Positions 1 through 64,000 are shown, counted from the first letter of the stretch. The stretch is 64,000 nucleotides of DNA from a virus (IMGVR_UViG_2921473944_000001:1-64000); one strand, 5' to 3'. Notes: generated by a model not told the origin, from the letters alone. A program made the numbers and translations.

Positions 1-7
1 TTTGAAA

Positions 8-3000
8 TCACCTCCATATTAATCCGAGATTACCGTTTCCTCGGATTTCCCACACGAATCTACCGATTTTTAAGTTCTGGACGACTGTTGAATTAGTTAT
101 GTATAATTCATTGTTGCTTATATAAGCCACCTCATCATCGTTAAGCATAAAACTGATACGATTTTTAGTAAGCTTAAGTTCATATGAATCTTGTCCCGGA
201 ACGCGAGTAGCTCCAAGAACTAAATTACCATCTGCGTCAAACCGCATCCAATTACCTATTTCCTCCTTATAAGAAGAAAGGTCTCCGTTCAAACTTTCAA
301 GTTGTTTTGTTATTGTTGTAAATTCCACCTTGAAATCTCTAGCGGTAAGCGATGCTATGGCGTCACTGTTCTGTTGAATAACCGTTTTAGCATCGGTTAA
401 AGCTTTGTCTAAATTATTTGCTTTATTGGCAATCTCTGTTACAGTTTCCGTTGACGCTTTCATCGATATTTTTTCGTCTACTTGCTCTATAGCTGTATTA
501 GCTTCGGTAATACTCTTAATGAGATCTTCAGGAGCTGGCGTCCAGTCGGTTGCTTTGTTACCTTTTTCGAGTTTGAATGACGAAAACGCAATCACTTCAT
601 TTACTGCAAAGGTATTGTAGAAACAGATAGCTACGCCTCCCGTCTCTGTGGGTATATCTGTCCTAGAAACTATAGTGCATTCAAAGTATGACCATGTAGT
701 ACATAATTTCGGTCTTACTTTCCACGTAATATTAGATGCAAACTCTATCGTTGGGCTTAGCAATCCTTTATCAACAGAACAATACACCCAACCACTTAGA
801 GTTACAGTATCGCCCTTCATTATCTTGTTTGTATTATTGTAGCAACCAGCAGAAATATATAGGCCTGTACCAGCTTTTGTACACTTGCATTCTGTATATC
901 TTCCGCTTGGGTACTTAGTTGTATTGCATTCCTTTACTTCTGCGTCGTACCCACCTACTCCTTTATAGATCCATTTTGACAAATTGTCGGAGTCGATCAT
1001 TAAATTCCTTCCACCAACCTGCACACTGTCTGCTGTGCTGCCTACAGAATATGTGGTTGAAGTTGTGTTGTCAGTGTATGTAATGATTGTTCTAGACCAC
1101 AAATATGGTTTTGATGCACTGGTGCTTGGTATTGTCGTACTCCAAGTGCCTGTAGGTACTGCTACTCCTGTCATACCAGCCTGATATGTGACCGCTGTTG
1201 ATTTAATTCCCTTACCAGCAGCTCCTGTAGCACCAGTATTACCTTTATCGCCCTTTGGACCCTGAGCTCCCGTATCACCTTTAGGTCCTTGAGCACCAGT
1301 GTTGCCCATTTTACCTACGGAATATGATGTTGACGTGTTATTGTCAGTGTATGTAATTATAGTTCTAGTCCACAAATATGACCCAGCGGATACCGCCGGT
1401 ATCGTTGTAGACCAAGTACCAGTTGGGGTTACAACACCAGATGTACTCGCTTGATAGGTAATTGCTGTCGACTTAACACCTTTACCTGCAGCTCCTGTGT
1501 TACCTTTGTCACCTTTATCTCCTTTTACACCCTGAGGGCCCTGAGGCCCTGTATTACCTTTATCTCCTTTTACTCCTTGAGGCCCTGTAGCACCAGTATT
1601 ACCTTTATCGCCATACACACCTATGACTCGTTTCGTCGTATCAGAGGTAGAATTGTCAGTATATGCGATGGTCTCGTAATTCCATAGGTATCTATTAGTA
1701 GAAGTCATGGTTGGTACTGTGGTAGACCATGAAGTAGGTGCTGTGCTATTTGATGCTGATACTGCATAATGCTCAGTTACTGACTTGATACCTTTACCAG
1801 TAGCCCCTGTTGCTCCAGTTGCCCCTGTGGCCCCTTTGTCACCCTTTGGACCCGTGGCACCTGTAGCACCCTTATCGCCATAGGCTCCAATAATACAAGG
1901 CGCAGTTGTGCTAGCGACGCTACCGTCTGTGTACTTAATCACTTCATAATTCCAAAGGTATTTATTTGTGGCTGTAACAGATTGCACATTTGTAGTCCAT
2001 CCTGTAGTCGACGTGGTTACTCCGCTAGAGGCATTTGTGGCTAAGTAATAGTTTACAACTGAGCCAATACTTTTACCTGCAGCTCCTGTAGCCCCAGTGT
2101 TACCTTTGTCGCCTTTTGCCCCCGTATCACCCTTTTGACCCGTAACACATATCGGTGTGGTTGTAACAGTACTTCCTGACGTATAGGTAATAACGGATCT
2201 CGTCCAAATATACTCGCCATTAACCCATCCTGGATATGTAGTAGTCCATGAACCTCCAGCTAAAGATGTAGCTGATGTTGATTGGTAGTACTGCTCCACA
2301 ATGGATTTAACGCCATTACCTGTGGCACCTTTTGCTCCAGCGATACAAACTCCATTTTGATTTGGTGAGTATGTTTTATTTCCAGCACCATCAATAGTAA
2401 CAGTACGACTCCACATATACTTACCATTAACCCAAGCTGGTGCAATTGTAGTCCATGAACCTCCAGCTAATGACGTAGATGATGTTGAGAGATAATACTC
2501 CACGTCTACTTTCGCTATACTATCTTCAGGAGCTGGTGTCCAATCAGTTGCTTTGTTACCGAGTTCAAGTTTTATATTGGCTAAATATAAAGTCCCAGCT
2601 GAATTAAGTTTAAATGTTACGCTTCCAGTCCCTGTAGCGGTATATGTCATTTCGAACTTTTTCCACTCGGTGGACAAATTCGTTTCACCTATACCCTGTG
2701 TAATTCCGGCTCTATAGACGTTTAATTTTAGATTGGAGGAGGCTTTCGCAACAAACGATAAAGTATAAACGGTATTCAATAAATTATACCGATTGTTATA
2801 ATCGGTAGTGTATATGCGTTCCGAGGCGTATGCTGTCGAAAACACAACTTTAGCACATTTTGTATATGTTACATCATTTTCAATACTGACATTGACGTCG
2901 CCTTCCGTTGCGTATGCAGTTAACCATTTTTTAAAATCACCGTTTAACTTTAAATTCCTACCGCCGATCTGCAAATTATCGACTTTGTTCTGAGCGTTGG

Positions 3001-3304
3001 TTGCGGTATCTTGAGCTTTATTAGCCTTATTCCATGCGTCTTTCGCAGCTTCGTAGCTACTACTTTTGGATACTTCCGAAAAGCTAAAAGTTTTATCACT
3101 GTACACGTTACAATCTACAAAATATAATGTATTAGTTGAGCCCGAAATATAAGCCGGCTCAGTATCGCTCCAGCCATCGGGAGGATTCTTAGTCGGCTTT
3201 GTTGGTTTTGCTAATGTTGATCCTTGTAATTTGTAATAACGATAACATGCATAGATATCAATTACTTTTGATATTGTGATCTGAGAACTCGCTTTTATCG
3301 TCAT
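8..3304 (-). CDS. Tail fibre / receptor-binding protein with collagen-like repeats and two carbohydrate-binding-like domains
   Basis: 1098 aa. G-x-x collagen runs alternate with repeated 'GK(G/S)I/VKS..YY...W.T..P......YLW......YTD' modules. Two 'GGRNL...K(L)E(L/K)GNKATDWTPAPED' domains. Distal position in the tail module. Confidence 0.85.
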   Translation of the reverse strand: MTIKASSQITISKVIDIYACYRYYKLQGSTLAKPTKPTKNPPDGWSDTEPAYISGSTNTLYFVDCNVYSDKTFSFSEVSKSSSYEAAKDAWNKANKAQDTATNAQNKVDNLQIGGRNLKLNGDFKKWLTAYATEGDVNVSIENDVTYTKCAKVVFSTAYASERIYTTDYNNRYNLLNTVYTLSFVAKASSNLKLNVYRAGITQGIGETNLSTEWKKFEMTYTATGTGSVTFKLNSAGTLYLANIKLELGNKATDWTPAPEDSIAKVDVEYYLSTSSTSLAGGSWTTIAPAWVNGKYMWSRTVTIDGAGNKTYSPNQNGVCIAGAKGATGNGVKSIVEQYYQSTSATSLAGGSWTTTYPGWVNGEYIWTRSVITYTSGSTVTTTPICVTGQKGDTGAKGDKGNTGATGAAGKSIGSVVNYYLATNASSGVTTSTTGWTTNVQSVTATNKYLWNYEVIKYTDGSVASTTAPCIIGAYGDKGATGATGPKGDKGATGATGATGATGKGIKSVTEHYAVSASNSTAPTSWSTTVPTMTSTNRYLWNYETIAYTDNSTSDTTKRVIGVYGDKGNTGATGPQGVKGDKGNTGPQGPQGVKGDKGDKGNTGAAGKGVKSTAITYQASTSGVVTPTGTWSTTIPAVSAGSYLWTRTIITYTDNNTSTSYSVGKMGNTGAQGPKGDTGAQGPKGDKGNTGATGAAGKGIKSTAVTYQAGMTGVAVPTGTWSTTIPSTSASKPYLWSRTIITYTDNTTSTTYSVGSTADSVQVGGRNLMIDSDNLSKWIYKGVGGYDAEVKECNTTKYPSGRYTECKCTKAGTGLYISAGCYNNTNKIMKGDTVTLSGWVYCSVDKGLLSPTIEFASNITWKVRPKLCTTWSYFECTIVSRTDIPTETGGVAICFYNTFAVNEVIAFSSFKLEKGNKATDWTPAPEDLIKSITEANTAIEQVDEKISMKASTETVTEIANKANNLDKALTDAKTVIQQNSDAIASLTARDFKVEFTTITKQLESLNGDLSSYKEEIGNWMRFDADGNLVLGATRVPGQDSYELKLTKNRISFMLNDDEVAYISNNELYITNSTVVQNLKIGRFVWEIRGNGNLGLIWR

Positions 3305-3314
3305 GTTTTATCAC

Positions 3315-4004
3315 CTACTGTTCTAGCTGCGCTGTGATAGGTAGCATATTATCAACGGCTGCTGCGGTAATCGTATAGGTTTTAGCTGTTGCAACGGCTG
3401 CAGTATTTCCAGCTTTATACCATTTAACAACCCCGAGACTTCCACACGTTCCATCGTCAGCTATCGTCTGTTCTTTACCAGCGACAAACACATGAGCCGT
3501 TAACACTGTACTGCCTGCATTATTCTTGAAGACAGTGCCGTTAGAGGATGTAATACTCATAGTAATGGCATCTGCTCCATTTTTACCGTTAGCGCCAGGC
3601 TTGCCATCGGCTCCAGGCTTACCGTTAGCACCGTTTGTTCCAGCCTTTGCTACCGCGAACGAAAATTTCTTATTAACTGTTATTCCGTCTACAACTACTG
3701 GTATGGTTGCCTCACATGCTGCTGAAATTGTTGCAGTTGTTTTAAACGTAATCTTTACTTTTGCTGTACCGCTGTTCTCTACAGTTGCGCTCACTCCAGT
3801 CGGACATACAATGTCACTAGCTGTTACGTTAACTGCTGGGCACTGATTAGTTCCACAAAAAGCAACAGCCTCAGTCGAACAAGATGCGCCGGCAGCAACG
3901 CCACCTGGTCCACCGACGAATGTATATGCCTCACTTGTTAACATGACAGAATAAGCATCGGTTACGTCGATAATCGTGATTTGATCTGCTGATTTAATTG
4001 CCAT
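3315..4004 (-). CDS. Minor tail protein with short collagen-like segment
   Basis: N-terminus MAIKSADQITIIDVTD resembles that of the adjacent fibre; contains GxNGKPGADG repeats; RBS upstream. Confidence 0.7.
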   Translation of the reverse strand: MAIKSADQITIIDVTDAYSVMLTSEAYTFVGGPGGVAAGASCSTEAVAFCGTNQCPAVNVTASDIVCPTGVSATVENSGTAKVKITFKTTATISAACEATIPVVVDGITVNKKFSFAVAKAGTNGANGKPGADGKPGANGKNGADAITMSITSSNGTVFKNNAGSTVLTAHVFVAGKEQTIADDGTCGSLGVVKWYKAGNTAAVATAKTYTITAAAVDNMLPITAQLEQ

Positions 4005-4018
4005 TTTGAATTACTCCT

Positions 4019-5824
4019 TTACTCTATTAATTTGCACATGAAAGTTACTTTTGTATCTACATCATCGGGCGATAATTTGAATGTAAATCCTTTATCTCCA
4101 ATTCTAGGGTCTCCTGCTGAGATGATGCCGAATGAGTCTTCGTCTAATCTCTGCCATTCCCATTGAAGATACGTTTTACTACCAAATGCATTTTCTAATT
4201 CTTTACTGTTCGTTATACGTTTGGATCCGCTGTAAATAACAACAGAAAGTATTGTTATCACTTGATTGTTCTTAAATACGGTACCTCTTGACGATTCGAT
4301 TCTAAGTGTTACAGCATCCTTGCCATTAGTACCGCTATTGCCAGTCATAAGTACAGGAGCACCGTATTCAGTACGGCCATCGCCATACGTTGTTAATTGC
4401 CTTCGCCAAATGAATTTACCGTCTTCCCATTTCGGTGTTTCGGTATTCCATCCAGTTTGCGGGCTATCTGAGGTACTGTTGGATACAGCGTATTCTTCAA
4501 CCACCGACACAATAGCTGACTTCATTTCGTTATCGATATCTTTCAGCTTGTCTTCGAGAGTTTTGTTTGCAGAGGTAAACTTCACACTGCTCGCAGATAG
4601 TTCAAGTTTCCATTTACCATCAGTATCTTTGTAATACTTCAAATATGAATTGGAATCACCGAAAGCTATCTGACCTTCTTCATCGATATATGTGCCACGA
4701 ACACCAGCATTTACGTTATTCTTTACGCCAGAATATATAGCGGAGTCAGTTATTTCGAATCCACCGATCGTAGCGCCAAATGCCACTAAGTCATGCACGT
4801 TAACTTTCTCTGCCGTAACCGATTTAGCCATAAGAATAGAACCGTTCAAACTGTTATACTCGGTCTGTTCAGCAGTTGTCTTCATACCGTCCGTGTTTAA
4901 CTTGTAATAAAGACCGTCTGTCCCCTGAATGACCAACTTATCAGCCTTAACAGTTCCGCCTTCAATTAAATCTCCGATGATCGTTACGCCGACAAGTTTA
5001 CCGGTAACGCTAGTATCACCAATGACTAAATCTTTGATAATACCGGACGTTGCGTAGAAATGCTCAATAGCTGCTTTACCGATGTTAGCAAAGTCAATCT
5101 GAGCGTATTTAATCTCGGCATCATTAGCACTCAGTTTGTCTGTATCGAGTTTCTTGATGCTACCATCTATCGCAGTCAGCTTGTTTGTAGTAGTCTCTTC
5201 AAACTTAGCCTGCTGACCAGAAATCTCCCCAACTTTTACATTAGTAGCTTTAAGTTTCTCAACTGTTGCGTACTTGATATTAGCTACTTCAGCATCGAGT
5301 TTCTTCGTTTTCAAGTCGTCGATTTCTGCTTTTGCTGCCGTCAAGTCTTGTATGCTAGCTTTCTTCGTTTCAAGTTCTGTAATCTTCGCAGTAGCCGCTG
5401 TTAAGTCTCCAATCTCAGCTTTGTCAGACTGGAGTTTCTTAATATATCCCGTGTTTGCTTGTACTCTCTTGGCAAGCACAGTATTGAACTTAGTAATCTG
5501 ATCAACACCACTACTAAGGTCATTGAAGTCTTCTGTTCTAACTGATGGAGATGATATGTTACCTGTCACTGTAGCTGTATGATTTTTAATCGATACGGAT
5601 ACTCTGTCACCGACATTTGCGTTTGCAGTTGTCGAATCAGCGCTAGGTCTTTCATTATCTGACAAAGGCGTTAACTGATCTGAGCCATCGAGTTTAACAT
5701 ACTTATTACCATTACCGTCTGATACAACGACACCGTATACTGTAGTCTCGCTACCTTTATTGTTTCCTCTATTGTCGTTAACGACTTTGGCAAATTGTGA
5801 AATAATATCGTAAGACAGCTCCAT
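4019..5824 (-). CDS. Minor tail / tail spike-like protein
   Basis: 601 aa with coiled-coil heptads. Shares the 'W....P.W..GK.IW.R....Y.DG' module and 'SSxGTVFKNN' with neighbouring tail proteins. Confidence 0.7.
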   Translation of the reverse strand: MELSYDIISQFAKVVNDNRGNNKGSETTVYGVVVSDGNGNKYVKLDGSDQLTPLSDNERPSADSTTANANVGDRVSVSIKNHTATVTGNISSPSVRTEDFNDLSSGVDQITKFNTVLAKRVQANTGYIKKLQSDKAEIGDLTAATAKITELETKKASIQDLTAAKAEIDDLKTKKLDAEVANIKYATVEKLKATNVKVGEISGQQAKFEETTTNKLTAIDGSIKKLDTDKLSANDAEIKYAQIDFANIGKAAIEHFYATSGIIKDLVIGDTSVTGKLVGVTIIGDLIEGGTVKADKLVIQGTDGLYYKLNTDGMKTTAEQTEYNSLNGSILMAKSVTAEKVNVHDLVAFGATIGGFEITDSAIYSGVKNNVNAGVRGTYIDEEGQIAFGDSNSYLKYYKDTDGKWKLELSASSVKFTSANKTLEDKLKDIDNEMKSAIVSVVEEYAVSNSTSDSPQTGWNTETPKWEDGKFIWRRQLTTYGDGRTEYGAPVLMTGNSGTNGKDAVTLRIESSRGTVFKNNQVITILSVVIYSGSKRITNSKELENAFGSKTYLQWEWQRLDEDSFGIISAGDPRIGDKGFTFKLSPDDVDTKVTFMCKLIE

Positions 5825-5830
5825 GAGTTA

Positions 5831-6925
5831 TCACCCCCATAATTTAGATGTGAATGTTGCAGTTTCAGATACAGGACAACCTTGAGTGCATGATATAGCC
5901 TGACTAATAACTCTAGCTTTAATATTTTTCATACCAGCTTTTGAGTAATTTAGTCTTACACAGTCTCCTACTCGCGCCGGACAATAAGCGTGTTTATAAC
6001 TTATCTTGTATTCAATTGTTGAAAGGGATTTAAGTAAGCGATTTGCATAGTCTTGAATTTGGGCTTGAGTAACATACCCTGCAAGATTTGGTTTTGTATC
6101 TCTGTGGATAATTTCTCGTCCTCTATTTTGAATTGAAATAGGACTGTTGACGTCTTCATTCTTTGCGATAGCCTGTTTGTAATCTGATCCATGTGAATAT
6201 ATGACTTCTACAACGTTTGGGATGCCGTATAAGTCATGGTTCATAGTAATGCTCGGATACAAAATAGAACTGTTATCGTCATTGTAAGTCCATACCGGCT
6301 GAAGAGATTCGATATCCTGTTTAGGTACAAACAATATCTCTCCTCGCTCGGTCAGACCTAATTCATACTTAGCGTTTGCTATAAGATCTATCACGAAGCT
6401 CAACCATGTGTCATCCGTATTAGCTACGAAATCCTGATAAAGCTTCGGTGATACATCTTTAAGTCCTCCGCTGTCTTTCTCGTAAGTTGGCTCTACTTTT
6501 GCTACTGGAGCTCTCGCATTTTCTGAAACAATCCGATATGCAGCATCCATGATGTTAGTCCCTTTACGAATCGTATAACCAAGTGGCGGTTTTTTTTCTT
6601 TAAGTTCAATCAACGTTGTATAGCAGTCCATTGATACATCTTTAACGATACCGTCGAAAGCAGTTTTCGGTGTCTGGCATAAAACTGTACCTAATGGAAA
6701 CTTCTCTGTAAGTCCATTTTGAATTGTTTTAAGATAGCACCGAATATAGCTTTCCCCGATTGATTCAGTAGCGTCAATAGTTGCAGACCCCAATGTCTGG
6801 GAATCATTATCTCTATCGAACGAACCTGACGTGATGATATCGAGTTTCTTTACATCAGCCAGAGTAGTTGGATCTACTGTATAATACTCGAACGATTGGT
6901 CCATTGATTTGGTCCAGTCTGGCAT
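5831..6925 (-). CDS. Minor tail protein (baseplate hub/Tal-like)
   Basis: 364 aa, located two genes after the tape measure; function assigned from position. Confidence 0.5.
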   Translation of the reverse strand: MPDWTKSMDQSFEYYTVDPTTLADVKKLDIITSGSFDRDNDSQTLGSATIDATESIGESYIRCYLKTIQNGLTEKFPLGTVLCQTPKTAFDGIVKDVSMDCYTTLIELKEKKPPLGYTIRKGTNIMDAAYRIVSENARAPVAKVEPTYEKDSGGLKDVSPKLYQDFVANTDDTWLSFVIDLIANAKYELGLTERGEILFVPKQDIESLQPVWTYNDDNSSILYPSITMNHDLYGIPNVVEVIYSHGSDYKQAIAKNEDVNSPISIQNRGREIIHRDTKPNLAGYVTQAQIQDYANRLLKSLSTIEYKISYKHAYCPARVGDCVRLNYSKAGMKNIKARVISQAISCTQGCPVSETATFTSKLWG

Positions 6926-6926
6926 A

Positions 6927-9599
6927 TTACATTCCTCCTTCTACTCTTGTGATGTCAAGTGATACTGGTATTGTGAGTTCTCTATGAGTTGTGCTGAACG
7001 ACACTTTTACGTTAGCCCAGTATCCCAAACCTGATGGTTCACGTACATAAGCATCACCAGCCCATATAGATAATCTTCGTAACGCATAAATTGTTTCACT
7101 GTCTTCTCTATCGATTTCAACGTTCCAGTTAGATGTTTCGCCAAGCTGTGTACCATAGTAGCTTACTGGATGTTTTCGTCCGGCGTATTCAATCAACTTA
7201 ACTTCGGTCTGTCGTTTGTCGTCTGTGTCAATGTTGTATGGTAGTAAAAGCATTGAGCCAGACCAGTCCGGAACATCCATTTCTATTACATCGGTTGTGT
7301 CAAATGGATTCCACGCTTCGTCCCACTGAATGATAACTGCTCCTCCGTCAACTTTGTACCCAGGCATGTCATAGAAACTAATAGCTCCTGTATGCATATC
7401 TTTTGCTACTAATCGATATCGGGCATAATCAAGTGATGGATGCGGGTCTGTTACGGATGTTTTATTATTAGGAATATTAGTAGCAATTTCTGTGAAACTA
7501 CCATCATATTCTCTACGATATACAGCTAACGATAAGTCTTCGATTAACTGACCATCGCTATTAACACAATACGGACTGATAATAGCTGTGAATGATTTTT
7601 TATCAACTGTAATATCAGCATCAATTTTATAACTCAAATCTTTCCAATTAACTGTAAATTGGTGTGACTGTTCAATAGTAAGCCCGTTATTCATATTCAC
7701 TGTACAATAAACTGTATAGCTAATACCGGTTTCGAGGTCTATGTTATTAGCAGACATCTCTACTACTAGTGTTTCAGAAGTATCGAAATACTTAGAATAC
7801 ACGTCGTCACCTTTATTCACAATTCTGTTTTTTCCGGTATCGTCTACTGTTTCATAGCCACTTCCAGCGGCAACTCTTAAATGATATCCAACTGGCTTTT
7901 GGTATTCATAACTTGATAGTGATACATATCCACGAATATAGAACGGAAATGATGTTAACGTAGTGATAAGTGCTCCGCTACCGGCTAAATCGTTTGTCAT
8001 TGATAGATTCAAAACTGGCTTTTCGTAAATATAAACAGTGCGTTCAACTGACCATGCCGTATTACTAAACTCGTCTGTAACGCCTGCAGTGCGAACTTTC
8101 CACTGAATTTTTGCATTTTTCAATTTAGCATGACTGGTATTCAATAATACTCTTAGCTGTCCTTTATACGATATAGATACCCCGTATGTGAAGTCTGATT
8201 TGTCTTCTTTTTCACCAGTCGTATCATTAGTGGTGTTCTCAAATATGAACGAACACCAATCGTCGTTTCCTATTTTGATACTTAGTTCAGCATACGATTG
8301 TTTAGAATTATCGGTTGGATTATGTGTCCAGTTAAGCTCCAATGATTCGCCAACAAAAGCCGAGCTTGCTGATGACCATGTCGTAGGTGCAGCTGGTGGT
8401 GTTCCAATTGGTATTGTTACACTATCTGTAGGGTCTGATGTGCCGTAGCTATTGACTGCACGTACCCGGAAGAAGTAATCGTGACCATTATCAATGTCTG
8501 TTATTTCGATTGATGTTCGCTTGTCTTCAGTGCTAACCGATTTGATGTTTCCTGAACCATTATCGAAGTCTGCTTTTACAGTCGAGTATTCGACTGTGTA
8601 CTTTGTAGCATTAGACACGGCAGTCCATTCTAAATATGCGGAAATAGAGCCGTCTGTACGTTTGTTTCGTCTGTATGATGTTATGCTATTCGGTGCCGAC
8701 GGTTTTGTGCTGACTTCACTCGAAAAGTCTGACCAAGCACTTGCTGTACCTTTTGAGTTGACAGACTGAGCCCTTACTGTATATACAGACCCTGGCTCTA
8801 CTGTATACTGATATGATACGTGGTTTGCTGTTGTATTAATCGTTATAGGATTCGACGTATGTATACTGGCTGAATTATCTTTGACAATATTGAATCTAAC
8901 GCTTACAGCATCTAATTCTGCGGCTTTTATATTGGAAAAGCTCATTGTCATTGTCAGGTCGTCGATTTTAACAGTAGGAGCGCCTGGAGATAATGGTGGA
9001 TTGTTACTGAAATCATATTCTTTCGCTACTGACCACTTGCCACCAGTCCAATAAGGAACGTCATTATTATTGCTATCTTTATACTTCGACGAATTTGGTA
9101 AAACCTCAAATTTAACTTTAGTCGCCTCAGCACTTGCACTATACTCACAGAAACAATAAGAATCGTTTGATCCTGATGTATTACCTACCGTTCCGATGAC
9201 CCATTTTCCGTATTTATACTCATACCAACGATATGTAAAGTTTTCAGTATAAGGTCGGCTAAATGTCCACTCAGCATAGACCGAACGATTCTTAGATGTT
9301 GTATTATTACTTGCTTGTAGAGCAACGACATTGACGACTGGTTGTGTTTGGTAAGTAGGTTTCGGAGCAGGAGTTGAACCCCCGCCGCCTCCAGAAGAAC
9401 CTGAAGAGCCCGATGAGGACCCTCCAGATAATTTGAGAACCTGACCAACATATATCAGGTTTCTGTTTTTAATACTGTTTAACGATACTAGGGTATTGAT
9501 CTTTTCATTCCTGGTACTTCCAGATATACTTGAGCCGTATGTTCCACAAATACCCCATAAGGTATCACCACGTTTGACTGTATATGTTGTTATTGCCAT
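6927..9599 (-). CDS. Tail protein with N-terminal LysM and fibronectin type III domains
   Basis: 'YTVKRGDTLWGI...INTLVSLNSIKNRNLIYVGQVLKL' is a LysM motif, followed by a Gly/Ser linker. 'YTVRAQSVNSKGTASAWS' and 'YFFRVRAVNSYGTS' are FN3 motifs. Directly after the tape measure. Confidence 0.8.
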   Translation of the reverse strand: MAITTYTVKRGDTLWGICGTYGSSISGSTRNEKINTLVSLNSIKNRNLIYVGQVLKLSGGSSSGSSGSSGGGGGSTPAPKPTYQTQPVVNVVALQASNNTTSKNRSVYAEWTFSRPYTENFTYRWYEYKYGKWVIGTVGNTSGSNDSYCFCEYSASAEATKVKFEVLPNSSKYKDSNNNDVPYWTGGKWSVAKEYDFSNNPPLSPGAPTVKIDDLTMTMSFSNIKAAELDAVSVRFNIVKDNSASIHTSNPITINTTANHVSYQYTVEPGSVYTVRAQSVNSKGTASAWSDFSSEVSTKPSAPNSITSYRRNKRTDGSISAYLEWTAVSNATKYTVEYSTVKADFDNGSGNIKSVSTEDKRTSIEITDIDNGHDYFFRVRAVNSYGTSDPTDSVTIPIGTPPAAPTTWSSASSAFVGESLELNWTHNPTDNSKQSYAELSIKIGNDDWCSFIFENTTNDTTGEKEDKSDFTYGVSISYKGQLRVLLNTSHAKLKNAKIQWKVRTAGVTDEFSNTAWSVERTVYIYEKPVLNLSMTNDLAGSGALITTLTSFPFYIRGYVSLSSYEYQKPVGYHLRVAAGSGYETVDDTGKNRIVNKGDDVYSKYFDTSETLVVEMSANNIDLETGISYTVYCTVNMNNGLTIEQSHQFTVNWKDLSYKIDADITVDKKSFTAIISPYCVNSDGQLIEDLSLAVYRREYDGSFTEIATNIPNNKTSVTDPHPSLDYARYRLVAKDMHTGAISFYDMPGYKVDGGAVIIQWDEAWNPFDTTDVIEMDVPDWSGSMLLLPYNIDTDDKRQTEVKLIEYAGRKHPVSYYGTQLGETSNWNVEIDREDSETIYALRRLSIWAGDAYVREPSGLGYWANVKVSFSTTHRELTIPVSLDITRVEGGM

Positions 9600-9601
9600 G
9601 G

Positions 9602-12600
9602 TTATCTTCTCCTCTCGATATTGGCAGCTCGTACAAGCGTCTGAATAGCATTTGATACGTTGCTACCATCATCATAGGTTATTCCGTTTACATTGTATGT
9701 GTTTCCACTTATGGATCCAATTTCTTTGCGAAGCCCATCAATAGCCTTGATCACATCAGTATTAAATCTATTTTGATTTACAACATCCGCTGTGTTAATA
9801 GTGGCAATTCCGCTCGTTGACAAGCCTATTGTCTTATTGGTATTTAACAGTCCGTCGATATATCCAATGCCAGAATTTATATCAGACATGTCGAGAACTG
9901 GATGAATTGTAATTTCTTGGTCTGCATCAATACCCAAAGTAGCGATATTGTTTACCAAAGTCAAAGCTTCAGTGATACTGTCGCTAGCTTTATTACCCAT
10001 AGACTTACCAGCCTGATAAACTGATGAAGCCATTTCTTTCATACCAATAACAAGCCCCTCACCTAACCATCTACCAGCCTTTCGTGTAGCTTTTGATGGC
10101 GAATGAGATTGCTGTCCAGCTTTCTCTCCTGCCACAGCTTTCTTACCAAGGTTGTAACCAGCTCGATATGCGGCGGCCTGCTTTGAATTTATACCTGATA
10201 CAAGACCAGAACCGAGGTATTGTCCAGCCGACTGGAATGAATAATAATAACTTCTTATTGCTCCAGAGCAACTACTTAAAGCAGATGATATAGCAGACGT
10301 AACTCGTGATGCTCCGTTATAGATGCCACCAGATAGGGAGTTCATTAGACTTATCCCAGCAGCCATAAAGTCAGTTCCGCGAGATGTGATTCTGGATTTA
10401 GCATTTGTAATTATGGTTGTGATCTGGGATAATAATGAAGGCGCGCCACCCATTACACCGGTACGCAAATTGGTTGTGATCTGGCGCCCTGTTGTTATAA
10501 AGGTACTGACTTTTACCTTTGTAGCTGATACGATTCGTGCCATTACCGATGATACAGCTGATATAACACCACCTGATCCAGAATTAACCCCTACGCTCAT
10601 ACCAAGCATCATTGTTGAACCTGCTGTAGCAAAATATGATTGACGACTTGTTATCGCAGCAATAACAGAAGTCATCATAGTATTGAATGCTTGTTCTATA
10701 ACGTAGCTTTGACTTAGAACTGTTCCGGACATAGTAGTCATTACTGTAGTCATTGCTGTAGATATAGTAGGACCAGCTGTTGTAAATGCGTTAACAAAAT
10801 TATCAGCAGCTTGTTGTCCCGCTATTGCAAACTGACTTCCGCTATTCATGAGAATTCCAGTTGCACTGTTAACAAGACTACTTACAGCAGTTGGCAATAT
10901 AGTTTGAGCATTTTGAATTGGAGTAATTAAATTAGAAACTATAACATCACCAAGTCCGTTTACGCTAGATACGTTAGACGAAAAGCTTAATAATGATGAT
11001 GCAAGCACTGATAATCCAGCACTAACAGTTCCGAATTGAACGTCATTCAACTGTTTCATGGCAGTAGATATTGATTCAATACTGCTAACAACATAACTTA
11101 TATCTTGTATACCTTCAAATGAACGCACTCCGTTTGCTAGTTTTGATAACTGTTCCTCTATGGTTTCTGGTACTGTCACGTCTTTCCATTTCTTAACAGA
11201 CGATGCTAGATTACCAATAGGTTCTGTAACAGAATCGAGTGTCCATCCCCCAACGAATGCTGTACCAAAGGATTTAATACCTTTAGCTATACTTTGTAAT
11301 CCTGATTCGAGGTCTTTTGGAACGGTCACGTCATTCCATTTCTTTATAGATTTTGCTAAATCTCCGACAGGACCAACTATAGCGTCAAGTGTCCATCCTC
11401 CTACAAATGCTGCACTGAATGATTTGATACCATCTGATATTTTCTTCAAATCAGAATCAATATTTTCTGGAACCGTCACGTCGTTCCATTTCTTTATAGA
11501 ATCTGGAAGCTTTCCAAGAGGTCCAGTAATTGCGTCTATACTCAAGCCGCCGACAAACGCCCATGTAAACGCTTTAACCCCATTTGCTATCTGCGTTAAT
11601 CCTTCCTCAAGACCTTCAGGTATAGTTACACCGGACCATTTACGTATAGAATCAGCCATCATACCTATTGCAGGCGCTGATTCACTTAATGCAGATGCAC
11701 CCAATCCTCCAAAGGTAAAGCTCATAATACCAGATGCTAATGACGATAACTGATTAGCCAATCCTTCTGGCACAGTTACATCTTTCCATTTCTTAACCGA
11801 GTCGGCGAGGACACCAAGTGGCTCAGCTACAGCTGCAATCGAGAATGATCCTAATATCGATAACGTGTTAGCTAATCCGCCCAAGGCAAGTTCGCCTAAG
11901 GCAGCACCCATAGCAGCCAATCCGTTACTTATCTCGTCCCAACTCATGGCACCGAATTTCTGTAACGCTGTAGCCAAATCATCCAAGCTTTGTACAGCAA
12001 CTAATATAGTAGCTGCACCAAGTAAGCCTGCTCCTCCACATAAGGTTCCGATAAGTCCCGAAATTAGTCCGAGTTCGCCAAGAGCTTCGCCCATTCCAGC
12101 TAAACCTTTTGCGGTTTCATCCCATGTCATTGATCCAAACTTCTTAAGAGCTTCAGCTAGATCATCTAAGCTTTGCACTGCTACGAGAATAGTAGCGGCA
12201 CCAAGTAGTCCAGATATACCAGCTAATTTACCAAGTAATCCAGATATAACAGATAGTTCAGTTAACGCTCCACCCAGTCCAACTAGTCCTTGAGCAATGT
12301 TTTCCCAGCCCATTATTCCTATTTTATTAAGGGCATCAGCTATATCCATGAGACTTTGAACTGCTATAAGGATAGTAGTGGCGCCTAATAAACCTGAAAA
12401 TCCTGTTAATTTGCCAAGTAATCCCGATACTACTGCTATTTCACTTAGAGCAACACCCATTCCCGTAAGACCTCTGGCTATACTGTCCCACGATATCGAG
12501 CCTATTTGTTTCATAGCATCAGCTATGTCGGATAATCCTTGTACAGTCAGTAGGATTGTACCAGCTCCTATAATCCCTGAGAATCCAGCTAATTTGCCGA

Positions 12601-15600
12601 CAAGACCGGATATAAGACCGAGTTCACCAAGAGCTTCTCCCATTCCAGCCAATCCTTTAGCGATGTCATCCCATGACATAAATGCAAATTTCATAAAAGC
12701 ATTAACCATAGCATCTAATCCTGATATAACTATAAGGATCGCACCAGCACCAAATATACTTGAGAAACCGGCTAATTTTCCGACGGCTGTCACTACGGTT
12801 GCTATTTCACCTAAGGCTACACCCATACCAGTAAGGCCTTTTTTAATAACGTCCCAACTCATGAAACCAAATTTCTTAAGAGTTTCTGCTATTGTATCAA
12901 GTCCTTGGGTTACTATTAATATTGCACCAGCACCAAATATACTTGAGAAGCCTGCAAGTTTACTGATAGCTGTAAGAGATACGGTTAATTCAGTCAATGC
13001 ACCGCCCATACCTACAAGCCCTCTGGCTATACCATCCCAGTTCATATCACCGAATTTGACTAATCCGGAAGCAAGTTTATCCAATGATTGAACTGCTATA
13101 AGCATACTTACGCTACTTAATATAGAAGCCCCGCCGTTAGATTTTCCAAGTTGGTTTATAATACTTGTAAATATCTTAAGAGCAGCTCCCATACCTACAA
13201 GACCTCTGGCAATTTCAGACCATGATAATGTTGCAAACGTAGTCATCGCATTACCGAGCATTTCACAACTCTTGGCTAGTGCTAATAAGGCAATACTGGT
13301 AGATGCCGATATTTTGACATCAGAAATACTTTTGACTCCTACACATAGTGTGAGTAAACCAGCACCAGTACCTACTAATCCTTTGGCTATATCATCCCAT
13401 GACAATCCTGACATTTTCACCATAGCATTAGCAAGTATATTGAGCGCCGCGGACATAACGACCATAGAGCCAGCCGCTTTGATAACACCATTTGTGTCGT
13501 ACTTGCTTAAAGTCTTATTCATAGATCTGAAAGATATATTAAGCATTGTAAATAACAATGCAATTGAAGCGAGAGATTTACCAATATCTTCAACACTTAG
13601 ATTAGATATCTTATCCATAGCTCCAGCTAACAAACTTATTGCAAGTGCTATTTCCAACAACGCTGTGGCTTTAATACCAGTGGTGAATGCTTCCAATGAG
13701 TCGTGTAGAGAATCAAGAGCATTATTAATTTTCTCAACTATTTGTCCTATTTTACTGTCTTCACCTTTTCCAAATAATTCTTCTATTTTGTCTTTAATTG
13801 TTTGAACAAGGCCTATAATTTTCTTTATCGTAACGAAGATACCTCCGCCAATCAGTCCAGCAAATAAGTCGCCTAGAGTGAAGTTTTCTTTTACCCAGTC
13901 AACAAATTGTTTAACATATCCACTTATGGTAGATATAACGCTTGTTATAACATCTTTTATCTTCGTAAATACGATTGATATGTTTTTAATCTTATCCGAA
14001 ATATAATCGAAGACATTAGATATACCATCTTTCATAGACGCTAACTCATTTAGAAATCCGTCTATGTGGAATTTATTGTTTACGGCCCCAAATACTGAGT
14101 CCAATAAATCTAACAAACCGTTAAGTGCAGCTGAAATAATACCAACTACTGTGCCTAAACCGTTTGCTATATCATCTATTTTGAAACTATCGTTCAATCG
14201 TGATAATGCATCACCTATAGCTTCTCCTATGGATAATACATGTTCTGCTAAATTGCTTACTCCACTCGATGTAAGTAATTGAAAGAATGCTTTACCGATA
14301 CCGCCGATTACTTTAATACCGATAGATGCTATTGAAAAGAGTCCTTCAAACGTCTTCTCGAGTTTTGCTGCAATCGGATCAGACAATGTCATCTTAGCCG
14401 TTAAATCTCTAATCCCCTCTGTTATAGCAAGTAACTGTTTTGCTGTAGCCGGAGGAAATACGTAGTTAAAAGCTTCCTTAATTGGAGTAATTATTGATAA
14501 CAGAGCATTAAATGCATTCCTGAAAGAATCTATCAATGCAGTTCTACCGCCGAGATTAGCCCATTCTTTAACAATAGCATTTCGTGCATCAGATGACTTA
14601 TTGATAGCATCGCTTAGAACATCACTTACAGAAGTCCACAATTCTTTAGCTTCTTCAAAGTCTCCAATTACATTTCTCCAGGTTTCGGTCCATCCCGATC
14701 CTAATGCTTCTTTAAGAGTATCAATCAACTGTGAGAAAGTTTTTACTTTTGTAGCGGCAGCTCCTGCAGTCTTGGCCATATCAGCCATCTGTTTAGCTTG
14801 TTCTTCACTGTATCCTTGATCTAAAAACTTTTTAACAGCCGCTTCATATTCTTCTTGTGTGTCAGCTGCAGTTGCAAACTGATCGAGTGTTTGTGTGAGA
14901 ACTTCTGTAGTCAACCACCCTGTCTGCAACGATTCTCTGAATGAACCTTTAGCATCAATGGCTGCTTGTGCTCCAGTCTTTAGATGTTCAGAAGTTCGTA
15001 TTAAGGCATCCTGAAATACCTGACCACCCATACCGGCATTAACAACTGAGTTCCAGTCCATAAGTTTTACAGTACCGGCAGCCAATGCCTGTGATAACTG
15101 ATACATTGCTGTCGATGCCTGTTGAGATGTTGAACCTGATACTGCTGCAAGGTTAGCAATACCTTGGATTGCTGATACTGAAGTATCAAGCTTTACACCG
15201 GCTGCTGTAAACGTACCGATATTACGGGTCATTTCCGTAAAGTTATAGATGGTTTTATCAGCATAATGATTCAGCTCATCAAGAGCAGCGTTAACCATTT
15301 TGACGTTTGTTCCCTCTTTTTGAGTATTCGCTAAGATGGTCTGTACAGCATTCATCTGAGTCTCATATTCGGCGAAACCGTCTTTTATTGGTTGTGTGGT
15401 TATAGCTGATACAATCCTCTTACCAGTATTTAGAGCTGAGTTAGTAATGTTAGCTAATGCTGTGATTGCAATAACTTCCATGGCTGAAAACTTAGCTCGA
15501 ACTGTTTCGACTCCGTTTGCAAGCGGAGACATATCAACTTTTCTAGCCGCTGTACCTAATTCTTCAAGACTCTTAGAAGAATCTTTAAAATTTAAACTCT

Positions 15601-15703
15601 TTTTTAGCTTGTCCAAAGTCGACATACTCGTAGCGACATTCTTTTCAAACTGGGCATTATCGAATCGCATTTCAACAATACGTTCGTCAATTGTTCTACT
15701 CAT
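9602..15703 (-). CDS. Tape measure protein
   Basis: ~2030 aa, Ala/Gly-rich amphipathic repeats ('SWDxIAxGLxGMGxAL', 'KKWxDVTVP'), N-terminal tape-measure domain. Likely start MSRTIDE at 15703, with ATGA overlap with the upstream gene; the ORF track extends it to 15724. Confidence 0.95.
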   Translation of the reverse strand: MSRTIDERIVEMRFDNAQFEKNVATSMSTLDKLKKSLNFKDSSKSLEELGTAARKVDMSPLANGVETVRAKFSAMEVIAITALANITNSALNTGKRIVSAITTQPIKDGFAEYETQMNAVQTILANTQKEGTNVKMVNAALDELNHYADKTIYNFTEMTRNIGTFTAAGVKLDTSVSAIQGIANLAAVSGSTSQQASTAMYQLSQALAAGTVKLMDWNSVVNAGMGGQVFQDALIRTSEHLKTGAQAAIDAKGSFRESLQTGWLTTEVLTQTLDQFATAADTQEEYEAAVKKFLDQGYSEEQAKQMADMAKTAGAAATKVKTFSQLIDTLKEALGSGWTETWRNVIGDFEEAKELWTSVSDVLSDAINKSSDARNAIVKEWANLGGRTALIDSFRNAFNALLSIITPIKEAFNYVFPPATAKQLLAITEGIRDLTAKMTLSDPIAAKLEKTFEGLFSIASIGIKVIGGIGKAFFQLLTSSGVSNLAEHVLSIGEAIGDALSRLNDSFKIDDIANGLGTVVGIISAALNGLLDLLDSVFGAVNNKFHIDGFLNELASMKDGISNVFDYISDKIKNISIVFTKIKDVITSVISTISGYVKQFVDWVKENFTLGDLFAGLIGGGIFVTIKKIIGLVQTIKDKIEELFGKGEDSKIGQIVEKINNALDSLHDSLEAFTTGIKATALLEIALAISLLAGAMDKISNLSVEDIGKSLASIALLFTMLNISFRSMNKTLSKYDTNGVIKAAGSMVVMSAALNILANAMVKMSGLSWDDIAKGLVGTGAGLLTLCVGVKSISDVKISASTSIALLALAKSCEMLGNAMTTFATLSWSEIARGLVGMGAALKIFTSIINQLGKSNGGASILSSVSMLIAVQSLDKLASGLVKFGDMNWDGIARGLVGMGGALTELTVSLTAISKLAGFSSIFGAGAILIVTQGLDTIAETLKKFGFMSWDVIKKGLTGMGVALGEIATVVTAVGKLAGFSSIFGAGAILIVISGLDAMVNAFMKFAFMSWDDIAKGLAGMGEALGELGLISGLVGKLAGFSGIIGAGTILLTVQGLSDIADAMKQIGSISWDSIARGLTGMGVALSEIAVVSGLLGKLTGFSGLLGATTILIAVQSLMDIADALNKIGIMGWENIAQGLVGLGGALTELSVISGLLGKLAGISGLLGAATILVAVQSLDDLAEALKKFGSMTWDETAKGLAGMGEALGELGLISGLIGTLCGGAGLLGAATILVAVQSLDDLATALQKFGAMSWDEISNGLAAMGAALGELALGGLANTLSILGSFSIAAVAEPLGVLADSVKKWKDVTVPEGLANQLSSLASGIMSFTFGGLGASALSESAPAIGMMADSIRKWSGVTIPEGLEEGLTQIANGVKAFTWAFVGGLSIDAITGPLGKLPDSIKKWNDVTVPENIDSDLKKISDGIKSFSAAFVGGWTLDAIVGPVGDLAKSIKKWNDVTVPKDLESGLQSIAKGIKSFGTAFVGGWTLDSVTEPIGNLASSVKKWKDVTVPETIEEQLSKLANGVRSFEGIQDISYVVSSIESISTAMKQLNDVQFGTVSAGLSVLASSLLSFSSNVSSVNGLGDVIVSNLITPIQNAQTILPTAVSSLVNSATGILMNSGSQFAIAGQQAADNFVNAFTTAGPTISTAMTTVMTTMSGTVLSQSYVIEQAFNTMMTSVIAAITSRQSYFATAGSTMMLGMSVGVNSGSGGVISAVSSVMARIVSATKVKVSTFITTGRQITTNLRTGVMGGAPSLLSQITTIITNAKSRITSRGTDFMAAGISLMNSLSGGIYNGASRVTSAISSALSSCSGAIRSYYYSFQSAGQYLGSGLVSGINSKQAAAYRAGYNLGKKAVAGEKAGQQSHSPSKATRKAGRWLGEGLVIGMKEMASSVYQAGKSMGNKASDSITEALTLVNNIATLGIDADQEITIHPVLDMSDINSGIGYIDGLLNTNKTIGLSTSGIATINTADVVNQNRFNTDVIKAIDGLRKEIGSISGNTYNVNGITYDDGSNVSNAIQTLVRAANIERRR

Positions 15704-16077
15704 ATACTGGTAACCTCCTTCCAAGCCTCTTCAGCAAGCTGATCAAATATTGGTTGGATAGCAGGATTAATATAATCGCGCCCTTCAACCCAACCTCCGG
15801 TACCAGTGCCATGTCCGTACTGTAATATGAGTGCGATGTTAACACCTTTATTGATGTTTGAATTGTAAAATTCGATAGACGTGTAACTTCCAGCTCGCTT
15901 TATGGAATATGTCCATGAAGCTGCGGTTTTTCCAGTTTCTGTAGGTGTCGCCGACGCCAGGGCTGCTACCCCAGCTTTTCCGTACTTATCGAGTACACTA
16001 ACTTTGGCAGCTTCCTTTACTTTTTCGAAATATCGATTCAACTTCGAAAAATCACCCTTTTGTCTAAAACTTATCAT
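15700..16077 (-). CDS. HK97 gp10-like tail component
   Basis: 'TPxxTGKTAASW...LQYGHGTGTGGWVEGRDYINPAIQP' motif typical of this neck/tail family. Confidence 0.65.
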   Translation of the reverse strand: MISFRQKGDFSKLNRYFEKVKEAAKVSVLDKYGKAGVAALASATPTETGKTAASWTYSIKRAGSYTSIEFYNSNINKGVNIALILQYGHGTGTGGWVEGRDYINPAIQPIFDQLAEEAWKEVTSI

Positions 16078-16095
16078 TTTGATTCACACCTTTAT

Positions 16096-16140
16096 AAAAA
16101 CAAAAAGAGAAGGCTACGATTATCTCATAGTCCTCTCTCT
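16096..16140 (-). terminator. Probable intrinsic terminator after the endolysin
   Basis: GAGAGGACTATGAG...GTAGCCTTCTC stem followed by a U-rich tract on the minus strand. Confidence 0.55.
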
Positions 16141-17184
16141 TTAGATTATTTCAATCTGTACAGCATCAATTGCATGACCGTAGACCCCAGCATAGCCATT
16201 AGAACCTTCACCGTAGTCTGTTACCCATGCAAGCCAGCCGTCTTCTTTTGTATGAACACGATATTTAACGTGTCGTCCTTTTACGCCATCGATACAGAAC
16301 TGAAGTCCATCAATCTCACTCTTGCATGTACCAGCAAAGGTATCACCGCTGTTGTCTTTGTTGTAATCGGTACGCCATCCAAACCAATAACTGCCTTTCT
16401 TATGTGCACGATATTTCAGATATCCGACAGTCGCAGCATCGCCTTTAGTTTTTGCTCTGAAACCAAGCATAGGATGACCAAGAGCCCCTGAGTATCCGTT
16501 AGCATTGTTTGTGTTATAGTTTGTTACTTCTGAAAGCCAGCCAATACCGCTAGCGAACACCTGATGAACCACGTCGATCTTTGTTGTTGATTGTGCTGGT
16601 ATTGTTGGAACTGGAGTGGGTTTAACAGATGGTGTAGAGCTTGAATGTTTTACGGTCGCACCAGTGATTCCGGCAACAATAGCTTCAGCACATTTATCAG
16701 CATCCCAATGTTCGTAGTCGTCTTTATCATCGACGAAACAACACTCAACGAGAAGTGCTGGTGCTTTGGTGTTGTTAAGGATGTATAATCCGTGAGTATA
16801 TTTTGATCCACGGTTTGTAATACTAAGCGCTGTGGCGATGTTATCGCAAATTCGGTCTGAGATAGCTGCGGTTTTGTTATCGTAGTTCCATACTTCTACT
16901 CCGCCTGTCTTTTCATCACCTGAAGGGTCATTACGCCCGGAGTTAAGATGAATAGAAATGTCGAGATCAACATTATGGATGTTACATTTATTCTTAATGT
17001 TGTTAAGATTCTGTCCCTGAGTTCTTCCAATATCATCTGTACAGTCATAAACAGTATTACCAGCGGCTCTAAGTAACTCGATAACTTTGTTTTTAACTTT
17101 ACGGTCTTCATTTACCTCGTCAAGGAAACCTGATGCTCCTCTACACTGAAGTGAATGCCCGCCGTGTACGTTGTATATAGACAT
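16141..17184 (-). CDS. Endolysin, N-acetylmuramoyl-L-alanine amidase (Amidase_3) with C-terminal cell-wall-binding repeats
   Basis: Zn-amidase motifs 'HGGH...E', 'SIHLNS' and 'LLVECCFVD', a Pro/Thr linker, then 'YRxH....W..W' repeats. Confidence 0.9.
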   Translation of the reverse strand: MSIYNVHGGHSLQCRGASGFLDEVNEDRKVKNKVIELLRAAGNTVYDCTDDIGRTQGQNLNNIKNKCNIHNVDLDISIHLNSGRNDPSGDEKTGGVEVWNYDNKTAAISDRICDNIATALSITNRGSKYTHGLYILNNTKAPALLVECCFVDDKDDYEHWDADKCAEAIVAGITGATVKHSSSTPSVKPTPVPTIPAQSTTKIDVVHQVFASGIGWLSEVTNYNTNNANGYSGALGHPMLGFRAKTKGDAATVGYLKYRAHKKGSYWFGWRTDYNKDNSGDTFAGTCKSEIDGLQFCIDGVKGRHVKYRVHTKEDGWLAWVTDYGEGSNGYAGVYGHAIDAVQIEII

Positions 17185-17202
17185 ATAGCATGTCTCCTTT
17201 CT

Positions 17203-17742
17203 TTATCCTTTTGAATTGAATCGTTTTCGATTAGCAGCATTTATGGCCTTGTGATCGCGAATAATATCAGATGTACTTCGTTTATTACCTGGCGTTCTAT
17301 AGCTTGTACAAACATGAATTAGCGTCAATAAACGGTTCAGATGCCATTTCTCAAATTCGACAGGTATGCCAAGTTCAATCATTTGGTAATAAATCTCTTC
17401 GTTCGTAATTTTTTTGTTTCTACTGCCTTTGTTCTTATCTGAAAAAGTAGTAGCGGTCATTGGTTTGTCTATGTACTCATTAACGACTCTGATATGTTCG
17501 TTTGTAATACATCGATATACATTGGGGTTAACGTTAGGCGTTATTGTCATACATTTGATGTAATCAATGGTTTGTGCCTTTGTTTTATACCGTGTATTAA
17601 TAAATGGTATTTCCCAATTTGATTCCCATTTTGAAATTGAGATAAGTGAATGCTCTAAAGTTAATGCCGTTCTATCGATGTTTATAAACTCGCCTGTTCT
17701 ATCGTCGAACAGCTCTGTTTCTGGAATTATTAGCTTAAGCAT
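17203..17742 (-). CDS. Tail assembly chaperone-like protein
   Basis: Second of two small genes after the major tail protein; 'EEIYYQMIELGIPVEFEKWHLNRLLTLI' motif. Confidence 0.5.
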   Translation of the reverse strand: MLKLIIPETELFDDRTGEFINIDRTALTLEHSLISISKWESNWEIPFINTRYKTKAQTIDYIKCMTITPNVNPNVYRCITNEHIRVVNEYIDKPMTATTFSDKNKGSRNKKITNEEIYYQMIELGIPVEFEKWHLNRLLTLIHVCTSYRTPGNKRSTSDIIRDHKAINAANRKRFNSKG

Positions 17743-17759
17743 TGACTCACCTATTCGGT

Positions 17760-18155
17760 TTAGACAGCAGCAATCATTGTTTCTTTAGACTCATCGAAAT
17801 TTTTTGGCATAATACCATTAACAAATGCCGATGCTGCTTCAGCATTCGTAGCTAATTCCATAAAAAGCTCTGAATATGCTTCGGTCTGTGAGAATGCTTC
17901 TCTATTCTCTTCTGTTTTGATGAAACGTCTACCATCCGGACTCTTTTCGCCATAAGCTGCAAGAACAAGGTCTTTGAAAATTTTCACAAGTTTTGGTCCA
18001 TCCTGTGTATTAACGATCTTCTGAATCATTTCAGCAAGTCCACCTGTTGTGCTAAGTTCCATCTCAGTAACTTCAGCCTTGGACAGGTTAAAATAAAAGT
18101 CTTCAGTTCTCTCGTTATCGTTGTAGTCTGTGTAAGTGATAGTTTTCTTTAACAT
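17760..18155 (-). CDS. Tail assembly chaperone
   Basis: First gene after the major tail protein; 131 aa. Confidence 0.55.
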   Translation of the reverse strand: MLKKTITYTDYNDNERTEDFYFNLSKAEVTEMELSTTGGLAEMIQKIVNTQDGPKLVKIFKDLVLAAYGEKSPDGRRFIKTEENREAFSQTEAYSELFMELATNAEAASAFVNGIMPKNFDESKETMIAAV

Positions 18156-18174
18156 GTGTGTACTCCTTTCGTAT

Positions 18175-18210
18175 AAACAAAGACCCCACCTGTGACAGTG
18201 GAGTCTCTCT
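18175..18210 (-). terminator. Intrinsic terminator after the major tail gene
   Basis: AGACTCCAC-TGTCACAG-GTGGGGTCT hairpin followed by TTGTTT on the minus strand. Confidence 0.7.
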
Positions 18211-18239
18211 TAGTTTTCCATTTTGATTTTTAGGGTTTA

Positions 18240-18902
18240 TTATGCTGCTGCGTCTTTCATAAGTGTGATTACTTCTGCTGGAAGTGGAAGTTTCGATTCA
18301 GCCTGTTCTGTTCCATACAGCATATCCTCAAGTTTCTTAAGTTTAGCTTTGTCGGCCTTTGTAGAATCAATAGTTACTGTAGCAGTTGGCTTAGCGTCAG
18401 CTACTTCCACTGGTGTTGTAGATACTGACCATGACATTGTGCCGGCTTCTGGGCTATCGTTTACTGTTGAATGGTTATTCTCGGACGGAGCTGCAAGACA
18501 TCCGTATACGAGGTGTAACTTGTAGCCATGATCGTTTCCATCTACATCGTTACCAAGCAGAGTTCGGTATGCAAGGCCGAACACTTTACGTTTCTGCTGT
18601 CCAATCACTACTCCTGGTGCGATTTCTTTAGATCCGTCACACTCCTCGAATTCGTCCGGGTATGTGAAAGCTTCGATTGTTGCTGCGAAATCCTCATTTG
18701 AAATCAGGTTAAGGTATTTACCGTTATTTGCATACAGAGCTGTTGGTTCTGCTCCTGATGGGCTCTCATTTACAGCTGAGATACCATTCCAGGCTACGCC
18801 AGTCCCATACTGTCCTGTGGATTCCATAGGGAAAAGTACTACTTTATCAACACCAGTTTCATAGAGTCTTTCTCCAATCTGGTCCCATTTAAGTTTAGAC
18901 AT
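18240..18902 (-). CDS. Major tail protein (phi13-like)
   Basis: 'LKWDQIGERLYETGVD...AWNG...ESPSGAE...YANNGKY' pattern; position after the neck genes. Confidence 0.85.
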   Translation of the reverse strand: MSKLKWDQIGERLYETGVDKVVLFPMESTGQYGTGVAWNGISAVNESPSGAEPTALYANNGKYLNLISNEDFAATIEAFTYPDEFEECDGSKEIAPGVVIGQQKRKVFGLAYRTLLGNDVDGNDHGYKLHLVYGCLAAPSENNHSTVNDSPEAGTMSWSVSTTPVEVADAKPTATVTIDSTKADKAKLKKLEDMLYGTEQAESKLPLPAEVITLMKDAAA

Positions 18903-18921
18903 ATATGTTATCCTCCTATTA

Positions 18922-19242
18922 TTAGAAATATAAAGTGAATGTATCGTGATAGAGATTGTCTGCCTTGTATGTTCTATCTTGTGAACATAGTGGTAGGCGC
19001 AGTAATTTATCCACTACTGGGTGATCCGGTCTGTTATGTATAACAGTGATGTCATAACGATTGGTTAATTGATAAACTTCATTAGAAGCATGCTTAACAT
19101 TCGGTATATTCTTGCTATACACAATCGCCGGGTACTCCATCAATCTGTCTTCCGGTCGGTTGTAATATACCTCTTTAGAACCAAGTAGTTCTTCTAATTT
19201 ACTCTGAAGTTCCAGCCGTGTTCCCATGGTATACACCTCCAA
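18922..19242 (-). CDS. Tail terminator / neck protein
   Basis: 'VYYNRPE...MEYPAIVY' motif; position between head closure and major tail genes. Likely start at 19227. Confidence 0.55.
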   Translation of the reverse strand: MEVYTMGTRLELQSKLEELLGSKEVYYNRPEDRLMEYPAIVYSKNIPNVKHASNEVYQLTNRYDITVIHNRPDHPVVDKLLRLPLCSQDRTYKADNLYHDTFTLYF

Positions 19243-19540
19243 CCGTAAGTATTAATCTTGGGTACTCTACTTTTACGTCTGTGACTTTCCATAAAGTGCC
19301 CATGAATTCCAGATATAGAACTGATGAATAGTGGTATAAAAGATAAGGGTCAGCGAGAATACTAATCTGATTTGAAAGATTAATATCATCACCAACCCTC
19401 TCTGTAGAAACATATCGTTTCCAATTTGTGGATAGTACGTCTCCTTGGTATAGATGTTCTACGATAGCATCTTCGTAGTAACCAGGTTCAATCTCTACAT
19501 CATGTTCTGCAAATCCAATTTTTCCGCACCATTTTGACAT
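19199..19540 (-). CDS. Head closure / head-tail joining protein
   Basis: 'NQISILADPY...YLEFMGTLWKVTDV..YPRLIL' SPP1 gp16-like pattern; directly after the capsid gene. Confidence 0.6.
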   Translation of the reverse strand: MSKWCGKIGFAEHDVEIEPGYYEDAIVEHLYQGDVLSTNWKRYVSTERVGDDINLSNQISILADPYLLYHYSSVLYLEFMGTLWKVTDVKVEYPRLILTVGGVYHGNTAGTSE

Positions 19541-19569
19541 ACTATTTCCTCCATTTTGATTTTATTAGA

Positions 19570-21489
19570 TTAAGCTGCGATATCTGTTGTAGCCTGCACG
19601 AACTCAATAGCTACTGCTCCGTATGGTTTGCACATAGCTCCTGAACAACGTGTCTCAATCAGGTACTTCTGTTTGTTGAAGTCGATATCGAAGTCATCAA
19701 ACATGGTCACATCTCCGCCCCGATCTGTTCCGACGTTGTAGTCTGTAAGGTTCACATACAGACCGGCAAGGAAATGTGTGTTAGCACCTTTAATTCTTGA
19801 CAGTCCTTCCATAACCGGTACAGGAACGATCTTGTTTACGCGAAGTCTTGTAGCGAGTTTCTCTACTGTGTCATAGATAACTCGTCCGGTCTTGTCTTCG
19901 AGAAGCAGGCAGTCTGTAAGCATATCTTCAGACATGTACATAGTCGGATTTCCTGATCCTTTGTACGCTTTTCTTGACTTGATACATGCTTTGATGAACG
20001 CCTGGGCTTTCTCTTCAGCTGTTGTAGCCTTTGTAATAGCAATCTCAGATTTAACTGTATAAACGTCATCATCTGTCCATACTGGTCTGATATTCTGCTC
20101 GTTGATCTTGTCTTCTGCAGATGTGCTGCGTCCGTCACCGAACAGGTATGCACGTGCAAGCTCCTCGTCAAGCATCATACGCATCTCCTGCTTCAGCCAT
20201 GGGATCATATCGAAATCTGTGATGTCCAGCATGTCATCTCTGTCAAGGGACTGTTTCTTGTAAACTGTTACTGGTGTAGTAACACGTTTCAGCATTTTGA
20301 ATACTTCATCTTTCTTCTGTTTGCCTTTAATGTATCCCTTTGCTCTTGCTTCATCTTCTGTGATGTCAGCGAAGATAGATTTAACACGGCTGAATGGTGT
20401 TTTGTGTACTGCTGCCATAACTCCAGCTACCCAGCCATTGTCTCTCTGGATAAATCCTGGTGTTTTATCAATTGTCTGTGCATCCGGGAACAGAGTATCA
20501 ATGTCTGTAATTCCGTGCTCAAGGAAGGCGTCTTTAAGGCTTCCGCGTCTTCTAGCCTCTCCAATAATTTCCTGGAATTCAGAGTGTGTGAGGATTTCCT
20601 GATCCTGTGTGTTTGTCTCCTTATCAAATACGTTATGTTTCATAAAATCTGTCTCTCCTTCTTCTGAGTGTTCTACGTCGTCAGTATCTACGCCGGCATC
20701 TTCCAGAGCCTGACCAATCATTGTGTATACCACTGTTTTCTGTTTGTCTGTTAATGTGTTAAATACATCAGCTACTGTTTCGTCTGAATCAGTGCTATCA
20801 TCTGACGCTGCATGTTTTACTTCTTTCTTGTCTTCGTCGTCAGTGTCGACACCGGCTTCTTCCAAAGCCTGTCCGATCATTGCATAAACTACGGTCTTCT
20901 GCTCTTCTGTTAATGTGTTAAATACATCAGCTACTGTTTTGTCGTCATCGTTTTTAGCAGCTGGCTTCTGTTCTTTATTATCAGTTCCCACTTCTGTTTC
21001 TCCTTTCTTTCCTTCATCTGAATGTGTAAGTTCGTCGTCGAAATCAATGTATTCTCCGCAACGGATAATTGCCTCTTCTTCAGATCCATCGCCATGAGCC
21101 ATTACTGAATCAATAACAGCGCCTGGATTTGCTCCAGCGAGGACTAAACTAACCTCACGAATAACTCCGTGAATAACGTCTCCGCCCATCTGTTTGAGTT
21201 TGTTAGCCCAAATAGACAGACGATCAATATCTTTATGCTGAACAAGGGTTTTAGCATTCTGTCCGGCTTCAGTGTTATTGAATGAAATATAGGCATATAC
21301 TCCGTTGTCACGGTTCTCTAATACAGCATGTCCAAGTACTGCATTCGGATCGTTATGTTCATGATTCCAAACAACTGGAACAGTTTTTCCGTCACATTCT
21401 TCGAAGGCATTCTTACGAATAGTTCGTCCATCTGAGCAAAGCATGTTTGCTTTTGTCGCCCATCCAGAGCAGTCATAAGATTTAGCCAT
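19570..21489 (-). CDS. Prohead protease-scaffold-major capsid fusion protein (HK97 fold)
   Basis: N-terminal HK97-type protease motifs (WNH, LSI, REVSLV...ANP), an acidic linker with a duplicated segment, then a capsid domain. Likely start MAKSYD at 21489 (RBS GGAGG). Confidence 0.9.
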   Translation of the reverse strand: MAKSYDCSGWATKANMLCSDGRTIRKNAFEECDGKTVPVVWNHEHNDPNAVLGHAVLENRDNGVYAYISFNNTEAGQNAKTLVQHKDIDRLSIWANKLKQMGGDVIHGVIREVSLVLAGANPGAVIDSVMAHGDGSEEEAIIRCGEYIDFDDELTHSDEGKKGETEVGTDNKEQKPAAKNDDDKTVADVFNTLTEEQKTVVYAMIGQALEEAGVDTDDEDKKEVKHAASDDSTDSDETVADVFNTLTDKQKTVVYTMIGQALEDAGVDTDDVEHSEEGETDFMKHNVFDKETNTQDQEILTHSEFQEIIGEARRRGSLKDAFLEHGITDIDTLFPDAQTIDKTPGFIQRDNGWVAGVMAAVHKTPFSRVKSIFADITEDEARAKGYIKGKQKKDEVFKMLKRVTTPVTVYKKQSLDRDDMLDITDFDMIPWLKQEMRMMLDEELARAYLFGDGRSTSAEDKINEQNIRPVWTDDDVYTVKSEIAITKATTAEEKAQAFIKACIKSRKAYKGSGNPTMYMSEDMLTDCLLLEDKTGRVIYDTVEKLATRLRVNKIVPVPVMEGLSRIKGANTHFLAGLYVNLTDYNVGTDRGGDVTMFDDFDIDFNKQKYLIETRCSGAMCKPYGAVAIEFVQATTDIAA

Positions 21490-21605
21490 TTTGATTTTTA
21501 CCTCCAAAGTCTATCTGTATAATTGGTTTAAAAGTTACAATGTATCTCTATCTCAAACTCAGATGACACTTTGTCAAAGTCTCGCAATATGGAATTGTCT
21601 CTTAA

Positions 21606-21641
21606 TGTTTAAAATTGAAAAAGCTCATTAGAATTAATGAG
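21606..21641 (-). terminator. Probable terminator after the portal gene
   Basis: CTCATTA-ATTC-TAATGAG hairpin followed by CTTTTT on the minus strand. Confidence 0.5.
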
Positions 21642-21654
21642 ATTAGATTTGTGT

Positions 21655-22965
21655 TTAATTATCCATACTTTGTAAGCTGGATATAGGCATGTTTCCTAAT
21701 GCTATGTCGTCTTCAGGCACTTCTCTGTCAGTAGGGTACTCTTCCTGTTCTACCATATTATCAGGTGTTATCATACTTTCATCTTGGATAGCAGATTCTG
21801 GCTGATTCAAGTTACTGTTAATAAGCTTGTCAGCTTTCGGATCGTCAGATGGTTTCATACCGATTAGCTGTCGTATCTCATTACTTGTAAGAATCTCATT
21901 ACGAGTAAACTTATCTGCTATTTCAGCAATGTCGTTAACTGGCACTAGACGGAACGGGTCTTTGAAGAACATAATAGTCTGTAGCTGAGTCCGTGCTGTT
22001 TTGGTCAAGAATTTACGTTTCATCTCGTCCACTATTGCTGATAAGATAGGCTCGATCGTACGGTTATTGTAGTTAAGCATTGTCTTTTCGTCAGCAGTAC
22101 CATTCATTACTTCCTGTGTGATACCAAGCTGGCTGTATAAGAGATTGGTAAGATATTCAATCTGTTTCATGAGGTTGTTCTCGACAGGTCGGTTTAACTG
22201 AACAATCTTCTCTGTACCGTCGATATAAGCAATACCATATGGTCCTTTCAATTGTTCTTCAATACTTTCCATTCTCTTCTTAGCTTCGTTACGTCTAGCC
22301 TCAGAACGAATCTGGTATGGTAACTGAATAACCATGTCAAGTTTTCCAGATCCGGTGGATTCATCAACAGCATCAAGTAACACCAATTTACGCATAAGTC
22401 GTTTCATGGTAGAATTCTGCTCGTTGATTACGGCATACAGCGGACTCTCTACAATACCTACTGTTTTCTTGGGTAGAACAACTTCTTCTTGGTGACCAGT
22501 TTTTTCATTATAAAGTCGAACTTTAACATATTCTGGATACCATTCAAGAATCTTACCGGTTCTCAATGTTAAAATATCGTATGAGCTTGTCTGTGTTGGA
22601 TTAAATGTAGTATCTACTGGAACCATGGCTACTGTACCTTCATCGAGCATACTCATAACTGTATCCTGCATGAACGCTCGTCCAGTCTGGTCAATATTTG
22701 CTTCAAGATTGAGACAGTTATTTATGCCTGAATCTATATCTTTTATAAATCTACCATTTACATCAACTTTACAATGCTTGATATTTACTGACGATACATC
22801 TACCGCAATTCTATTAAATATAGAAGTAATTATTGATCGTTCATTACCTCTCGATAGTTGTACACGATCAGGTCGATACGATGCGGAAGTACCTCTATTT
22901 AAATAAGTAGGTTCTCTGTTCCTGAATACGTCCCAGCTATGCCGGAGTGTATCAAATATTCCCAT
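21655..22965 (-). CDS. Portal protein
   Basis: 436 aa between TerL and capsid; HK97-like portal motifs ('AIAYIDGTEKI', 'TIEPILSAIVDEMKRKFL', 'ILTSNEIR'). Confidence 0.9.
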   Translation of the reverse strand: MGIFDTLRHSWDVFRNREPTYLNRGTSASYRPDRVQLSRGNERSIITSIFNRIAVDVSSVNIKHCKVDVNGRFIKDIDSGINNCLNLEANIDQTGRAFMQDTVMSMLDEGTVAMVPVDTTFNPTQTSSYDILTLRTGKILEWYPEYVKVRLYNEKTGHQEEVVLPKKTVGIVESPLYAVINEQNSTMKRLMRKLVLLDAVDESTGSGKLDMVIQLPYQIRSEARRNEAKKRMESIEEQLKGPYGIAYIDGTEKIVQLNRPVENNLMKQIEYLTNLLYSQLGITQEVMNGTADEKTMLNYNNRTIEPILSAIVDEMKRKFLTKTARTQLQTIMFFKDPFRLVPVNDIAEIADKFTRNEILTSNEIRQLIGMKPSDDPKADKLINSNLNQPESAIQDESMITPDNMVEQEEYPTDREVPEDDIALGNMPISSLQSMDN

Positions 22966-22982
22966 TTTGATTTTTACCTCCT

Positions 22983-24716
22983 TTACTCAAAGGCATCTTT
23001 ATTTTGTTTCCAAGCTATAAACGCATCCATGAGTGCTGCGACACAGTCAATCTTGTGTTCTCGTTTACGCTTGAATAGTTTACGGTTGCCATTGCTGTCT
23101 TCGAGAGTGATACAGTTACCCATAGCGAAAGTCATGATGCTTTCATCAAATATAAGCATTCTCTCTTCAGACAGTTTCTTAAGTTCACCTAATGGAATTG
23201 ACTCAGTTTTTGCACCCTGTGGCACTTTTTCGATTCCATATGGACCATGCTCTTGCTCGTATCTTGTTACGAATTCTTTAGCTCCATAAGGATCGTATCC
23301 AAAGCATCGAACATCATAATCGCAGTCTATGATATGCTGATCAAGATCCTCATAAACTTGCATCATGTCAAGGACAGTTCCTTCCAAAATAACGAGACTG
23401 CCCTCTTTCATGAATTCCTCATATTTAGTTCGCATGGCTGCTGGTAGTTTCTTTAGAGTTAAAGAAGATATATAATTACGAGATTTAATTCCGAATGTAC
23501 CATCTGGTAACGGAAATAAGAATGTAAAACTACAGAAGTCATCACCCTGCGATAAATCGGCTCCTAATGCGCAAGGCATTTGCCAGAAGTCCCTTCGTCG
23601 GTGCGGTAAGGTCTCCTCATACGTAAAGTAATATGTATAGCCTTCCAATGGGATTCCGAATCTCTTTGCTAGAATATCGTTTCTAACAGCTGGATTCTGT
23701 TCTGCTCTTTCGACATCCTGTTGGTATGTTTCATAAGTTACTGTCAGACCAAGGTTCGGATTTGCTTTAACCCACATCTCTGGTTTGGCAACTTCGTCGA
23801 TAGAATCTAGCTTGTACCACCATATTGACACATGTGGATTACGATACTCGTTCTTAAGTATCTTTGCTAATTCCATTTTGACTGTATCGCCACTACCATT
23901 TCGGACTGTTCCTTCTGAACTAATAGCTACGATAAGGTAGTCGTCGTTCTTGGAAGCTCCCTGTTCAAGAGCGCCGATTACATCTTCTCGCACATCACCG
24001 GATAGCCATTCATCGACAGTGTTAATACGACTGTTTAGACCCTGAAGTTTATCAATACTCATTGGCCTGATTTCGAGTAACGAACCGGTTAGGAAGTTTT
24101 CAATACCTTTCTTGGTACTCGCAAGTTTCTGACGGTTTGCCCTCGATCCGGTAGTATTCTGCAGTGACCCCTCAGTCAAGAACTTAAAGAGTGGACCTCT
24201 TGATCTTGTGATAGCAGTTCGAATCGGTGATAATACCTCTTCAGACTGTTTCATAGTAGGTGCTGTGGTAATCTGATGTGTGGTTGACGTATCCACATTT
24301 AAGAAGTAACTCTGAATACAAGCAGCATACATCGACTTCGCAGCACCTCTGGCTACGATTAGATACTGCTTATTAATGAGTCGTTTCTTAATTGTCTTCT
24401 GTACATACCGCCCAAGTTCTGGGTCATATACACTTCGTTCTTTGTAGTAGTACCAACCAAAAATCTCTTCTGCCCAAAGTTTAAATGAATCAAGTAGATG
24501 TAAGTCTTCACCATCAGTGAGTGTCATTTCATTCTCACAATAATGAATAAAGCCCTCGACAGCTCTGTTGTCATACCAGAACGCGGGACTTTCTATTAGG
24601 TCATCTATTCGATGCATTTCCATCTCTACTTCTTCGCAGATTGGAATTTCGCCTCTCATTACGGCGTCTCGAAACTTTCCATAATATATAGGAGTCGCTG
24701 TATTACTTAACGCCAT
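22983..24716 (-). CDS. terL: Terminase large subunit
   Basis: Walker A-like 'VARGAAKS', 'TVDEW', nuclease-domain 'GADLS' and 'KIDCVAALMDA'. Confidence 0.95.
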   Translation of the reverse strand: MALSNTATPIYYGKFRDAVMRGEIPICEEVEMEMHRIDDLIESPAFWYDNRAVEGFIHYCENEMTLTDGEDLHLLDSFKLWAEEIFGWYYYKERSVYDPELGRYVQKTIKKRLINKQYLIVARGAAKSMYAACIQSYFLNVDTSTTHQITTAPTMKQSEEVLSPIRTAITRSRGPLFKFLTEGSLQNTTGSRANRQKLASTKKGIENFLTGSLLEIRPMSIDKLQGLNSRINTVDEWLSGDVREDVIGALEQGASKNDDYLIVAISSEGTVRNGSGDTVKMELAKILKNEYRNPHVSIWWYKLDSIDEVAKPEMWVKANPNLGLTVTYETYQQDVERAEQNPAVRNDILAKRFGIPLEGYTYYFTYEETLPHRRRDFWQMPCALGADLSQGDDFCSFTFLFPLPDGTFGIKSRNYISSLTLKKLPAAMRTKYEEFMKEGSLVILEGTVLDMMQVYEDLDQHIIDCDYDVRCFGYDPYGAKEFVTRYEQEHGPYGIEKVPQGAKTESIPLGELKKLSEERMLIFDESIMTFAMGNCITLEDSNGNRKLFKRKREHKIDCVAALMDAFIAWKQNKDAFE

Positions 24717-24734
24717 AATTTATTCACCTACTTT

Positions 24735-25262
24735 TCATCTGAACTGTTTTCTTAATTGTTCGATGTCATCAAGATTGGATTTAGCATAATCATCGAATTT
24801 TTCCATCGAGTATTTTGTGCATAGCAGCTTAGCTTTTTTATAATTTGAATTACTACAAATATCGTGGATTAACGCTCTATTATAATGCTTGGACATAGTT
24901 TTTTCGAATAATTTTTCATATCCATCGACATATGATTTATCGTTCACGTAGTCATGGTTAGTAGCTCTTTTACCTAATTTTTTGTCGTATTCTTTATTGT
25001 ACTGCTAAGCCTTTCCGTTATTCATTTCATTAGCGGCTTCGTTGTATGCCTTACGATATCGTTTTGAATCCCCTTTATTAATATCCTTACTAGCTTTGTT
25101 GAGATATTTTCTATATTCTTTAGATACTTTATTTTTACCAATGTCGGTTAAAGTTCCGTCTGAATTCTGATATTTCCTGACACCCCACTTCATACCTTTA
25201 ACTCCGTAATGTAAGAGTTCTTCTTGGTTACTTCTTGAAAATATGTATATATTGTTTTGCAT
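24735..25262 (-). pseudogene. Tagged (HYGVKGMKWG) basic protein interrupted by an in-frame TAG at 25005-25007
   Basis: ORFs 25005..25262 and 24735..24947 are in the same frame: ...GKA-TAG-QYNKEYDKKLGK... reads open to 24735. Confidence 0.7.
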
Positions 25263-25317
25263 TATTTCTATTCGTCACCTTTCTTTTACTTGCATAACAA
25301 GTATTTATAGCAAATTA

Positions 25318-26073
25318 TTATATATAGCCCATGAATTTTTTTACTTTTTTCGCTGCATTTATAACGTCTCTGATATTCTGTGAACTAAACTGAACTAGAC
25401 TACCGTTTAACGTGGTTTGATGATTGCTCAGATATCGGTTAGCGGCATATGCTCCACTAGTTACGGCCGCTGTTGTAGCTACTGATTTTGCAGTCATCGT
25501 CATACAACGTTTAAGTGCTGCCTTTTTCTTAGAACGTTTCGCTGACACTTCAGGAGCACGCCTTGCGTTGGCTCTTTCAATGTCGTGCTTGCTCATTAAC
25601 CTGTTATACTGTTTCTGAAGTTGCTTGTTTGTCGGGTCTAAGTCCAACTGTTTCTTTACTTTCTTAGCGTCGCTAAGGTATTTACGTGAAAGGTCCGATC
25701 TGACTTCATTCTTAATCTGACCTTTTCGATATGTTGTGTTTCCTTTTAATGATTTCTTATAAGCTTTCATATCTTGCTTGTATTGAGTTTTTAAAGTCTT
25801 ATCTGACTTATTGTTCTCGTAAGCACGTTTAGATAGATTGGCTTTCTTACCAAGTTCCACAGCGTCAGCTTTTTTCTTAGCGTTTTTGCCCCAGTTCTTA
25901 AAACTAGCATCAACCTTTTCGTTTGATCTACGGGCGATTGCTGCTCTAACTCCAGTCGAACTATAAGTAGATTTACGCTTACCCCACTTCATACCTTTAA
26001 CGCCATGGTGATAGAGTTCTTCTGGATTATTAGTTCTTGAAACTACAAATTTAGTGTTATTTTTTTGATACAT
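25318..26073 (-). CDS. Tagged (HHGVKGMKWG; DUF7211-like) Lys-rich protein
   Basis: N-terminal 'EELYHHGVKGMKWG', a very basic body and a C-terminal Ala/Thr hydrophobic helix. Confidence 0.8.
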   Translation of the reverse strand: MYQKNNTKFVVSRTNNPEELYHHGVKGMKWGKRKSTYSSTGVRAAIARRSNEKVDASFKNWGKNAKKKADAVELGKKANLSKRAYENNKSDKTLKTQYKQDMKAYKKSLKGNTTYRKGQIKNEVRSDLSRKYLSDAKKVKKQLDLDPTNKQLQKQYNRLMSKHDIERANARRAPEVSAKRSKKKAALKRCMTMTAKSVATTAAVTSGAYAANRYLSNHQTTLNGSLVQFSSQNIRDVINAAKKVKKFMGYI

Positions 26074-26090
26074 TATTTTCCTACTTTCTA

Positions 26091-26119
26091 TTGGTATTGA
26101 ACATTTTTTGTGCTATAAT
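26091..26119 (+). promoter_or_regulatory. Sigma70-type promoter for the EcsC-like gene
   Basis: TTGGTA-N17-TATAAT with extended -10 TG (TGcTATAAT), ~43 nt before ATG 26162. Confidence 0.6.
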
Positions 26120-26161
26120 ATTTTCAATAATTTTTTGAAAATTAAGTTAGAGGTGTGCATT

Positions 26162-26800
26162 ATGGCTAAGGAAATAATAACTGAAGAACAGATAACATCA
26201 GTATTGAACAAATGCTATGCGATGGCTCTTGGTGGGTTACCAAAAACTCAATCTTGTTACGAACTTGCTGAACATTACATAGAAAAATACAAAGATCCGA
26301 ATAAGGCCGTGTCTGAATTTGTAAAGTGGCAAGTGGCTAAATGTTCCACGTCAGGTTTTCTAACCAGTCTCGGCGGAATCATAACTATGCCTGTAGCTAT
26401 TCCAGCCAACTTAACTAGCGTAATTTATATCCAACTTCGAATGATTGCAACTATCGCTATTATTGGCGGGTACAATCCTTCAGACGATGAGGTTCAGTCA
26501 TTAGCATTCCTTTGTCTGACTGGGGCTTCAATGAGTAAAGTATGTCGTGAAGCCGGCATTAAATTTTCTACGAAGTTGACCACCAGTATGATTAAGAAAA
26601 TTCCTGGCGAAGCACTTAAGAAAATTAATCAAAAAGTTGCACAACGTTTTATTACGAAGTTTGGAACTACAGGAATTATAAACCTTGGAAAAATGGTGCC
26701 GGTCGTTGGCGGCGTTGTTGGAGCCGGGTTTGATTTCGTTGGAACAAACGTCATCGCTAAGAAATCGCGACAGGTATTCTTGGATGGTGTAATAGAATAA
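26162..26800 (+). CDS. EcsC-family protein
   Basis: 'SGFLTSLGGIITMPVAIPANL...IQLRMIATIA..GY' and 'GKMVPVVGGVVGAGFD' motifs; RBS GAGGTG before ATG 26162. The only convincing plus-strand gene. Confidence 0.75.
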   Translation: MAKEIITEEQITSVLNKCYAMALGGLPKTQSCYELAEHYIEKYKDPNKAVSEFVKWQVAKCSTSGFLTSLGGIITMPVAIPANLTSVIYIQLRMIATIAIIGGYNPSDDEVQSLAFLCLTGASMSKVCREAGIKFSTKLTTSMIKKIPGEALKKINQKVAQRFITKFGTTGIINLGKMVPVVGGVVGAGFDFVGTNVIAKKSRQVFLDGVIE

Positions 26801-27868
26801 TTAACTCAAATAATCAGCAGTTTTACGTCTTACATATGCGTTACACTCTGAAACAGTTTTATTACCCATCTTACCCAATACTCCGATCGTACTTGCTATA
26901 CTTTCTTTAGCAATGCGTTCGGAGTTGTATTTTCTATACATTTTATCTACAAATTTAGGATTCGTTTGAGATACGGATTGCAGTTTAACCGAATCTGTAT
27001 CAAACACGATCATTGGGCGTTTTGCATGATAGCTAGAATATTCTTTGTCGTTATAATCGAGTAATGCATTGTACCCTTTCTTTTTCAGCTCCGAATAAAA
27101 TCTATCTTGAGCAGCAATTTCCTGTGAATTATGATTAGTTAACGATAAATTCAAAGCTTTATACACCGCTATTTTCTGGCTTTTTGTCATAACGCTTGGG
27201 TCTTTTTTTAATGCGTTTTCAGCTTGTTTGAATAATATCTGTTGTGCTGGGCGTTTCATTTTTGATTTTGAATCTGCTATAGATGCCACAACGTTAGACT
27301 TGAAATCTTTTTCTTTCAATAAATTAGCTGTAATATGACCAGCGTTCTCATCAGATGGCACTTTAAGTTTTTTGGTTGATGAAATCTTTAACTGATAGAC
27401 TTTCATGTTATCACTAATGGATCTTAGTTCTTTGGCATTTGCTAAATCGGATTCACTACCCGAAACATGTGCTTGTTTCTCAGCTTGCTTAGCTGCAGCG
27501 TTTGCTCTACTGGTTAGGTTCTTACCGAATAAGCCCATATACTTATCTGAATCTTGTTTTTTATATGTAGCATAGAAAGCGAAACTCTCGAATTCTTTGC
27601 TTGTTTGTATTCGTGAGAATGTAGTGCCTTTTTTCAGATAAGTGTCTGCATATTGTTTGCCAGTTATCTGTGTACGTGCCATATTAGTAAGGTCTTTGAC
27701 TTTCATTCTTGATAACGCAGCGGTTCTGGCAAATTGTCCAGTCGATTTGTTTGCATAGTACCGCTGAATTCCAGCCGGGGTTCGAGTCCCGTCAGCGAAC
27801 TGGTATTTTCGTACTCCCCATTTCATACCCTTAACTCCGTGGTGGTATAACTCGCTCACGTTAATCAC
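26801..27868 (-). CDS. Tagged (HHGVKGMKWG) protein with a possible ADP-ribosyltransferase-like domain
   Basis: N-terminal tag. Central 'FSRIQ...FYATY...VYQLKI...GYNALLDYND...PMIVFD' pattern recalls ART-fold strands (low certainty). Confidence 0.55.
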   Translation of the reverse strand: MINVSELYHHGVKGMKWGVRKYQFADGTRTPAGIQRYYANKSTGQFARTAALSRMKVKDLTNMARTQITGKQYADTYLKKGTTFSRIQTSKEFESFAFYATYKKQDSDKYMGLFGKNLTSRANAAAKQAEKQAHVSGSESDLANAKELRSISDNMKVYQLKISSTKKLKVPSDENAGHITANLLKEKDFKSNVVASIADSKSKMKRPAQQILFKQAENALKKDPSVMTKSQKIAVYKALNLSLTNHNSQEIAAQDRFYSELKKKGYNALLDYNDKEYSSYHAKRPMIVFDTDSVKLQSVSQTNPKFVDKMYRKYNSERIAKESIASTIGVLGKMGNKTVSECNAYVRRKTADYLS

Positions 27869-28392
27869 CCCTTTAGTTCTTTAATAGCTAATGCAATACC
27901 CAATGCAGAGCTGGTGACTGCTAGTACGTTTCCGGCTGTTTCCAGAGTTCTACTCGCGTATTCTCTACCTTTTGATTCTTTTTGTGGATTAAACATATCG
28001 TTGTACTGTCGTTCTAAGATTTCTCTATTGATCTGGCTACGCATTTCCTGATCAGTCATGTTTGATAAATCCATCTTTGGAACTTTACGATTTCGATTAG
28101 ATGTATCGACGGTACGTTTTAAATCGTTAGATAGATTCCGGCTAGAATCTACCAGTCTTTTACTGCGCTCAGTATCTTCTTTTGCATATCGATTTGCATC
28201 AAACTCCAAGTCGCTTCGACCATTTTTCTTTGACTGTTTATAGTATTTGCCACTAGACTCGTCATATTTGTTGAATTCTTTCTCTCTAGCGTCTCGAGCG
28301 TAACGTTTCTTTCCAATATCAGTCATGCTTCCGTCTTTATTCTGGAATCTACGTACTCCCCATTTCATACCCTTAACTCCGTGGTGGTATAA
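27810..28392. repeat. 41-bp perfect direct repeat encoding the tag (27810-27850 and 28352-28392)
   Basis: cgtactccccatttcatacccttaactccgtggtggtataa occurs identically at both sites. A second pair, accccacttcatacctttaac (21 bp), lies at 25182-25202 and 25981-26001. Confidence 0.9.
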
Positions 28393-28434
28393 TTCTTCTG
28401 CATCAGAATCTCTTGATACTACATGGTCGTTCAT
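27865..28434 (-). CDS. Tagged (HHGVKGMKWG) protein with C-terminal hydrophobic helix
   Basis: 'EELYHHGVKGMKWGVRRFQNKDGSMT'; C-terminal 'AGNVLAVTSSALGIALAIKELKG'. Confidence 0.8.
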   Translation of the reverse strand: MNDHVVSRDSDAEELYHHGVKGMKWGVRRFQNKDGSMTDIGKKRYARDAREKEFNKYDESSGKYYKQSKKNGRSDLEFDANRYAKEDTERSKRLVDSSRNLSNDLKRTVDTSNRNRKVPKMDLSNMTDQEMRSQINREILERQYNDMFNPQKESKGREYASRTLETAGNVLAVTSSALGIALAIKELKG

Positions 28435-28458
28435 TTCTATTCACCTTCTTTCTTGAAA

Positions 28459-28848
28459 TCATTTTGATTGTGATTCTGCTTCAAAGTTCAATCGCCATTC
28501 GAGTTCTTTGACTGCTTCATTGATAGCGTTCATATGTGTTGAACTTGCTGGTGGATCAAACAGAAGACGAACTTTAAGACAGATGTAACTCTTTACAGAT
28601 TCAAAGTTCTCAAATCCATCTGGTAAGTATTCACTCCAAGTTTCACTCCCAGTACTTAAACGAAAGCCGCCAGATGGTCCTACTCCGAGCTGGGTAAGAA
28701 TTGTGAATACTGTGTTGATGTGAATCGTTAGTATCTCATCAAATGCCGTATACTCAGGCATAAGACCAATTCCAACTTTTACATCATCGAGAATTTTGTT
28801 CTCCATAACTGCTCCTCCTTTCTGCCCACTTATCGTTTCCATGGGCAA
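28459..28848 (-). CDS. Head-tail adaptor / connector-like protein
   Basis: 'ILDDVK..IG....FD..L.IHIN.VF..L.QLGVGP...ELEWRL' resembles gp6/gp15-like connectors. Likely start MENKIL. Confidence 0.55.
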   Translation of the reverse strand: MPMETISGQKGGAVMENKILDDVKVGIGLMPEYTAFDEILTIHINTVFTILTQLGVGPSGGFRLSTGSETWSEYLPDGFENFESVKSYICLKVRLLFDPPASSTHMNAINEAVKELEWRLNFEAESQSK

Positions 28849-29255
28849 GTGTCGTTCTTAGTCCTTACTAGAGGTTCAGTCATGAGTAAACTCTCATCAC
28901 CGTAATGTATTGCATTGTGCGTATTGTGAATTGTAGAGATGACATTCTCTGGATCAAGTATCATAGAATTTCTCTGTTCAATGTCTTTCAGAGTAATTGG
29001 ATTAATATGATGAATGATAATCTTTCCTGTAATTTCATAACCGTCACAGCCGAGGTCACAACCGTTATCACGAATAATAATGTCTCGTCTGAATCGTCGC
29101 CATTCACTTGAATGATATAGTGTCTGGTTTAAGTATCGATCATAACCAAATGTGTCTTCGCCGACTTGTCCAGTCAGTTTCAAATATCGATAGCGTTGAA
29201 TGAATGTTGGTAATTGAATAAGTTCTGAGTAAGTTTTAATCTTCGTACTCATAGT
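28830..29255 (-). CDS. HNH endonuclease (packaging-associated)
   Basis: 'RDNGCDLG...IIHHINP...ENVIS..HNTHNAIH'; adjacent to TerS. Likely start MSTKIKT near 29255. Confidence 0.8.
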   Translation of the reverse strand, partial: TMSTKIKTYSELIQLPTFIQRYRYLKLTGQVGEDTFGYDRYLNQTLYHSSEWRRFRRDIIIRDNGCDLGCDGYEITGKIIIHHINPITLKDIEQRNSMILDPENVISTIHNTHNAIHYGDESLLMTEPLVRTKNDTCPWKR

Positions 29256-29595
29256 CTTCAGCATCACCCTGTCCGCCGTAAACACGAAGCATTTTAATTG
29301 CATCTTCATACAGCTGTTTAATTTCTTCGCCAGATTGGTATGCTTTTGCCTTTGCTTCGAGAACTGTGTTTTCTTTCTTCAACTTCTCTTTTTCTAATTC
29401 TGCTTTGGTCGTTCCGAGTTTCAGGAAATGGGTTATTACCTGAGATGATGCAGTACCGTTTAAGAACTGCTCTTCTGCTGCGTCATATGCCATAGCTATC
29501 AACTGCTGCTCTCTAGCCTCCGGAGTTAATGCCGGTGGACTTTTCCTAGTAGGTTTTGTTGACTTTGTTGTAGCTTTCGCCATTGTTACTGTCAC
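29236..29595 (-). CDS. Probable terminase small subunit
   Basis: First gene after the putative cos; 'PPALTPEAREQQLIAMA...GTASSQVITHFLKLG' followed by a coiled coil. Confidence 0.55.
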   Translation of the reverse strand: MTVTMAKATTKSTKPTRKSPPALTPEAREQQLIAMAYDAAEEQFLNGTASSQVITHFLKLGTTKAELEKEKLKKENTVLEAKAKAYQSGEEIKQLYEDAIKMLRVYGGQGDAEDYEYED

Positions 29596-29651
29596 CTCTC
29601 TTTTAGTTGTATAGTGTTATACTGTTAGATTTATTGAGTTTTGGTATACTT

Positions 29652-29817
29652 TTACAACATTTAATAGAGCCAATGAGTAGGTGATTAATCCTTATAAGAA
29701 AGGAAGTAACAAAAAAAGTATAAGGAAGTACATAATTGAGATAAGCGGCATAGTAGTAGGGTGGCAAAACCATTTCACGTTCGGCTCTTCTCTCATTGAC
29801 TCTATTAAATGTTGTAA
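29652..29817 (-). repeat. 26-bp inverted repeat enclosing 114 nt (possible structured RNA)
   Basis: Arms at 29652-29677 and 29792-29817. The single mismatch becomes a G.U pair on the minus-strand RNA. Confidence 0.8.
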
Positions 29818-29911
29818 TAAAAACACCCCTTACCACAATCCAACGATGGAGTAGGTATGGGGTGTCTATAGTTTCTTTAATTTCTTTAATTTTTATATTA
29901 GTATCGCTACT

Positions 29912-30021
29912 CTACTCTTCATAAATGATATCGAGACCATAAGCAACAGCAGCTTCGTGTTCGATCTTACATCCTCTTGCATTCTCCCAGCCATTGGCTG
30001 ACTTAACATTGCTTTCTTCAT
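29912..30021 (-). pseudogene. Internally deleted DUF4406-like (nucleoside deoxyribosyltransferase-like) gene remnant
   Basis: MKKAMLSQPMAG is fused out of frame to GWENARGCKIEHEAAVAYGLDIIYEE*, the two ends of a common gut-phage protein; good RBS. Confidence 0.7.
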
Positions 30022-30132
30022 ATACTTACCACCTTTTCGCATAATATTAGTTACAATTTAGTAATGCCCATTAAAGGGCTGTAGTAAAGTTTCAAATATC
30101 AATCTCCAAATATCCCGCCGGAGAAAATACAA

Positions 30133-30141
30133 AGACCGGCG
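30133..30141 (-). other. Putative cos site (9-nt CGCCGGTCT) in a G/C-run packaging region
   Basis: Lies between the RNAP operon end and TerS, flanked by GGGAGGGGG and CCCCCTACCCCC runs. Resembles the CGCCG-x-x-CT overhangs recalled for related actinophage clusters. Confidence 0.55.
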
Positions 30142-30401
30142 CGATACAGGGAGGGGGTGTAATTTTGAAGATACCCCCTACCCCCTAAAATGATATTCCA
30201 TAGTATCTGTATAATTATATTTCACTATATTTTCACTATTTTTCATCATTTTTACCGGCTTTTATCCATTTCATTAATGTAGCTGCATTTTATTTATTAT
30301 TCGTTTCTGTTTCTTCACATCAACGCTTTACTTACAAAAGAAAGGCTTGAACATTGCGATTATTATTGACAGTTGAATTGAGTCAGACTAAAACTTTTGA
30401 A

Positions 30402-30674
30402 TCAAACAGCAACTTTAACACTTCGCTTAACTTTCTTGAAGATACTCAAAGGATTTACAGTAAGGATTTCGTCGATTGCTCTTTCCAGTTCAACTACTTT
30501 CTCTTTCTCAGTCATTCCATCAAAGTAATGAGAAACTCGATCTACATAACCACAACAATTGTAACCTTTTTCCATGTCGTAATCATACCAATTATCGAAG
30601 TCATCAATTGGATCGAAAGGATTGTCAATGGTTGTCAAAGCAATGTAAGTTTCTGTAATAGTTTCTTGTGGCAT
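30402..30674 (-). CDS. Conserved hypothetical protein
   Basis: 90 aa, 'LTTIDNPFDP.DDFDNWY.YD..KGY'; coupled to the RNAP gene. Confidence 0.7.
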   Translation of the reverse strand: MPQETITETYIALTTIDNPFDPIDDFDNWYDYDMEKGYNCCGYVDRVSHYFDGMTEKEKVVELERAIDEILTVNPLSIFKKVKRSVKVAV

Positions 30675-30675
30675 C

Positions 30676-33600
30676 TTAGATCACTTCCTTTCCTTTAAGA
30701 TACTTACTGATTGTTGATGTAGAGAAGCCAGTCTTCTTTGCTATCTCTTCAAGTGTATAGTTTGATGCTGCTAATGCTTTGAATCTGGCAGCCTGTGCTT
30801 TACTTGGTGATGTTGTAGTTTTAGGCATAGCTCTCTGTCTTAACTTATCTATATCCGTATTATTAAGAATCTGGTCAAGTTTACTAGCACTAATAGCACC
30901 AGCCTGTATAGCCTCCCACTCTTTGTCTGTAATCTCTATGTTACGCTGTGATCGCTTAGCAGAACCTACTTCATTACGATATTTGGATATGGATTTCTGT
31001 CTGAGCTTACGAAGATCTTCTTTACTCATATTAGGATCGTTCTTCTGCTTCTCTTGAATCTCAGTATTAGCCCTGCGCATAGCCTCTCGCTCCTTAGGCT
31101 GGTTCTTCTTAGCCTCCTTGAGCTTAGTATCCAGTGATGTTACTTCAGTCTGGTACTGTTTACGCATAGCCTGGTTGTATGCTATATCTTTAGTGTTAAC
31201 TATTTCCATTCTGGCTTTGTTACCAAGTGCCTTCATATCATTAGCATACTCAGCATATACCAGTTCCATTTGATGCTTCTTAGGTGATACAAGAGACATT
31301 GCATCGTTTGTTTCAGCCATCTTTGTACTGACCTGATTACGCTGTTTAACATGGTACTGTATTTTACCCGTACTATCTGTAAAGGTTACTTCCCCAGTCT
31401 CTTTGTTAATATGCTGTACCGGGTAGTACTTCTTAGCAGCTACCTTATCCTTAGGATCATAAGAAATAATCTTACCGTCTTCCGTACGGATGTCCACCAT
31501 ACCAGTCTTCTTATTCTTTCCTTTGTCGGCATAGTACAATTTTTTAGGGTCCATAGTCTTCCATACTTTAGCACCGTCTGGTAGGTCTGGATTATAATCT
31601 TTTGTACCCGGAGCATTAATCTTATAACCGCCCTGTCGTTTAGCTACTGAATACTGTCCTTTAGCACTAGACAACAATGTTGAAGCTCCACCAATCTTGA
31701 TACTTCCGTCTGGCTGTATGCTCTGCTGGAATTCAGCTTTAAGAGCAGAGATGTTATTCTCTTTCTCACTAGCTTTATAATCAAGATGATGTTTCTGTGC
31801 ATCGATAACAACCATACTATGCCGTACGGCTCTAGCTATCTTTTCTTCACTGGCTCCGCCGAGTGTCATATCCGTAATAAGGTTAGAAATAACGCCCATC
31901 TGTTTCTGAGTATCTTTCATTATTGGATACTCATGACCATTGCGTGTATAATGTTCTACACCGTTAGAATCGACGGTTTTAGTTCCGCCATATTCAACTT
32001 TCGGATCAAATCCCTCAAGCCCTTTCAATGGACGTTTGTTTTTGATTTTTATTTTACCGCCTGCATCATTCGTAGGGATACACATTACTGTATCTCCGTC
32101 AAAATCTGCTCCAGATAACTGGTCTGCGATTTTATGATTGATACCTACAGCATCGATGCTTTCTCCTGAAATAATCTTCTGTCCAAGCTTATTCTTGTTG
32201 TTTACAGTAAGAATAGGAATCTCAAAGATACCTCCATGCGGGTAACGAATTAATGCTAGTTGTGTTCCTGTAGCATAGTTAGGTGCATAGATTTCGTTGT
32301 CTTTCAAACTATTAATAGGAATAATAACATGGTATCTCTGTCCCGGGAGAGCAGCTGCTTTCAAATGTACTGCTGCAGAATCACATCCGTCAGCAAACTT
32401 TTCAAGTAAGTGTTTCTTGATAGTAGGATTCTGAAGACTACAGATTTCATCGAACTCAGCGAGCTTGTCAGCTTTAGCAAGTCCTAACTGTTTCTTTGCC
32501 AGTGGCACTGCTTGTTTTGAAAGGAACTGTGATGGTAAAGCATTTGCCCATTCAGTCCAGTCACCCTCATCAGCTCTTTTATTAATGAGTCCGAGTTTCG
32601 GTTTACCAGTCTTCTTATCGGTATACCAATACTGTCCGCCCTGGTCCGCATCTTTAATTAATGAACCAAACGGATTATCCGGATCATCTTTGATCTTTTT
32701 AAGTACATCGTTTTGTGGAGTTCCGCGTTTCTTATTAGTATTGAACACAACGTCTACTCCGTCAGGCATATTATCAGAATATACAGCCATACCTTTAAGG
32801 TAGTGAGTACCATCGACCATGATACGAACCTGTGAATATTTAGAATCGCCTAATGATAAGTCCTGAACTCCTCTACGAAGTTCAATGATACCATCTTTCT
32901 CAATACCTTTAGTTCCATCACTGTCCGTATCCTCTGCATATCTGATCAGAAGTCTCTTAGAATCAAGACTTTCCGGATATGTAAATTTTCTGTGATATGT
33001 ATCGCCACCATCATTAGACTGGTAATCTGTAATAGTCTTTACTTTACTGTAATCGTAGATATCTGAGTTCTTTGTTCCAGGAAGACACAATACTTTTTGG
33101 TTTGTCTGTTGATTTGCATTTGTTGGCTGAGGAATACCACCACCATAAATAGGACAATCTTCAGCTTTCTGTAAATAATCAAGGGCTGTATCAAGTCGTG
33201 TTCTTGTAATACCGAGATCCTGTTCTACACCAGCACCAACGTCAATCATGCCTTTCTCTTTAAGCTGATCTCTAAGAAAGTTAACTGTCTCCATAGTCTG
33301 ATTCATGTTATCTTCTCTCGATGGTTCTAATAGCGATCTTACTGTCGATTCAGAAATACCCATTTTTCTACCAATTTCAGTAGCACCAAGACCATCAGCT
33401 TTTAAACTTTTAGCTGTCTGAACCTGATCCAGACGTACTTCATATTTTGCCCAGCTTACCTGTCTGCGGTATTCAGTTGATGTTAGCCCCATAGATTTAT
33501 AGATAGCTTTCTCGCCCGTGAACTTCTCTCCTGTTTCTGGATCAGTCCATGTAAATCCATCTTTCTTCATTTCTTTTACACGACCGAGGAAGTCACTGCC

Positions 33601-33816
33601 GTGTTGGTAAGGTGATTCCCCTGATCCATATGGGTATCGTCCGCTTCTTCTTGGCATACCATAATGCATAGCATCATTTTCGCTTTCAGCAATACCAAAA
33701 CATTCAGCAATCTCTTCCGCTACTTTATTGGTGTCCGAATGTCTTATTGGTTCAGAATTATCAATAGTATCGGCTAATCCATAGTACGACATTATTTCTT
33801 CTGCTATTGGGTTCAT
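30676..33816 (-). CDS. Single-subunit two-barrel (YonO-like) RNA polymerase with terminal HTH domains
   Basis: Catalytic 'LSGADFDGD' (D571-D575; nt 32092-32106), upstream 'LIRYPH' (R524), 'YLKGM', 'QMGVISNLITDM'. HTH motifs near both ends. Confidence 0.8.
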   Translation of the reverse strand: MNPIAEEIMSYYGLADTIDNSEPIRHSDTNKVAEEIAECFGIAESENDAMHYGMPRRSGRYPYGSGESPYQHGSDFLGRVKEMKKDGFTWTDPETGEKFTGEKAIYKSMGLTSTEYRRQVSWAKYEVRLDQVQTAKSLKADGLGATEIGRKMGISESTVRSLLEPSREDNMNQTMETVNFLRDQLKEKGMIDVGAGVEQDLGITRTRLDTALDYLQKAEDCPIYGGGIPQPTNANQQTNQKVLCLPGTKNSDIYDYSKVKTITDYQSNDGGDTYHRKFTYPESLDSKRLLIRYAEDTDSDGTKGIEKDGIIELRRGVQDLSLGDSKYSQVRIMVDGTHYLKGMAVYSDNMPDGVDVVFNTNKKRGTPQNDVLKKIKDDPDNPFGSLIKDADQGGQYWYTDKKTGKPKLGLINKRADEGDWTEWANALPSQFLSKQAVPLAKKQLGLAKADKLAEFDEICSLQNPTIKKHLLEKFADGCDSAAVHLKAAALPGQRYHVIIPINSLKDNEIYAPNYATGTQLALIRYPHGGIFEIPILTVNNKNKLGQKIISGESIDAVGINHKIADQLSGADFDGDTVMCIPTNDAGGKIKIKNKRPLKGLEGFDPKVEYGGTKTVDSNGVEHYTRNGHEYPIMKDTQKQMGVISNLITDMTLGGASEEKIARAVRHSMVVIDAQKHHLDYKASEKENNISALKAEFQQSIQPDGSIKIGGASTLLSSAKGQYSVAKRQGGYKINAPGTKDYNPDLPDGAKVWKTMDPKKLYYADKGKNKKTGMVDIRTEDGKIISYDPKDKVAAKKYYPVQHINKETGEVTFTDSTGKIQYHVKQRNQVSTKMAETNDAMSLVSPKKHQMELVYAEYANDMKALGNKARMEIVNTKDIAYNQAMRKQYQTEVTSLDTKLKEAKKNQPKEREAMRRANTEIQEKQKNDPNMSKEDLRKLRQKSISKYRNEVGSAKRSQRNIEITDKEWEAIQAGAISASKLDQILNNTDIDKLRQRAMPKTTTSPSKAQAARFKALAASNYTLEEIAKKTGFSTSTISKYLKGKEVI

Positions 33817-33818
33817 GA

Positions 33819-34448
33819 TTACATACCCTCCTCATGAATTCTTTCCATAGTTCTACAATGTTGAATAATACAATCCATCACTGGTAAAATGTCATCAGCT
33901 GTTGGTTCGTCATGAATAATTTCATCATTCTGATAGATACATAATTCAACATCAATATCTCCTGGTTTTACTTTATACTCCAAACAGAAAAGAGCAGCAT
34001 ATGCCAAAAGTTGTTCCATTTTTGCAGGTGCTGTGCCGGTTTTTAAATCGTGTATTCTCAAGAAATTATTTCTAAAAGAAATAGCATCAGCTGTTCCATA
34101 ACAATATGGTGAATAATATAAAATCTGTTCAGGAGTAAGTTTGAACCCTACACCGTCATTTACATAGTTCCTAAAGTTACCATAGATACGTTCCATGTCG
34201 ATTACATTTCTTGGGATACCGTCGCTCAGTAAATGAGATAATACTGTAAGGTCGTCATTTTTCTTAAGCTTTAGCCCATTTCTGATAAGTGTTTCAGCAA
34301 GCTCATGTAATGATGTCCCCATAGCCTGTGCGTAGCTACTTACATATTTCTGGTAAAGCTGCTCATCCGAATATCTAAGCCAGTGAGGTTGACTAGGTGA
34401 TAACGTAGCGTGTTTACCGCGTAAGTCATAATGCTTTTCAAATATCAA
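33819..34448 (-). CDS. PD-(D/E)xK (Cas4-like) exonuclease
   Basis: 'YGTADAI...IHDLKTG...QLLAYA' RecB/Cas4-type motifs. Likely TTG start at 34448 after AAGGAGG. Confidence 0.8.
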   Translation of the reverse strand: MIFEKHYDLRGKHATLSPSQPHWLRYSDEQLYQKYVSSYAQAMGTSLHELAETLIRNGLKLKKNDDLTVLSHLLSDGIPRNVIDMERIYGNFRNYVNDGVGFKLTPEQILYYSPYCYGTADAISFRNNFLRIHDLKTGTAPAKMEQLLAYAALFCLEYKVKPGDIDVELCIYQNDEIIHDEPTADDILPVMDCIIQHCRTMERIHEEGM

Positions 34449-34461
34449 TGTAGTGTCCTCC

Positions 34462-34752
34462 TTATGTATTGAAATGGTTTTGAAGTTCTGCCATAACTTC
34501 ATCTTCATTTTCCGGAAATATAAATGCTGCGTAAGACATCTGATTCATCTTATCTACGTAGTAATCTTGATTTGGCTGATGACTAGCTTTTGCACTTTTC
34601 TTAACTTCTAGTGCAGCCCAAGTATTCTCGTAAAATATGGTCAGATCCGGAATGCCCTGCAGATATGTTGGATCATTTTTCAGTACAATGCATCCTGGAA
34701 ATTCATCTTTAATTCTCCGGATAAGTTTAGACTGAAATTTAGATTCTAACAT
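34462..34752 (-). CDS. VRR-NUC domain nuclease
   Basis: 'LESKFQ...GIPDLT...ALEVK...Q' motif. Confidence 0.85.
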   Translation of the reverse strand: MLESKFQSKLIRRIKDEFPGCIVLKNDPTYLQGIPDLTIFYENTWAALEVKKSAKASHQPNQDYYVDKMNQMSYAAFIFPENEDEVMAELQNHFNT

Positions 34753-34773
34753 ACAACCACCCTTTCTTATTGA

Positions 34774-34845
34774 TGGACCTTATAGGAATCGAACCTATTA
34801 CGTTTCGCTTATGAGGCGACTGTTCTACCAATGAACTAAAGGTCC
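34774..34845 (-). tRNA. tRNA with CAT anticodon, probably tRNA-Ile2 (lysidine-modified); no encoded CCA
   Basis: GGACCTT/AAGGTCC acceptor stem, GTTC/GAAC D-stem, CTCATAA loop, ATAGG-TTCGATT-CCTAT T-arm. G1-C72 excludes the initiator tRNA, and the acceptor stem matches Bacillota tRNA-Ile2. Confidence 0.85.
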
Positions 34846-34994
34846 ATAAATATAGACAAAAAGAAGGCGCAATGTTTGTCCGATTTGTTGTTGATTGACT
34901 GCTTGTTTTTTGCAAATCGGGAGACATTGTACCTTCTCTTCATAACAGGATAAGTTTTAGTGACGGGCATCGAGTGTTGTAAAAATAGTAGTTT

Positions 34995-35035
34995 TTGGGC
35001 AAAAAAAGAAGAGCGCTTGTTTATTTCGCGCCCTT
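34995..35035 (-). terminator. Intrinsic terminator
   Basis: GGGCGC-GAAATAAACAA-GCGCTC followed by TTCTTTTTTT. Confidence 0.65.
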
Positions 35036-35044
35036 TCAAAAATA

Positions 35045-35515
35045 TCATTTTACGAATTCAAAGTGTAATCCCGCTTTTGTACTTAGCGATGCTTGATTAG
35101 CACATCTACTAATAGCACGTCTACCGACGCCTGTATCTCGTGAGCAGTCATTAATTGATTTGTATTCTTTACCACTCTCGACACATTTTACTTTTCTATT
35201 TCGTCCGTTCTTTTCTGACAAAATATCTTTAGGTTTTCGCCACTCTAAATTACTGGCTTCCGGATTAGTCTTGTCTCCATCCTTATGAGTAATGACCATA
35301 CCATCTTCATAACCGTCAACAAACATTCGTCCAACAAGTGTACTTACATTTCTTGTATATTGCTTACCGTCTTCTGTAAGACTTACTCGTGTGTATCCTC
35401 GATCTGAAATATATGTAGACATTGCTCTTCCAGTTTTGTGGTTGCGAACATTCCCCTCATTACTGATGTCGTATCGTGGGAACTCATCACAATGTTTCCA
35501 TTCTTCATACTCCAT
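35045..35515 (-). CDS. NUMOD4-HNH homing-endonuclease-like protein
   Basis: 'EEWK....YDISNEGNVRN' (NUMOD4), 'HKDGDKTN...NLEW' (HNH) and a C-terminal NUMOD1/IENR-like segment. Confidence 0.8.
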   Translation of the reverse strand: MEYEEWKHCDEFPRYDISNEGNVRNHKTGRAMSTYISDRGYTRVSLTEDGKQYTRNVSTLVGRMFVDGYEDGMVITHKDGDKTNPEASNLEWRKPKDILSEKNGRNRKVKCVESGKEYKSINDCSRDTGVGRRAISRCANQASLSTKAGLHFEFVK

Positions 35516-35540
35516 TGGACTATACCTCTCTTTCCAAATG

Positions 35541-35969
35541 TCAATAAACTAACAACTCTGTAGGAGAACACTGCAGAGCCCTAGCTATTCGTTCTAAGTT
35601 ATACGTGCTTGGTGTTGCTTTTGCTTGTGCATATCTATTAATCATTGCTGTAGATATTCCACTTCGCCTAGCTAACACATCTTGTGACACAGCGGTACGA
35701 TACATCTTTTCTCGTAAGTTTCTTGATAATCGAATACGATATTCTTCTTCCGAAATATCATCTTCCGCTTCCGGATTAAGGTCTCTATTACCTAACGGTC
35801 TTATGGTCGGTCCTATCATGTCGAAGACCCAGAATGTCCCATTATCCAATCTTACTGTTATTTCCATCTGTCCACTTGGAAACCAGTGTATTGTTCGCGC
35901 TGCATATCGTGGGTATACATTAGCGTAATATTCAAACATAGTTTCCCAATAATCAATTCCTTTCTTCAT
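35541..35969 (-). CDS. XRE-family HTH transcriptional regulator
   Basis: C-terminal 'SQDVLARRSGISTAMINRY.....PST..L.RIARALQCSP.EL'. Confidence 0.8.
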   Translation of the reverse strand: MKKGIDYWETMFEYYANVYPRYAARTIHWFPSGQMEITVRLDNGTFWVFDMIGPTIRPLGNRDLNPEAEDDISEEEYRIRLSRNLREKMYRTAVSQDVLARRSGISTAMINRYAQAKATPSTYNLERIARALQCSPTELLVY

Positions 35970-36142
35970 TACGTCCTCCTTAATCTAAAGTATCAATAAT
36001 CCTTATACTGCCCGTTAATAGACCAGTAATTCCCCAAAAACAAAAAATTACGGAATTTATTTATATTAATTCCCAAATTAAACTATTGTATAATTTCTTA
36101 AACTATTGTTTAATTTGACTCTTATGGGAATATAAGGGTATA

Positions 36143-36391
36143 TAAATTTTTACAAAAAACACCACATTTTCGATTTTTTGTAAACATTAAATACGTTTTA
36201 AGTCCCAAAACACCCAATTTTTAACCTAAAATAGCGTTTTTACCACAAAAATCGACGAATTAATGTTTACAATAAATCGTTTTTCGAATTAATGTTTACA
36301 AAAAATACCCTATTAAATGTTTACAAAAAATCAAAATCGAATAAATGTTTACAATAAATAGGGCAAAATGAATAAATGTTTACAAAAAATC
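36143..36391. repeat. Iteron-like array, TAA(A)TGTTTACAA(A/T)AAAT
   Basis: Direct copies at ~36261, 36290, 36314, 36342 and 36373; an inverted copy at ~36173-36190; a degenerate copy at ~36143. Confidence 0.9.
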
Positions 36392-36595
36392 AATCCCATT
36401 TTCCATCATTTTATACGTATAATCGACCCATTTTTTAAGCATATCAGCCTTTGAAATGTTACGACTTTCGCATATAAAATTAAGTTTATCGGTAGTCTCA
36501 TCAGCAATTCGCATAGCTACAACATTATGCTTACCACCAGATTTAGATGGTCTACCTCTCTTTCGCTTGTTCTCTTCCACTAGCATCACCTCCAC
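36380..36595 (-). CDS. Ribbon-helix-helix (CopG-like) protein with GRP (AT-hook-like) motif
   Basis: 'KRGRP...VVAMRIADETTDKLNFIC...ISKADML'. Confidence 0.6.
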   Translation of the reverse strand: MEVMLVEENKRKRGRPSKSGGKHNVVAMRIADETTDKLNFICESRNISKADMLKKWVDYTYKMMENGIDFL

Positions 36596-36598
36596 GTC

Positions 36599-36892
36599 TT
36601 ATATAAAATAAACCAACAACGTAAGATAATGTATCACTTGATCGGCAGTATACGAAATCTTATTAAAACTTGCCTTTAATGGATCGACTATGCCGTGCAT
36701 CAGTAGAATTACACCTAACTGCCAGGTCATACCAAATACGAAATAAAACGGTACACAATATAATAAACAATGCACCAACATGTGATATCGATTCTCGCCT
36801 TTACTCTTAGCGATGAAATCACATTGCAACACATAGTCACCAATTAAATGGCAAGATATCAATAATAAAATTTTCTCAAACATTACAATCAC
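36599..36892 (-). CDS. DUF3307-like membrane protein
   Basis: 'HLIGDYVLQ...H...Y...H..VD...DQVIH' motif. Confidence 0.7.
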   Translation of the reverse strand: MIVMFEKILLLISCHLIGDYVLQCDFIAKSKGENRYHMLVHCLLYCVPFYFVFGMTWQLGVILLMHGIVDPLKASFNKISYTADQVIHYLTLLVYFI

Positions 36893-36904
36893 CTCATAAA
36901 AACT

Positions 36905-37114
36905 TTAGCACCAAGCCCAGACTATGGCGGTAACAATCCCAACAACATGTAATATTATCCATATTGTAAAAATAATCTGATAGGTAACACTACCCTCAAA
37001 ACAATCGTTAAAATTATCTATTATGTACGACCACAAACCACAATACACAATAAGTCCAACCACTATACTAAATATACGTAATCCGAGTTTTAAATTTTCC
37101 ATAAATATAATCAC
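36905..37114 (-). CDS. Hypothetical two-helix membrane protein
   Basis: Two hydrophobic helices; RBS present. Confidence 0.6.
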   Translation of the reverse strand: MIIFMENLKLGLRIFSIVVGLIVYCGLWSYIIDNFNDCFEGSVTYQIIFTIWIILHVVGIVTAIVWAWC

Positions 37115-37123
37115 CTCACTAAT

Positions 37124-37408
37124 CTACATATACCTTGCACAGATGAAGACCGCAAAACAAGCCACCGCCATTCCAATCAGAAGTGGTTTTAAAATATCGA
37201 TGAGTCTGCCGCCACTTAGATCCCCAGGCTCCATTTCCTCTATCTTCTCTGGCGCAACCTCTTGTTTATACCACTTACGAAGTTCACGTTTAGCACCATA
37301 TTTAGTCCAACAATACCGAGTCTCTCTAAACCATACACCATCGCCCCTATGCTTCACTTGACCAAACCATAATCCCAAAGGTTTATCATACTTAACTCTA
37401 AGTTTCAT
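37124..37408 (-). CDS. Hypothetical protein
   Basis: 94-aa ORF with RBS, in an operon. Confidence 0.6.
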   Translation of the reverse strand: MKLRVKYDKPLGLWFGQVKHRGDGVWFRETRYCWTKYGAKRELRKWYKQEVAPEKIEEMEPGDLSGGRLIDILKPLLIGMAVACFAVFICARYM

Positions 37409-37420
37409 TCTTATGTCTCC

Positions 37421-37621
37421 TTATAAACTACAAATCATCAAAAACGCAAATAAAGCAACGACAAGTAAATGCATTCCAATAAAGAAACGACACCATATAC
37501 TCATAACACGATCAAAGCACCACTTATCATACTTAGTTTCGATCCACTTATCCCAGTTAACAATAATCATAATCACTGCAACTGCATAAAGAATAATCAT
37601 ACTCCAAACAAACATTACCAT
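37421..37621 (-). CDS. Hypothetical membrane protein
   Basis: Two hydrophobic helices. Confidence 0.55.
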   Translation of the reverse strand: MVMFVWSMIILYAVAVIMIIVNWDKWIETKYDKWCFDRVMSIWCRFFIGMHLLVVALFAFLMICSL

Positions 37622-37627
37622 AAATTA

Positions 37628-38206
37628 TCAATCCTCCTTAACACCAAGCCTACATTCAATAATCGCATAATAGGTACCATCATGTTCTTCACAATATCGT
37701 TTAAACACAGCTCTGTAGTCATCACCGACTTTTAGCTGTTCCTCATATACGATGTTTCGATCGGTATCCATAATCACCAGGTATGACCATTGCTCTATAC
37801 TAATCTCTTTCTTACCTGTATCTCCGATAACCCATTTAGTGACAGCCTCAACATACTCATCTGCATACTTACGTTTAACCTCTTGACAAAGATCACAGCT
37901 GTGCTTTGACCGAATTTCTTGAACTGGACAGCCAGTACACCGTGTCGCCGAATCACACATCTCTTGTGCAAACATAACTACTTCAGTTGCAGTAAGCTTA
38001 GTAATAGGCTCAAACATATCATCGGTCCAACTGCAGAGCTCATAGTCCGGATCATCAATACGGTAGAAACTAGTATACACTTCAGATATCTTGACAATCT
38101 TCCCTAATAATGTATACATACGCCACGTAAAAATGCCATCGCCATATATATCGCCAACTGCTAAATCTTTTCTAACCCTTAATCTGTCCCCAACCTTATA
38201 TCTCAT
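37628..38206 (-). CDS. Hypothetical phage protein (N-terminal SH3/KOW-like 'KVGDRLRVR')
   Basis: 192-aa ORF with RBS GGAGG. Confidence 0.6.
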   Translation of the reverse strand: MRYKVGDRLRVRKDLAVGDIYGDGIFTWRMYTLLGKIVKISEVYTSFYRIDDPDYELCSWTDDMFEPITKLTATEVVMFAQEMCDSATRCTGCPVQEIRSKHSCDLCQEVKRKYADEYVEAVTKWVIGDTGKKEISIEQWSYLVIMDTDRNIVYEEQLKVGDDYRAVFKRYCEEHDGTYYAIIECRLGVKED

Positions 38207-38217
38207 ACTATTGCCTC

Positions 38218-38712
38218 CTAATACGCTTCCACTACTTCAAGTTTCTTCAGATCCTCGATAGACCATACAGTAGAATATATAACTTTAACCATTGGAAACT
38301 GTACGTCAAAACCACTAATATACGTGTAATCGGAGCCAGCAACGCACCCTCTACTAAACCACTCATCGTTAACTGCATAAACCTTCTTACATACAAATAG
38401 TTTACCATCCCTGTCTCTAACAATATATTTATAAGTGTTACCAATACAATCAAGAAACCTTCTATCGCTCTTAGAAATCACAGGTCTCTCAACATACTCA
38501 GAATCAGCCCATTCCTTTCTCGAATTATAGCAAGCACGGTGATTCATCTCGTTAAGTAAACATTTACCACAACGCAGCTCACGACATGACGCGGGACTTC
38601 CTGTGCGTTTATCTACACCAAAACTAACATCCTCACAAACAATGTCTACAATCTCTTTCACATACTTTTCTTTATTCTTCATAAAAATCAATCCTCCAAT
38701 CTCTGACCGCAT
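38218..38712 (-). CDS. Hypothetical Cys-containing phage protein
   Basis: 'MKNKEKY...C..L.CGKCL...W..SEY.E' family; likely start ~38679. Confidence 0.6.
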   Translation of the reverse strand: MRSEIGGLIFMKNKEKYVKEIVDIVCEDVSFGVDKRTGSPASCRELRCGKCLLNEMNHRACYNSRKEWADSEYVERPVISKSDRRFLDCIGNTYKYIVRDRDGKLFVCKKVYAVNDEWFSRGCVAGSDYTYISGFDVQFPMVKVIYSTVWSIEDLKKLEVVEAY

Positions 38713-38948
38713 CTATCACAGTAAGTCTGAGGCGGCACACCATGATCTACCACATAACCGCAAAACGGACAATGTATAAGGTGATCAAAACCTACCCATT
38801 TCCCCATCTTTCTATTCTTAGCTTTAAGTTTCTGGTACTCTTCCCATTCTCTTATGGTGATTTTACGACCTGTTGTGTTTTCCTGTTCTTTTAGACGTTT
38901 ATATTCATCCATCTCATTTTCCGTAATTAAAAACATCTTCTGTGCCAT
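38688..38948 (-). CDS. Zn-ribbon protein
   Basis: CPFC...CDRCGQRL. Confidence 0.6.
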   Translation of the reverse strand: MAQKMFLITENEMDEYKRLKEQENTTGRKITIREWEEYQKLKAKNRKMGKWVGFDHLIHCPFCGYVVDHGVPPQTYCDRCGQRLED

Positions 38949-39038
38949 GTTTACTCTCCTTTCCCAATATCAATCAAAAAAAGAAAAGAGTCCAAATCAA
39001 TCAAGACTCAGACCCCTCTCGGTGGTAAAAATCAATCT

Positions 39039-39287
39039 TTAGTTCTTTTCAGTTTTCTTCTTTTTCTCATGATAATCTTCGTATAACGATGCTACTAAAC
39101 ATACACCAGCTCCGATCCACATACCACGTATTACGCCTCTAATAGCCGTGTTAAAACCGACATTATACATTTCACATGCCTGATTATATAACGGTTTAAT
39201 ATAGTGTTCGTCATGTGCTACTAACTGGTTTAATACCTTAAAATCAGCATCATCCATATACTTCAATTCATCTTTCTTTCCAAACAT
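39039..39287 (-). CDS. Hypothetical protein with C-terminal hydrophobic helix
   Basis: Single-gene unit with its own promoter motif and terminator. Confidence 0.65.
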   Translation of the reverse strand: MFGKKDELKYMDDADFKVLNQLVAHDEHYIKPLYNQACEMYNVGFNTAIRGVIRGMWIGAGVCLVASLYEDYHEKKKKTEKN

Positions 39288-39324
39288 AGTCTTTTTCTCC
39301 TTTCAGAATCTAAAATATTATTAC

Positions 39325-39349
39325 CATAACAGCCTATGAATATGTCGCG
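39325..39349 (-). promoter_or_regulatory. Phage-specific promoter motif CGCGA-N15-TTATG
   Basis: Plus strand CATAA-N15-TCGCG; 38 nt upstream of ATG 39287. Confidence 0.75.
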
Positions 39350-39404
39350 AGAAACAAGAAGAGTCCTAGATTTTTCTAAGCCCCCTCTCAAATACTGTTA
39401 GATT

Positions 39405-39734
39405 TTAAATCCTTTTAAATATCCATTTTTTGGTTAATTCTTCCATCATACAGATATCGCCTTCACCATAAAAGAAATCAGGCACACGATGCATAAGCTG
39501 CAATGCTTTCTTAGTTGCCACTAAATCTCTTTTTAATACTGATAATTTATCATCAAGTAAATCAAGATCACCATTGATCCTTATAGTCGTCAATGCATCA
39601 TCTAATTTCATGCTTAATGAAAATTTACGCAGTGCCTTATATCGAATCTCTGCAACTCTAGCACGCTCAGCCATTACTAATTCGCGTTCTATCTCTAATT
39701 CCTTAATATGCTGTTCTAAATCTGTTCTTGTCAT
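39405..39734 (-). CDS. Hypothetical coiled-coil protein
   Basis: Own promoter motif and terminator. Confidence 0.6.
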   Translation of the reverse strand: MTRTDLEQHIKELEIERELVMAERARVAEIRYKALRKFSLSMKLDDALTTIRINGDLDLLDDKLSVLKRDLVATKKALQLMHRVPDFFYGEGDICMMEELTKKWIFKRI

Positions 39735-39772
39735 AATGTTACCTCTCTTTCTATTTTAGGGTTTTAATTTCT

Positions 39773-39797
39773 CATAACAGCCTAAGAAAGTATCGCG
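39773..39797 (-). promoter_or_regulatory. Phage-specific promoter motif
   Basis: CATAA-N15-TCGCG upstream of ATG 39734. Confidence 0.75.
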
Positions 39798-39847
39798 AAT
39801 AAAATAAGAGAGCATGTCTAAAATATAGATCAAGCCCTCTTGCTTCG

Positions 39848-40051
39848 TTACTTCTTAAATTTTTCCTTGACACGTTCCTGAATAGTTCCGTCCCATACCC
39901 ATAAATATAGACGATACCAAAACATCGCAAACGTTAGAATTATCTTAATCAGTATAATAATTGGCATTAATATCCATCTAATAATTCTAGCCGTTTGGTC
40001 CAATTTTGCATGATCCTCTCTATTTATAGTTTGTTTTTCGAATCTTTCCAT
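39848..40051 (-). CDS. Hypothetical membrane protein
   Basis: One TM helix; own promoter motif. Confidence 0.6.
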   Translation of the reverse strand: MERFEKQTINREDHAKLDQTARIIRWILMPIIILIKIILTFAMFWYRLYLWVWDGTIQERVKEKFKK

Positions 40052-40085
40052 AACTGTTTCCTTTCAAATCTTAAAATATGTATTC

Positions 40086-40110
40086 CATAACAGCCCATGA
40101 AATAGTCGCG
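40086..40110 (-). promoter_or_regulatory. Phage-specific promoter motif
   Basis: CATAA-N15-TCGCG upstream of ATG 40051. Confidence 0.75.
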
Positions 40111-40118
40111 AGAAACAA

Positions 40119-40367
40119 TCATACAAGTTTTCTGCCGCAGTTCGGACAATATTTAATCGGAATATCAACACGAGCAATACTACCAATACCAGCAAGAGCA
40201 TATAAGTCAGCCTGCAAAATAGGTTCTCTAGCAGTGTCTGTCTCAGTAATATATAATCGCAACCCCAATGCATCGGGAGTATCACCAATACCAATGAAAG
40301 CACCACCGATATCATTAGTCATATCAGGCTTACCATCAATAGTTTCAACTTTACAAAATTCACACAT
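40119..40367 (-). CDS. Zn-binding hypothetical protein
   Basis: MCEFC...IKYCPNCGRKL. Confidence 0.65.
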   Translation of the reverse strand: MCEFCKVETIDGKPDMTNDIGGAFIGIGDTPDALGLRLYITETDTAREPILQADLYALAGIGSIARVDIPIKYCPNCGRKLV

Positions 40368-40467
40368 AATTAATACCTCCTTTAAAATATAGCGGTTCTA
40401 AAAATGAGACAAAAGAAGAGCCTAAGTCAATTAAGACCTAGGACTCCTACCGTGTTAACGATTATTT

Positions 40468-40662
40468 TTAATGCTTCTTTTTAGCAATATGACGGAATTT
40501 GAACTCAATCCCGATATTCATAACACTTGTCATGAATTTACAAGCATCAACGTGCTCCATGCCAAGAAGTTCTAACTTCTTAATACACTTCCCAGCCTCG
40601 AGCTGTAATTCTTGAAAACTCATTTCTCTTGCTTTTACGTCAGTAATTTCTTTCACTTCCAT
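40468..40662 (-). CDS. Hypothetical protein
   Basis: True start MEVKEI after AAGGAGG; the ORF-track extension is promoter sequence. Confidence 0.6.
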   Translation of the reverse strand: MEVKEITDVKAREMSFQELQLEAGKCIKKLELLGMEHVDACKFMTSVMNIGIEFKFRHIAKKKH

Positions 40663-40700
40663 TGTCAATTCCTCCTTATTGAAACGTTTGTTAATCTTTC

Positions 40701-40725
40701 TATAACAGCCCATGTAACATTCGCG
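40701..40725 (-). promoter_or_regulatory. Phage-specific promoter motif
   Basis: TATAA-N15-TCGCG upstream of ATG 40662. Confidence 0.75.
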
Positions 40726-40775
40726 AATAAAAAGAAGAGCCGTCGTATATTTCAACTAAGACTCCTCCATTCCCT

Positions 40776-41180
40776 TTACAGATAAGGTTTAATTTCTCTC
40801 AGATGATTTTGGATTTTTCCTATTTCGTCGAGCTCACTACATAAATCGGCATATCGTTTATCAAGATAGTCTAAATATTCATCCAATTCTTGCTGATCAC
40901 GAACCAAGTTTCTCTTACCTATAAGCATACGATAATCTGGATTTACGTTATTCAATGATGCTGCTGGTATCGCATAACAGAAATTATTTCCGTATAGTGT
41001 GCCAGGAATATCATTAAAATCCCATTCCTTCTTCGTCTCGTTTATAACCAGATAAGCCCTGATCTGTCCGGTGCTAATCCATGCTCTAATTGTCGATTCT
41101 CCGACTCCTAATAAATATGCAGCTTCTTCGATTGTGTAATAGTCTCTCATCATATTTTTACCTCTCTTTCTGAATATCAA
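40776..41180 (-). CDS. HTH (excisionase/MerR-like) DNA-binding protein
   Basis: 'YYTIEEAAYLLGVGESTIRAWISTGQIRA'. Confidence 0.7.
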   Translation of the reverse strand: MIFRKRGKNMMRDYYTIEEAAYLLGVGESTIRAWISTGQIRAYLVINETKKEWDFNDIPGTLYGNNFCYAIPAASLNNVNPDYRMLIGKRNLVRDQQELDEYLDYLDKRYADLCSELDEIGKIQNHLREIKPYL

Positions 41181-41638
41181 TTTTTCTTTTCTGCATAAGA
41201 GAGCCTGTTTCTATCGCGAGGGATAAAAGGATCAGCATCGAAAAATAATAATGACATTGTATGATCACAATAAGCATAGTGACGTACCTCAAACGTAATA
41301 TACAGGTCATCTTTTAATAAAAAGTTTTGCTCAACACATGGTACACACCCGCACGTTCTAATGTGATGACAATGCAATCTAATTCTCTTATCATAGACTG
41401 GTATAACTCTTACACAATATGTGTCATCGTAACATCTATAAGCCGGATAATTAAGTTTCTTAAACACTTCATGCTGTTCCTTATCAATTTTAGCCATATA
41501 ATGATAAAATACTCTATCACCAACAATTCGCTCAGATAGACGATGCTTTGTGATATACGCTTTCATTGTAATTTCTTCACTATTTATAAATTTCATAGTA
41601 TTCATTCCCATACCATACACTCCTTTTAACTTAAACAT
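41177..41638 (-). CDS. Hypothetical protein
   Basis: 153-aa ORF. Confidence 0.55.
   Translation of the reverse strand: MFKLKGVYGMGMNTMKFINSEEITMKAYITKHRLSERIVGDRVFYHYMAKIDKEQHEVFKKLNYPAYRCYDDTYCVRVIPVYDKRIRLHCHHIRTCGCVPCVEQNFLLKDDLYITFEVRHYAYCDHTMSLLFFDADPFIPRDRNRLSYAEKKN
41194..41218 (-). promoter_or_regulatory. Phage-specific promoter motif embedded in the 3' end of the upstream CDS
   Basis: CATAA-N15-TCGCG. Confidence 0.65.
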
Positions 41639-41701
41639 ACAATAAAAAAGAGCCTAAGCCATTTCTGACCTAGACCCTTCTGAATCTGAAAATATCGATG
41701 T

Positions 41702-41773
41702 TTACTTGTTCTTACCACCACGAGTTTCTCTTACTGTCTTTTCACCGTCATAATATACGATTGTGATTTTCAT
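41702..41773 (-). CDS. 23-aa micropeptide MKITIVYYDGEKTVRETRGGKNK
   Basis: Strong RBS GGAGGTGAG, upstream TTGATT...TGaTAGAAT promoter (~41805-41834) and downstream terminator (41640-41682). Confidence 0.55.
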   Translation of the reverse strand: MKITIVYYDGEKTVRETRGGKNK

Positions 41774-41888
41774 ACGTCTCACCTCCATTTAAGTGAAACC
41801 AATTCTATCACAAATATAAATTAAATCAAGTATTGACTTATAAGAACTAGAAAAACAAAAGGGGCAAGTATATCACCCCTCTGAGAAA

Positions 41889-42182
41889 TTACTGATGAAT
41901 ATAAATCTCATAAACATCAAGATTATCATCATTGTAAATATCAACTTCGAATTTCATACCCATACATTCAAATGGATAGTCTTCATATAGTTCCGCGTCA
42001 TTAGGTAGTAATAACGTTGTAGATCCTCCATCAGGAAAACCTATAGTTATACCCCAATTAAGCGGACTTTTAATAAAGTACACTTGAAGCATGAACAGTT
42101 CACCTGTATTGTCGACCTCTAATCCAATATTTACGAAATCACTTTTACGACTCACCTGAATTCCTCTTATATTTTTGTTCAT
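41889..42182 (-). CDS. Hypothetical protein
   Basis: RBS and own promoter motif. Confidence 0.6.
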   Translation of the reverse strand: MNKNIRGIQVSRKSDFVNIGLEVDNTGELFMLQVYFIKSPLNWGITIGFPDGGSTTLLLPNDAELYEDYPFECMGMKFEVDIYNDDNLDVYEIYIHQ

Positions 42183-42205
42183 ATTGAACCCTCCTTTGTT
42201 TTTTT

Positions 42206-42230
42206 CATAACATAGTAGGATTCTATCGCG
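42206..42230 (-). promoter_or_regulatory. Phage-specific promoter motif
   Basis: CATAA-N15-TCGCG upstream of ATG 42182. Confidence 0.75.
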
Positions 42231-42444
42231 ATTTCTAGTAACCTCTGTACTTTAATTATTCAGCCAGTCCTCGAGCATCTTTATAGCAGCATTTTCATAC
42301 ATCTTACAAGTCTCGTTTACTAACTGTTTATTAAACATATCTTTGGTTTTACACTGACCATCTGGATAATCTTCAGGATTGGCTACTTCTATCTCACATC
42401 TCTCGAAAAATGGACAGGTAAGGCATTCATGAAGTCTTCTAAGT

Positions 42445-42831
42445 TCATTCCTGCTCAGGTTCATGTAAATCACCCCTCTGTTCACCCGGATTCAAATATT
42501 CAATATTATCTCCAAAATCAGTAACAGTAATTCCCCAGATCTTAGTCGGAGCGAAAAACTGCTGCAATAGAATCTGAGCCTCATCAACGAGAAGACCTTT
42601 ACGCATAATGTCAGTATTCATAAAAGGTTTATTCTGCTTCATACGGAAGATCTCTTCAACTGAAAACGGTTCCGGAATATCATATCCCATGTCATTTGCC
42701 TGCTTACGAATATAATCAGCCATGCATCGGCTAGGAGCTACGATATAAGCTCCAGTCTCTGCCGACTTCTTAATCAATGTTGCAGTTTTACCTGAACCTC
42801 TAGCCCCTACATAAATATCCATCCTATTCAT
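42445..42831 (-). CDS. Small P-loop NTPase
   Basis: Walker A 'GARGSGKT' and Walker B 'LLVDEAQ'. Confidence 0.7.
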   Translation of the reverse strand: MNRMDIYVGARGSGKTATLIKKSAETGAYIVAPSRCMADYIRKQANDMGYDIPEPFSVEEIFRMKQNKPFMNTDIMRKGLLVDEAQILLQQFFAPTKIWGITVTDFGDNIEYLNPGEQRGDLHEPEQE

Positions 42832-42836
42832 AATAA

Positions 42837-43175
42837 TTACTCCTTTTCTTTATCTCTTAATGTACAAACCAATTCATATATCATCTCTTTAGCTGTAAGG
42901 TCTGTACGAGCTTTCATAACGCCCTTGAAATAATACTCTACGAAAATATCAATAGCTCTTTCTCGATTATCCTCACGAAGCCAAACCATACCATTAAATA
43001 CATCGCCCTCATCGCCACTACACAGATACTTATGTCCATTATGATATGATTTGAAATATGCACGCCCACGAGTACAGTTTGATATAAGACCATATACGTC
43101 ATCAATGTATTCAAGCGTACCTTTCGTAGACTCTAATTTACCTCCAAATATCCAGTATAACCATACTTCATCCAT
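42837..43175 (-). CDS. Hypothetical protein (paralog of 45680..46018)
   Basis: Shared 'G.(V/L)(F/Y)N..VW......AIDIF' motif. Confidence 0.6.
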   Translation of the reverse strand: MDEVWLYWIFGGKLESTKGTLEYIDDVYGLISNCTRGRAYFKSYHNGHKYLCSGDEGDVFNGMVWLREDNRERAIDIFVEYYFKGVMKARTDLTAKEMIYELVCTLRDKEKE

Positions 43176-43177
43176 AT

Positions 43178-43435
43178 CTAACTCTCCTGTGTAGCCCTTA
43201 ATACATGTCCTACATTATCGACATAACACTCGTGCCAAATTGTGATAGGTTTTTCATCACCATCTGTAAGGTCAATCCAAGCTGCCAACACTGTATGATT
43301 AAATCGCATAGTTTCTACAGCTAACAACGCCGAGTCCAACGATAAACAACAGTCGTATGAACTTTCTCGATAAGCAAATCTATTAAAATTATCCTGAATA
43401 ATATAGTTAGTCCAATATCTTTTCATTCTTACCAC
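43178..43435 (-). CDS. Hypothetical protein
   Basis: 85-aa ORF in an operon. Confidence 0.5.
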   Translation of the reverse strand: MVRMKRYWTNYIIQDNFNRFAYRESSYDCCLSLDSALLAVETMRFNHTVLAAWIDLTDGDEKPITIWHECYVDNVGHVLRATQES

Positions 43436-43496
43436 CCTTTCTAAAAGAAAAAAGAGAAGCTAATTAAAGCCTCTCTTAATATTGTTCATCAATCTG

Positions 43497-44606
43497 TTAT
43501 AAACTACCACTTGCGTTTGACAACCATGGGTCAGCACTCGGCAGCTTTGCCGTATATTTTTTCACAAACTCATCTGGTGCAATACGAACCGGACTCTCAA
43601 CAGTATCAACATTAGCTGCATATGTTTCCGACTCGACATCCATCATATCAAATAACCAATCTGTAATAATATCCATAGCCCATGAAATATCAAATGTGCT
43701 ACCAGCAGCTTTTGGATGACCACCGCCTCCGTAATTATGAGCAATTTCAGTACCAAGATTAATATTGTCTCGAATTGTACGATAGCTAACCCTGCCACGT
43801 GAAATATCAATCATAGCAATGTAGGCAAACTCAGGATGTATCTCACACAGACGATTACCGAGCTCACTAAAATACCGTTCAGCAAATATAACACCATATG
43901 TATTACCCCACTGGTCTGTTTTAACTGTAATCTGTCTCTCCTTTTGCTCTACATAAATATCAATGTCTTTCTGTTTCTGTTCAAGTAAGAGTGTATCAGT
44001 TTCTGAGAACCACTCGTCTTGATGTAATGGCGAAGTACCAAACATGATACGCTTCATAGCCAGCTCAATGAATTTATCTCTACCATAAATATGAAAGAGA
44101 TCGTTCATCTGCTTACTAACAAGTCCGTCTTCTCCTAATTCTTTCCAACGCCAAGTATCATAGTCTCGAACTATAGACACGAAACGAGATATTTTATTTT
44201 GAGTTGTCTGATCGTACGTAAGACTTAAACTATTACTCACATATAAATAGAACAATTCAGTACCACTAGTCTTTACAGCATCTAAATATTCATATACAGT
44301 ACACCAAAAGTAGTTATCCAATCTAAGAGCAGTTCCATGATGGTCAAATAAACGTACTGTTCTCTCAACCTTATCTAAACAGTCAATCATACTAGCTACC
44401 TGATCGGAGACCGAAATATCAGTAATGAAAATCGAATCGTAACTCCTGTACAGATCTTCGTTTTCCATGAATGCTTCTACTTTATCATCCACATCGTCAT
44501 AGTTACAATACTCAACATCAACATTCTCTTTACCAAATGCCAAATACGCTAAAACAGCACATCCGATACCGTCAAGATCGATATGTGTGAATATTTTAAT
44601 TTTCAT
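43497..44606 (-). CDS. DHH/DHHA1 phosphoesterase
   Basis: 'THIDLDG', 'ITD', 'DHH', 'DYDTW', 'GGGHPKAAG'. Confidence 0.9.
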   Translation of the reverse strand: MKIKIFTHIDLDGIGCAVLAYLAFGKENVDVEYCNYDDVDDKVEAFMENEDLYRSYDSIFITDISVSDQVASMIDCLDKVERTVRLFDHHGTALRLDNYFWCTVYEYLDAVKTSGTELFYLYVSNSLSLTYDQTTQNKISRFVSIVRDYDTWRWKELGEDGLVSKQMNDLFHIYGRDKFIELAMKRIMFGTSPLHQDEWFSETDTLLLEQKQKDIDIYVEQKERQITVKTDQWGNTYGVIFAERYFSELGNRLCEIHPEFAYIAMIDISRGRVSYRTIRDNINLGTEIAHNYGGGGHPKAAGSTFDISWAMDIITDWLFDMMDVESETYAANVDTVESPVRIAPDEFVKKYTAKLPSADPWLSNASGSL

Positions 44607-44621
44607 AGATTTAAATCTCCT

Positions 44622-44993
44622 TTATTTGTAATATAAGTCACGCTCTTCCAAAGTGTTAAAGTGTGGAGGATTATCGTAACTAGTACTGCCACCCTCGTTT
44701 TTCGTCTTTTTAGGTCTACCTACTTTTTTCTTAGCTGGTTTTGAATCAGCATATGACTCCCGAATATCAGAAACCTCTCTTTGTAATGCCTTGACCGTAT
44801 TGTTAAAATTCTCCCGAATATCTTCATAAGACATCTCCATCCATTCTTTTCTCTGAGCACACTCTTCAGGACTTCCGCATCTCGCATACTGTCTATACTC
44901 AAATAGTAAATTCTCCAATGCCTTCTTTCTTTTTACATCAGACAGACTACTACAAAGTTCTTCTACAATTTCTAATTCTTTTATTGTTAACAT
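44622..44993 (-). CDS. Hypothetical protein with GRP motif
   Basis: 'KKKVGRPKK'. Confidence 0.55.
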   Translation of the reverse strand: MLTIKELEIVEELCSSLSDVKRKKALENLLFEYRQYARCGSPEECAQRKEWMEMSYEDIRENFNNTVKALQREVSDIRESYADSKPAKKKVGRPKKTKNEGGSTSYDNPPHFNTLEERDLYYK

Positions 44994-45014
44994 AATATTA
45001 ATTCTCCTTTTATC

Positions 45015-45524
45015 TTACTTTTTTGATATATATAGATGAATATCTGAGTCGTTTCCAACAGTTTTGAACTTATATACTCTGGATTGTAAAATATCGTCTG
45101 ATAATGCTTCCATAGCAACAATAGCTCTTGCTGAGAAACGACCACATGGCTCATAGACATGAATTGTGATATTCTGCCTCTCATCGAGAATTTTCAAAAC
45201 GTCAATAAGTTTAAAACGACCATTCTCCATCACCTTTTCGTTTTTCTCAATATATTCCTCTACATTTGCAAACACAGCTAATGGGTCTAAATCAGTTTTA
45301 GAATAATACCATAAAACATTATAATAAGGGATTCCTTCCTCAGCCGCACATTTAATCTTCCTGATAGCCGTGCCATCGTCATCAAATAGTTTTAAATAAC
45401 TAGTACCAGGCTCGTAAAAATCACCGTCAAAATATGCCTCTCTATGATATAGAATAGCTTTGTATTCCTTAACTGTAGTTTTGCCACTTCTAACATAAGC
45501 CCATACACTTCCCATACATTTCAT
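45015..45524 (-). CDS. Hypothetical two-module protein
   Basis: N-half resembles the 42837/45680 family; C-half resembles the 47533/47748 family. Confidence 0.55.
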   Translation of the reverse strand: MKCMGSVWAYVRSGKTTVKEYKAILYHREAYFDGDFYEPGTSYLKLFDDDGTAIRKIKCAAEEGIPYYNVLWYYSKTDLDPLAVFANVEEYIEKNEKVMENGRFKLIDVLKILDERQNITIHVYEPCGRFSARAIVAMEALSDDILQSRVYKFKTVGNDSDIHLYISKK

Positions 45525-45679
45525 AATATTAATACCTCCTTACATTTCATAATATATACACCAACATGTAACATATCGTAAGAATCAAAATCATCCAGTA
45601 CTCCCAGTTGAGAATACCATACCCCATATGATTTAATATAAGACCTTCACCTAACATAATCAGTGCGCTAATAATAAGT

Positions 45680-46018
45680 CTAAGAAACTGTCCCATTACT
45701 AATACTCTCCTCTATCAACTGCATTTTCAAAAGGTTCGTAAAAGTAGTCTTTCTTCTCTGCAGTGCTTCTTCCAACTTATTAATCTTCTCATTCTCATCT
45801 TCCATGAAAATATCAATAGCTTTAACCTTGTCTGCTTTTGGGAACCACACATTATGGTTATACAGAACACCTGGCTTCGGATCGCAAGTCAGTACACGAA
45901 GAATCTTTCCATCGTCATTAATAATTCTAAATATAGCCTTATATTTACCCCGTACCTGTAAATCCCCTTCATACTCATAGAGCTTTCCTCTGTAAAAATT
46001 GTATAAATATACTTTCAT
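45680..46018 (-). CDS. Hypothetical protein
   Basis: Paralog of 42837..43175. Confidence 0.6.
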   Translation of the reverse strand: MKVYLYNFYRGKLYEYEGDLQVRGKYKAIFRIINDDGKILRVLTCDPKPGVLYNHNVWFPKADKVKAIDIFMEDENEKINKLEEALQRRKTTFTNLLKMQLIEESISNGTVS

Positions 46019-46163
46019 AAATATCGATCCTCCTCTATATTCTTACACCGCTTCCTGGTACGTTTTGTGAAATACATATGATGTTTCATTCGACAATCTT
46101 TCTTATCCGCGCCATTATGTAAATACGAGTTTCTTGCTTTTCTCTTTTTATTTTCACTTGCCA

Positions 46164-46601
46164 TTAATCATATTCCTCAAGTTCCTCTGCTTTGAATTTA
46201 GACACCGCATCATATATAAGTTTCTTAATAGCTTCATGATTGTCAATAGAAAACCTATCTGGTAATGAAACAGTCCCGTGATATATCTTTTCATCGAAAT
46301 TGCTATAAGATTTAACATTTGTTCTAACCAGGCGACTACTATATATAATTTCACGTGACGTTACACCGATACTATCACGCATACTGAATCTAACACCACG
46401 ATTTATTTTAACATGCGCTAATTCTTTACCATTACAAATAGGATATTCTTCAATACGCATTTCTTCCAAGTCAGCCCCTTGATGCAAACAAACATAACGT
46501 TCAGCGTCTTCCCGATTTATACATATCGTTTCAATATGATAGTCTGAATACTCACCAGCAGTCACTACATATATTTTATCTAACTTATTCATACTGTACA
46601 C
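46164..46601 (-). CDS. Hypothetical protein (DUF7336-like 'IYVVT.GEYSDYHI')
   Basis: N-terminal motif common in phage proteins. Confidence 0.55.
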   Translation of the reverse strand: MYSMNKLDKIYVVTAGEYSDYHIETICINREDAERYVCLHQGADLEEMRIEEYPICNGKELAHVKINRGVRFSMRDSIGVTSREIIYSSRLVRTNVKSYSNFDEKIYHGTVSLPDRFSIDNHEAIKKLIYDAVSKFKAEELEEYD

Positions 46602-47558
46602 TCACTTTCACACCAGACATGTCTTTAATAGCTTCATCGATTATCAATTTAGCTGCTTCCTTCTGACAATCGTTTGATAGAAAATCGAGATTGACATTGA
46701 TATACTCTTTTCTGCAAGTTAAAATTATGCTGATTATTTTGTACATCTCATTTTTCTGATTTACACTAAACGTATCGCATATCATCGGTATAGTCATAAT
46801 ACTCTCCTTTTCTCACGCTTCCTCTAATTCGCCAAATATTTTTTCATAAGCATTAATGTCATATTTAAGTAACATACATTTAGCTGTTTCTTCGTCAATA
46901 ACAAGAGCATCACCTAGTTTAAATACAATAAGCCAGCGTCCCTTTATTGATTTATATAATTTTACATTCACTGAGCGTTCGAATGTACTTAAAGCATACA
47001 TACACTTAGTAGATATACAATCCATTTTATCAGTATCGTATTTCAGACCATTATACACATAAACCATAATAAAATTACTCCTCTACAATATCTTCTATAG
47101 TGATAATACGTGACTGCAGAATATCACTCAAACTTTCATCATGCTCAACTTTATGTTTAGCTACCATGTAATTGCAATAAAATGACGGAGAATGCATAAT
47201 CCCAAGCAACACAAGAAACTTATACAGCTTACTATTAACACACTTCTTATTCCAATGTTTCCATACTTTTAATCTTAATAACATTGTCTTACCCTTTTCT
47301 TTCTACGATCTCCTTATATGCAGTAACATCCCAGTTATTACCATCTCCTGACCAATCTAACAACCATCGAATTTCGTCGATAGTCAATTTCAGAACATAT
47401 TGTTTGATAAATATATGCATAGGTAAATCATTCTGAAAATACCGATAGCGACATCTATATAAAACATCATCTCTAAGATTCGCCATATTTAATTCTGATG
47501 TACTAGGTCTACCACGTTTGCTTTCCATAAACTCATTTCTCCTCTCTAGTAGATACAA
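46585..47558 (-). CDS. Four small hypothetical genes (46585..46797, 46813..47067, 47075..47284, 47289..47558)
   Basis: Consecutive minus-strand ORFs with RBSs; no recognisable domains except a KRGRP motif in the last. Confidence 0.5.
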
Positions 47559-47957
47559 TCACACTAAGTTTACAGTCATAATTACTCCCACGGACCTCCT
47601 TAACTTCAAGACTCCGAAAATCTAAAGCAAGATATTTGAGAGCATATAGTGGTCTAATAGTACCAATAGGATTAAGACGATCGTTGAGATATAAATCTAC
47701 CTCTATATCTGGTCCTGCTACTATCAAAACATCATTAAGCGTCATAATTATTTCTCCTCTCCGTTTATTACCACGACAATAGCGTTAGACGCTTCCGAAG
47801 CTTTGATATTAAGTACCTTAGCCTCAATCGTGTATATATTAAAACATTTAAGTGCATATAAAGGTTTTATAGCACAAATGTAATGTGAATCATCATTCTC
47901 GTACAACTCTATAGTGACCTCAGGATCTGTCACCGTTAAAACATTATCAAGCGTCAT
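47533..47957 (-). CDS. Tandem paralog pair (47533..47745 and 47748..47957)
   Basis: MTLNDVL.V..P...DLY...I.P.YALK vs MTLDNVL.V..P...ELY...IKP.YALK; identical RBS context. Confidence 0.7.
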
Positions 47958-48032
47958 AATTATTTCTCCTCCTTATACTTTCATTACAAAAATAAAAGAG
48001 CCTAAGTCAATCAAGACCTAAGCCCCATCGGT

Positions 48033-48413
48033 TTAGATTTCGTCCAAGATAATTCCCTGTGGTTTGAAGTCTAACAAATATACAAAACTCTCGCCCTGAC
48101 GATATATCGTATAAATATCACCTACAGTCATTCCTTCTTTATAAATCCAACCCACTAACTGTCCATTCTTTGTTCTCGAAAAACCCAGCATATCGTAAGC
48201 TTCGTTCAAGAATAAATATCCTCTAGTCGCCAACAAATCATACATATATTTTCGTTGGTTATTTAAAGTAAACCTATTCATGACGTTGTCTTTCGTCCAT
48301 AACTGGTTATTCTCGTCAAAAAATCTACTATAGTTGTCCTCCTCAAGCTGAATGACTACACTATCAGTACCAACGTTATCGCCAGACATAAGCTCTCTCA
48401 ATTCATTTTTCAT
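48033..48413 (-). CDS. DUF6353-like protein (C-terminal part)
   Basis: 'GYLFLNEAYDMLGF.RT..GQLVGW.Y...LLDF'. Confidence 0.55.
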   Translation of the reverse strand: MKNELRELMSGDNVGTDSVVIQLEEDNYSRFFDENNQLWTKDNVMNRFTLNNQRKYMYDLLATRGYLFLNEAYDMLGFSRTKNGQLVGWIYKEGMTVGDIYTIYRQGESFVYLLDFKPQGIILDEI

Positions 48414-48449
48414 AATTCATTACTCCTTTCGTGACTACAAATCTTTTAC

Positions 48450-48474
48450 CATAACAGAATATGATTTATTCGCG
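48450..48474 (-). promoter_or_regulatory. Phage-specific promoter motif
   Basis: CATAA-N15-TCGCG upstream of ATG 48413. Confidence 0.75.
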
Positions 48475-48663
48475 TCTACCGCGTACGGTTCTTTTATACT
48501 CTTTGCTCATTAGATCAACAAAAATATCAGAGCGAGTACGCCCTGTCTTAGCACTCAACTCTGATAACATAGCTGCCTCTTCATCATTTAACCGAATCCG
48601 AATACCTTTTCGCTTAGCGTTCACTTTTGGCGGTCTACCTCGCTTTTTAATCAAAACTATCAA
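48466..48663 (-). CDS. Ribbon-helix-helix protein with GRP motif
   Basis: 'KRGRPPK...IRIRLNDEE..ML.ELS..TGRTRSDI'. Confidence 0.7.
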   Translation of the reverse strand: MIVLIKKRGRPPKVNAKRKGIRIRLNDEEAAMLSELSAKTGRTRSDIFVDLMSKEYKRTVRGRRE

Positions 48664-49372
48664 CTCTCCTTATCTTCTTCTATTCTACGTCCAGCCCCAT
48701 AGCAATCCTGTAAGTATCTTCTATATACAGCTGCCATATCATCACGAGCTCGTCTCATAGCTTCAGCCATTTGCTTATCATAATAGGTATTCTTCATTGT
48801 CATTTTGTTATGATAGAAATCTATAACAACAGCATCATCCATAAGTGGGTAACTCTCTCCTATAAATATTTCCATATCGCCATAACCAGCATTCGATATC
48901 TGAGCAAGTAAATTACGCAATGAATCAACCGTAAATTGTTTTCCCATAAAGATCAGTCCTCCTCTTCTCTGCATACTGGACTATCAATATCCCTTTTCTT
49001 GTAGACGTCACCTGTGGAGTTAACCCCATAGTTAGTTTCTTCATGACAACGCTTTAAGAACTCTGCTTTTTCATCAGTATTAAGGTCGTAGATTCGATTA
49101 AGAAAGTCATCTGTAGGCATATCGATACGCTTGTGTATAAACATATAATTTTGAAGCCTATCCTCACGAATAAGCGGCTCGTTGGATATATGTAAGAAAT
49201 CAAAAAGTTCATGTACGCAATCGTTGCACAGATCGAAACATCTACCTGTAATGTTCCTATATGCACTATCTAGTTTAATATAGTCGACGGTCTCACCTTC
49301 ATAGCGCAACGATGTGTTTTTATTCCTAATATAATATTTACCACATCTATCGCATTTCTTAGCATCACTCAT
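48660..49372 (-). CDS. Two hypothetical genes (48660..48974; 48953..49372 with CDRC/LCNDC Zn motif)
   Basis: Consecutive ORFs in an operon. Confidence 0.55.
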
Positions 49373-49418
49373 AATTCTTTACCTCCTAAAATTAATACAA
49401 AAGAAAAGAGACCCTAAA

Positions 49419-49640
49419 TTAGAGTCTCACCTCGCGCATCTGCTTAGCGATTTTTAATTTGCGTCGCCTTTCTTTTTCGATTTTTACCTGAATCTGATAT
49501 ACTTTATATGATACAAACATAATGACAAATTCCATGACCATAATATCTTTCGGTACATCAATGCCAAATAAGCATAATATAAGTCCTAATATCATAAGCA
49601 CCATCATTGCCATTGTTGTTATATCCATTAATTTTTTCAT
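49419..49640 (-). CDS. Hypothetical membrane protein
   Basis: Start MKKLMD after GGAGG; two hydrophobic segments. Confidence 0.6.
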   Translation of the reverse strand: MKKLMDITTMAMMVLMILGLILCLFGIDVPKDIMVMEFVIMFVSYKVYQIQVKIEKERRRKLKIAKQMREVRL

Positions 49641-49663
49641 AATCAATACCTCCTTAATCTTTC

Positions 49664-49688
49664 TATAACAGCCCAAGAAAGATTCGCG
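49664..49688 (-). promoter_or_regulatory. Phage-specific promoter motif
   Basis: TATAA-N15-TCGCG upstream of ATG 49640. Confidence 0.75.
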
Positions 49689-49758
49689 AATTAATGTGCC
49701 TATTTTCAGCTTTCGCATTTACTGTATACACAATAAATATAAAAAGAAGAGCCTAACA

Positions 49759-49965
49759 TTAAGTCAAGCTCATCATTTTCTCAAGCTGAGGAGCGATTTG
49801 TTTATATAACCCTTCGCTCATCAAATATTCGTTACACTCGGTACCAAATACATCACTCCGCCTACACATTACACTAGTCGGATTAACACCAACACTCTGT
49901 AAAATATTTATAAAGCCCTGCTCTGTTTTTGTACCAGGTTTCACTATAAATTTTCTGATCCCCAT
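49759..49965 (-). CDS. Hypothetical protein
   Basis: Start MGIRKF after GGAGG. Confidence 0.6.
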   Translation of the reverse strand: MGIRKFIVKPGTKTEQGFINILQSVGVNPTSVMCRRSDVFGTECNEYLMSEGLYKQIAPQLEKMMSLT

Positions 49966-49991
49966 AAATATCAATCCTCCTTTTACTTTTC

Positions 49992-50016
49992 TATAAGAGG
50001 ACCAGAATATATCGCG
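49992..50016 (-). promoter_or_regulatory. Phage-specific promoter motif
   Basis: TATAA-N15-TCGCG upstream of ATG 49965. Confidence 0.75.
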
Positions 50017-50443
50017 AATCATTTATCCGGTTTCCACTCCATTGGTTTATGCGAAATTTCACCCAATGGTTCACGGATACACCCAAGACATGGTCTCTTA
50101 TCAGCAGGCATCCAATAATACTTACACGTCTTGCAGTACAATCCGAAATATAATTCTTTTACATCATTCTCCACCAGAACTCATCTCCTGTTCCGTATAA
50201 TTGCGATGAAGTAATGCAATCTTAAAAGCAACATAATCTCGAGAATTCTCATCTGGTAAATATCCAGCTAATAATCCTTTTACCTCTGCTTCGAATTTTG
50301 TATCCAATTCTTCTTTTGTTTCTGACATGCTCATTTTGTCTCTCCTTTTTTCTAGGTCTTAACACATGCTCGTAGTTATATGTGTCTCGACCATACCAAT
50401 TTTCTTCATACATCATATATCACGTCTCGCTCATGTAATAATA

Positions 50444-50478
50444 AAAAATCCCACAAGCCTATAACAGACTCATGGGAA
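50444..50478 (-). terminator. Terminator closing the toxin-immunity operon
   Basis: TCCCATGAGTCT-GTTAT-AGGCTTGTGGGA followed by TTTTTT. Confidence 0.75.
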
Positions 50479-50487
50479 CACCACTAA

Positions 50488-50712
50488 TTAAATACTGTAA
50501 ACACTTATTATCTCAGTTGCTTTAAATTCAATCGGATTGATGAACTTTTTACCATCGTCAAGTCTGAGAAGATCGGTAAGAATAATCGCTTCGATTTCTT
50601 CCGGTACATTATCCTCAGCATCGATATATTCGTCTACAATACCTTCGTATGTAATATCATCAATGTCAACGATTCTTACCTTTGAACCTACTAGCTTTTT
50701 TAAATTAATCAT
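50488..50712 (-). CDS. Putative (orphan) toxin immunity protein
   Basis: Small acidic beta protein 'LVGSKVRIVDID...YEG.V..Y.D..DN..E..EAI...IEF...EI.S'; resembles immunity proteins found after MuF-type phage toxins. Confidence 0.5.
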   Translation of the reverse strand: MINLKKLVGSKVRIVDIDDITYEGIVDEYIDAEDNVPEEIEAIILTDLLRLDDGKKFINPIEFKATEIISVYSI

Positions 50713-50720
50713 ATGCACGT

Positions 50721-50888
50721 CTACCTCAACACTTTTGAAATATCACCATCTCGTATTGTTATAGTATCCCAATCAGGTCCTGGTAGTTCAACATCAATTA
50801 AATATGCTACCCCAGGTTCTAATATTTCAACTACAACACCGTGACGTCCGTCTTTTAGAATTACTTTATCATATAATTTTACAATCAT
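50721..50888 (-). CDS. Putative cognate immunity protein (DUF4926-like), 55 aa, absent from the ORF track
   Basis: MIVKLYDKVILKDGRHGVVVEILEPGVAYLIDVELPGPDWDTITIRDGDISKVLR; ATGA overlap with the toxin stop; RBS GAGGTG. Confidence 0.7.
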   Translation of the reverse strand: MIVKLYDKVILKDGRHGVVVEILEPGVAYLIDVELPGPDWDTITIRDGDISKVLR

Positions 50889-51862
50889 TTCGACACCTCT
50901 TTCTTTGTTACATAAGCACTCGTTAATTTTACACTAGCTCCGTTCTTTTCTTGAATCCAAGCAGTGCATACGTTTGCCGTTTTTCCATTTGGACCGTTTA
51001 AATTCATCACCTGCTGATACCGCATTCCATACCCGTCATCACCTTTTTCTTCCAATTTACGTGAATCGAAATTATCAGAAATATTAGCCATGAGATCTTT
51101 ATAATTATCTAATGTATATCCTAAAGCCACCTCGAACGCGTGTGCTTTGTCTGGTGCTTTATTTGGATTCAAAGCATATTGTGTAAACTTTTCTTCTGCC
51201 ATATTGACCCTTTTAATTTTAGTGATCCTATCCGACGAACTATTTGTGTTTAAAATCACCTCATTATGATCAATAGGATAAGGTGGTCCGTTCTTTACAC
51301 CCCACTTCATTCCTTTTACACCACTATGCTCGATATCTTTGTCGTTGTCAAGTTCATTTAACACTTTTCTAATATTCTCCAAAATAAACTCAACAGACTT
51401 TCTGGTCTTTCTGCTCAATTTCATATATGGACCATTTTTATCATACCAGTCAAATATCTCATACAAATTTTCAGATCGCCAACTGAATGACCACCAATCA
51501 CAAATCATTTCGAGAATATAGTTTTCTGGCATATCTATGATCGTCTCAGCTTCGTCCGGATCGTCATGATTCAGAATCCAATACTGCCAGTGATGAGGGT
51601 TACGATGAATATGAAGCAGCCAAGCATATTCATAATCCTGAATAACCTGATATGATCTATTCTTACCATAGAAATATTCATCATACGGCTCGTACTCATC
51701 TTCATTATTTTTACTACGATCATGATCAAAACAAATCTGCTGCGTTAATCTCAACTCCTGATCGACTGGCACAAGAGAAGGTATTCTATCATGAATGAAC
51801 TTAAACGCTTTCTTCACGCCATCTCTATGATCCTGCAAATATAAATCATACTCTCTGCTCAT
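50885..51862 (-). CDS. DUF5662 (HD-like) domain - internal HSGVKGMKWG tag - DUF6883-like (BECR-fold) RNase toxin fusion
   Basis: N-part: 'HDRSK...WLLHIHRNPHHWQYW...EMICDW'. Tag at H179. C-part: 'KFTQYALNP..APDKA.AF..ALGY...YG.RY...GPNGKTA.V.TAWI...LTSAYV'. Confidence 0.7.
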   Translation of the reverse strand: MSREYDLYLQDHRDGVKKAFKFIHDRIPSLVPVDQELRLTQQICFDHDRSKNNEDEYEPYDEYFYGKNRSYQVIQDYEYAWLLHIHRNPHHWQYWILNHDDPDEAETIIDMPENYILEMICDWWSFSWRSENLYEIFDWYDKNGPYMKLSRKTRKSVEFILENIRKVLNELDNDKDIEHSGVKGMKWGVKNGPPYPIDHNEVILNTNSSSDRITKIKRVNMAEEKFTQYALNPNKAPDKAHAFEVALGYTLDNYKDLMANISDNFDSRKLEEKGDDGYGMRYQQVMNLNGPNGKTANVCTAWIQEKNGASVKLTSAYVTKKEVSK

Positions 51863-52217
51863 TTAACATCTTCTCCCTTTTCTCTTTAGCTTCTGCGTGC
51901 TTTAAGTTATCATCTTCTCTCTTCAATTTCACTTCAACAGCACGTAACACATCACTTTCGCTAATATGAAAAATGGACTTAAGGAATTCGAGACAAATAT
52001 ATGCATCCGCTATCTCTTCCAAAAGTCCAATCTTATCGTCATAGCCACGAATATGTTTGCTTACTTCCTGCTGCAGTTCTGCAAATTCTTCCATCGCAAT
52101 AGTACATTTAGTTTTCCAATTACAACTCTTTAGACTTCTTCCAATAATATTCTTACGCTGCTTCTTGGAATAATGAGGAGCGTCTTTCAGCCCATTTACA
52201 AATCTTTCCCTATTCAT
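51846..52217 (-). CDS. MazG-like nucleotide pyrophosphohydrolase
   Basis: 'AMEEFAELQQEVSK...LLEEIADAYI'. Confidence 0.8.
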   Translation of the reverse strand: MNRERFVNGLKDAPHYSKKQRKNIIGRSLKSCNWKTKCTIAMEEFAELQQEVSKHIRGYDDKIGLLEEIADAYICLEFLKSIFHISESDVLRAVEVKLKREDDNLKHAEAKEKREKMLNEQRV

Positions 52218-52962
52218 TTCTTATCTCCTGTCTTTTTATTATTTCTTTATATTCTTCTACCCATTCGTCCGGTATTGGCTCATCAACCAATGCGTAACGA
52301 CGCATAGCTTCGAAAAGACTATCTTTTCTGTAATTATCACACATGAATTCCCATAAAACTCTAGGTATCACCCCTAATGGTGGTTTTGTTACACTCATCT
52401 CATATCTCCTTTAAACTTGCTCCAAATATAACACCATGGTAGTTTTTTCCAAGCTACCACATCATACCGCTCACAGTAAATATCAGTGAATACACGGTAA
52501 TCCTCGATCGGTGCTTTACCAGACTCATACACTTTGTACCCGTCAAACACAGTCTGTCTTGTATCATTAATCCATCTCCGATCCCATTTACGAAAATATA
52601 AGTACAGGACTTTCGGCTCGTTCACTCCATACCCGTCCTGTACAGTACAAAGATACCAACCGTCTTTTCTTGGTTTGAAGAAACAGTATGGTCTCCAAAA
52701 GTTAAATATCAATGTTCTTACCTCCAATCAGTATATTAATCGTATTTAATACAGATTCTTCGTTCCATATAGCTACTACACGGTTACATAATAGCTCATC
52801 AGACAGCGAACCTATAAGATAACCTTGCGCGATACACATGATTTCATCGCCATCCTCATTTATCAGTCTGACATCATTTGCATTAATAAGTGGTAAGATA
52901 TCACGCAGTAGTATATCTGTGACGATCTTAAGCCCTGTTTTTGTACATTCAATATAACTCAT
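52210..52962 (-). CDS. Three small hypothetical genes (52210..52398, 52395..52727, 52702..52962)
   Basis: Overlapping, translationally coupled ORFs. Confidence 0.5.
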
Positions 52963-52974
52963 CGTTCCCCTCTT

Positions 52975-53250
52975 CTAATCGAATTCGTAGTCTTCTGATT
53001 CATTTTGGTAAATCATGATCTTGATTGGCTTGCCATTGCTACCGTCACTCTCAATGTGAATGATACCATTGAATTGCAAATAGTTATTGCCATCCGGATC
53101 GACCATTGTAAGACTCCCATCTTCTCTTTTATCTGACACTGAAATATTAATCGGCTCCAATGATTCTGCTTTCTTTTCACTTCCACTGCAGCCTGCCAAT
53201 CCAAGCGTAGCTGTAAATATAAATAATCCTGCTATAAACTTAGTCTTCAT
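52975..53250 (-). CDS. Small lipoprotein
   Basis: Signal peptide with lipobox LAG-C. Confidence 0.7.
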   Translation of the reverse strand: MKTKFIAGLFIFTATLGLAGCSGSEKKAESLEPINISVSDKREDGSLTMVDPDGNNYLQFNGIIHIESDGSNGKPIKIMIYQNESEDYEFD

Positions 53251-53400
53251 TCTCCTACTCCCTTTAAACATTTGATATAATATCAGTACGGTCTTCAAAA
53301 GTTAAATATCAATCCTATAACCTACTTTTTAAAATAAAAGAGAAAAGACCCAGCTAAATTTAGCCGAGCCCTTACTCTAATTAGCGACTATAATCAAATA

Positions 53401-53589
53401 TCAATCACCCGTATAGTTCCACAAGTTTCCATAAAATTCTCGTGCTCCCTTATATTAGTCGTCGGTAATCAATCCATCATCCCTCGCTTTACCGAAAGCT
53501 TCTGCAAACGACATCTGCACAGGATAAGGATTATACATACCTTCGAATTTGTTATAAAGCTCGTTCCATTCCATTCTTGTCTTTGTCAT
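53401..53589 (-). pseudogene. Small gene with premature in-frame TAA (53455-53457)
   Basis: MTKTRMEWNELY...ITDD-TAA-YKGAREFYGNLWNYTGD*; has its own RBS, promoter motif and terminator. Confidence 0.6.
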
Positions 53590-53616
53590 ACTTTTAATCT
53601 CCTTTCTTACTATTAG

Positions 53617-53641
53617 TCATAAAGGAACAGTTTTTATCGCG
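53617..53641 (-). promoter_or_regulatory. Phage-specific promoter motif (1-nt variant)
   Basis: CATAA-N14-TCGCG; near-identical to 54255-54279. Confidence 0.6.
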
Positions 53642-53709
53642 TAAAAAGAAAAAGACCCAGATGTCACTCTGAGTCCATCCTCTTAATTATTTATAATATC
53701 CAATAAGTT

Positions 53710-53877
53710 TCAACAAGTTTCAAACATATCTATTACCTGCCTATGTGTTAAGTACCCATAATAAGCACATATTTTATAAACGAAATCAGATCGTCTATTA
53801 AATTCTGTCATATCATAATGATACTTTATCGCATTTAAACTATATAAATAGCTTTTAACTTCTTGCATTGCTATCAT
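53710..53877 (-). CDS. Hypothetical 55-aa protein, absent from the ORF track
   Basis: ATG 53877 with RBS GGGGTG; own promoter motif and terminator. Confidence 0.55.
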   Translation of the reverse strand: MIAMQEVKSYLYSLNAIKYHYDMTEFNRRSDFVYKICAYYGYLTHRQVIDMFETC

Positions 53878-53893
53878 ATAAATCACCCCTTTC

Positions 53894-53918
53894 TATAATA
53901 GGAGCTGTAATGTTCGCG
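53894..53918 (-). promoter_or_regulatory. Phage-specific promoter motif
   Basis: TATAA-N15-TCGCG. Confidence 0.75.
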
Positions 53919-53941
53919 TAGAAAGAGGAAAGACCCAGACG

Positions 53942-54238
53942 TTACTCTGAGTCTTTTAGTATTTCGATGATGTTTTCTAGGTCCACAATTTCTTGCTTCA
54001 TCCGTTCTAACTGCACTTCTAGCGAATGTAATTTAGTGTTCAAGTCTAAGTTATCGCCACACGATTTCTTATATTTGGGATGTTCGTTCATGAATATATT
54101 CAAATTATACTCCTGAATAATATACCCATCTTTTTTAGAATTCTTGTCTGCTTTAAGCGCCCCATTTCTACACCATCTTCGTACTTGCTCTTCCGTTACA
54201 TTTAGAAAACACGCAATATCTTTTACTTTGTAAACCAT
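53942..54238 (-). CDS. HTH (excisionase-like) protein with C-terminal coiled coil
   Basis: 'YKVKDIACFLNVTEEQVRRWCRNGALKA'. Confidence 0.75.
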   Translation of the reverse strand: MVYKVKDIACFLNVTEEQVRRWCRNGALKADKNSKKDGYIIQEYNLNIFMNEHPKYKKSCGDNLDLNTKLHSLEVQLERMKQEIVDLENIIEILKDSE

Positions 54239-54254
54239 AAAATATCACTCCTTT

Positions 54255-54279
54255 CATTAAAGGAACAGTTTTTATCGCG
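54255..54279 (-). promoter_or_regulatory. Phage-specific promoter motif
   Basis: CATTA-N15-TCGCG. Confidence 0.7.
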
Positions 54280-54300
54280 TAGAAAGAAAAGGTCTAGTTA

Positions 54301-54510
54301 TTAGACCAGTTCTTCCAATTGTTTAATTGCCCTCTCATACCGTCTGGTGAACTCACCAAATGTGAGAGTATCAGCCTCCGTATTAATAAGCTCATAATAC
54401 TCGAGAGCGTCCTCTGCGAACGAGATAATATCTAATACCCGATCATCACAGTGTTCAGCCAACTCTCTGTACTCACGACTTATTTTCTCTACGTCTTCAA
54501 TACTTAACAT
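54301..54510 (-). CDS. Hypothetical acidic protein
   Basis: Own promoter motif and terminator. Confidence 0.6.
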   Translation of the reverse strand: MLSIEDVEKISREYRELAEHCDDRVLDIISFAEDALEYYELINTEADTLTFGEFTRRYERAIKQLEELV

Positions 54511-54528
54511 AATAGTTCACCTTCCTTT

Positions 54529-54553
54529 CATAATAGGAGTTGTAATGTTCGCG
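54529..54553 (-). promoter_or_regulatory. Phage-specific promoter motif
   Basis: CATAA-N15-TCGCG. Confidence 0.75.
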
Positions 54554-54554
54554 T

Positions 54555-54746
54555 CTACTTCAGTTCATTAGTTTTCTTAATGCATTTAGCCGCATTCTTA
54601 CAAATATGATAGTGCTCACAACTTACTCGAATATCCTTAACCTCGTTGGACAAAAATACATTGCATTCAGCGATGACCGGTTTAATCTTAGTACAGTGAT
54701 CACAAACCCCTTCCAGAAAGCATCCGTCGAGTTTAATATTAGTCAT
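54555..54746 (-). CDS. Small Cys-rich protein
   Basis: CxxC...CEH...C. Confidence 0.5.
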   Translation of the reverse strand: MTNIKLDGCFLEGVCDHCTKIKPVIAECNVFLSNEVKDIRVSCEHYHICKNAAKCIKKTNELK

Positions 54747-55491
54747 TTGGTTTCTCCTCTCCTATAATCAATTCAGAATATGGCAGTGACTCAATCCACT
54801 TACAGAACTCGCACCATTCATCCAACTTATGATTCTTCCTGCTGTAATACATATTAGCCAGAACCTCATAGTTTAACATAACATTACGAGTCTGGTTATA
54901 GCTGCTCGGAAGAAGCTGAATCATCTGCCACCAGCATTCTTTTTTAGTCGGAATGTAAGTGTCGTTCCAACCACTGTTAGCAAAGTATAAATTTCGTTCC
55001 CCGTCTGATTTACAGTTGAAAGCATCTCTCCAGAAATTTAATTCGCGAATACTTTCATTGAATAATTTCATTGTGCTTTTTGTTAAATGATCACAACTAA
55101 AATCATCTACTGTAAACTCTTTCGCCTGAATCTTATGCATAGTACTGCAAGAGTTCGCAACAGTACCAACCTTATACGTATCAAATTCTTTCCACCAATA
55201 TAACGGCGCCGTAATTCTCACATACACCGGCATCATCCTCATGAACTTTCTATGATCTGTACCCGCTTTTGCTAACCGCTGCATGAGCGAGTGGTCGTTT
55301 TCGCCTAATACATATCTTTGAGTATTACCACACCATTCAGGGCTAAATGCACAATGACCTGAACACAAACCGGAATCGCAACCATAACCACTGTTGCTCT
55401 TCTCCCAGCTATTCATCGGATTACGCATTCCTTCAATAATAAATTCCATCTGCTCCGGACTTGCCAGAACTACATTTTCTAATTTAATCAT
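54739..55491 (-). CDS. ThyX-like (flavin-dependent thymidylate synthase-like) protein
   Basis: 'DHRKFMR...VRITAP...WKEFDTYK...NSCSTMH...QLLPSSYNQTR..MLNYE.L...R..HKL.EW..FC' follows the ThyX fold but the signature is divergent. Confidence 0.65.
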   Translation of the reverse strand: MIKLENVVLASPEQMEFIIEGMRNPMNSWEKSNSGYGCDSGLCSGHCAFSPEWCGNTQRYVLGENDHSLMQRLAKAGTDHRKFMRMMPVYVRITAPLYWWKEFDTYKVGTVANSCSTMHKIQAKEFTVDDFSCDHLTKSTMKLFNESIRELNFWRDAFNCKSDGERNLYFANSGWNDTYIPTKKECWWQMIQLLPSSYNQTRNVMLNYEVLANMYYSRKNHKLDEWCEFCKWIESLPYSELIIGEEKPND

Positions 55492-56605
55492 TCACAATAT
55501 CCTCCAAGTTCAATGTTTACGATTTCATCAGCATCGATTTCCAAAATTTCCACTTCAATATCAGACATATCATCAACAATAGTCATCCACCCTCTTGCAA
55601 TTTCTTTTTTGTAGAGTTCCTTGATTATTAAATCTTTAGCTGCTTCTGCTGTATCTTTTTTCGTATAAATACCAAAAATATTTTCGATATGACCATAACC
55701 ATCATAATAAGTGTTTCCGTGAACCACATATAACATCATTAATCTTCATCCTCCATTTTCTTTTTCAGTTCATTACGTGCATATGTACATGCCGAATCAT
55801 TTTCGCAGCAAATAATAGTATCGTGTTCTGGAAAAGTCGTATAACCTTTATCAGAAATATAGGGTTTAAAATAACGACAATTTTGACAATATGGTTCAAC
55901 AATCACCCTAATCATCTATCTCATTGCCTCCAATACAATTTCTTTCTTACATTGAGGACAATTTATGTACGTACTGCCTTTCGCGATACCAGGAAATCCA
56001 CCTGTATGAACTGTTGTCTTAGCTCTAATATCCTCTTCCTCAAAAGAAAATAAGCAGCCACAATAATCACAACGCTTCTCCTGTCTCGTCCCTGGTTTAA
56101 TAATTTTAATCATCTCTTTTATTCCCTTTCTTTAAACGCTTCCGCTATTCTCTCAAGATTCTTAAATAAGTTCTCGAAGGAATCACGTTTCGTATCAAAG
56201 CAATATAGCTCCGATTTGTCTTTTGTTTGATCGTCTGTAAAACTAAAATATAAATCACAACCCAGTGGCGCTCTTGTCATACATAACCTAAGACCATGCG
56301 CGATGGCAACCGATTCAAATTGACTTAAGAAATCATAAACATCCATTTTGCATTCCTCCTTTATTTTTTTCTAATAATTGGTGAGATGTCTCCCACCAAT
56401 TAATAACGGGTGCCATAACGGCTGCTTCAAAATCAGCTTTAAAGTAATCTATCTCATCGTCGCTTATGGCATGTGTAAAAATTGGACCATACCCTAAACC
56501 ATAATTAACGTCGTAAATTCGTATTCTCCACATACCACAAGGCATACAAAGATGCTCTAATGTAAAAATCAAATTGCTATGTTTTTCAAAAAACTCTTTA
56601 ATCAT
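55488..56605 (-). CDS. Cluster of small hypothetical genes (55488..55739, ~55740..55907, 55916..56113 Zn-ribbon, 56119..56346, 56333..56605)
   Basis: Consecutive, coupled minus-strand ORFs. Confidence 0.5.
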
Positions 56606-56669
56606 TTTCTACTCCTTTCTAAAAATAAAAGAGAGCCTTAGCCGAATATAGCCAAGACCCTCTGTCCTG

Positions 56670-56891
56670 TTAAAAACCAATTTCTTTATATCCTTGAATA
56701 AATGCTACTGCCATTTCACGATTACGCCACATCTCCTTTCTAATCAGCTCATTATAGCGAAGAGTCTCGTTAGCGTCATTTAACATTTTTTCATCTCCTG
56801 TTAATTTAGCCGCTACCTTAGCCCCCTCTAAAAAACGGTTGATCTCTTTTAGTTTTTTGTAAGCTTTAATACGTTCAAACATAAGTATCAT
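56670..56891 (-). CDS. Hypothetical protein
   Basis: Own promoter motif and terminator. Confidence 0.6.
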   Translation of the reverse strand: MILMFERIKAYKKLKEINRFLEGAKVAAKLTGDEKMLNDANETLRYNELIRKEMWRNREMAVAFIQGYKEIGF

Positions 56892-56910
56892 CTCCTCCTT
56901 TTGGTTTTCT

Positions 56911-56935
56911 CATTAGAGGCTTTGTTTTAATCGCG
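56911..56935 (-). promoter_or_regulatory. Phage-specific promoter motif
   Basis: CATTA-N15-TCGCG. Confidence 0.7.
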
Positions 56936-56937
56936 AA

Positions 56938-57921
56938 TTATTGTTCAAGAAGAATACTATCCAGTAAACGTTTCATAGCATTGGTGACATACGCATCTTT
57001 ATCTACCATATTATCAAGCTCTTCATAAGGAAATACGTGTCTTAAGCATCTACCACTACTGTGATCAAATATACGGACACCAGTAGACTTTAAATCATCA
57101 TAACGATCAAAACTAATAGAAACACCATACTTTCTGCACAGTTCTATAATCTCTAACATAAACATCATTCCCCCAAATCGATATACTCTAATGAATCGAC
57201 ATACTCTTGACTCCAGAACCAATTAGTAAATGGACTCTTACTCCAGTATTTTGCCGAATATACAATTTTATTCCAGTTATAAGCCTTCTCTATAACTTTT
57301 GATCTCGTATTATCTTCATATTCACTATTAACACATTCTATCTGTTTAATAATAGACTCGCGTTGCATATGTGCTTTGTAAATAGATACATCGACTCCAG
57401 TATGTCCTATAATAATAACTACAACTACAATGAATGTTGCAAGTCCGCCTAATAACATACAGACAAGGCCACCAACGTCAAGATCGTAATACTTACAGCT
57501 ATCCTCAAACTTATAATGCAAAATAGCACCAGCAATCGTTACAAATATACATAACAAAGTTATAACCATTTATTCTGTCTCCTTTACAATTCCTAAAAAT
57601 CTTACAGTCTCATCTCTAAGACACACCCAGTATCTCTTTCCTTTATATACAACTTCATCACCGTCATAGTTATAATCCTTGTCCGGCTCGGAAGCATATG
57701 CTAATATCATTACTTTCGTAGTATTATTCATCTTTCCAATTCTCCTTATCAATAAACGGCTCGATTCTTTTGTAAACGTCACGCGGTACAAGATTCTTAT
57801 ACCCCCAGTCAAATAGGTTAAATAACGTCTTATAATATGATTCGATACATTCATAACCGATACGCTTGTTACACTGATCTTCCAGCATAGCTGCATAGTC
57901 ATGTTTGGCTATTGCATTCAA
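56938..57921 (-). CDS. Hypothetical genes (56938..57222, 57165..57569 membrane, ~57570..57731, 57724..57921)
   Basis: Consecutive ORFs; 57165..57569 has two TM helices. Confidence 0.5.
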
Positions 57922-58018
57922 TATAATTATATGATTTTATAGGTGTTATTGTTTTTTAAATATAAAATAACCGGTGCTATTAATATAAATATGTTAATAA
58001 ATATCATCTCTATCCCCC

Positions 58019-58627
58019 TTATGCTGACAGAAGGTCTTTAATACCCTCAAGTAATTCCTCTTTGTCATCTTTGGCTTTCTTATCCTTCTCAACCGCTACA
58101 TCTAACGCTTCTTTTGCTTTAAGAACTTTATCTTTGTTTGTAAACAACGTGTCAATAGCTTCGTACTTAGCTACAGCGTCATCACGTTTCTTGTCAGCCG
58201 CCTCAATTTTCTTAAGGCACTCCTCGCGGATACGATTAATCTCTTCCTTACACTCAAGACGAACACGAACTACTTCTGCCTCCGCGTTACTCTTAACTCT
58301 CTCGGCATCACGACATACATCGTCATTTGCTTTAGCCACACGATCTGCATGAAATTTAGCGAATGTCTCCTGATCCATTTCTTTAAGTCTCTGAGAATAT
58401 GCAGTCTTAGCTTCTGCATCAGCCTTAGCCAATTCCTCACGCATTTTAATATCTTTAATACGTTCTTCTTCAGCAATGCGATTAAGCTTAGTCTGATGAA
58501 TCTTCTTCTCTTCCTTACGCTCAATATGTCCAGCTGCCCAGTAACATCCCGCCCCTCCAGTAAATACTGCACTGCCTACTACCATCATCCATTTTCCGAT
58601 TTCTTTAATTTTAGCTGTGTTCATCAT
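58019..58627 (-). CDS. Membrane-anchored coiled-coil protein
   Basis: N-terminal hydrophobic helix, then a long charged helix. Confidence 0.65.
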   Translation of the reverse strand: MMNTAKIKEIGKWMMVVGSAVFTGGAGCYWAAGHIERKEEKKIHQTKLNRIAEEERIKDIKMREELAKADAEAKTAYSQRLKEMDQETFAKFHADRVAKANDDVCRDAERVKSNAEAEVVRVRLECKEEINRIREECLKKIEAADKKRDDAVAKYEAIDTLFTNKDKVLKAKEALDVAVEKDKKAKDDKEELLEGIKDLLSA

Positions 58628-58633
58628 AATCTG

Positions 58634-59137
58634 TTATCTCCTTTTCACCCCATTATTTTTGAGAATAGTTTCAAGATCGTGAATAATTTCCTGCTGATGA
58701 TTCACAATTCCAATAAGCTCGTTTACTTTAATAACAAGCATTTTGTCGGTATGCCCATATTCATCAGCTACATACCATTCTTTGTTTAAGCGTTTTACTT
58801 TTCGTTTATTAGCCATGGCTCCTCCTTTCTACGCTTGAGAAATAAAAGAGAGTCTTAGCCAAATATAGCCAAGACCCTCTGTCCTGTTACTTATGAAACT
58901 TTACTCCTCTTCTTTGGAGTTTTCTGGTTCACCCCATTCATATCGACCACTTTTCTTTTTTGGCTCGTCATCATCTGAGAGTTTATCGACTGTATGATCT
59001 AAAACCACGCCAACTGCCGCACACACAAACATGTCGACAGCCTTAGCTACTGCTTTACCCATACACAACCCAAAACCTACAGCAAACGCCGCTTTTCTTA
59101 ATCCTTTTGTGTTCAATACTACATCGTATTTCTCCAT
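58634..59137 (-). CDS. Two hypothetical genes (58634..58816, 58901..59137)
   Basis: RBSs present; separated by a terminator. Confidence 0.55.
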
Positions 59138-59163
59138 AATTGTTCTCCTTTCAAAATAAATTT

Positions 59164-59993
59164 CTAAGTATCCATAACAGCCCTTGTATTTTTCGCGTAG
59201 AAATAATAATCAACGTACTCTTTAGCAATATCAAGATACTCGCTAGGATAACATCCAAGATTACCAGTAAATACCCCAGCGTCGATTTTCCAGTTTGATC
59301 TATATAGACCAAGTTGCTCCCATTTAGATAAATATGAATGACTCTCAGACTCTGGGATTGAATCCTGTACCAGGTCGATAACTTCTCGTACAGTCCATAA
59401 ATCACATAATACGAACTTTATACACATTCTGAAAAATGTCTTTTCTTTATCGGTCATAATACTCACCTCACTTTATAACAATTTTGTGCTTTCCTGATGA
59501 ATTTCTTAATACCTTTAATCCGGCTGATTTAATATCTCCGATCTGCTCATTGTAGCTAATAATCTGACGCGTACAACCATGTATATAATTAGCGTACATT
59601 TTATCGAGATATTCTTCATACTCAGCTTTTCGCGAATAAATCTCCATCTTCAAGCTATCTTTAAACGCATTGGTAGATTTATATGCATCCATATAATCAG
59701 TTAACATATCAATAAAATTATTCATAATATATATCTCCTTATTTTCTAACTATTCTTAGTTTGCAATAGTCCTGATCGTTATCGGTGTAAACAACTTTAT
59801 ACCTATCATATAGTCCTCTATATATCAGATATTTATATATAGCATCAAGCAGACCATTTTCATTACTTTCATACGATCCACCTATATCAGCACCATGTCG
59901 TACGGCTTGCTCTAAAATATCATTAATCAAATCTATCTCTGTATCGAATGAATTTAATGGTGTAGGTACTAACTTTTCATACTCTTCTGACAT
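59164..59993 (-). CDS. Three hypothetical genes (59164..59466, 59468..59725, 59739..59993)
   Basis: Consecutive ORFs downstream of the helicase. Confidence 0.55.
59173..59197 (-). promoter_or_regulatory. Phage-specific promoter motif embedded in the 3' end of the upstream CDS
   Basis: CATAA-N15-TCGCG upstream of ATG 59137. Confidence 0.75.
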
Positions 59994-60008
59994 AATCCAT
60001 ATTTCCTT

Positions 60009-61244
60009 TCATTTCTTATCTATGAATTTACGCTCATTGAAATTTTTCTTCTGTGACAAAGCTCGAGATATAGCTAAGTCGATATTAGAACGAGACTTCA
60101 AATGATAGTAATATAAATCGATGTATGGTGTATTAAGTCTGTCTATACGTCCACATGCCTGCAGTAACGTTTTATAGCTGTAAGTCTGAGAGAAAAATAC
60201 AATGCAATCAGTCTTAATGCAGTTAAAACCTTCAGCACCCGAACTGTAATTGACTATATACACCCATCGTTCTGTCTCCGGTATTGCTTCATGAGCATGT
60301 CCTGAATATTCAGCAACAGCTACGTCTTCTCCGTAATAAAGATTCTTTAAAATATCGCGTTCATAATCATACGAGTAAAATATAATCATTCTTGGATGTT
60401 CTTCAAACAGCTCCAGCAATTTTACTTGACGAGACACATCAGAATTAACAATCTTACGGAGAATATAACATAGCACAGAGGCTTGGGATATTGGCTCTTT
60501 CTTGAATGGATCAAAACGTGTCTTCATGACTTCTTTGTAAAACGGTTTATCATATTCGACCCAAACATCTTCATGATGCGGTATCGTGTGTCTTCTAAAA
60601 TCCATATTTATAAGAATTCTATCTCTCAGACGAATAAGCCTTGTTTCATTTCTATACCCTGTCACACTTGGATAGCTAGTATAACGTGAATATATAAGAT
60701 GATTATCTCTGAATTCTGTACGATTACGAAAGAAACCGTTAGCCACAAATACAGTTTCGTAGTCTTGCCAAGTATCACCTGGGCTTGCTGATAATATGAT
60801 CCACTCATTATACTTAGCAATCTTAAGAAAAGCCTTACACCAAGCCCCTTTTCCAGTAACCTTATCCTCGTCAAATATAAAGAACGCATCCTTAATATCT
60901 TGATATTTTTTAACACATTGCCAACTATCTATCACTACCAAATTACCATACATTCCAGTCACATGTGTCTTCTTATCGGGATATAACAGAAATGGTGTAA
61001 GCTCTTCTTCCCACTCCATATCGTGTTTTTTCTTAGCGGTTGTTATAATATACAAGTCCGGTGGATTCTTAGACATAGGCTTATAGGTATGATATCCTAA
61101 ATACCCGCCATATGTACTGAAGTAGTAATATAATGACGTTCTACTCTTACCGCTACCAGTACCACCGTTAAGAATACAACCAGTAAACATTCGGTCTATA
61201 GCTTGCTGCTGGTGTGGATATAAGAAATCAGTCTTCCTTGTCAT
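60009..61244 (-). CDS. Superfamily 2 (SNF2/DEAD-like) DNA helicase
   Basis: 'GGTGSGKS', 'FIFDED', 'SASPG', 'GAEGFN', 'QACGRIDR'. Likely start MTRKTD at 61244. Confidence 0.9.
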   Translation of the reverse strand: MTRKTDFLYPHQQQAIDRMFTGCILNGGTGSGKSRTSLYYYFSTYGGYLGYHTYKPMSKNPPDLYIITTAKKKHDMEWEEELTPFLLYPDKKTHVTGMYGNLVVIDSWQCVKKYQDIKDAFFIFDEDKVTGKGAWCKAFLKIAKYNEWIILSASPGDTWQDYETVFVANGFFRNRTEFRDNHLIYSRYTSYPSVTGYRNETRLIRLRDRILINMDFRRHTIPHHEDVWVEYDKPFYKEVMKTRFDPFKKEPISQASVLCYILRKIVNSDVSRQVKLLELFEEHPRMIIFYSYDYERDILKNLYYGEDVAVAEYSGHAHEAIPETERWVYIVNYSSGAEGFNCIKTDCIVFFSQTYSYKTLLQACGRIDRLNTPYIDLYYYHLKSRSNIDLAISRALSQKKNFNERKFIDKK

Positions 61245-61409
61245 TAAGAATCTCACCTCTAAAATAATCAGTAGCGTATGGTTTATGCTGGAATGCACTT
61301 CTGGCTACGGGTAATACTCTCGAATTAACCATATTGGCTCTTTTTCTATCGGATATCGTTTCGCATATCGCCTTTTTGCTACCTTGTGTTGTGTCAAAAT
61401 TCAGTCTAC

Positions 61410-61625
61410 TCATCTCCATATCCTCCCAGTGTTCTTTGATTTGATTGTGATTCTCCCTTCGATATGGAAACCTGACAACTCACAAATAGTGAATATAGTA
61501 TCTAGTAGTTTCTGAAATTTAGCACTCTCATCTTCTGCTGCTTTAATAGCTTTATATGCTGTAGGATCAGAATAACCCTCTGCGTTTTTTCTTAAGTTAT
61601 CGCTCATCTTGCTTCTCCTAATCAA
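61410..61625 (-). CDS. Hypothetical protein ('KNAEGYSDPTAY' family)
   Basis: Motif common in Bacillota phages. Confidence 0.6.
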   Translation of the reverse strand: MIRRSKMSDNLRKNAEGYSDPTAYKAIKAAEDESAKFQKLLDTIFTICELSGFHIEGRITIKSKNTGRIWR

Positions 61626-62250
61626 GTAATTCTGTATCTATAATCTGGAAATTTGCTCTGTGAATATAAAGAGGTTTTCCATCTATCATAAGTTTTGTCA
61701 TTTTAGGTAAATCATCTGGGATCTCCCAGTATACTTCATCACCAGAATATGCTGTAATAGGTTGACCGAGCTGCGATTTAATTACCACAACACGACTTTT
61801 ACCAAACATGTTTTTATATTTATTAACGACACCAGTAATACTAGTCCAATCGGTAATACTGCCTGCATAACTGTAAATATCATTCTGACTGAATACTGTA
61901 TCAGGCCGTAATCCGTTTCCTTCAAATATACATGTATCACCACAGCTCTGGATCTGCTCACCATCGATATTAATCGTAATAACTGATGATAATTCGTATC
62001 CAGTAATGACTTCACCATCGCTGCTGTATGATGTTGTTTCTACTGGATTACCAACAATATTTATTCGATCTCCGGTAGCCGTCATAACAATGCTTCCATA
62101 ATTATCGTACGTACGAATCGTATAGCTATTACCGATCAGATCGCCTTTAATATCGTTTAGTTTCGAATCGAGAATAGCGCATCCCGAAATACTGAATACC
62201 ATTAACATCATTAGAATTACTGCTGTCAGTTTTTTAATATTTTTCTTCAT
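61618..62250 (-). CDS. Lipoprotein (DUF5052-like)
   Basis: Lipobox ISG-C; 'VVIKSQLG.PI.AYSG..V.W..PDDLPK.TKL.IDGK.LYIHRANF'. Confidence 0.7.
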   Translation of the reverse strand: MKKNIKKLTAVILMMLMVFSISGCAILDSKLNDIKGDLIGNSYTIRTYDNYGSIVMTATGDRINIVGNPVETTSYSSDGEVITGYELSSVITINIDGEQIQSCGDTCIFEGNGLRPDTVFSQNDIYSYAGSITDWTSITGVVNKYKNMFGKSRVVVIKSQLGQPITAYSGDEVYWEIPDDLPKMTKLMIDGKPLYIHRANFQIIDTELLD

Positions 62251-62307
62251 TAGTTTTCCTCCAAATATAAAAGAGGCTCTCTTAACAGAGGGTCTCTTGC
62301 TTTTATC

Positions 62308-63021
62308 TCATGGCTTGTTATCAGCGTTTACCACAATATAGCCGTCTTTGCTACACCACATAACTTTGTCTGATAGAATATCTTCTGAACTAACTACACC
62401 ACTGTCATAATTCACCTCATGTACCATAAATTTAAGTTCTTCAACAATATCATAGTCACAGTCAGGAATTATCATGAGTTCATGTATAGATGAAGGTATC
62501 ACAAAGTAGTTGTATCCAAGAGAATCGCCAATCGTCTTGCGTACGTTATGATTCGCTATACAGCCAGCGCCATATATGTGTTTTATATTTGTAATAGCAA
62601 ATAGTCGCATAACCTGTGGATCAATAGATAAACGTTTACCATATAGATTAGATGTCATCGCTGTTGATTTTTCTAAAAATGAACGAATGTCTGTAATATC
62701 AAAGAGTAATAGTGCTTCTTTATTCATTGCTGCCAACGCATCACGATACAGCTGGTTTACAGTAATCCCCCAGTAATTCATAATACCATTGTTGACATTG
62801 AACGAATACAGGCCCTCACCATCTGAGCCAATATTTACTGCGAAATATCCAGCCCAGTCACCTACATATATCACTGGTAAAGCTTTAATGCGTTCTGGTT
62901 TAAGTTCAGGATCACACAAACGAATTTCCAATCTATCTTTGCAATCTTCGTATCCAATCAACATAATGACTCCTCCTTTTATTCTTCCTGTTCTTCTATT
63001 CTTACACGACCTCTCTCCCAT
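62308..63021 (-). CDS. DUF5688-like protein
   Basis: 'YF.IPSSIHEL.I.P...L..MV.EVN...V..ED.LSD.V'. Confidence 0.7.
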   Translation of the reverse strand: MGERSCKNRRTGRIKGGVIMLIGYEDCKDRLEIRLCDPELKPERIKALPVIYVGDWAGYFAVNIGSDGEGLYSFNVNNGIMNYWGITVNQLYRDALAAMNKEALLLFDITDIRSFLEKSTAMTSNLYGKRLSIDPQVMRLFAITNIKHIYGAGCIANHNVRKTIGDSLGYNYFVIPSSIHELMIIPDCDYDIVEELKFMVHEVNYDSGVVSSEDILSDKVMWCSKDGYIVVNADNKP

Positions 63022-63831
63022 AAATCTTCTCGCAATTTATCCATATCCAATTCACCTGATTCCCATTTTTTATAATAATCAATTACGTGTTCCGTGAACT
63101 TTGGAATCTTATCTGAATATGTTTTCTGCCAGTAATGATCCATGAGTACTTCCATAGGTAATGTAAGCATCAGAACCATAGATGTACGTACTGCATCTTC
63201 TGTTGCTTCTTTTTTAACACGCTTAAGCTCTGTAGCAATCTTTTCGTTTACCATAGCTTCGAGCTGCTCTTCCGTTAAATTGTAAGTAGCTGTCTTGTTT
63301 TTCTCTCGCTCAGCTCTACGCCTCTCCGCTCTCGTCATTTGAATCCCCACCCTTTACATTGTTACATCTTTCAATACAAATACAAATTCTACTAATAATA
63401 CTTGATACTGACATGTAAATAAGAAGCGTGTACAGCATAAGTTCGATAAAAGAAATAAAATTCATCGTCTCTTCTCCTCCACAAATTCTCTTAATAATTT
63501 CTTAGCCGCTTCAACACCCTGGTTATAACGCACATTCATCGCGTTATTGCCTGGTAGTTTAAGCTTGTTTAACTCTACAAGGACTTGTAAATATTCTTGT
63601 TTTTTCATACTACTTACCGCCTTTCTTTTTGTCCGGAGTGTAATTGATCGGCTTGTGTGAATATTCATTTACTGCCTGACCAAGACACTCGTTACAAGGT
63701 TCTTCATCCTGCGCACACTCAGCCGATTTACATGTTGGACAATACTGCTCGAAATATACGATCTTGTCAATAAAGTCCATATCACTCACCTCCTTCATCA
63801 ATATGCACATCGGCGTTCTTTGCAGCATCAC
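62979..63831 (-). CDS. Three hypothetical genes (62979..63350, 63462..~63608, 63610..63831 Cys-rich)
   Basis: Consecutive ORFs with RBSs. Confidence 0.5.
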
Positions 63832-64000
63832 CTAATGAAATACACAGTAGTGTTATGATAATTCCGCAAAGGAATCCAATACCTGCTCCTACTAAAACCA
63901 TCGTTATCACCTCCTAAAATATAAAAGAAAAAGCCCAAGCGTTATGCCTGAGCCTTCTTAAAATAATCACATGTTATCTCTGATACTAAATACGCCCTAT

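Follow-up and report, generated by a model that had tools for sequence, protein, structure and literature searches.

DUF7211, a candidate head-loading tag on variable cargo proteins of a large siphophage lineage

Introduction

Phage T4 marks its internal proteins IPI-III and Alt with a capsid-targeting sequence that the prohead protease gp21 removes. Encapsulin cargo-loading peptides are short and conserved, occur on diverse cargo, and bind an HK97-fold shell on its inner side. Polyvalent proteins of phages and conjugative elements, reportedly described by Iyer, Burroughs, Anand, de Souza, and Aravind in 2017, are said to include ART-PolyVal (PF18760), and MuF-fused polymorphic toxins of temperate phages were reportedly the subject of a 2017 study by Jamet et al. 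Phage P1 packs its Dar antirestriction proteins into the head (PMC12810830). A siphophage precedent for delivery of a polymerase is P23-45, whose tape-measure-fused RNA polymerase (RNAP) is delivered with the genome (PMC10770324).

Here we analyze a 64,000-nucleotide window of DNA from a phage of a gut bacterium (IMGVR_UViG_2921473944_000001:1-64000), part of a 79,953-bp record, in which a set of dissimilar proteins shares a short peptide. We consider it on balance probable that this peptide, DUF7211, is a head-loading tag for the ejected cargo of one large siphophage lineage. Our literature search found no description of DUF7211 as a head-loading tag.

Results

Six-frame translation of the window revealed five exact occurrences of the octapeptide GVKGMKWG, all on the minus strand. 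The octapeptide lies within a peptide of ~35 residues with the core L-x-H-[HYFW]-G-[VI]-x-G-M-K-W-G-V-R-R. A preliminary description of this DNA had recognized the motif as a domain of unknown function, and it does correspond to Pfam DUF7211 (PF23847), to which Pfam gives no function and whose model spans 25 of the ~35 conserved positions. DUF7211 was matched in five window proteins, N-terminally in four and internally in one. Four copies score above the gathering cutoff of 27 bits (46.6, 41.8, 36.5, and 42.0 bits) and the fifth lies at the cutoff; no sixth copy turned up when all six frames of the 79,953-bp record were searched. The tag starts at residues 6 to 20 in four of the five copies, behind a short (6 to 20 residues), acidic leader. 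More than 54,000 protein clusters (50% identity) carry DUF7211, and among 843 tags, 496 fall within the first 45 residues.

Four tagged genes form an array on the minus strand, bounded upstream by a connector gene (Phage_connect_2; positions 28459 to 28848, minus strand; Pfam E = 8.3e-32) and downstream by the large terminase gene, TerL (22983 to 24716, minus strand; phrog_9, E = 3.5e-108), after which comes the portal gene (21655 to 22965; phrog_12, E = 1.7e-40). The first gene after the connector (27865 to 28434, minus strand; phrog_32444, E = 1.5e-24) encodes a 189-aa protein with the tag at residues 12 to 29 (nucleotides 28348 to 28401; 42.0 bits); its body is basic and has a hydrophobic helix at the C-terminal end (residues 166 to 184). 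Its family, with 69 members among 81 relatives, forms the conserved core of the lineage's tagged set; homologs occur in FP_oengus and at the C terminus of Gordonia phage Fazel gp13. The second gene (26801 to 27868, minus strand) encodes a 355-aa protein tagged at residues 6 to 23 (nucleotides 27800 to 27853; 36.5 bits). The third (25318 to 26073, minus strand) encodes a 251-aa protein tagged at residues 18 to 35 (nucleotides 25969 to 26022; 41.8 bits), with a very basic body (net charge, +37) that is outside known families and has eight family members among the relatives.

The fourth gene (24735 to 25262, minus strand; 175 codons) is interrupted by an in-frame TAG codon at 25005 to 25007. Its DUF7211 match (46.6 bits) was obtained on 25005 to 25262, with the tag at nucleotides 25167 to 25226. 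As read, the gene yields an 85-aa product and a separate 70-aa ORF (24735 to 24947). Three relatives (P0002, P0004, and P0007; 172 to 175 aa) have E at the TAG position, and the intact proteins are 88 to 96% identical to the window copy across the first 45 residues. Other genes of the window use TAG as a normal stop codon, and no suppressor tRNA for it was found. We therefore rejected the 70-aa ORF as a gene in its own right and read it as the remainder of the fourth tagged gene. The octapeptide and the DUF7211 matches thus bear out the earlier claim that four genes before TerL share an N-terminal tag, the fourth of them being broken.

An untagged EcsC-family gene (26108 to 26800, plus strand; Pfam EcsC, E = 2.2e-14) is inserted in the array. 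It is probably a moron and is outside the tag system; in relative L013 its place is taken by an unrelated 364-aa ORF, likewise on the strand opposite to the array. The preliminary description had called the bodies that follow the tags unrelated and basic. All four are basic (net charge, +9 to +37). They are also unrelated by pairwise BLAST (E ≥ 0.15), save for an extension of at most ~25 residues directly after the tag (R-Y-Q-N-x-D-G-x-L-T).

The 355-aa protein matched no Pfam family besides DUF7211 and no sequence relative in the PDB. We modeled it with AlphaFold2 using 22 relatives (pLDDT, 77.9). The tag was disordered in the model (pLDDT, <50), as would be expected of a docking peptide, and residues ~71 to 316 had what appears to be an ADP-ribosyltransferase (ART)-like fold with a helical insertion. 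When the model was compared with 48,161 chains by VIA-align, the best ten matches had Z scores of 5.6 to 6.7, below the level of a safe fold match, with 99 to 175 residues of the model region 65 to 329 aligned at root mean square deviations of 4.0 to 5.1 Å. Nine of these ten are what we take to be members of the ART superfamily. They include MbcT (Z = 6.4 to 6.5) and diphtheria-toxin-like catalytic domains, Arr, Tne2, and ParT (Z = 6.1 to 6.3). The best match (Z = 6.7) was a pre-ejectosome chain of cyanophage A4, a packaged ejection protein (PMC12002296). Structural neighbors also included viral proteins labeled "large polyvalent protein associated" and ART-PolyVal-like; PF18760 itself gave no match to the sequence at E ≤ 1. 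We conclude that the 355-aa cargo has a predicted ART-like fold, on a middling structural match (Z = 6 to 7) to which sequence adds no support. This prediction lends weight to the analogy with T4 Alt that had been drawn earlier.

The fifth copy lies in a 325-aa protein (50885 to 51862, minus strand), at residues 177 to 190 (nucleotides 51293 to 51334). Its score was 25.9 bits by hmmscan and rose to 29.4 bits when the record was searched in six frames. A toxin-type domain (DUF6883) does follow this copy, as had been described, but the tag is internal: the order is DUF5662, DUF7211, an NGPPYP linker, and DUF6883. In relative L013, the same tag-plus-linker form carries a Gln_amidase toxin domain. 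A further variant of the tag had been proposed for the YonO-like RNAP (1,046 aa; 30676 to 33816, minus strand; phrog_4291, E = 0). At residues 49 to 66 (nucleotides 33619 to 33672), the RNAP has a hydrophobic-x-H-Y-G motif, an inserted basic stretch, and then aromatic-G-S-G. The motif is conserved: 13 distinct relatives have it at the N terminus, near residue 8, and it is present in phage 1706. Its identity with the tag is less secure; the tag HMM gave no significant match to it (E ≥ 0.019 against a tiny database), nor is it recorded by Pfam.

DUF7211 is confined to one phage lineage, the 1706/FP_oengus/actinophage supercluster (Koert et al., bioRxiv 10.1101/842583). The window has the traits of this supercluster, namely, the shared head module, a protease-capsid fusion, and a YonO-like RNAP with HTH ends, and its gene order (HNH, connector, tagged gene or genes, TerL, portal, fusion) is the same in phage 1706. 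Among the 81 relatives, every tag (175 of 175) is encoded on the same strand as TerL, and the connector-TerL or TerL-portal gap holds the genes of 147 of 174 tagged proteins (84%); in ReqiPepy6, each of the seven genes that separate TerL from the portal is tagged. Of 42 loci located solely by the tag pattern, all 42 contained this TerL, 40 the protease-capsid fusion and portal, and 34 the RNAP. These counts uphold the head-module link in the earlier proposal that the tag is tied to capsid loading.

The bodies behind the tag turn over rapidly. The bodies of the 174 tagged proteins in these close relatives sort into 50 families, of which 37 have a single member, and the relative whose TerL is 99% identical differs in its third cargo. 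Relatives' tags are fused to 2H phosphoesterases, GNAT acetyltransferases, and Gln_amidase toxins. Cataloguing the bodies downstream of the tag had been set beforehand as a test, and they were not invariant across the 81 relatives, in keeping with the suggestion that the cargo is interchangeable.

The GenBank record of Lactococcus phage 1706 (EU081845) labels both ORF7, which contains DUF7211, and ORF75, the RNAP homolog, "structural protein." ORF7 has two copies of the tag (PF23847, E = 6.9e-11), occupies the same slot as the window array, and holds the only in-frame tags found in the 1706 genome. ORF75 is 36% identical to the window RNAP over its full length (E = 5e-170), and the variant motif is present in both. 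ORF6, the connector homolog, is labeled structural as well. Since the untagged small ORF62 and ORF71 also carry the label, it is not specific to tagged proteins. The paper underlying the record is reportedly that of Garneau et al. in Virology in 2008.

If the tagged proteins were instead minor head or neck parts (portal or connector plugs, DNA-end binders, or head-completion factors), with the tag serving for attachment to the portal or connector and no ejection taking place, the array's position beside the connector gene and portal, the near universality and fixed place of the 189-aa family, and the structural label of 1706 ORF7 would all be accounted for. Twelve portal sites, however, could scarcely accommodate as many as eight different tagged proteins together with a polymerase. 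Moreover, families are mostly singletons and are swapped between near-identical phages, and the bodies include enzyme and toxin domains. We regard this explanation as unlikely.

Alternatively, the tag might act not in the virion but in the infected cell, bringing effectors expressed late to a shared host or phage target such as the membrane, ribosome, or terminase, with the head operon setting only the timing. A strongly hydrophobic segment, mostly C-terminal, is found in 25% of tagged proteins versus 10% of other ORFs, and such a helix would be compatible with action at the membrane of the infected cell. Further, the fifth copy is far from the head genes, and by our own comparison the glycine- and lysine-rich tag loosely resembles the mature N terminus of ribosomal protein L27 (motif in PMC9405229). 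Nevertheless, such a role is distinctly improbable in view of the strict confinement of the tag to genomes with this head module, the concentration of tagged genes in the gaps flanking TerL, and the labeling of tagged proteins as structural in the 1706 record.

The likely partner and processing enzyme of the tagged proteins is a 645-aa fusion of an S78 prohead protease, a scaffold spacer, and the major capsid protein (19570 to 21507, minus strand; phrog_3270, E = 2.5e-223; Peptidase_S78). Its spacer (residues ~126 to 331) contains seven His residues, all in a hydrophobic-x-H context (H138, H162, H232, H280, H291, H308, and H331). Across 47 unique homologs, 97% of spacer His residues are in this context, compared with 15% in the capsid body, and H331 is invariant; over the capsid body, TerL, and RNAP, the range is 15 to 24%. 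At 252 of 261 spacer His residues, hydrophobic-x-H is followed by S, G, A, N, or D, and an aromatic residue is never next. The residue after the tag His, in contrast, is H, Y, F, or W in 96 to 99% of the 843 tags, which makes cleavage within the tag doubtful. The earlier claim that the tag is a protease cleavage signal is thus not supported in that form, the tag reading L-x-H-aromatic-G and the spacer sites hydrophobic-x-H plus a small residue. The fifth copy, with S after its tag His, fits a canonical spacer-type site. Among 150 multitag proteins, 55% of internal tags have a canonical site within 45 residues upstream, versus 13% of random windows. Internal tags lacking such a site showed no enrichment of a small residue after the His.

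Could the tag nonetheless be mainly a processing signal, cut between the aromatic residue and glycine by the S78 domain or the host's L27 protease Prp so that the new GVKG N terminus activates the protein, with targeting absent or secondary? The capsid protein of phage 80-alpha has the site LQHF/A, which the tag resembles. The sequence [DE]-L-x-H-aromatic-G also partly resembles the Prp motif [DN]-L-Q-[FL]-F/A-[SH]-K-K (PMC9405229), and the short, acidic leader would suit such processing. We find this very improbable: the tag is equally conserved in phages of Actinobacteria, which are not among the phyla listed with Prp (PMC9405229), no Prp gene was found in the phage record, and the tag departs from the consensus seen in the spacer for the phage's own S78 protease.

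Comparison of the copies indicated what has been conserved. Codons for identical residues differ between copies at 2 of 17 to as many as 10 of 16 positions, window tags are only 49 to 76% identical in nucleotide sequence, with many synonymous differences beneath identical residues, and five columns of the protein alignment are invariant across Firmicute and Actinobacterial phages. With codons diverging where residues are identical, selection acts on the peptide rather than on the DNA. A role of the conserved 5′ ends mainly as recombination handles for cargo cassettes, the peptide itself having little function, would suit the swapping of cargo between phages with 91 to 99% identical TerL, as in polymorphic toxin loci, but is scarcely credible against these synonymous differences and invariant columns.

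Discussion

Our preferred reading remains that DUF7211 loads cargo into the head for ejection. In the mechanism that we envisage, the tag would stand at the start of proteins expressed alongside the head genes and would dock them on the inside of an assembling procapsid built from the protease-scaffold-capsid fusion. The S78 domain would then remove the spacer at hydrophobic-x-H/small-residue sites and would cut multiunit cargo polyproteins at similar sites just upstream of internal tags, after which the cargo would remain in the head and exit with the DNA. The cargo set may comprise the conserved 189-aa family together with fast-changing basic, enzyme-like, or toxin-like proteins, the changing part in this window being the ART-like protein and a pair of orphans, of which one is broken. 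The phage's own RNAP could join them via its variant tag. Our analysis shows the motif, where in genomes it is confined, the turnover of cargo, the statistics of the spacer sites, the modeled fold of one cargo, and the 1706 labels; the docking partner, any cutting of the tag itself, and ejection are inferred. New here are the bearing of the 1706 ORF7 and ORF75 labels, the model of an ART-like cargo, and the difference between the tag and the spacer sites.

Somewhat tentatively, we suggest further that DUF7211 may be a portable, near-universal address peptide that loads a customizable arsenal into HK97-fold heads, acting as a noncleaved pseudosubstrate or docking motif that stays on the cargo. 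If so, the arsenal would include the phage's own RNAP, ART-like enzymes, 2H phosphoesterases, acetyltransferases, and toxins, and these phages of gut and soil would inject a protein payload and initiate transcription independently of the host polymerase.

Of the known systems, the virion RNAPs of N4, crAss-like phages, and P23-45 offer a parallel for the polymerase. There, a phage polymerase enters with the genome and starts transcription, as we propose here; the difference is that the polymerase in this window is a free YonO-like enzyme with a variant tag, whose packaging is suggested by the 1706 label alone. The P1 Dar system is alike in that sets of antidefense proteins are incorporated at head morphogenesis and ejected, as the proteins here would be, but P1 is not known to use a shared tag. 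MuF toxins combine a head-module domain with swappable C-terminal toxins, which is reminiscent of the fifth copy with its DUF6883 domain and of the Gln_amidase protein of L013. The carrier here, however, is a 35-residue peptide rather than a folded domain, and no part of the 79,953-bp record matched Phage_Mu_F (PF04233) at E ≤ 0.1, whereas control genomes did. Polyvalent proteins are large and multidomain and are predicted to travel with the DNA and be cut into effectors, a scheme similar to that proposed for the tagged cargo. Here, most units are individual genes that bear a tag of their own, and the 355-aa cargo has no PF18760 sequence match.

Encapsulins likewise place a short conserved peptide on diverse cargo, and shell binding is what we propose for DUF7211; their peptides are usually C-terminal and have no sequence similarity to the tag. 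The T4 capsid-targeting sequence resembles DUF7211 in being a short N-terminal peptide common to unrelated proteins, which in T4 are packed and injected, as those here would be. The cargo of T4 includes an ADP-ribosyltransferase, Alt, as that of this phage may with its predicted ART-like 355-aa protein, and in both phages the protease rule has the form hydrophobic-x-P1, with L/I-x-E in T4 and hydrophobic-x-H here. The two tags have no sequence similarity, and this siphophage has a protease-scaffold-capsid fusion with no separate core. Unlike the T4 sequence, DUF7211 is longer, far more conserved, and also found internally, in 2 to 5 copies per polyprotein, and since it departs from the site consensus of the S78 protease, it may be retained by the mature protein.

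A conserved N-terminal peptide on genes between the connector and TerL

The minus strand is the coding strand of the window, and the gene order along it begins with a YonO-like RNA polymerase (30676-33816). A small conserved protein (phrog_4259), an HNH endonuclease (28830-29309), and a connector (Phage_connect_2; 28459-28848) follow. Directly after the connector lie four genes (27865-28434, 26801-27868, 25318-26073, and 24735-25262) with a common N-terminal peptide of about 35 residues, the tag, which corresponds to Pfam family DUF7211 (PF23847). Next come TerL (22983-24716), the portal (21655-22965), and a 645-amino-acid fusion protein (19570-21507) in which a spacer joins an S78 prohead protease to the major capsid protein, all on the minus strand. 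A lone tRNA-Met gene (34772-34846, minus strand) is found immediately upstream of exonuclease and RNA polymerase genes.

The preliminary description had reported several copies of the tag, and this observation was borne out. Six-frame translation of the window revealed five occurrences of the octapeptide G-V-K-G-M-K-W-G. The four array proteins score above the DUF7211 cutoff, and the fifth protein (50885-51862, minus strand), in which the tag is flanked by DUF5662 and DUF6883, scores at the cutoff; no sixth DUF7211 copy was found in the whole 79,953-bp record, an IMG/VR provirus. Identical residues in the five copies are often encoded by different codons. Therefore, it is the peptide that is conserved and not the DNA.

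The description of a four-gene array requires amendment. All four tags are present, but the fourth gene is a broken gene of 175 codons (24735-25262), cut to a product of 85 amino acids by an in-frame TAG at 25005-25007 (minus strand), where intact relatives encode E. This codon could reflect a provirus pseudogene or a sequencing error. Recoding of TAG was rejected because TAG stops eight other ORFs and a suppressor tRNA is absent. In addition, an EcsC-family gene of opposite orientation (26108-26800, plus strand) interrupts the tagged genes, within the head-gene array. The closest relative (L013) has an unrelated 364-amino-acid ORF without a Pfam family in this slot (L013:8241-9335, minus strand), and the slot looks like a hotspot for moron insertion.

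Position and turnover of the tagged genes

We examined 80 IMG/VR loci with TerL proteins 75 to 99% identical to that of the window. All 175 tags in these loci are on the TerL strand, and 147 of the 174 tagged proteins are encoded either between the connector and TerL or between TerL and the portal. The bodies of the 174 proteins fall into 50 families, 37 of them singletons. The family of the 189-amino-acid protein is nearly universal (69 members) and is mostly encoded next after the connector; that of the 355-amino-acid protein has 24 members. In the relative whose TerL is 99% identical, the first two tagged genes are kept, the third is unrelated, and the opposite-strand insert differs from that of the window. 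The cargo had been proposed to be interchangeable, a proposal at odds with invariant domains downstream of the tag. The domains vary, as the number of families and the swapped third gene demonstrate, and the hypothesis of interchangeable cargo therefore survives.

The 189-amino-acid protein (27865-28434, minus strand) contains a second conserved motif at residues ~120 to 150, a short helix with the pattern S-x-x-E-L ... R-x-x-L-E-x-x-Y, which precedes a C-terminal hydrophobic segment. This motif also occurs in ORF7 of Lactococcus phage 1706 and in the relative P0006; it is likewise present at the close of a four-tag polyprotein.

Structure and domains of the cargo

An AlphaFold2 model of the 355-amino-acid protein (26801-27868, minus strand), built from an alignment of 22 relatives, had a pLDDT of 77.9, with values below 50 in the tag; a model made without an alignment (pLDDT 41) was discarded. 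Exhaustive structural comparison yielded matches over residues ~71 to 320. The top match was a packaged ejection protein, one chain of the pre-ejectosome of cyanophage A4 (Z 6.7; PMC12002296), and other top matches were MbcT (Z 6.4), diphtheria-toxin-like catalytic domains (Z 6.1 to 6.3), Arr, Tne2, and ParT. A profile search gave no sequence relatives of the family in the PDB below an E value of 0.05, and no sequence match of the protein to ART families was found. Judging from the model, the fold is likely ART-like, with middling Z values. Its viral structure neighbors include proteins from phages of Gordonia, Arthrobacter, and Streptomyces (E values of 1e-13 to 1e-8), together with "large polyvalent protein associated" and ART-PolyVal-like proteins. 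The 79,953-bp record contains no sequence matches to Prp, MuF, or ART-PolyVal.

Elsewhere, the tag is fused to 2H phosphoesterases, GNAT acetyltransferases, and Gln_amidase toxin domains, and in the window it is fused to DUF6883. A strongly hydrophobic, mainly C-terminal segment is present in a quarter of tagged proteins, compared with 10% of other ORFs, which is compatible with ejection proteins that act on membranes or with a function at the infected cell's membrane. In L013, the product of one gene located after the lysin gene (L013:18921-19877, plus strand) starts with the tag, which an N-G-P-P-Y-P linker connects to a Gln_amidase (papain-fold toxin) domain; the same form of tag and linker stands ahead of DUF6883 in the fifth copy of the window.

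The tag differs from the predicted protease sites of the spacer

The tag had also been proposed to be a protease-cleavage signal. All seven spacer His residues in the window's fusion have L, I, V, M, or F at position -2. Among 47 unique homologues, 252 of 261 spacer His residues (97%) are in a hydrophobic-x-H context, compared with 15% in the capsid body, 17% in TerL, and 24% in the polymerase; hydrophobic residues make up 21% of the spacer. The raised value in the portal (52%) is due to two conserved columns, one of them just partly conserved. The residue following the spacer His is S, G, A, N, or D. The last site (H331 in the window) is invariant and coincides with the expected start of a mature HK97-type capsid protein of ~314 residues. 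This pattern fits a predicted cleavage rule of hydrophobic-x-H followed by a small residue, the canonical site.

The tag likewise begins with L-x-H. However, its His is followed by H, Y, F, or W in 96 to 99% of 843 tags, and the tag is therefore no copy of the spacer site. These counts did not bear out the proposed cleavage signal and, at the level of sequence, weaken the case for trimming at the L-x-H of the tag. By motif count, 147 of the 150 best profile hits, which reach 1,569 amino acids, contain two to five tags. In these hits, a canonical site lies no more than 45 residues upstream of 55% of internal tags, compared with 13% of random windows, and mostly 5 to 20 residues upstream. The simplest reading is that such polyproteins would be cut upstream of each tag, yielding units that resemble the single-gene products, with the tag intact. 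A small residue after the His does not substitute in internal tags that have no upstream canonical site (4% versus 1 to 3%).

At residues ~190 to 280 of the fusion (19570-21507, minus strand), the spacer contains two copies of a helical repeat of ~35 residues, with a hydrophobic-x-H site ~10 residues past the first copy and 3 past the second. These repeats probably represent the scaffold function in repeated form.

A variant tag on the RNA polymerase and structural labels in phage 1706

The RNA polymerase had been described as carrying a variant of the tag. A motif is indeed conserved in 13 distinct relatives, consisting of hydrophobic-x-H-Y-G, a basic insertion, and aromatic-G-S-G near residue 8, but the match of the tag HMM to polymerase N termini was below significance. 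The variant is therefore a half-match, its support confined to position and conservation. In the window, the variant tag is preceded by a degenerate duplicate of the leader, with a spacer-type I-R-H-S-D site between the two. The N terminus (residues 1 to 66; 33619-33816, minus strand) appears to be duplicated; the polymerases of most relatives begin straight at the leader.

Phage 1706 provides a lead from experimental annotation. Its ORF7 (462 amino acids) contains two DUF7211 copies (E value of 6.9e-11) and is labeled "structural protein" in GenBank (EU081845), as is ORF75, a full-length homologue of the window's polymerase (36% identity; E value of 5e-170) with the same variant motif at its N terminus. 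No in-frame tag besides those of ORF7 was found in the 1706 genome. The labels fall short of a demonstration because two small, untagged proteins of the replication region, ORF62 and ORF71, are likewise labeled structural. Either cargo can be loaded without a tag or the label takes in contaminants.

Interpretation, spread, and comparison with known phages

Overall, the tag is best read as a signal for loading interchangeable cargo into the head, a reading that we hold with slightly better than even confidence. This part of the preliminary interpretation is favored, but cleavage of the tag is doubtful. We infer that tagged cargo has a binding partner and an ejection step. We found no published description of DUF7211, PF23847, or the motif in the searchable literature. 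The present analysis adds the structural labels of a tagged protein and the polymerase in phage 1706, the likely ART-like fold of one cargo protein, the broken fourth gene, and the distinction between the tag and canonical protease sites.

An exhaustive search with a profile of 28 tags matched 54,272 clusters (50% identity) at an E value of 0.001 or less among 1.84 billion representatives. It superseded a word-index homologue search with a 45-residue query, whose yield was limited to 45 proteins, as few candidates had words in common with the query. A scan of bacterial genomes with the tag pattern alone identified chiefly Clostridia, including Lachnospiraceae, Oscillospiraceae, Faecalibacterium, Eubacterium ramulus, and Roseburia. 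All 42 loci that span 15 kb or more encode a TerL of this family; 40 encode the capsid fusion and portal, and 34 encode the polymerase. If the tag is a loading signal, the proteins injected by uncultured phages of gut, rumen, and soil, which number in the tens of thousands, could be predicted by a one-line rule, a siphophage lineage would have its own RNA polymerase within the virion, and phage heads could be loaded with proteins of choice by means of a short peptide. What is now a domain of unknown function, with over 54,000 clusters, would become a testable hypothesis.

Among cultured phages, tblastn identified 235 records with the tag (91 Arthrobacter, 55 Gordonia, 53 Streptomyces, 10 Lactococcus, and others). 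These phages are the supercluster of Koert et al. (bioRxiv 10.1101/842583), in which the protease and capsid are fused and the YonO-like polymerase has HTH ends, features that mark the group. Gordonia phage GMA3 was ruled out as a member of the lineage, as its capsid genes are separate. Gordonia phage Fazel has one tag within a 2H-phosphoesterase fusion ahead of TerL and three tagged genes between TerL and the portal. A 170-bp stretch of its portal gene (PP978862, 13478-13647) is 77.5% identical in DNA to that of the window (~22070-22240), which is unusually high across phyla for a Firmicute phage and an actinophage. In ReqiPepy6, a Rhodococcus phage, the tag opens each of the seven genes that separate TerL from the portal. 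Cultured models for the tag already exist in FP_oengus, in many SEA-PHAGES phages of Arthrobacter, Gordonia, and Streptomyces, and in Lactococcus phage 1706, where the order of HNH endonuclease, connector, tagged ORF7, TerL, portal, and fusion is that of the window.

Follow-up and report, generated by a model that had tools for sequence, protein, structure and literature searches.

A viral DNA stretch of 64,000 nucleotides (IMGVR_UViG_2921473944_000001:1-64000, here called the window) encodes a 1046-aa protein that, judged by its modelled fold, is very probably a single-chain two-barrel RNA polymerase (RNAP). The same genome carries a set of promoter elements that is real and is conserved across phyla, and the protein is a candidate for the enzyme that reads them. 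Single-chain two-barrel polymerases are minimal relatives of the cellular RNA polymerases, and a handful have been studied (YonO, gp64, gp96, gp66, and QDE-1). If the reading developed below is true, the enzyme would be a compact polymerase, independent of sigma, that has a defined promoter of ~30 bp and tractable hosts in Arthrobacter, Streptomyces, Gordonia, and Lactococcus. It would account for how such phages start infection in very different hosts and would provide a host-independent early-transcription cassette that functions across phyla, as well as a candidate capsid-targeting peptide. A widespread annotation error in gut metagenomes would also be put right.

The gene and its family

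30676..33816, minus strand: predicted single-chain two-barrel RNA polymerase gene (P0001), from the ORF, phrog_4291, the AF2 model, and fold matches

Only the minus strand is open across this range, and the ORF of 1046 aa begins with ATG and has its stop codon inside the range. On sequence grounds, the protein is a member of phrog_4291, the phage-1706 family. The phrog_4291 profile matches it over its full length (E=0, 1133 bits), and BLASTP aligns residues 27-1037 to orf75 of Lactococcus phage 1706 at 36% identity (E 5e-170). The family comprises at least 877 clusters (50% identity, E<1e-30) and is found in ~250 records of cultured phages, with gut prophage copies in the thousands. Identity to the 1046-aa protein is 69-99% among gut prophages and 36-42% among cultured phages; a megablast of the gene against phages gave no match. 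Because the profile match is this strong and the clusters this many, the sequence indicates that the DFDGD of the protein is no chance motif.

Most members of the family are labelled as regulators. The first-pass annotation had warned that such a polymerase is easily mistaken for a helix-turn-helix (HTH) protein, and the public names of the relatives (ArsR, CsgD, or HTH regulator) bear this out. Members of the phage 1706-type "YonO-like" family (1706 orf75, Oengus, and the actinophages) are colinear, full-length homologues that also have DFDGD, RxP, and an HTH near each terminus, and their genomes repeat the order exonuclease, RNAP, small gene; no structural feature sets the 1046-aa protein apart from them. 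The Faecalibacterium phage Oengus protein is named "putative RNA polymerase", and those of the actinophage supercluster "HTH DNA-binding protein". Pfam and NCBIfam searches with the 1046-aa protein returned HTH models but none for RdRP or RNAP, and PDB sequence and profile searches returned HTH domains only.

Two in silico studies, of 2010 and 2019/2021, had already predicted that the family is an RNA polymerase and described its DxDGD motif and terminal HTHs (PMC2919709; bioRxiv 10.1101/842583). The preprint gives an HHpred probability of 95.7% for a match to eukaryotic-type RdRP (bioRxiv 10.1101/842583), and neither the promoter nor the tag link described below is in it. A limited literature search found no biochemistry on phrog_4291, though a recent experimental paper is possible.

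Catalytic motifs and predicted fold

31204..32979, minus strand: predicted two-barrel catalytic core, residues 280-871 (VIA-align and Foldseek)
32569..32952, minus strand: predicted beta-like barrel (DPBB-B), residues ~289-416 (model strand pattern and conservation)
32071..32337, minus strand: predicted beta-prime-like barrel (DPBB-A), residues ~494-582, with R524-x-P526 and DFDGD (motifs, conservation, and model)

The SGADFDGD motif is found at residues 569-575, with DFDGD encoded at 32092-32106 on the minus strand, and R524-Y-P526 (32239-32247, minus strand) lies 45 residues before the first Asp of DFDGD. Both motifs had been picked out on the first reading of the sequence, and conservation upholds them: none of R524, P526, D571, D573, G574, and D575 varies across an alignment of 65 diverse homologues that are 42-59% identical to the 1046-aa protein. 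In the same alignment, K341, D355, and K373 are invariant, while D308, K362, and D335 are nearly so. The active site would be made by two double-psi beta-barrels of one polypeptide, with D571-F-D-G-D575 binding Mg. In the beta-like barrel, the candidate residues D308, Q329-x-R331, K341, D355, K362, and K373 are all invariant or nearly invariant in the 65 homologues. They were compared with Rpb2 D837, K979, and K987 and with QDE-1 D709, Q736, R738, K743, and K767; the correspondence to the QDE-1 residues (PMC9508822) was drawn by offset only and is putative.

The AF2 model of the protein has a pLDDT of 86.5 and a pTM of 0.78. Foldseek places QDE-1 first (E 1e-9, prob 1.0), then the Thermus phage proteins P74-26 gp62 and P23-45-type gp64 (4e-7 to 2e-6), followed by RDR2 and Rpb1. 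By VIA-align over residues 280-871, RDR2 scores Z 15.2 (rmsd 4.2, 353 aligned residues) and QDE-1 Z 14.7 (model residues 281-873), with P74-26 gp62 at Z 13.2, gp64 at Z 11.6, and Rpb1 at Z ~10.8. The double-psi barrels on which the polymerase proposal depended are thus supported by the model's matches to QDE-1, RDR2, gp62/gp64, and Rpb1. Catalysis would presumably take place on DNA templates.

YonO of the Bacillus prophage SPbeta is likewise a phage-encoded single polypeptide with two barrels and an equally spaced RxPH...DxDGD. Unlike the 1046-aa protein, YonO has no reported fused HTH modules, and it transcribes late genes from an undefined promoter (PMC5467207). In hhalign, the RxPH...DxDGD of the family aligns with the YonO motifs at an E of 0.23, which is not significant. 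The YonO family proper was set aside as a home for the protein on this value, and the two belong to the same superfamily but to different families. Thermus phage P23-45 gp64 and gp96 and crAss-like phi14:2 gp66 are also phage-encoded, single-chain, two-barrel RNAPs.

DNA-binding modules

33037..33600, minus strand: N-terminal DNA-binding module, residues ~73-260, two HTH units and a winged helix (Pfam and domain model)
30685..30801, minus strand: C-terminal HTH, residues ~1006-1044 (Pfam HTH_38, HTH_3, and HTH_31)

HTHs at both ends of the protein had been suggested as a possible means of sigma-like promoter recognition. The HTHs themselves are present (Pfam, residues ~138-163 and ~1014-1044), whereas the sigma-like part has no specific support, the folds being generic HTH and winged-helix folds at Z 6-7. 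At residues ~138-163, Pfam reports HTH_23 and Sigma70_r4; the score of Sigma70_r4 is 28.1 bits, for which the cut-off is 24.1, and that of HTH_23 is higher. The model of the N-terminal domain has a pLDDT of 93. With VIA, residues 127-172 match HTHs of the sigma-4, LuxR, DeoR, resolvase, and transposase classes without distinction (Z 6-7), and residues 172-259 match winged helices at Z 6-7. No specific sigma relationship is claimed because the N-terminal fold search gave nothing above Z 8; it also gave no Foldseek match at E<=0.001. At the C-terminal end, phrog_664 matches residues 933-1045, and there is a weak TIGR02937 sigma70-ECF match at 949-1041.

The promoter set

39325..59197, minus strand: 13 strong promoter elements, CGCGA-N12-CTnTwATr, with a central wAC(a/t) whose C is invariant (pattern and PWM)
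39325, 39773, 40086, 40701, 41194, 48450, 49664, and 49992, minus strand: strong sites
53894, 54255, 54529, 56911, and 59173, minus strand: strong sites
Near 42233 and near 53644: weaker copies
34937..34968, minus strand: weak variant, CGTCA-N12-CTGTTATGA (sequence; PWM 13.9)
64-79 kb of the record, past the window: seven further sites

A CGCGA promoter set in the genome had been proposed at the outset, and it proved real and is kept across relatives. The window holds 13 matches where 0.01 would be expected, each on the minus strand, and the whole genome holds 20 sites, every one on the coding strand within the early region. The sites score at least 27.9 with the PWM and the background at most 5, and CGCG-N16-TTAT occurs 20 times against 0.72 expected. 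The weak variant follows a terminator and stands ahead of the tRNA-Met, exonuclease, and RNAP genes. The element has a three-block architecture, TCGCrA, wACA, and yTnTwATGA, with fixed spacing.

In the actinophage relatives, the promoter is on the coding strand of the early regions. TCGC-N15-TnTwATGA occurs in the same register 8 times in Arthrobacter phage Gordon and 8 times in Streptomyces phage Bing. Forward sites number 9-11 in Gordonia phage Gill and 10 in Rhodococcus phage ReqiPoco6, with 0 in reverse and 0 for a reversed-control pattern. The core TTTTACA-N4-CTATAaTG is found in the Lactococcus phages P162 (at least 9) and 1706 (7) and also in a Blautia prophage. The 1706 element was found by reading intergenic DNA; enriched dyads in phage 1706 were also considered as promoters and turned out to be coding periodicities. 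In two closer gut relatives, the strict pattern matched only once or twice in the stretches scanned. MT835495.1, whose RNAP is 69% identical, has one strict site, and k-mer enrichment in it found nothing. A 75% relative (L005) has 0 by the strict regex and looser copies visible by eye. Curtobacterium phage JoyLin has no match, and this, like the sparse matches in the gut relatives, weighs against the model proposed below. SPBc2, the YonO phage, has 0, and a pattern scan of viral contigs gave six single, unconvincing matches.

What the members of this phage group have in common is their head genes, their replication genes, and the 1046-aa protein family (bioRxiv 10.1101/842583). The RNAP is therefore the sole conserved candidate for DNA binding and transcription, and it probably reads the CGCGA promoter directly. 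Co-occurrence of promoter and RNAP could come from common descent of the whole phage group alone.

The N-terminal tag and the head module

33601..33684, minus strand: N-terminal tag, residues ~45-72, D-A-M-H-Y-G ... S-G-R-Y-P-Y-G-S-G ... P-Y-Q-H (model and alignment)
25005-25262, 25318-26073, 26801-27868, and 27865-28434, minus strand: four DUF7211-tagged head-module proteins (Pfam, 3e-9 to 6e-11)

The tag region is disordered in the AF2 model (pLDDT <50 at residues 39-69), yet G53, S58, G59, R60, G64, and G66 do not vary in the 65 homologues, and H51 hardly does. The four DUF7211 proteins begin, in translation, with ...E-L-Y/L-H-H/Y-G-V-K-G-M-K-W-G. A regex for the tag finds only these four and the RNAP within the genome, and an "L-x-H-Y-G" tag is common to the RNAP and head-module proteins in the source phage, Gordon, and 1706. 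By hhalign, the RNAP tag matches the DUF7211 tags with a probability of 85% (P 6.2e-6; reversed control P 0.41), and Pfam DUF7211 (PF23847) has no match to RNAP residues 1-70 at E<=1. From these comparisons, the RNAP tag would be at best a diverged variant of DUF7211. The depositors' record EU081845.1 names 1706 orf75 a "structural protein", and the ReqiPoco6 record note does the same.

N4 vRNAP is a virion-packaged phage RNA polymerase. The virion two-barrel RNAPs P23-45 gp96 and crAss gp66 transcribe early genes, and gp96, gp66, and the non-virion RNAP gp64 recognise promoters particular to the phage, from which pre-early or early genes are transcribed (PMC10770324). In P23-45 gp96, the virion RNAP is fused to the tape-measure protein, whereas the putative virion form here would be free-standing, ~117 kDa, with an N-terminal tag, and no part of a tape-measure or giant cargo protein. 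The promoter consensus of gp96, gp66, and gp64 also differs, and the RNAP here has HTH and winged-helix modules. The odds that this RNAP is delivered in the virion appear evenly balanced. Running counter to virion delivery, the RNAP gene lies in the replication module and not among the head genes.

Proposed model and alternatives

The protein may be a virion-delivered, promoter-specific early RNA polymerase, a reading to which we give an even chance as a whole. The RNAP would be made late in infection and would enter the capsid by means of an "L-x-H-Y-G...W-G" tag also present on the DUF7211 cargo, which is coded beside the terminase and portal genes. Upon infection, it would be ejected together with the DNA. 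The HTH-HTH-winged helix at the N-terminus and the HTH at the C-terminus would serve as DNA-binding modules fused to the core, and initiation would occur, with no host sigma factor, at TCGC(G/A)A - N5-6 - wACA - N4 - yTnTwATGA. Each of ~20 early and middle transcription units at 39-79 kb, insulated by terminators, would begin with this promoter, and a weak copy would precede the RNAP's own operon. More tentatively, a capsid-tagged, free-standing virion RNAP would recognise the three-block promoter unaided, by its fused HTH and winged-helix modules, and work independently of the host across siphophages of Actinobacteria and Firmicutes, in which this promoter has hardly changed; the acidic-L-x-H-(Y/H)-G ... 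W-G peptide would be a general capsid-loading signal for ejected cargo throughout this large group of phages. The same peptide is perhaps also a protease-cleavage signal.

The protein could instead be a non-virion polymerase of the YonO type, an alternative that we regard as unlikely yet deserving of weight. Its gene would be the last to be expressed in the early/middle region, its product would then transcribe the structural genes of the late region (30 kb to 1) from a promoter near cos, and the host sigma-A holoenzyme would read the early promoters through their TATAAT-like block, assisted or gated by a further factor on the upstream blocks. In circular order, the late genes come directly after the RNAP gene and have no strong promoter copy ahead of them, and YonO, which of the single-chain phage enzymes is the best studied, serves late genes (PMC5467207). 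In the actinophages and P162, the third promoter block matches TATAAT perfectly, and host sigma-A could be its user. However, the base that corresponds to -11 of a sigma-A promoter varies among the sites of this phage (mostly G, otherwise A, C, or T), and the TCGC block is only 13 nt from the TATAAT-like block, with no -35 at 16-18 nt; the variable base and the short spacing argue against a sigma-A -35/-10 promoter. A scan of 24-40 kb for sigma-70-type promoters with terminators was not above shuffles (promoters 48 vs 56.5 expected). The upstream blocks are moreover kept across host phyla that have no common host factor, and both the "structural protein" label of the 1706 orthologue and the tag in common with head-module proteins speak for the virion-delivered polymerase.

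An RNA-dependent RNA polymerase, as the "RdRP" label of PHROGs and GenBank would have it, or a primase for replication, in either case uninvolved in promoter-driven transcription, is an improbable identity for the protein. Its nearest folds are those of the eukaryotic RNAi RdRPs QDE-1 and RDR2 (Z ~15 over ~355 residues), the Q329-x-R331 of its beta-like barrel resembles Q736-x-R738 in that of QDE-1 (PMC9508822), and its gene lies in the replication module, adjoined by exonuclease and helicase genes. Yet QDE-1 and RDR2 are ~11-15% identical to it, act in silencing, and are without the HTH ends and the tag, and the Pfam RdRP model (PF05183) has no match at E<=1, which leaves the likeness at the level of fold only. 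QDE-1 also uses DNA templates (PMC9508822), and YonO and gp64, with the same fold, depend on DNA (PMC5467207, PMC10770324). A separate primase-polymerase (phrog_4210) is already present in the phage, and fused dsDNA-type HTH modules with cognate-looking promoters fit transcription. Least probable of all is a non-polymerising regulator or structural protein with a polymerase-like fold, whose HTHs would bind the sites to activate or repress host RNAP: four HTH or winged-helix units and the regulator names in public annotation speak for it, but the metal-binding Asp, R-x-P, and several barrel Lys/Gln/Arg are invariant in 65 sequences, the pattern expected of purifying selection on catalysis, and a conserved core of ~590 residues is needless for DNA binding alone.

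Gene neighbourhood

34772..34846, minus strand: tRNA-Met at the head of the RNAP operon (ARAGORN)
33819..34508, minus strand: Cas4-like PD-(D/E)XK exonuclease (DUF2800), upstream of the RNAP gene and translationally coupled (phrog_3953 5e-64; Pfam DUF2800 and PDDEXK_1)
30402..30674, minus strand: acidic 90-aa protein (phrog_4303), directly after the RNAP gene (conserved)

The order of these genes is maintained in the relatives, where the Cas4-like exonuclease, the RNAP, and the small gene are followed by the right end of the genome and the terminase module. The relatives L005 and L006 have a tRNA in the matching position. A phrog_4303-type gene follows the RNAP gene in Gordon (gp89), Bing (gp87), P162 (P162_0082), 1706 (orf76), Gill (94), Poco6 (gp107), and JoyLin (85), and its product is possibly an accessory factor.

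The probable polymerase gene and its annotation

30676-33816, minus strand: open reading frame of P0001, the 1046-aa protein under study
32092-32106, minus strand: DFDGD, within SGADFDGD (residues 569-575 of P0001)
R524-Y-P526 of P0001: R-x-P motif upstream of DFDGD

The first of these intervals is open on the minus strand only. The first-pass annotation took GADFDGD and an upstream R-x-P motif as marks of a single-chain two-barrel RNA polymerase that is easily mis-annotated as a helix-turn-helix (HTH) protein. Both motifs are present and family-invariant. Mis-annotation has indeed occurred: relatives are named 'ArsR family transcriptional regulator', 'CsgD family regulator', and 'helix-turn-helix domain-containing protein' because Pfam and NCBIfam detect HTH models only. 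The Pfam matches lie at about 138-163 and about 1014-1044, and those of NCBIfam are weak.

Predicted structure of the polymerase core

An AlphaFold2 model of P0001, built with a 65-sequence alignment, is confident (pLDDT 86.5, pTM 0.78). Its best Foldseek match in the PDB is the eukaryotic RNA-dependent RNA polymerase (RdRP) QDE-1 (E 1e-9, prob 1.0). Next come two polymerases of Thermus phages, P74-26 gp62 and gp64 (E 4e-7 to 2e-6), and further down plant RDR2, P23-45 gp96, and then the largest subunits of Pol IV and Pol II. VIA-align pairs the model with RDR2 (Z 15.2, rmsd 4.2, 353 residues), QDE-1 (Z 14.7, model residues 281-873), gp62 (Z 13.2), and Rpb1 (Z about 10.8, model about 482-852). 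Based on these matches, residues 280-871 are predicted to be a two-barrel polymerase core, in line with the double-psi barrels anticipated at first pass. R524, P526, D571, D573, G574, and D575 of the second barrel are family-invariant and at the expected positions. In the first barrel, D308, Q329-x-R331, K341, D355, K362, and K373 are conserved (placed by offset), and the Q-x-R motif resembles Q736-x-R738 of QDE-1 (PMC9508822), a correspondence that we infer by offset only. That P0001 is a two-barrel RNA polymerase is very probable and, as far as computation goes, secure.

The family profile does not match YonO, the single-chain polymerase of SPbeta, significantly (E 0.23), though RxPH...DxDGD is nonetheless aligned correctly. 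P0001 is therefore placed in the same superfamily and in a separate family. What sets that family apart from the characterised two-barrel phage enzymes is that its members carry fused DNA-binding modules and, at the N-terminus, a capsid-type tag.

Modelled on their own (pLDDT 93), residues 70-285 fold into two HTH units, each of three helices, and a winged helix; a further HTH lies at the C-terminus. Structural matches of residues 70-285 are all generic (Z 6-7): LsrR, DeoR, ECF sigma-4, LuxR, resolvase, and transposase HTHs, and TFIIIC, TFIIE, and MarR-type winged helices. Of the earlier proposal that HTH domains at both ends could provide sigma-like recognition, the domains themselves stand. 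Given such generic matches, DNA binding is well supported by the models and a specific sigma kinship is not.

A role as RdRP or primase would suit the QDE-1 match and sits less easily with the DNA-binding ends; it is very unlikely. A non-catalytic regulator, as the public names would have it, is about equally unlikely given the invariant residues of the second barrel.

Family and previous work

P0001 adds a member to a family whose identity as an RNA polymerase had already been predicted. It belongs to phrog_4291 ('RNA-dependent RNA polymerase'; E=0, 1133 bits). By tblastn, full-length homologues (identity ~36-42%) occur in 250 phage records with Arthrobacter, Gordonia, Streptomyces, Rhodococcus, Curtobacterium, Lactococcus (1706, P162), and Faecalibacterium as hosts. 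The gene lies at the right genome end, downstream of an exonuclease, and is labeled either 'RdRP' or 'HTH DNA-binding protein'. At least 8000 family clusters at 90% identity are found in a large protein collection, many of them on contigs as long as 1.9 Mb from Blautia and Mediterraneibacter, and a representative library holds 877 at 50% identity (E<1e-30). Ruprich-Robert and Thuriaux listed the phage 1706 protein in one of five distantly related 'YonO-like' families (PMC2919709). Koert et al. described DxDGD, an HHpred match to Pfam RdRP, and HTHs at both ends, and regarded the gene as a signature of a group that joins actinophages and Firmicutes phages (bioRxiv 10.1101/842583). No experimental work on any member was found in the literature searched.

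Genome setting

30402-30674, minus strand: acidic 90-aa protein, phrog_4303, without a Pfam match
34772-34846, minus strand: tRNA-Met gene inside the leader of the exonuclease-polymerase operon
19570-21507, minus strand: protease-major capsid fusion, phrog_3270, 645 aa
50885-51862, minus strand: 325-aa early-region protein, phrog_20637

The window covers the initial 64 kb of an IMG/VR virus record of 79,953 bp that is labeled 'provirus'. All genes are on the minus strand. In transcription order, an extended early region of small genes (79 to 36 kb), with a strong GC skew, comes first; primase-polymerase, helicase, and recombination genes are among them. An Xre-like regulator, an HNH endonuclease, tRNA-Met, a Cas4-like exonuclease, P0001, and the 90-aa protein follow. 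Beyond ~500 nt of non-coding DNA come an HNH endonuclease, the connector, DUF7211 proteins, large terminase, portal, the protease-capsid fusion, and tail genes. GC skew moves from ~-0.1 in the late and middle genes to ~-0.3 at 36000-64000, where G+C falls to 33-37%; this shift coincides exactly with the start of the promoter-bearing early cassettes. Phage genes occupy both ends of the record, and no integrase was seen among its scanned ORFs. The lineage is probably temperate, since its close relatives are found on bacterial contigs 0.3-1.9 Mb long.

The phrog_4303 gene always directly follows the polymerase gene, in Firmicutes and Actinobacteria phages alike, and its product may be an accessory subunit, chaperone, or inhibitor. 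Two gut relatives have a tRNA at the equivalent position of the operon, and Arthrobacter phage Gordon has tRNA-like sequences downstream of promoter copies. The unusual protease-capsid fusion has also been noted in Arthrobacter clusters AM and AU (PMC5513430). Residues 158-218 of the 325-aa protein also match phrog_7021, the family that matches the DUF7211-tagged proteins.

A promoter set shared with distant relatives

The candidate promoter set proposed for this genome is borne out by 13 CGCGA-N12-CTnTwATr sites in the window, every one on the coding strand, against 0.01 expected. A weight matrix finds 20 sites scoring >=27.9 in the whole record (background <=5), all within 39.3-78.7 kb and each 20-45 nt upstream of a ribosome-binding site. 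Where flanking sequence was printed, many lie directly downstream of a terminator T-tract. Between the outer blocks, a central wAC(a/t) block has an invariant C. The tRNA-Met/exonuclease/polymerase operon is itself headed by a weak variant, CGTCA-N12-CTGTTATGA, which lies after a terminator. The matrix scan of the record found no copy upstream of late genes.

Distant relatives that bear the polymerase have the same promoter architecture in the same register.

Table. Promoter elements in polymerase-bearing relatives
Gordon (Arthrobacter): TCGCAAgaATTACAnnnnTTATAATGA; 8 copies
Bing (Streptomyces, region 59% G+C): TCGCAwaTTTTACAnnnnCTATAATGA; 8 copies
Gill (Gordonia): full pattern 9, core 11
ReqiPoco6 (Rhodococcus): full pattern 10, core 10
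P162 (Lactococcus): TTTTACAyACCCTATAATGAAAGG; at least 9 copies
1706 (Lactococcus): TTTTACA-N4-CTATAGTAGAAAG; 7 copies
Blautia prophage (69% RNAP identity): 2 copies, one upstream of its tRNA-exonuclease-polymerase operon

In the four actinophages, the reverse strand has no match except one in Bing; a reversed control pattern gave zero matches in the records searched with it, and SPBc2, which encodes YonO, has none to the promoter pattern. Curtobacterium phage JoyLin (PQ868962.1, polymerase ~40% identity) has zero matches to either pattern, and is either a case of a diverged promoter or an exception to the polymerase-promoter association.

The main rival account makes P0001 a late polymerase like YonO and leaves the early promoters to host RNAP, which would use their TATAAT-like block. 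That block lies only 13 nt from TCGC, so the geometry is not that of sigma-A -35/-10 elements, and the base equivalent to sigma-A -11 is variable (G 10, A 3, C 3, T 3 in 19 seed sites). This account is doubtful. The upstream blocks stay conserved from one host phylum to another, which suggests a reader encoded by the phage, and P0001 is the only conserved DNA-binding candidate by published gene-content comparison. The whole phage group shares descent, so co-occurrence alone is no proof of direct recognition; that P0001 recognises the promoter directly seems rather likely. Promoters go unmentioned in the literature examined on these phages.

The N-terminal tag and possible virion delivery

The first 70 residues of P0001 are disordered in the model. 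Within them, H51, G53, S58, G59, R60, G64, and G66 are fully or almost fully conserved in the family, in the segment D-A-M-H-Y-G-M-P...S-G-R-Y-P-Y-G-S-G. Between the connector and terminase genes lie four genes whose products begin E-L-Y/L-H-H/Y-G-V-K-G-M-K-W-G (Pfam DUF7211). The pairing recurs in Gordon (gp8-gp11, DxFLxHYGVKGMKWG; polymerase start, MTTQTDELFHYGTLRKSGRFPWGSG) and in 1706 (orf7, DILQHRGVIGMRWG; polymerase, DSLQHYGTKRHSGRYPWGSG). A profile-profile comparison of polymerase N-termini with 18 tag sequences gave prob 85% and P 6e-6 (reversed control, P 0.41). A tag regex run over all six frames of the genome found the polymerase and the four DUF7211 proteins; its sole other hit was an unrelated DHH site. 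The Pfam DUF7211 model itself has no match on the polymerase.

In the depositors' record of phage 1706 (EU081845.1), orf7 and orf75 are both 'structural protein', and orf75 is the P0001 orthologue (36% identity, E 5e-170). The label, presumably based on virion proteomics, is repeated in the ReqiPoco6 record note; RefSeq later renamed orf75 'RdRP'. Whether P0001 is delivered in the virion is evenly poised.

The most coherent mechanism is that the polymerase would be loaded into the virion as a free-standing, tagged, HTH-bearing protein and would then start early transcription at its own promoters; as worded, this composite has about an even chance of being correct. Virion-loaded polymerases have precedents in P23-45 gp96, crAss gp66, and N4 (PMC10770324). 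Neither the cross-phylum promoter nor the tag link appears in the literature examined. A large, mis-annotated, uncharacterised polymerase family gains a concrete promoter and delivery hypothesis, testable in cultivable hosts.

Other repeats and non-coding elements

36180-36420, minus strand: five or six direct copies of TTGTAAACATT(T/A)ATTC and one inverted copy
30100-30200, minus strand: G/C-rich element GGGGGTAGGGGGT...ACACCCCCTCCCTG...CGCG... with a hairpin, between the RNAP operon and late genes
29690-29760, minus strand: inverted repeat CCTTATAC...TTTCTTATAAGG upstream of the first late genes

The direct repeats lie in the 410-nt gap that precedes the Xre-like HTH gene (35541-35969) and may be operators or an origin. 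At this position, two contigs of gut relatives carry other repeats ('tttatgtaacacgataattca' x5 in L005, 'atttttgtatagcagaaaat' x4 in L006). The G/C-rich element is kept in both (L005, 13446-13727; L006, 13340-13640) and is likely a cos or packaging site because linear genomes of relatives end right after the RNAP operon. The inverted repeat recurs in L005 (15756-15970); it is a candidate for a hairpin involved in late regulation.

Follow-up and report, generated by a model that had tools for sequence, protein, structure and literature searches.

A Strand-Specific 25-bp Element as the Probable Promoter of a Single-Chain Two-Barrel Phage RNA Polymerase

Introduction

Genes of the gut phage record IMGVR_UViG_2921473944_000001 are preceded by a real, strand-specific signal of fixed geometry, CGCGA-N6-C-N5-CT-N-TTAT-R followed by purines, which is probably the promoter of the single-chain two-barrel RNA polymerase encoded by the phage itself (ORF 30676–33816). 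The stretch of DNA analyzed here, referred to as the window, comprises 64,000 nucleotides of the record (positions 1–64,000), and several scans were extended to the whole record of 79,953 bp. Comparative data link the motif tightly to the phage's own RNA polymerase, with co-occurrence in both directions. The first-pass annotation had described the motif as a candidate cognate promoter of the phage RNAP. Its directionality, its departure from the sigma-70 type and its co-occurrence with the polymerase have held, while the polymerase as its reader is what we infer from sequence comparison.

A very large group of phages has polymerases of this type, with two barrels and fused helix-turn-helix (HTH) domains, as its signature gene; it takes in gut Clostridia prophages such as Oengusvirus, the Lactococcus 1706-like phages and hundreds of phages of Arthrobacter, Gordonia, Streptomyces and Rhodococcus. 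The literature covered by our search calls the protein no more than a putative polymerase and describes no promoter for it; no experiment was found there tying the HTH-fused two-barrel family to any promoter. With a precise consensus of 25 bp and a start base predicted from it, the question can be taken up directly in cultured phages (FP_oengus, SEA-PHAGES isolates). Such a consensus would let these genomes be annotated into transcription units and would explain the switch-on of abundant gut prophages, and it could yield an orthogonal polymerase-promoter pair for Gram-positive hosts.

Sequence, Number and Placement of the Motif

A search of both strands of the window with the pattern CGCGA-N15-TWATR returned 14 exact matches, all on the minus strand, against an expectation of 0.42 and a maximum of 3 in shuffled sequences. 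Bases outside the search pattern are also fixed, namely C12 (14/14), C18 (13/14) and T19 (14/14). Together with a genuine N14 variant at 53617, these matches make up the 15 window copies listed in the first-pass annotation, at the same coordinates. Over the whole record, 22 strong copies were found between 78,690 and 39,325, all on the coding (minus) strand, and none was found on the plus strand by PWM or pattern scan. The common orientation claimed earlier (22:0 here) and the fixed spacing both hold. The single "weaker copy" reported at 60335 was dropped: it falls within a helicase ORF, does not show the additional conserved bases and scores below the PWM cut-off of 8. The earlier view that the motif is confined to the accessory region was also abandoned, since copies extend through the replication region as far as 78.7 kb, with a degenerate one at the polymerase operon.

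In every copy, the last base of the motif is separated from the start codon by 16–40 nt, with a Shine-Dalgarno sequence (SD) in between. Each copy is read with CGCGA at the high coordinate and TTATG at the low, as at 39325–39349 (PWM 35.8), where a hairpin and T-run lie directly upstream. The same arrangement is seen at 39773–39797 (PWM 41.7), and a hairpin with T-run also lies upstream of 40701–40725 (PWM 45.5) and of the N14 copy found by PWM scan at 53617–53641, in which the spacer is one base shorter. Such structures adjoin roughly a third of the strong copies (~7–8 of 22). In the copies at 53894–53918 (PWM 36.3), 54255–54279 (PWM 30.5) and 54529–54553 (PWM 34.3), the SD follows directly after the last base. 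The last codons of the upstream gene are overlapped by 5 of the 22 strong copies, which agrees with the embedding noted in the first reading; in the window, the copies at 41194–41218 (PWM 29.8) and 59173–59197 (PWM 40.7) lie within such codons, and that at 48450–48474 (PWM 33.0) overlaps the end of the upstream ORF. Six further strong copies start 1–2 nt past the upstream stop. Other copies lie at 40086–40110 (PWM 38.5), 49992–50016 (PWM 35.8) and 56911–56935 (PWM 33.6), and a weaker one at 42206–42230 (PWM 16.1) carries A at position 18 in place of C. The copy at 49664–49688 (PWM 42.8) is nearly identical over ~50 nt, leader included, to the copy at 68277 outside the window.

Near-identity of this kind, the position of copies at cassette borders and the strong differences between the early regions of relatives would suit a motif that is mainly a recombination element (a PeSL-like cassette junction) or a signal for RNA processing or translation. 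We consider this very improbable. The best-conserved copy stands before the polymerase operon, at a conserved place that is not shuffled; a tRNA follows one of the copies; and the motif contains no internal pairing. Moreover, about one third of the copies abut a terminator-like hairpin and T-run, and therefore a new start is needed there. Recombination as a side effect is compatible with the promoter reading.

The Polymerase and Its Operon

The proposed reader of the motif is the 1046-aa product of the minus-strand ORF at 30676–33816, with an HTH near each end. As judged from its AF2 model (pLDDT 74), it is a single-chain two-barrel (double-psi beta-barrel) RNA polymerase of the YonO/QDE-1 kind. 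The best Foldseek matches, with E values of 1e-6 to 1e-5 and probability 1.0, are QDE-1, RDR2 and P23-45/P74-26 gp64/gp62, and Pol II Rpb1 comes next; TM-scores are low (0.2–0.36), so that only the core is matched. The GADFDGD signature is present as SGADFDGD in all 19 aligned relatives bar one DYDGD variant, and it is found in the Lactococcus and actinophage homologues as well. Both HTH regions are largely conserved in the alignment of relatives. DNA-templated RNA synthesis is predicted for this protein, having been demonstrated only for the distant relative YonO (PMC5467207).

The polymerase gene is preceded by its conserved neighbors, a VRR-Nuc-type endonuclease and a Cas4/PD-(D/E)XK exonuclease (33819–34752, minus strand), and by a tRNA-Met gene (34774–34845, minus strand; Rfam tRNA 65.5 bits), the first gene of the operon. 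The degenerate motif copy lies ~95 nt ahead of this tRNA and ~1.1 kb upstream of the polymerase gene (34941–34965, minus strand; PWM 13.4). It has CGTCA for CGCGA and a perfect downstream half. It is identical in four of five relatives of 98–99% identity, and more distant relatives carry full-strength copies at this conserved site. The operon immediately precedes the structural genes.

In the proposed mechanism, the promoter would be a contiguous element of ~25 bp, with the CGCG(A) box at about −24 to −20, CA at −13/−12 and C-T-n-T-T-A-T from −7 to −1. In the upstream part, the duplex would be recognized by one or both of the polymerase's fused HTH domains, and transcription would start at the final purine, usually G, and proceed into the purine-rich stretch. 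The 22 promoters would drive early, accessory and replication genes, some of them in short units bounded by a terminator-like hairpin, while the weakened copy would drive the tRNA-Met/VRR-Nuc/Cas4 exonuclease/polymerase operon, from which transcription may read into the structural genes. A copy ahead of the polymerase's own operon counts against the scheme, as the enzyme would be needed for its own synthesis unless it is brought in by injection or the operon is primed by host read-through. The bootstrapping would be solved if the polymerase entered with the DNA as a virion protein, which it may do. Temperate members such as FP_oengus, on the other side, cannot depend on an injected enzyme at induction.

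An N-terminal segment, HYG..SGRYPWGSG, is kept in all homologues and is disordered in the AF2 model, and the homologue in Lactococcus phage 1706, orf75, was annotated as "structural protein" by its depositors. A more far-reaching scheme can be put forward tentatively, and we hold it to be possible though somewhat doubtful. The polymerase would be packed into the capsid by means of this segment and injected, and would serve a single promoter class from the first minute, independently of host RNAP. At its own operon it would set up a self-amplifying loop, which would also supply the structural genes after the cos ends have joined. This would amount to a compact host-independent system, built on a fold unrelated to T7 and usable across Gram-positive phyla, and to the first promoter rule for YonO-like polymerases.

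Co-Occurrence of the Motif with the Polymerase

The viral set consisted of 59 IMG/VR loci with polymerase relatives of 42–99% identity, in which the PWM matched 124 times in forward and never in reverse orientation. A copy lies ~0.95–1.25 kb upstream of the polymerase gene, or ~1.8 kb in two subclades. Among 80 polymerase loci from bacterial genomes, 75 contained a match, with 167 matches forward and 1 reverse. In nearly all relatives, many of them prophages, the polymerase operon is preceded by a motif copy. In the cultured Faecalibacterium phage FP_oengus, 14 copies were counted, every one of them forward and outside the late genes. In the other direction, IMG/VR records selected by the motif alone encode the polymerase in 43 of 50 cases, and in all 18 of those at least 90% complete.

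Five isolate genomes (2.7–5.7 Mb) gave 26 motif matches, 25 of which fall in a few co-oriented clusters, mostly at or beside the known polymerase locus; two of the clusters were left unchecked for a polymerase gene. The reversed-pattern control gave no match in these five genomes. The motif is phage-specific and essentially absent from host chromosomes outside polymerase-associated clusters.

For comparison across phyla, a gut-derived pattern, CGC-N8-CA-N5-T-N-TWAT-R, was used. It matches exactly once each in the Arthrobacter phages Egad and KeaneyLin and in Rhodococcus phage ReqiPoco6, in all three at the syntenic site upstream of VRR-Nuc, where 0.003–0.02 matches per locus are expected. The sites in Tanis, GirlPower and Scap1 are one or two bases off the pattern, and the layout is the same in all six phages. 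The motif is co-inherited with the polymerase across two phyla. As to co-variation between the HTH and the CGCG box, phage 1706 retains the HTH1 helix and its two core sites are without CGC. All motif-bearing phages belong to one lineage, which counts against the polymerase as reader: the co-occurrence might stem from shared ancestry combined with a different conserved factor, for example the DUF6353 paralogues or PHROGs 4079, 4695 and 4678.

Start Site and Host RNA Polymerase

Among 176 motif instances, the SD begins 0–1 nt past the last G in 48, and no start codon lies closer than 9 nt to that G. A tRNA of FP_oengus (Rfam 47.9 bits) begins only 2 nt past it. Positions +1 to +7 are nearly without pyrimidines. 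Because the SD or a tRNA often follows the last G within 0–2 nt, the start is placed at that G, and we infer that transcription begins at the final purine of the motif, usually G, as in T7-type promoters.

This geometry was compared with that of sigma-A. Melting by sigma-70-type factors relies on a nearly invariant A at −11. When T19–T24 is taken as the hexamer, A occupies the would-be −11 position in only 25% of 269 distinct instances; when T22–N27 is taken, −7, where a T is expected, is mostly A. No TTGACA is present 16–18 bp upstream of the would-be −10, where a T-rich tract or a terminator tail is found, and CGCGA would lie inside the sigma-A spacer. A sigma-A start 6–8 nt downstream would remove the SD in about a quarter of the instances and would lie within the FP_oengus tRNA. 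The motif was rejected as a sigma-70/sigma-A promoter for its −35 hexamer, its −10 and A−11 bases and its start distance. The missing TTGACA, the variable −11 base and the conflict in start distance uphold the earlier statement that the CGCGA box is not a sigma70 −35. The sole gene on the opposite strand, of the EcsC family, has a canonical TTGGTA-17-TGnTATAAT site, which suggests that the host uses the standard sigma-A consensus.

The downstream half of the motif resembles TATAAT, and it matches that hexamer perfectly at four of the six actinophage sites and at three of the four Lactococcus core sites. Being also a perfect sigma-A −10 there, it counts against the phage polymerase as reader. 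The host RNA polymerase might be redirected by a phage factor, either sigma-like or an appropriator in the style of T4 MotA/AsiA, with the factor on the CGCG box and sigma-A on TnTWAT as a degenerate −10. The CGCG box is found roughly at the position of a MotA box, the copy ahead of the polymerase operon would pose no bootstrapping problem, and several conserved early proteins are without known function. We regard such redirection as unlikely, given the low frequency of A at the −11 equivalent and the loss of SDs and intrusion into the tRNA described above. No sigma-like domain was detected by Pfam in the six tested early proteins shared with FP_oengus, and the motif spacing is identical in Firmicutes and Actinobacteria phages whose early genes differ. 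A T4-type MotA-box middle promoter was rejected as well: the box position fits, but TAnnnT is absent in ~75% of the instances.

The scan of the coding strand of the whole record also bears on an operator. It gave no more than 8 sigma-A-like sites, all of modest score (10.5 of 13.5 at most) and mostly intragenic, and no sigma-A promoters accompany the motif copies. The motif could be conceived as the binding site of a phage DNA-binding protein, either the XRE-type HTH protein (35541–35969) encoded beside an iteron array or the HTH of the polymerase, overlapping weak host promoters. A repeated 15-bp element in promoter regions of SPbeta, bound by the master repressor (PMC10516654), is a precedent, and the prophage state of many relatives would suit repression. 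Nevertheless, an operator is improbable, as the motif, with a length of about 25–30 bp, is non-palindromic and strictly directional, carries a conserved purine-rich 3′ flank and is fixed just before the SD or tRNA, it has no accompanying sigma-A promoters, and conservation of the XRE protein is not strong (43% over 69 aa in MT835495), unlike that of the near-invariant motif.

Comparison with Known Systems

The proposed phage-polymerase promoter resembles those of T7, T3 and SP6 in being a contiguous, directional element of ~23–25 bp ending at the predicted start purine. The bases immediately preceding +1 are rich in T and A (TTAT|G, against TATA|G in T7 and SP6), and the upstream part would, as in those systems, be read as duplex. 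The purine-rich initial sequence, the many copies per genome with none in the host, and the phage-encoded polymerase are also shared with T7-type systems. Unlike in those, the polymerase here is built on two double-psi beta-barrels with GADFDGD and not on a Pol I-like right hand, HTH domains are fused to it, and the motif is found in the early and replication regions and before the polymerase gene and not in the structural region.

In P23-45, crAss-like phi14:2 (gp66) and N4 (vRNAP), polymerases delivered with the DNA act on phage-specific early promoters independently of the host. Compared with these, virion packaging is proposed here from the "structural protein" annotation in 1706, and in the phage under study the tape measure carries no fused polymerase domain, and just a single polymerase gene and a single promoter class were found. 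The Thermus phage P23-45 has two-barrel RNAPs of both virion and non-virion types (PMC10770324), and the closeness to P23-45/P74-26 is structural, gp64/gp62 being among the best matches.

YonO of the Bacillus prophage SPbeta has been shown to be a DNA-dependent RNAP with a dedicated start for the transcription of phage genes; it serves the late operon only, from this one start, and the promoter itself has yet to be defined (PMC5467207). Both enzymes are single-chain two-barrel RNAPs of Firmicutes siphophages with the gene just upstream of the structural genes. They differ in that the sequences are only distantly related, SPbeta being absent from the tblastn matches, and the conserved N-terminal segment sets the polymerase here apart from other phage polymerases. 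The yonN-yonK gap, which holds the mapped YonO-dependent start, has no motif copy, a point against the assignment, and a 30-kb stretch of SPbeta gave no good match. SPBRE, the 15-bp MrpR repressor-binding site at about ten host-RNAP promoters of SPbeta (PMC10516654), is likewise short and recurs between genes, in promoter regions of a large siphophage/prophage of Firmicutes. Compared with SPBRE, the motif described here has a direction and a greater length; it runs up to the likely start and tracks a polymerase gene across phyla.

The repeated motif

A pattern search with CGCGA-N15-TWATR, the form proposed in the first-pass annotation, returned 14 matches in the window, exactly where that annotation had placed them (39325, 39773, 40086, 40701, 41194, 42206, 48450, 49664, 49992, 53894, 54255, 54529, 56911 and 59173). 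All of them lie on the minus strand, which carries all sizeable genes of the window except one, and shuffled sequence gave 0.42 expected matches with a maximum of 3. Alignment of the copies revealed fixed bases beyond the search pattern, C12 (14/14), C18 (13/14) and T19 (14/14), and A/G-rich bases 3′ of the final purine. At 53617, as had been noted, lies a genuine variant whose spacer is one base shorter. The supposed weaker copy at 60335 was dismissed: it sits inside the helicase ORF, is devoid of the extra conserved bases and scores under the cut-off of the position weight matrix (PWM). The whole 79,953-bp record contains 22 copies, which extend from 78,690 to 39,325; the plus strand has none. 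A degenerate copy at 34941-34965 (−), in which CGTCA replaces CGCGA while the downstream half is perfect, lies upstream of the polymerase operon. Genes of the replication region have the motif in front of them as well, and its proposed confinement to the accessory region does not hold.

In every copy the distance from the last base of the motif to the start codon is 16-40 nt, and a Shine-Dalgarno (SD) sequence precedes the start codon. A hairpin with a T-run adjoins approximately 7-8 of the 22 strong copies. The reported embedding in the final codons of upstream genes was seen in five copies, and six more begin 1-2 nt past the stop codon. The observation of a repeated motif is thereby confirmed and extended. 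Over ~50 nt, motif, leader and SD sequence at 49640-49693 of the window are nearly identical to those at 68253-68306 of the record, which suggests that promoter junctions recently underwent duplication or recombination.

The polymerase

The 1046-aa protein encoded at 30676-33816 (−) matches PHROG 4291 and shows sigma-70 region-4-like and other helix-turn-helix (HTH) matches near both ends. The sequence-profile search against the PDB gave HTH matches only, and the two-barrel fold emerged only from a fold search. The best matches of the AlphaFold model (mean pLDDT 74) were QDE-1, plant RDR2 and the non-virion polymerases gp64/gp62 of the Thermus phages P23-45/P74-26, followed by Rpb1 of Pol II. 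Since, in addition, the SGADFDGD signature is kept across 19 relatives (44-83% identical) except for one DYDGD variant, the protein is predicted to be a single-chain two-barrel RNA polymerase akin to YonO and QDE-1. The tape measure was also checked for a fused second polymerase such as that of P23-45, and none was found. The protein figures in the literature as a putative polymerase, its gene being the signature of a supercluster that comprises actinophages, 1706-like phages of Lactococcus and the cultured Faecalibacterium phage FP_oengus, with no promoter described for it (10.1101/842583). For YonO, the SPbeta polymerase, the promoter was explicitly left open (PMC5467207).

Motif and polymerase in relatives

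A PWM built from the sites of this phage was applied to 59 IMG/VR loci with polymerase relatives of 42-99% identity, and gave 124 forward and no reverse matches. Nearly all of these loci have a copy ~0.95-1.25 kb upstream of the polymerase gene, the distance being ~1.8 kb in two subclades. Bacterial genomes and MAGs, chiefly of Lachnospiraceae and Oscillospiraceae, supplied 80 loci, of which 75 contained a match (167 forward, 1 reverse). In FP_oengus, which is temperate, 14 copies were found, all forward and none in late genes, and the top de novo dyad was CGCGA-N15-TTATG. Five complete relatives carry 2-12 co-oriented copies, and in each of them one copy precedes the polymerase gene by ~930-1000 nt.

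The reverse direction was examined by scanning IMG/VR with a 17-base version of the motif, which selected 50 records. The polymerase is encoded in 43 of them, including 18 of the 18 that are at least 90% complete, and the seven others are fragments. In five isolate genomes of 2.7-5.7 Mb (Hungatella hathewayi, [Ruminococcus] torques, Cuneatibacter caecimuris, Blautia faecis and Lachnospira hominis), 25 of 26 matches fell within a few co-oriented clusters, mostly at or adjoining the known polymerase locus, the check for a polymerase gene covering all clusters but two. A reversed-pattern control gave no match in these genomes. Therefore, the motif is phage-specific and not a class of host promoter.

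An earlier notion that the motif travels with the late module was withdrawn, as it came from MT835495 ("Bacteriophage sp."), a truncated scaffold with apparent host DNA and a missing early region. This entry begins within the phage at the HTH gene and, beyond ~38 kb, has long ORFs on both strands that resemble those of a bacterial chromosome, and it seems to consist of one half of a prophage plus host flank.

Conservation across phyla

The order of the VRR-Nuc, Cas4, polymerase and small ORF genes is kept in phages of Arthrobacter, Streptomyces, Gordonia and Rhodococcus, and the motif layout recurs ~75-105 nt upstream of their VRR-Nuc gene. These syntenic sites were first found by eye and then by a regular expression derived from the gut phages. 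CGC-N8-CA-N5-T-N-TWAT-R occurs exactly once each in Egad, KeaneyLin and ReqiPoco6, solely at this site, where 0.003-0.02 exact matches per locus are expected. The sites of Tanis, GirlPower and Scap1 deviate from that expression by one or two bases, and a purine-rich AGAAGGGA-like stretch follows all six. In the Lactococcus phages 1706 and P162, a core CA-N4-CT-A-TAAT-R with purines occurs twice each, forward only and without the CGC box; such relaxed forms were picked after sequence inspection, and the unbiased test consists of the three exact matches. The PWM of our own phage scores low on P162, Scap1 and Egad, and no abundant motif emerged when the final 15 kb of these three were searched de novo for dyads. 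A direct link to the mapped YonO start was abandoned, as the motif is absent from the SPbeta yonN-yonK gap and the surrounding 30 kb.

Predicted start-site geometry and proposed reader of the motif

Comparison with sigma-A promoters was made in two registers. With T19-T24 taken as −10, A is present at −11 in only 25% of 269 distinct instances; with T22-N27 taken as −10, position −7 is mostly A. No TTGACA-like hexamer was found at the proper distance upstream of the motif. Sigma-A-like sites in the whole record number eight on the coding strand, modest and mostly intragenic, and 18 on the other strand. By these sequence comparisons, the motif is not a sigma-A promoter.

The sole sizeable opposite-strand gene, of the EcsC family (26108-26800, +), has at its start a canonical extended −10 sigma-A promoter, TTGGTA-17-TGnTATAAT, at 26091-26119. 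The gene probably is a moron that host RNA polymerase transcribes, and its promoter suggests that the host uses the ordinary sigma-A consensus.

An SD was recognisable in 176 instances, and in 48 of these it begins 0-1 nt past the last G of the motif; start codons come no closer to that G than 9 nt. One of the FP_oengus copies has its end 2 nt ahead of a tRNA gene, which both ARAGORN and Rfam (47.9 bits) recognise. Were transcription to begin 6-8 nt past a −10, those SD sequences would be lost and the start would lie within the tRNA. Positions 25-31 are nearly pyrimidine-free. We infer a geometry like that of a T7-type promoter, which is likewise one contiguous block with its end at +1.

The motif thus probably serves the two-barrel polymerase as its cognate promoter, transcription starting at the final purine; the first-pass proposal to this effect is well supported by the comparative evidence, though not proven. 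The polymerase itself would be the simplest reader because it is the only transcription protein common to all these phages and has two largely conserved HTH domains. When the HTH1 helix was compared with the CGCG box, P162 was found to have neither, while 1706 has the helix without the box. Redirection of host RNA polymerase by an unrecognised conserved factor appears unlikely. Such a factor is conceivable because all motif-bearing phages belong to one lineage, and the downstream half of the actinophage sites is also a perfect TATAAT; against it, Pfam detected no sigma-like domain in six early proteins tested among those shared with FP_oengus. Operator or other roles are left with the small remainder, and a reading as an SPBRE/MrpR operator (an idea from PMC10516654) was rejected, as the motif here is directional and placed at the predicted start site.

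Starting the system and reaching late genes

With a motif copy before the operon of the polymerase itself, the enzyme would be needed beforehand. Three observations point to its delivery with the virion. First, the polymerase homologue orf75 of 1706 was annotated "structural protein" by the depositors, as were two other genes outside the morphogenesis block. Second, an N-terminal segment, HYG..SGRYPWGSG, is common to all homologues and is disordered in the model. Third, four consecutive proteins encoded between connector and terminase (24950-28434, −) start with ...EELYHHGVKGMKWGVRK, the HHGVKGMKWG tag (Pfam DUF7211), followed by unrelated basic bodies, and a fifth copy lies within a DUF5662/DUF6883 protein (50885-51862, −). 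The tag resembles one that marks packaged cargo for targeting or cleavage. The polymerase N-terminus is loosely similar to it, hhalign aligning 10 columns only with a probability of 12%, so that a relationship is suggestive at most. A literature search on the tag motif and on recent YonO work found nothing. In temperate members, host transcription would still be needed to prime induction. Since the structural region is without the motif apart from one intragenic match, late genes would depend on read-through out of the polymerase operon or on another signal.

Genome layout

The main genes all run from 79,953 to 1. Small early genes, including three DUF6353 paralogues, are followed by primase-polymerase, single-strand annealing protein and helicase, then by ~25 kb of small ORFs and a 410-nt non-coding iteron region. 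Next come an XRE-type HTH gene, an HNH gene, tRNA-Met, the VRR-Nuc endonuclease, the Cas4-like exonuclease and the polymerase, and, after a 90-aa ORF and an 800-nt gap, the terminase, portal, protease-capsid, tape measure and fibre genes. The record is probably not complete, because neither a lysis gene nor an integrase was identified in it, most small ORFs lying outside the search, and relatives with 98-99% polymerase identity have genomes reaching 84-92 kb. It ends 7 bases past a fibre gene; the tail fibre proteins (8-3304 and 3315-4004, −) contain collagen-like triple-helix repeats. The DUF6353 paralogues (260, 259 and 307 aa), which open the early region at 74636-79498 of the record and so lie beyond the window, occur in FP_oengus too.

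The iteron stretch (35970-36380) contains five or six direct TTTTTTGTAAACATT(T/A)ATTC copies and one inverted, sits exactly at the change of GC and AT skew and adjoins the XRE-type HTH gene (35541-35969). Syntenic arrays of different repeats are present in Egad (CTGCCCACTTTTG) and P162 (CCCGGATTTT), and 1706 has an array of AACTTCGGGA directly upstream of its polymerase gene. The stretch may be a replication origin or an array that binds a regulator. The tRNA-Met gene (34774-34845, −; Rfam 65.5 bits) lies between the degenerate motif copy and the VRR-Nuc gene, and the 62-aa ORF that it overlaps (34739-34927) is therefore doubtful. FP_oengus also has tRNA-Met, together with an unusual tRNA whose anticodon loop is short.

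The gap at 29600-30400, which separates the polymerase module from the terS-like ORF, contains several G+C-rich hairpins, of which one, near 29,830-29,860, has a T-run. It also holds TTACAACATTTAATAGAG, a perfect inverted repeat of 18 bp whose arms are ~120 nt apart. The cos ends of relatives lie just past the small ORF 3′ of the polymerase gene, and the genomes of related cos phages end at the place corresponding to this gap.
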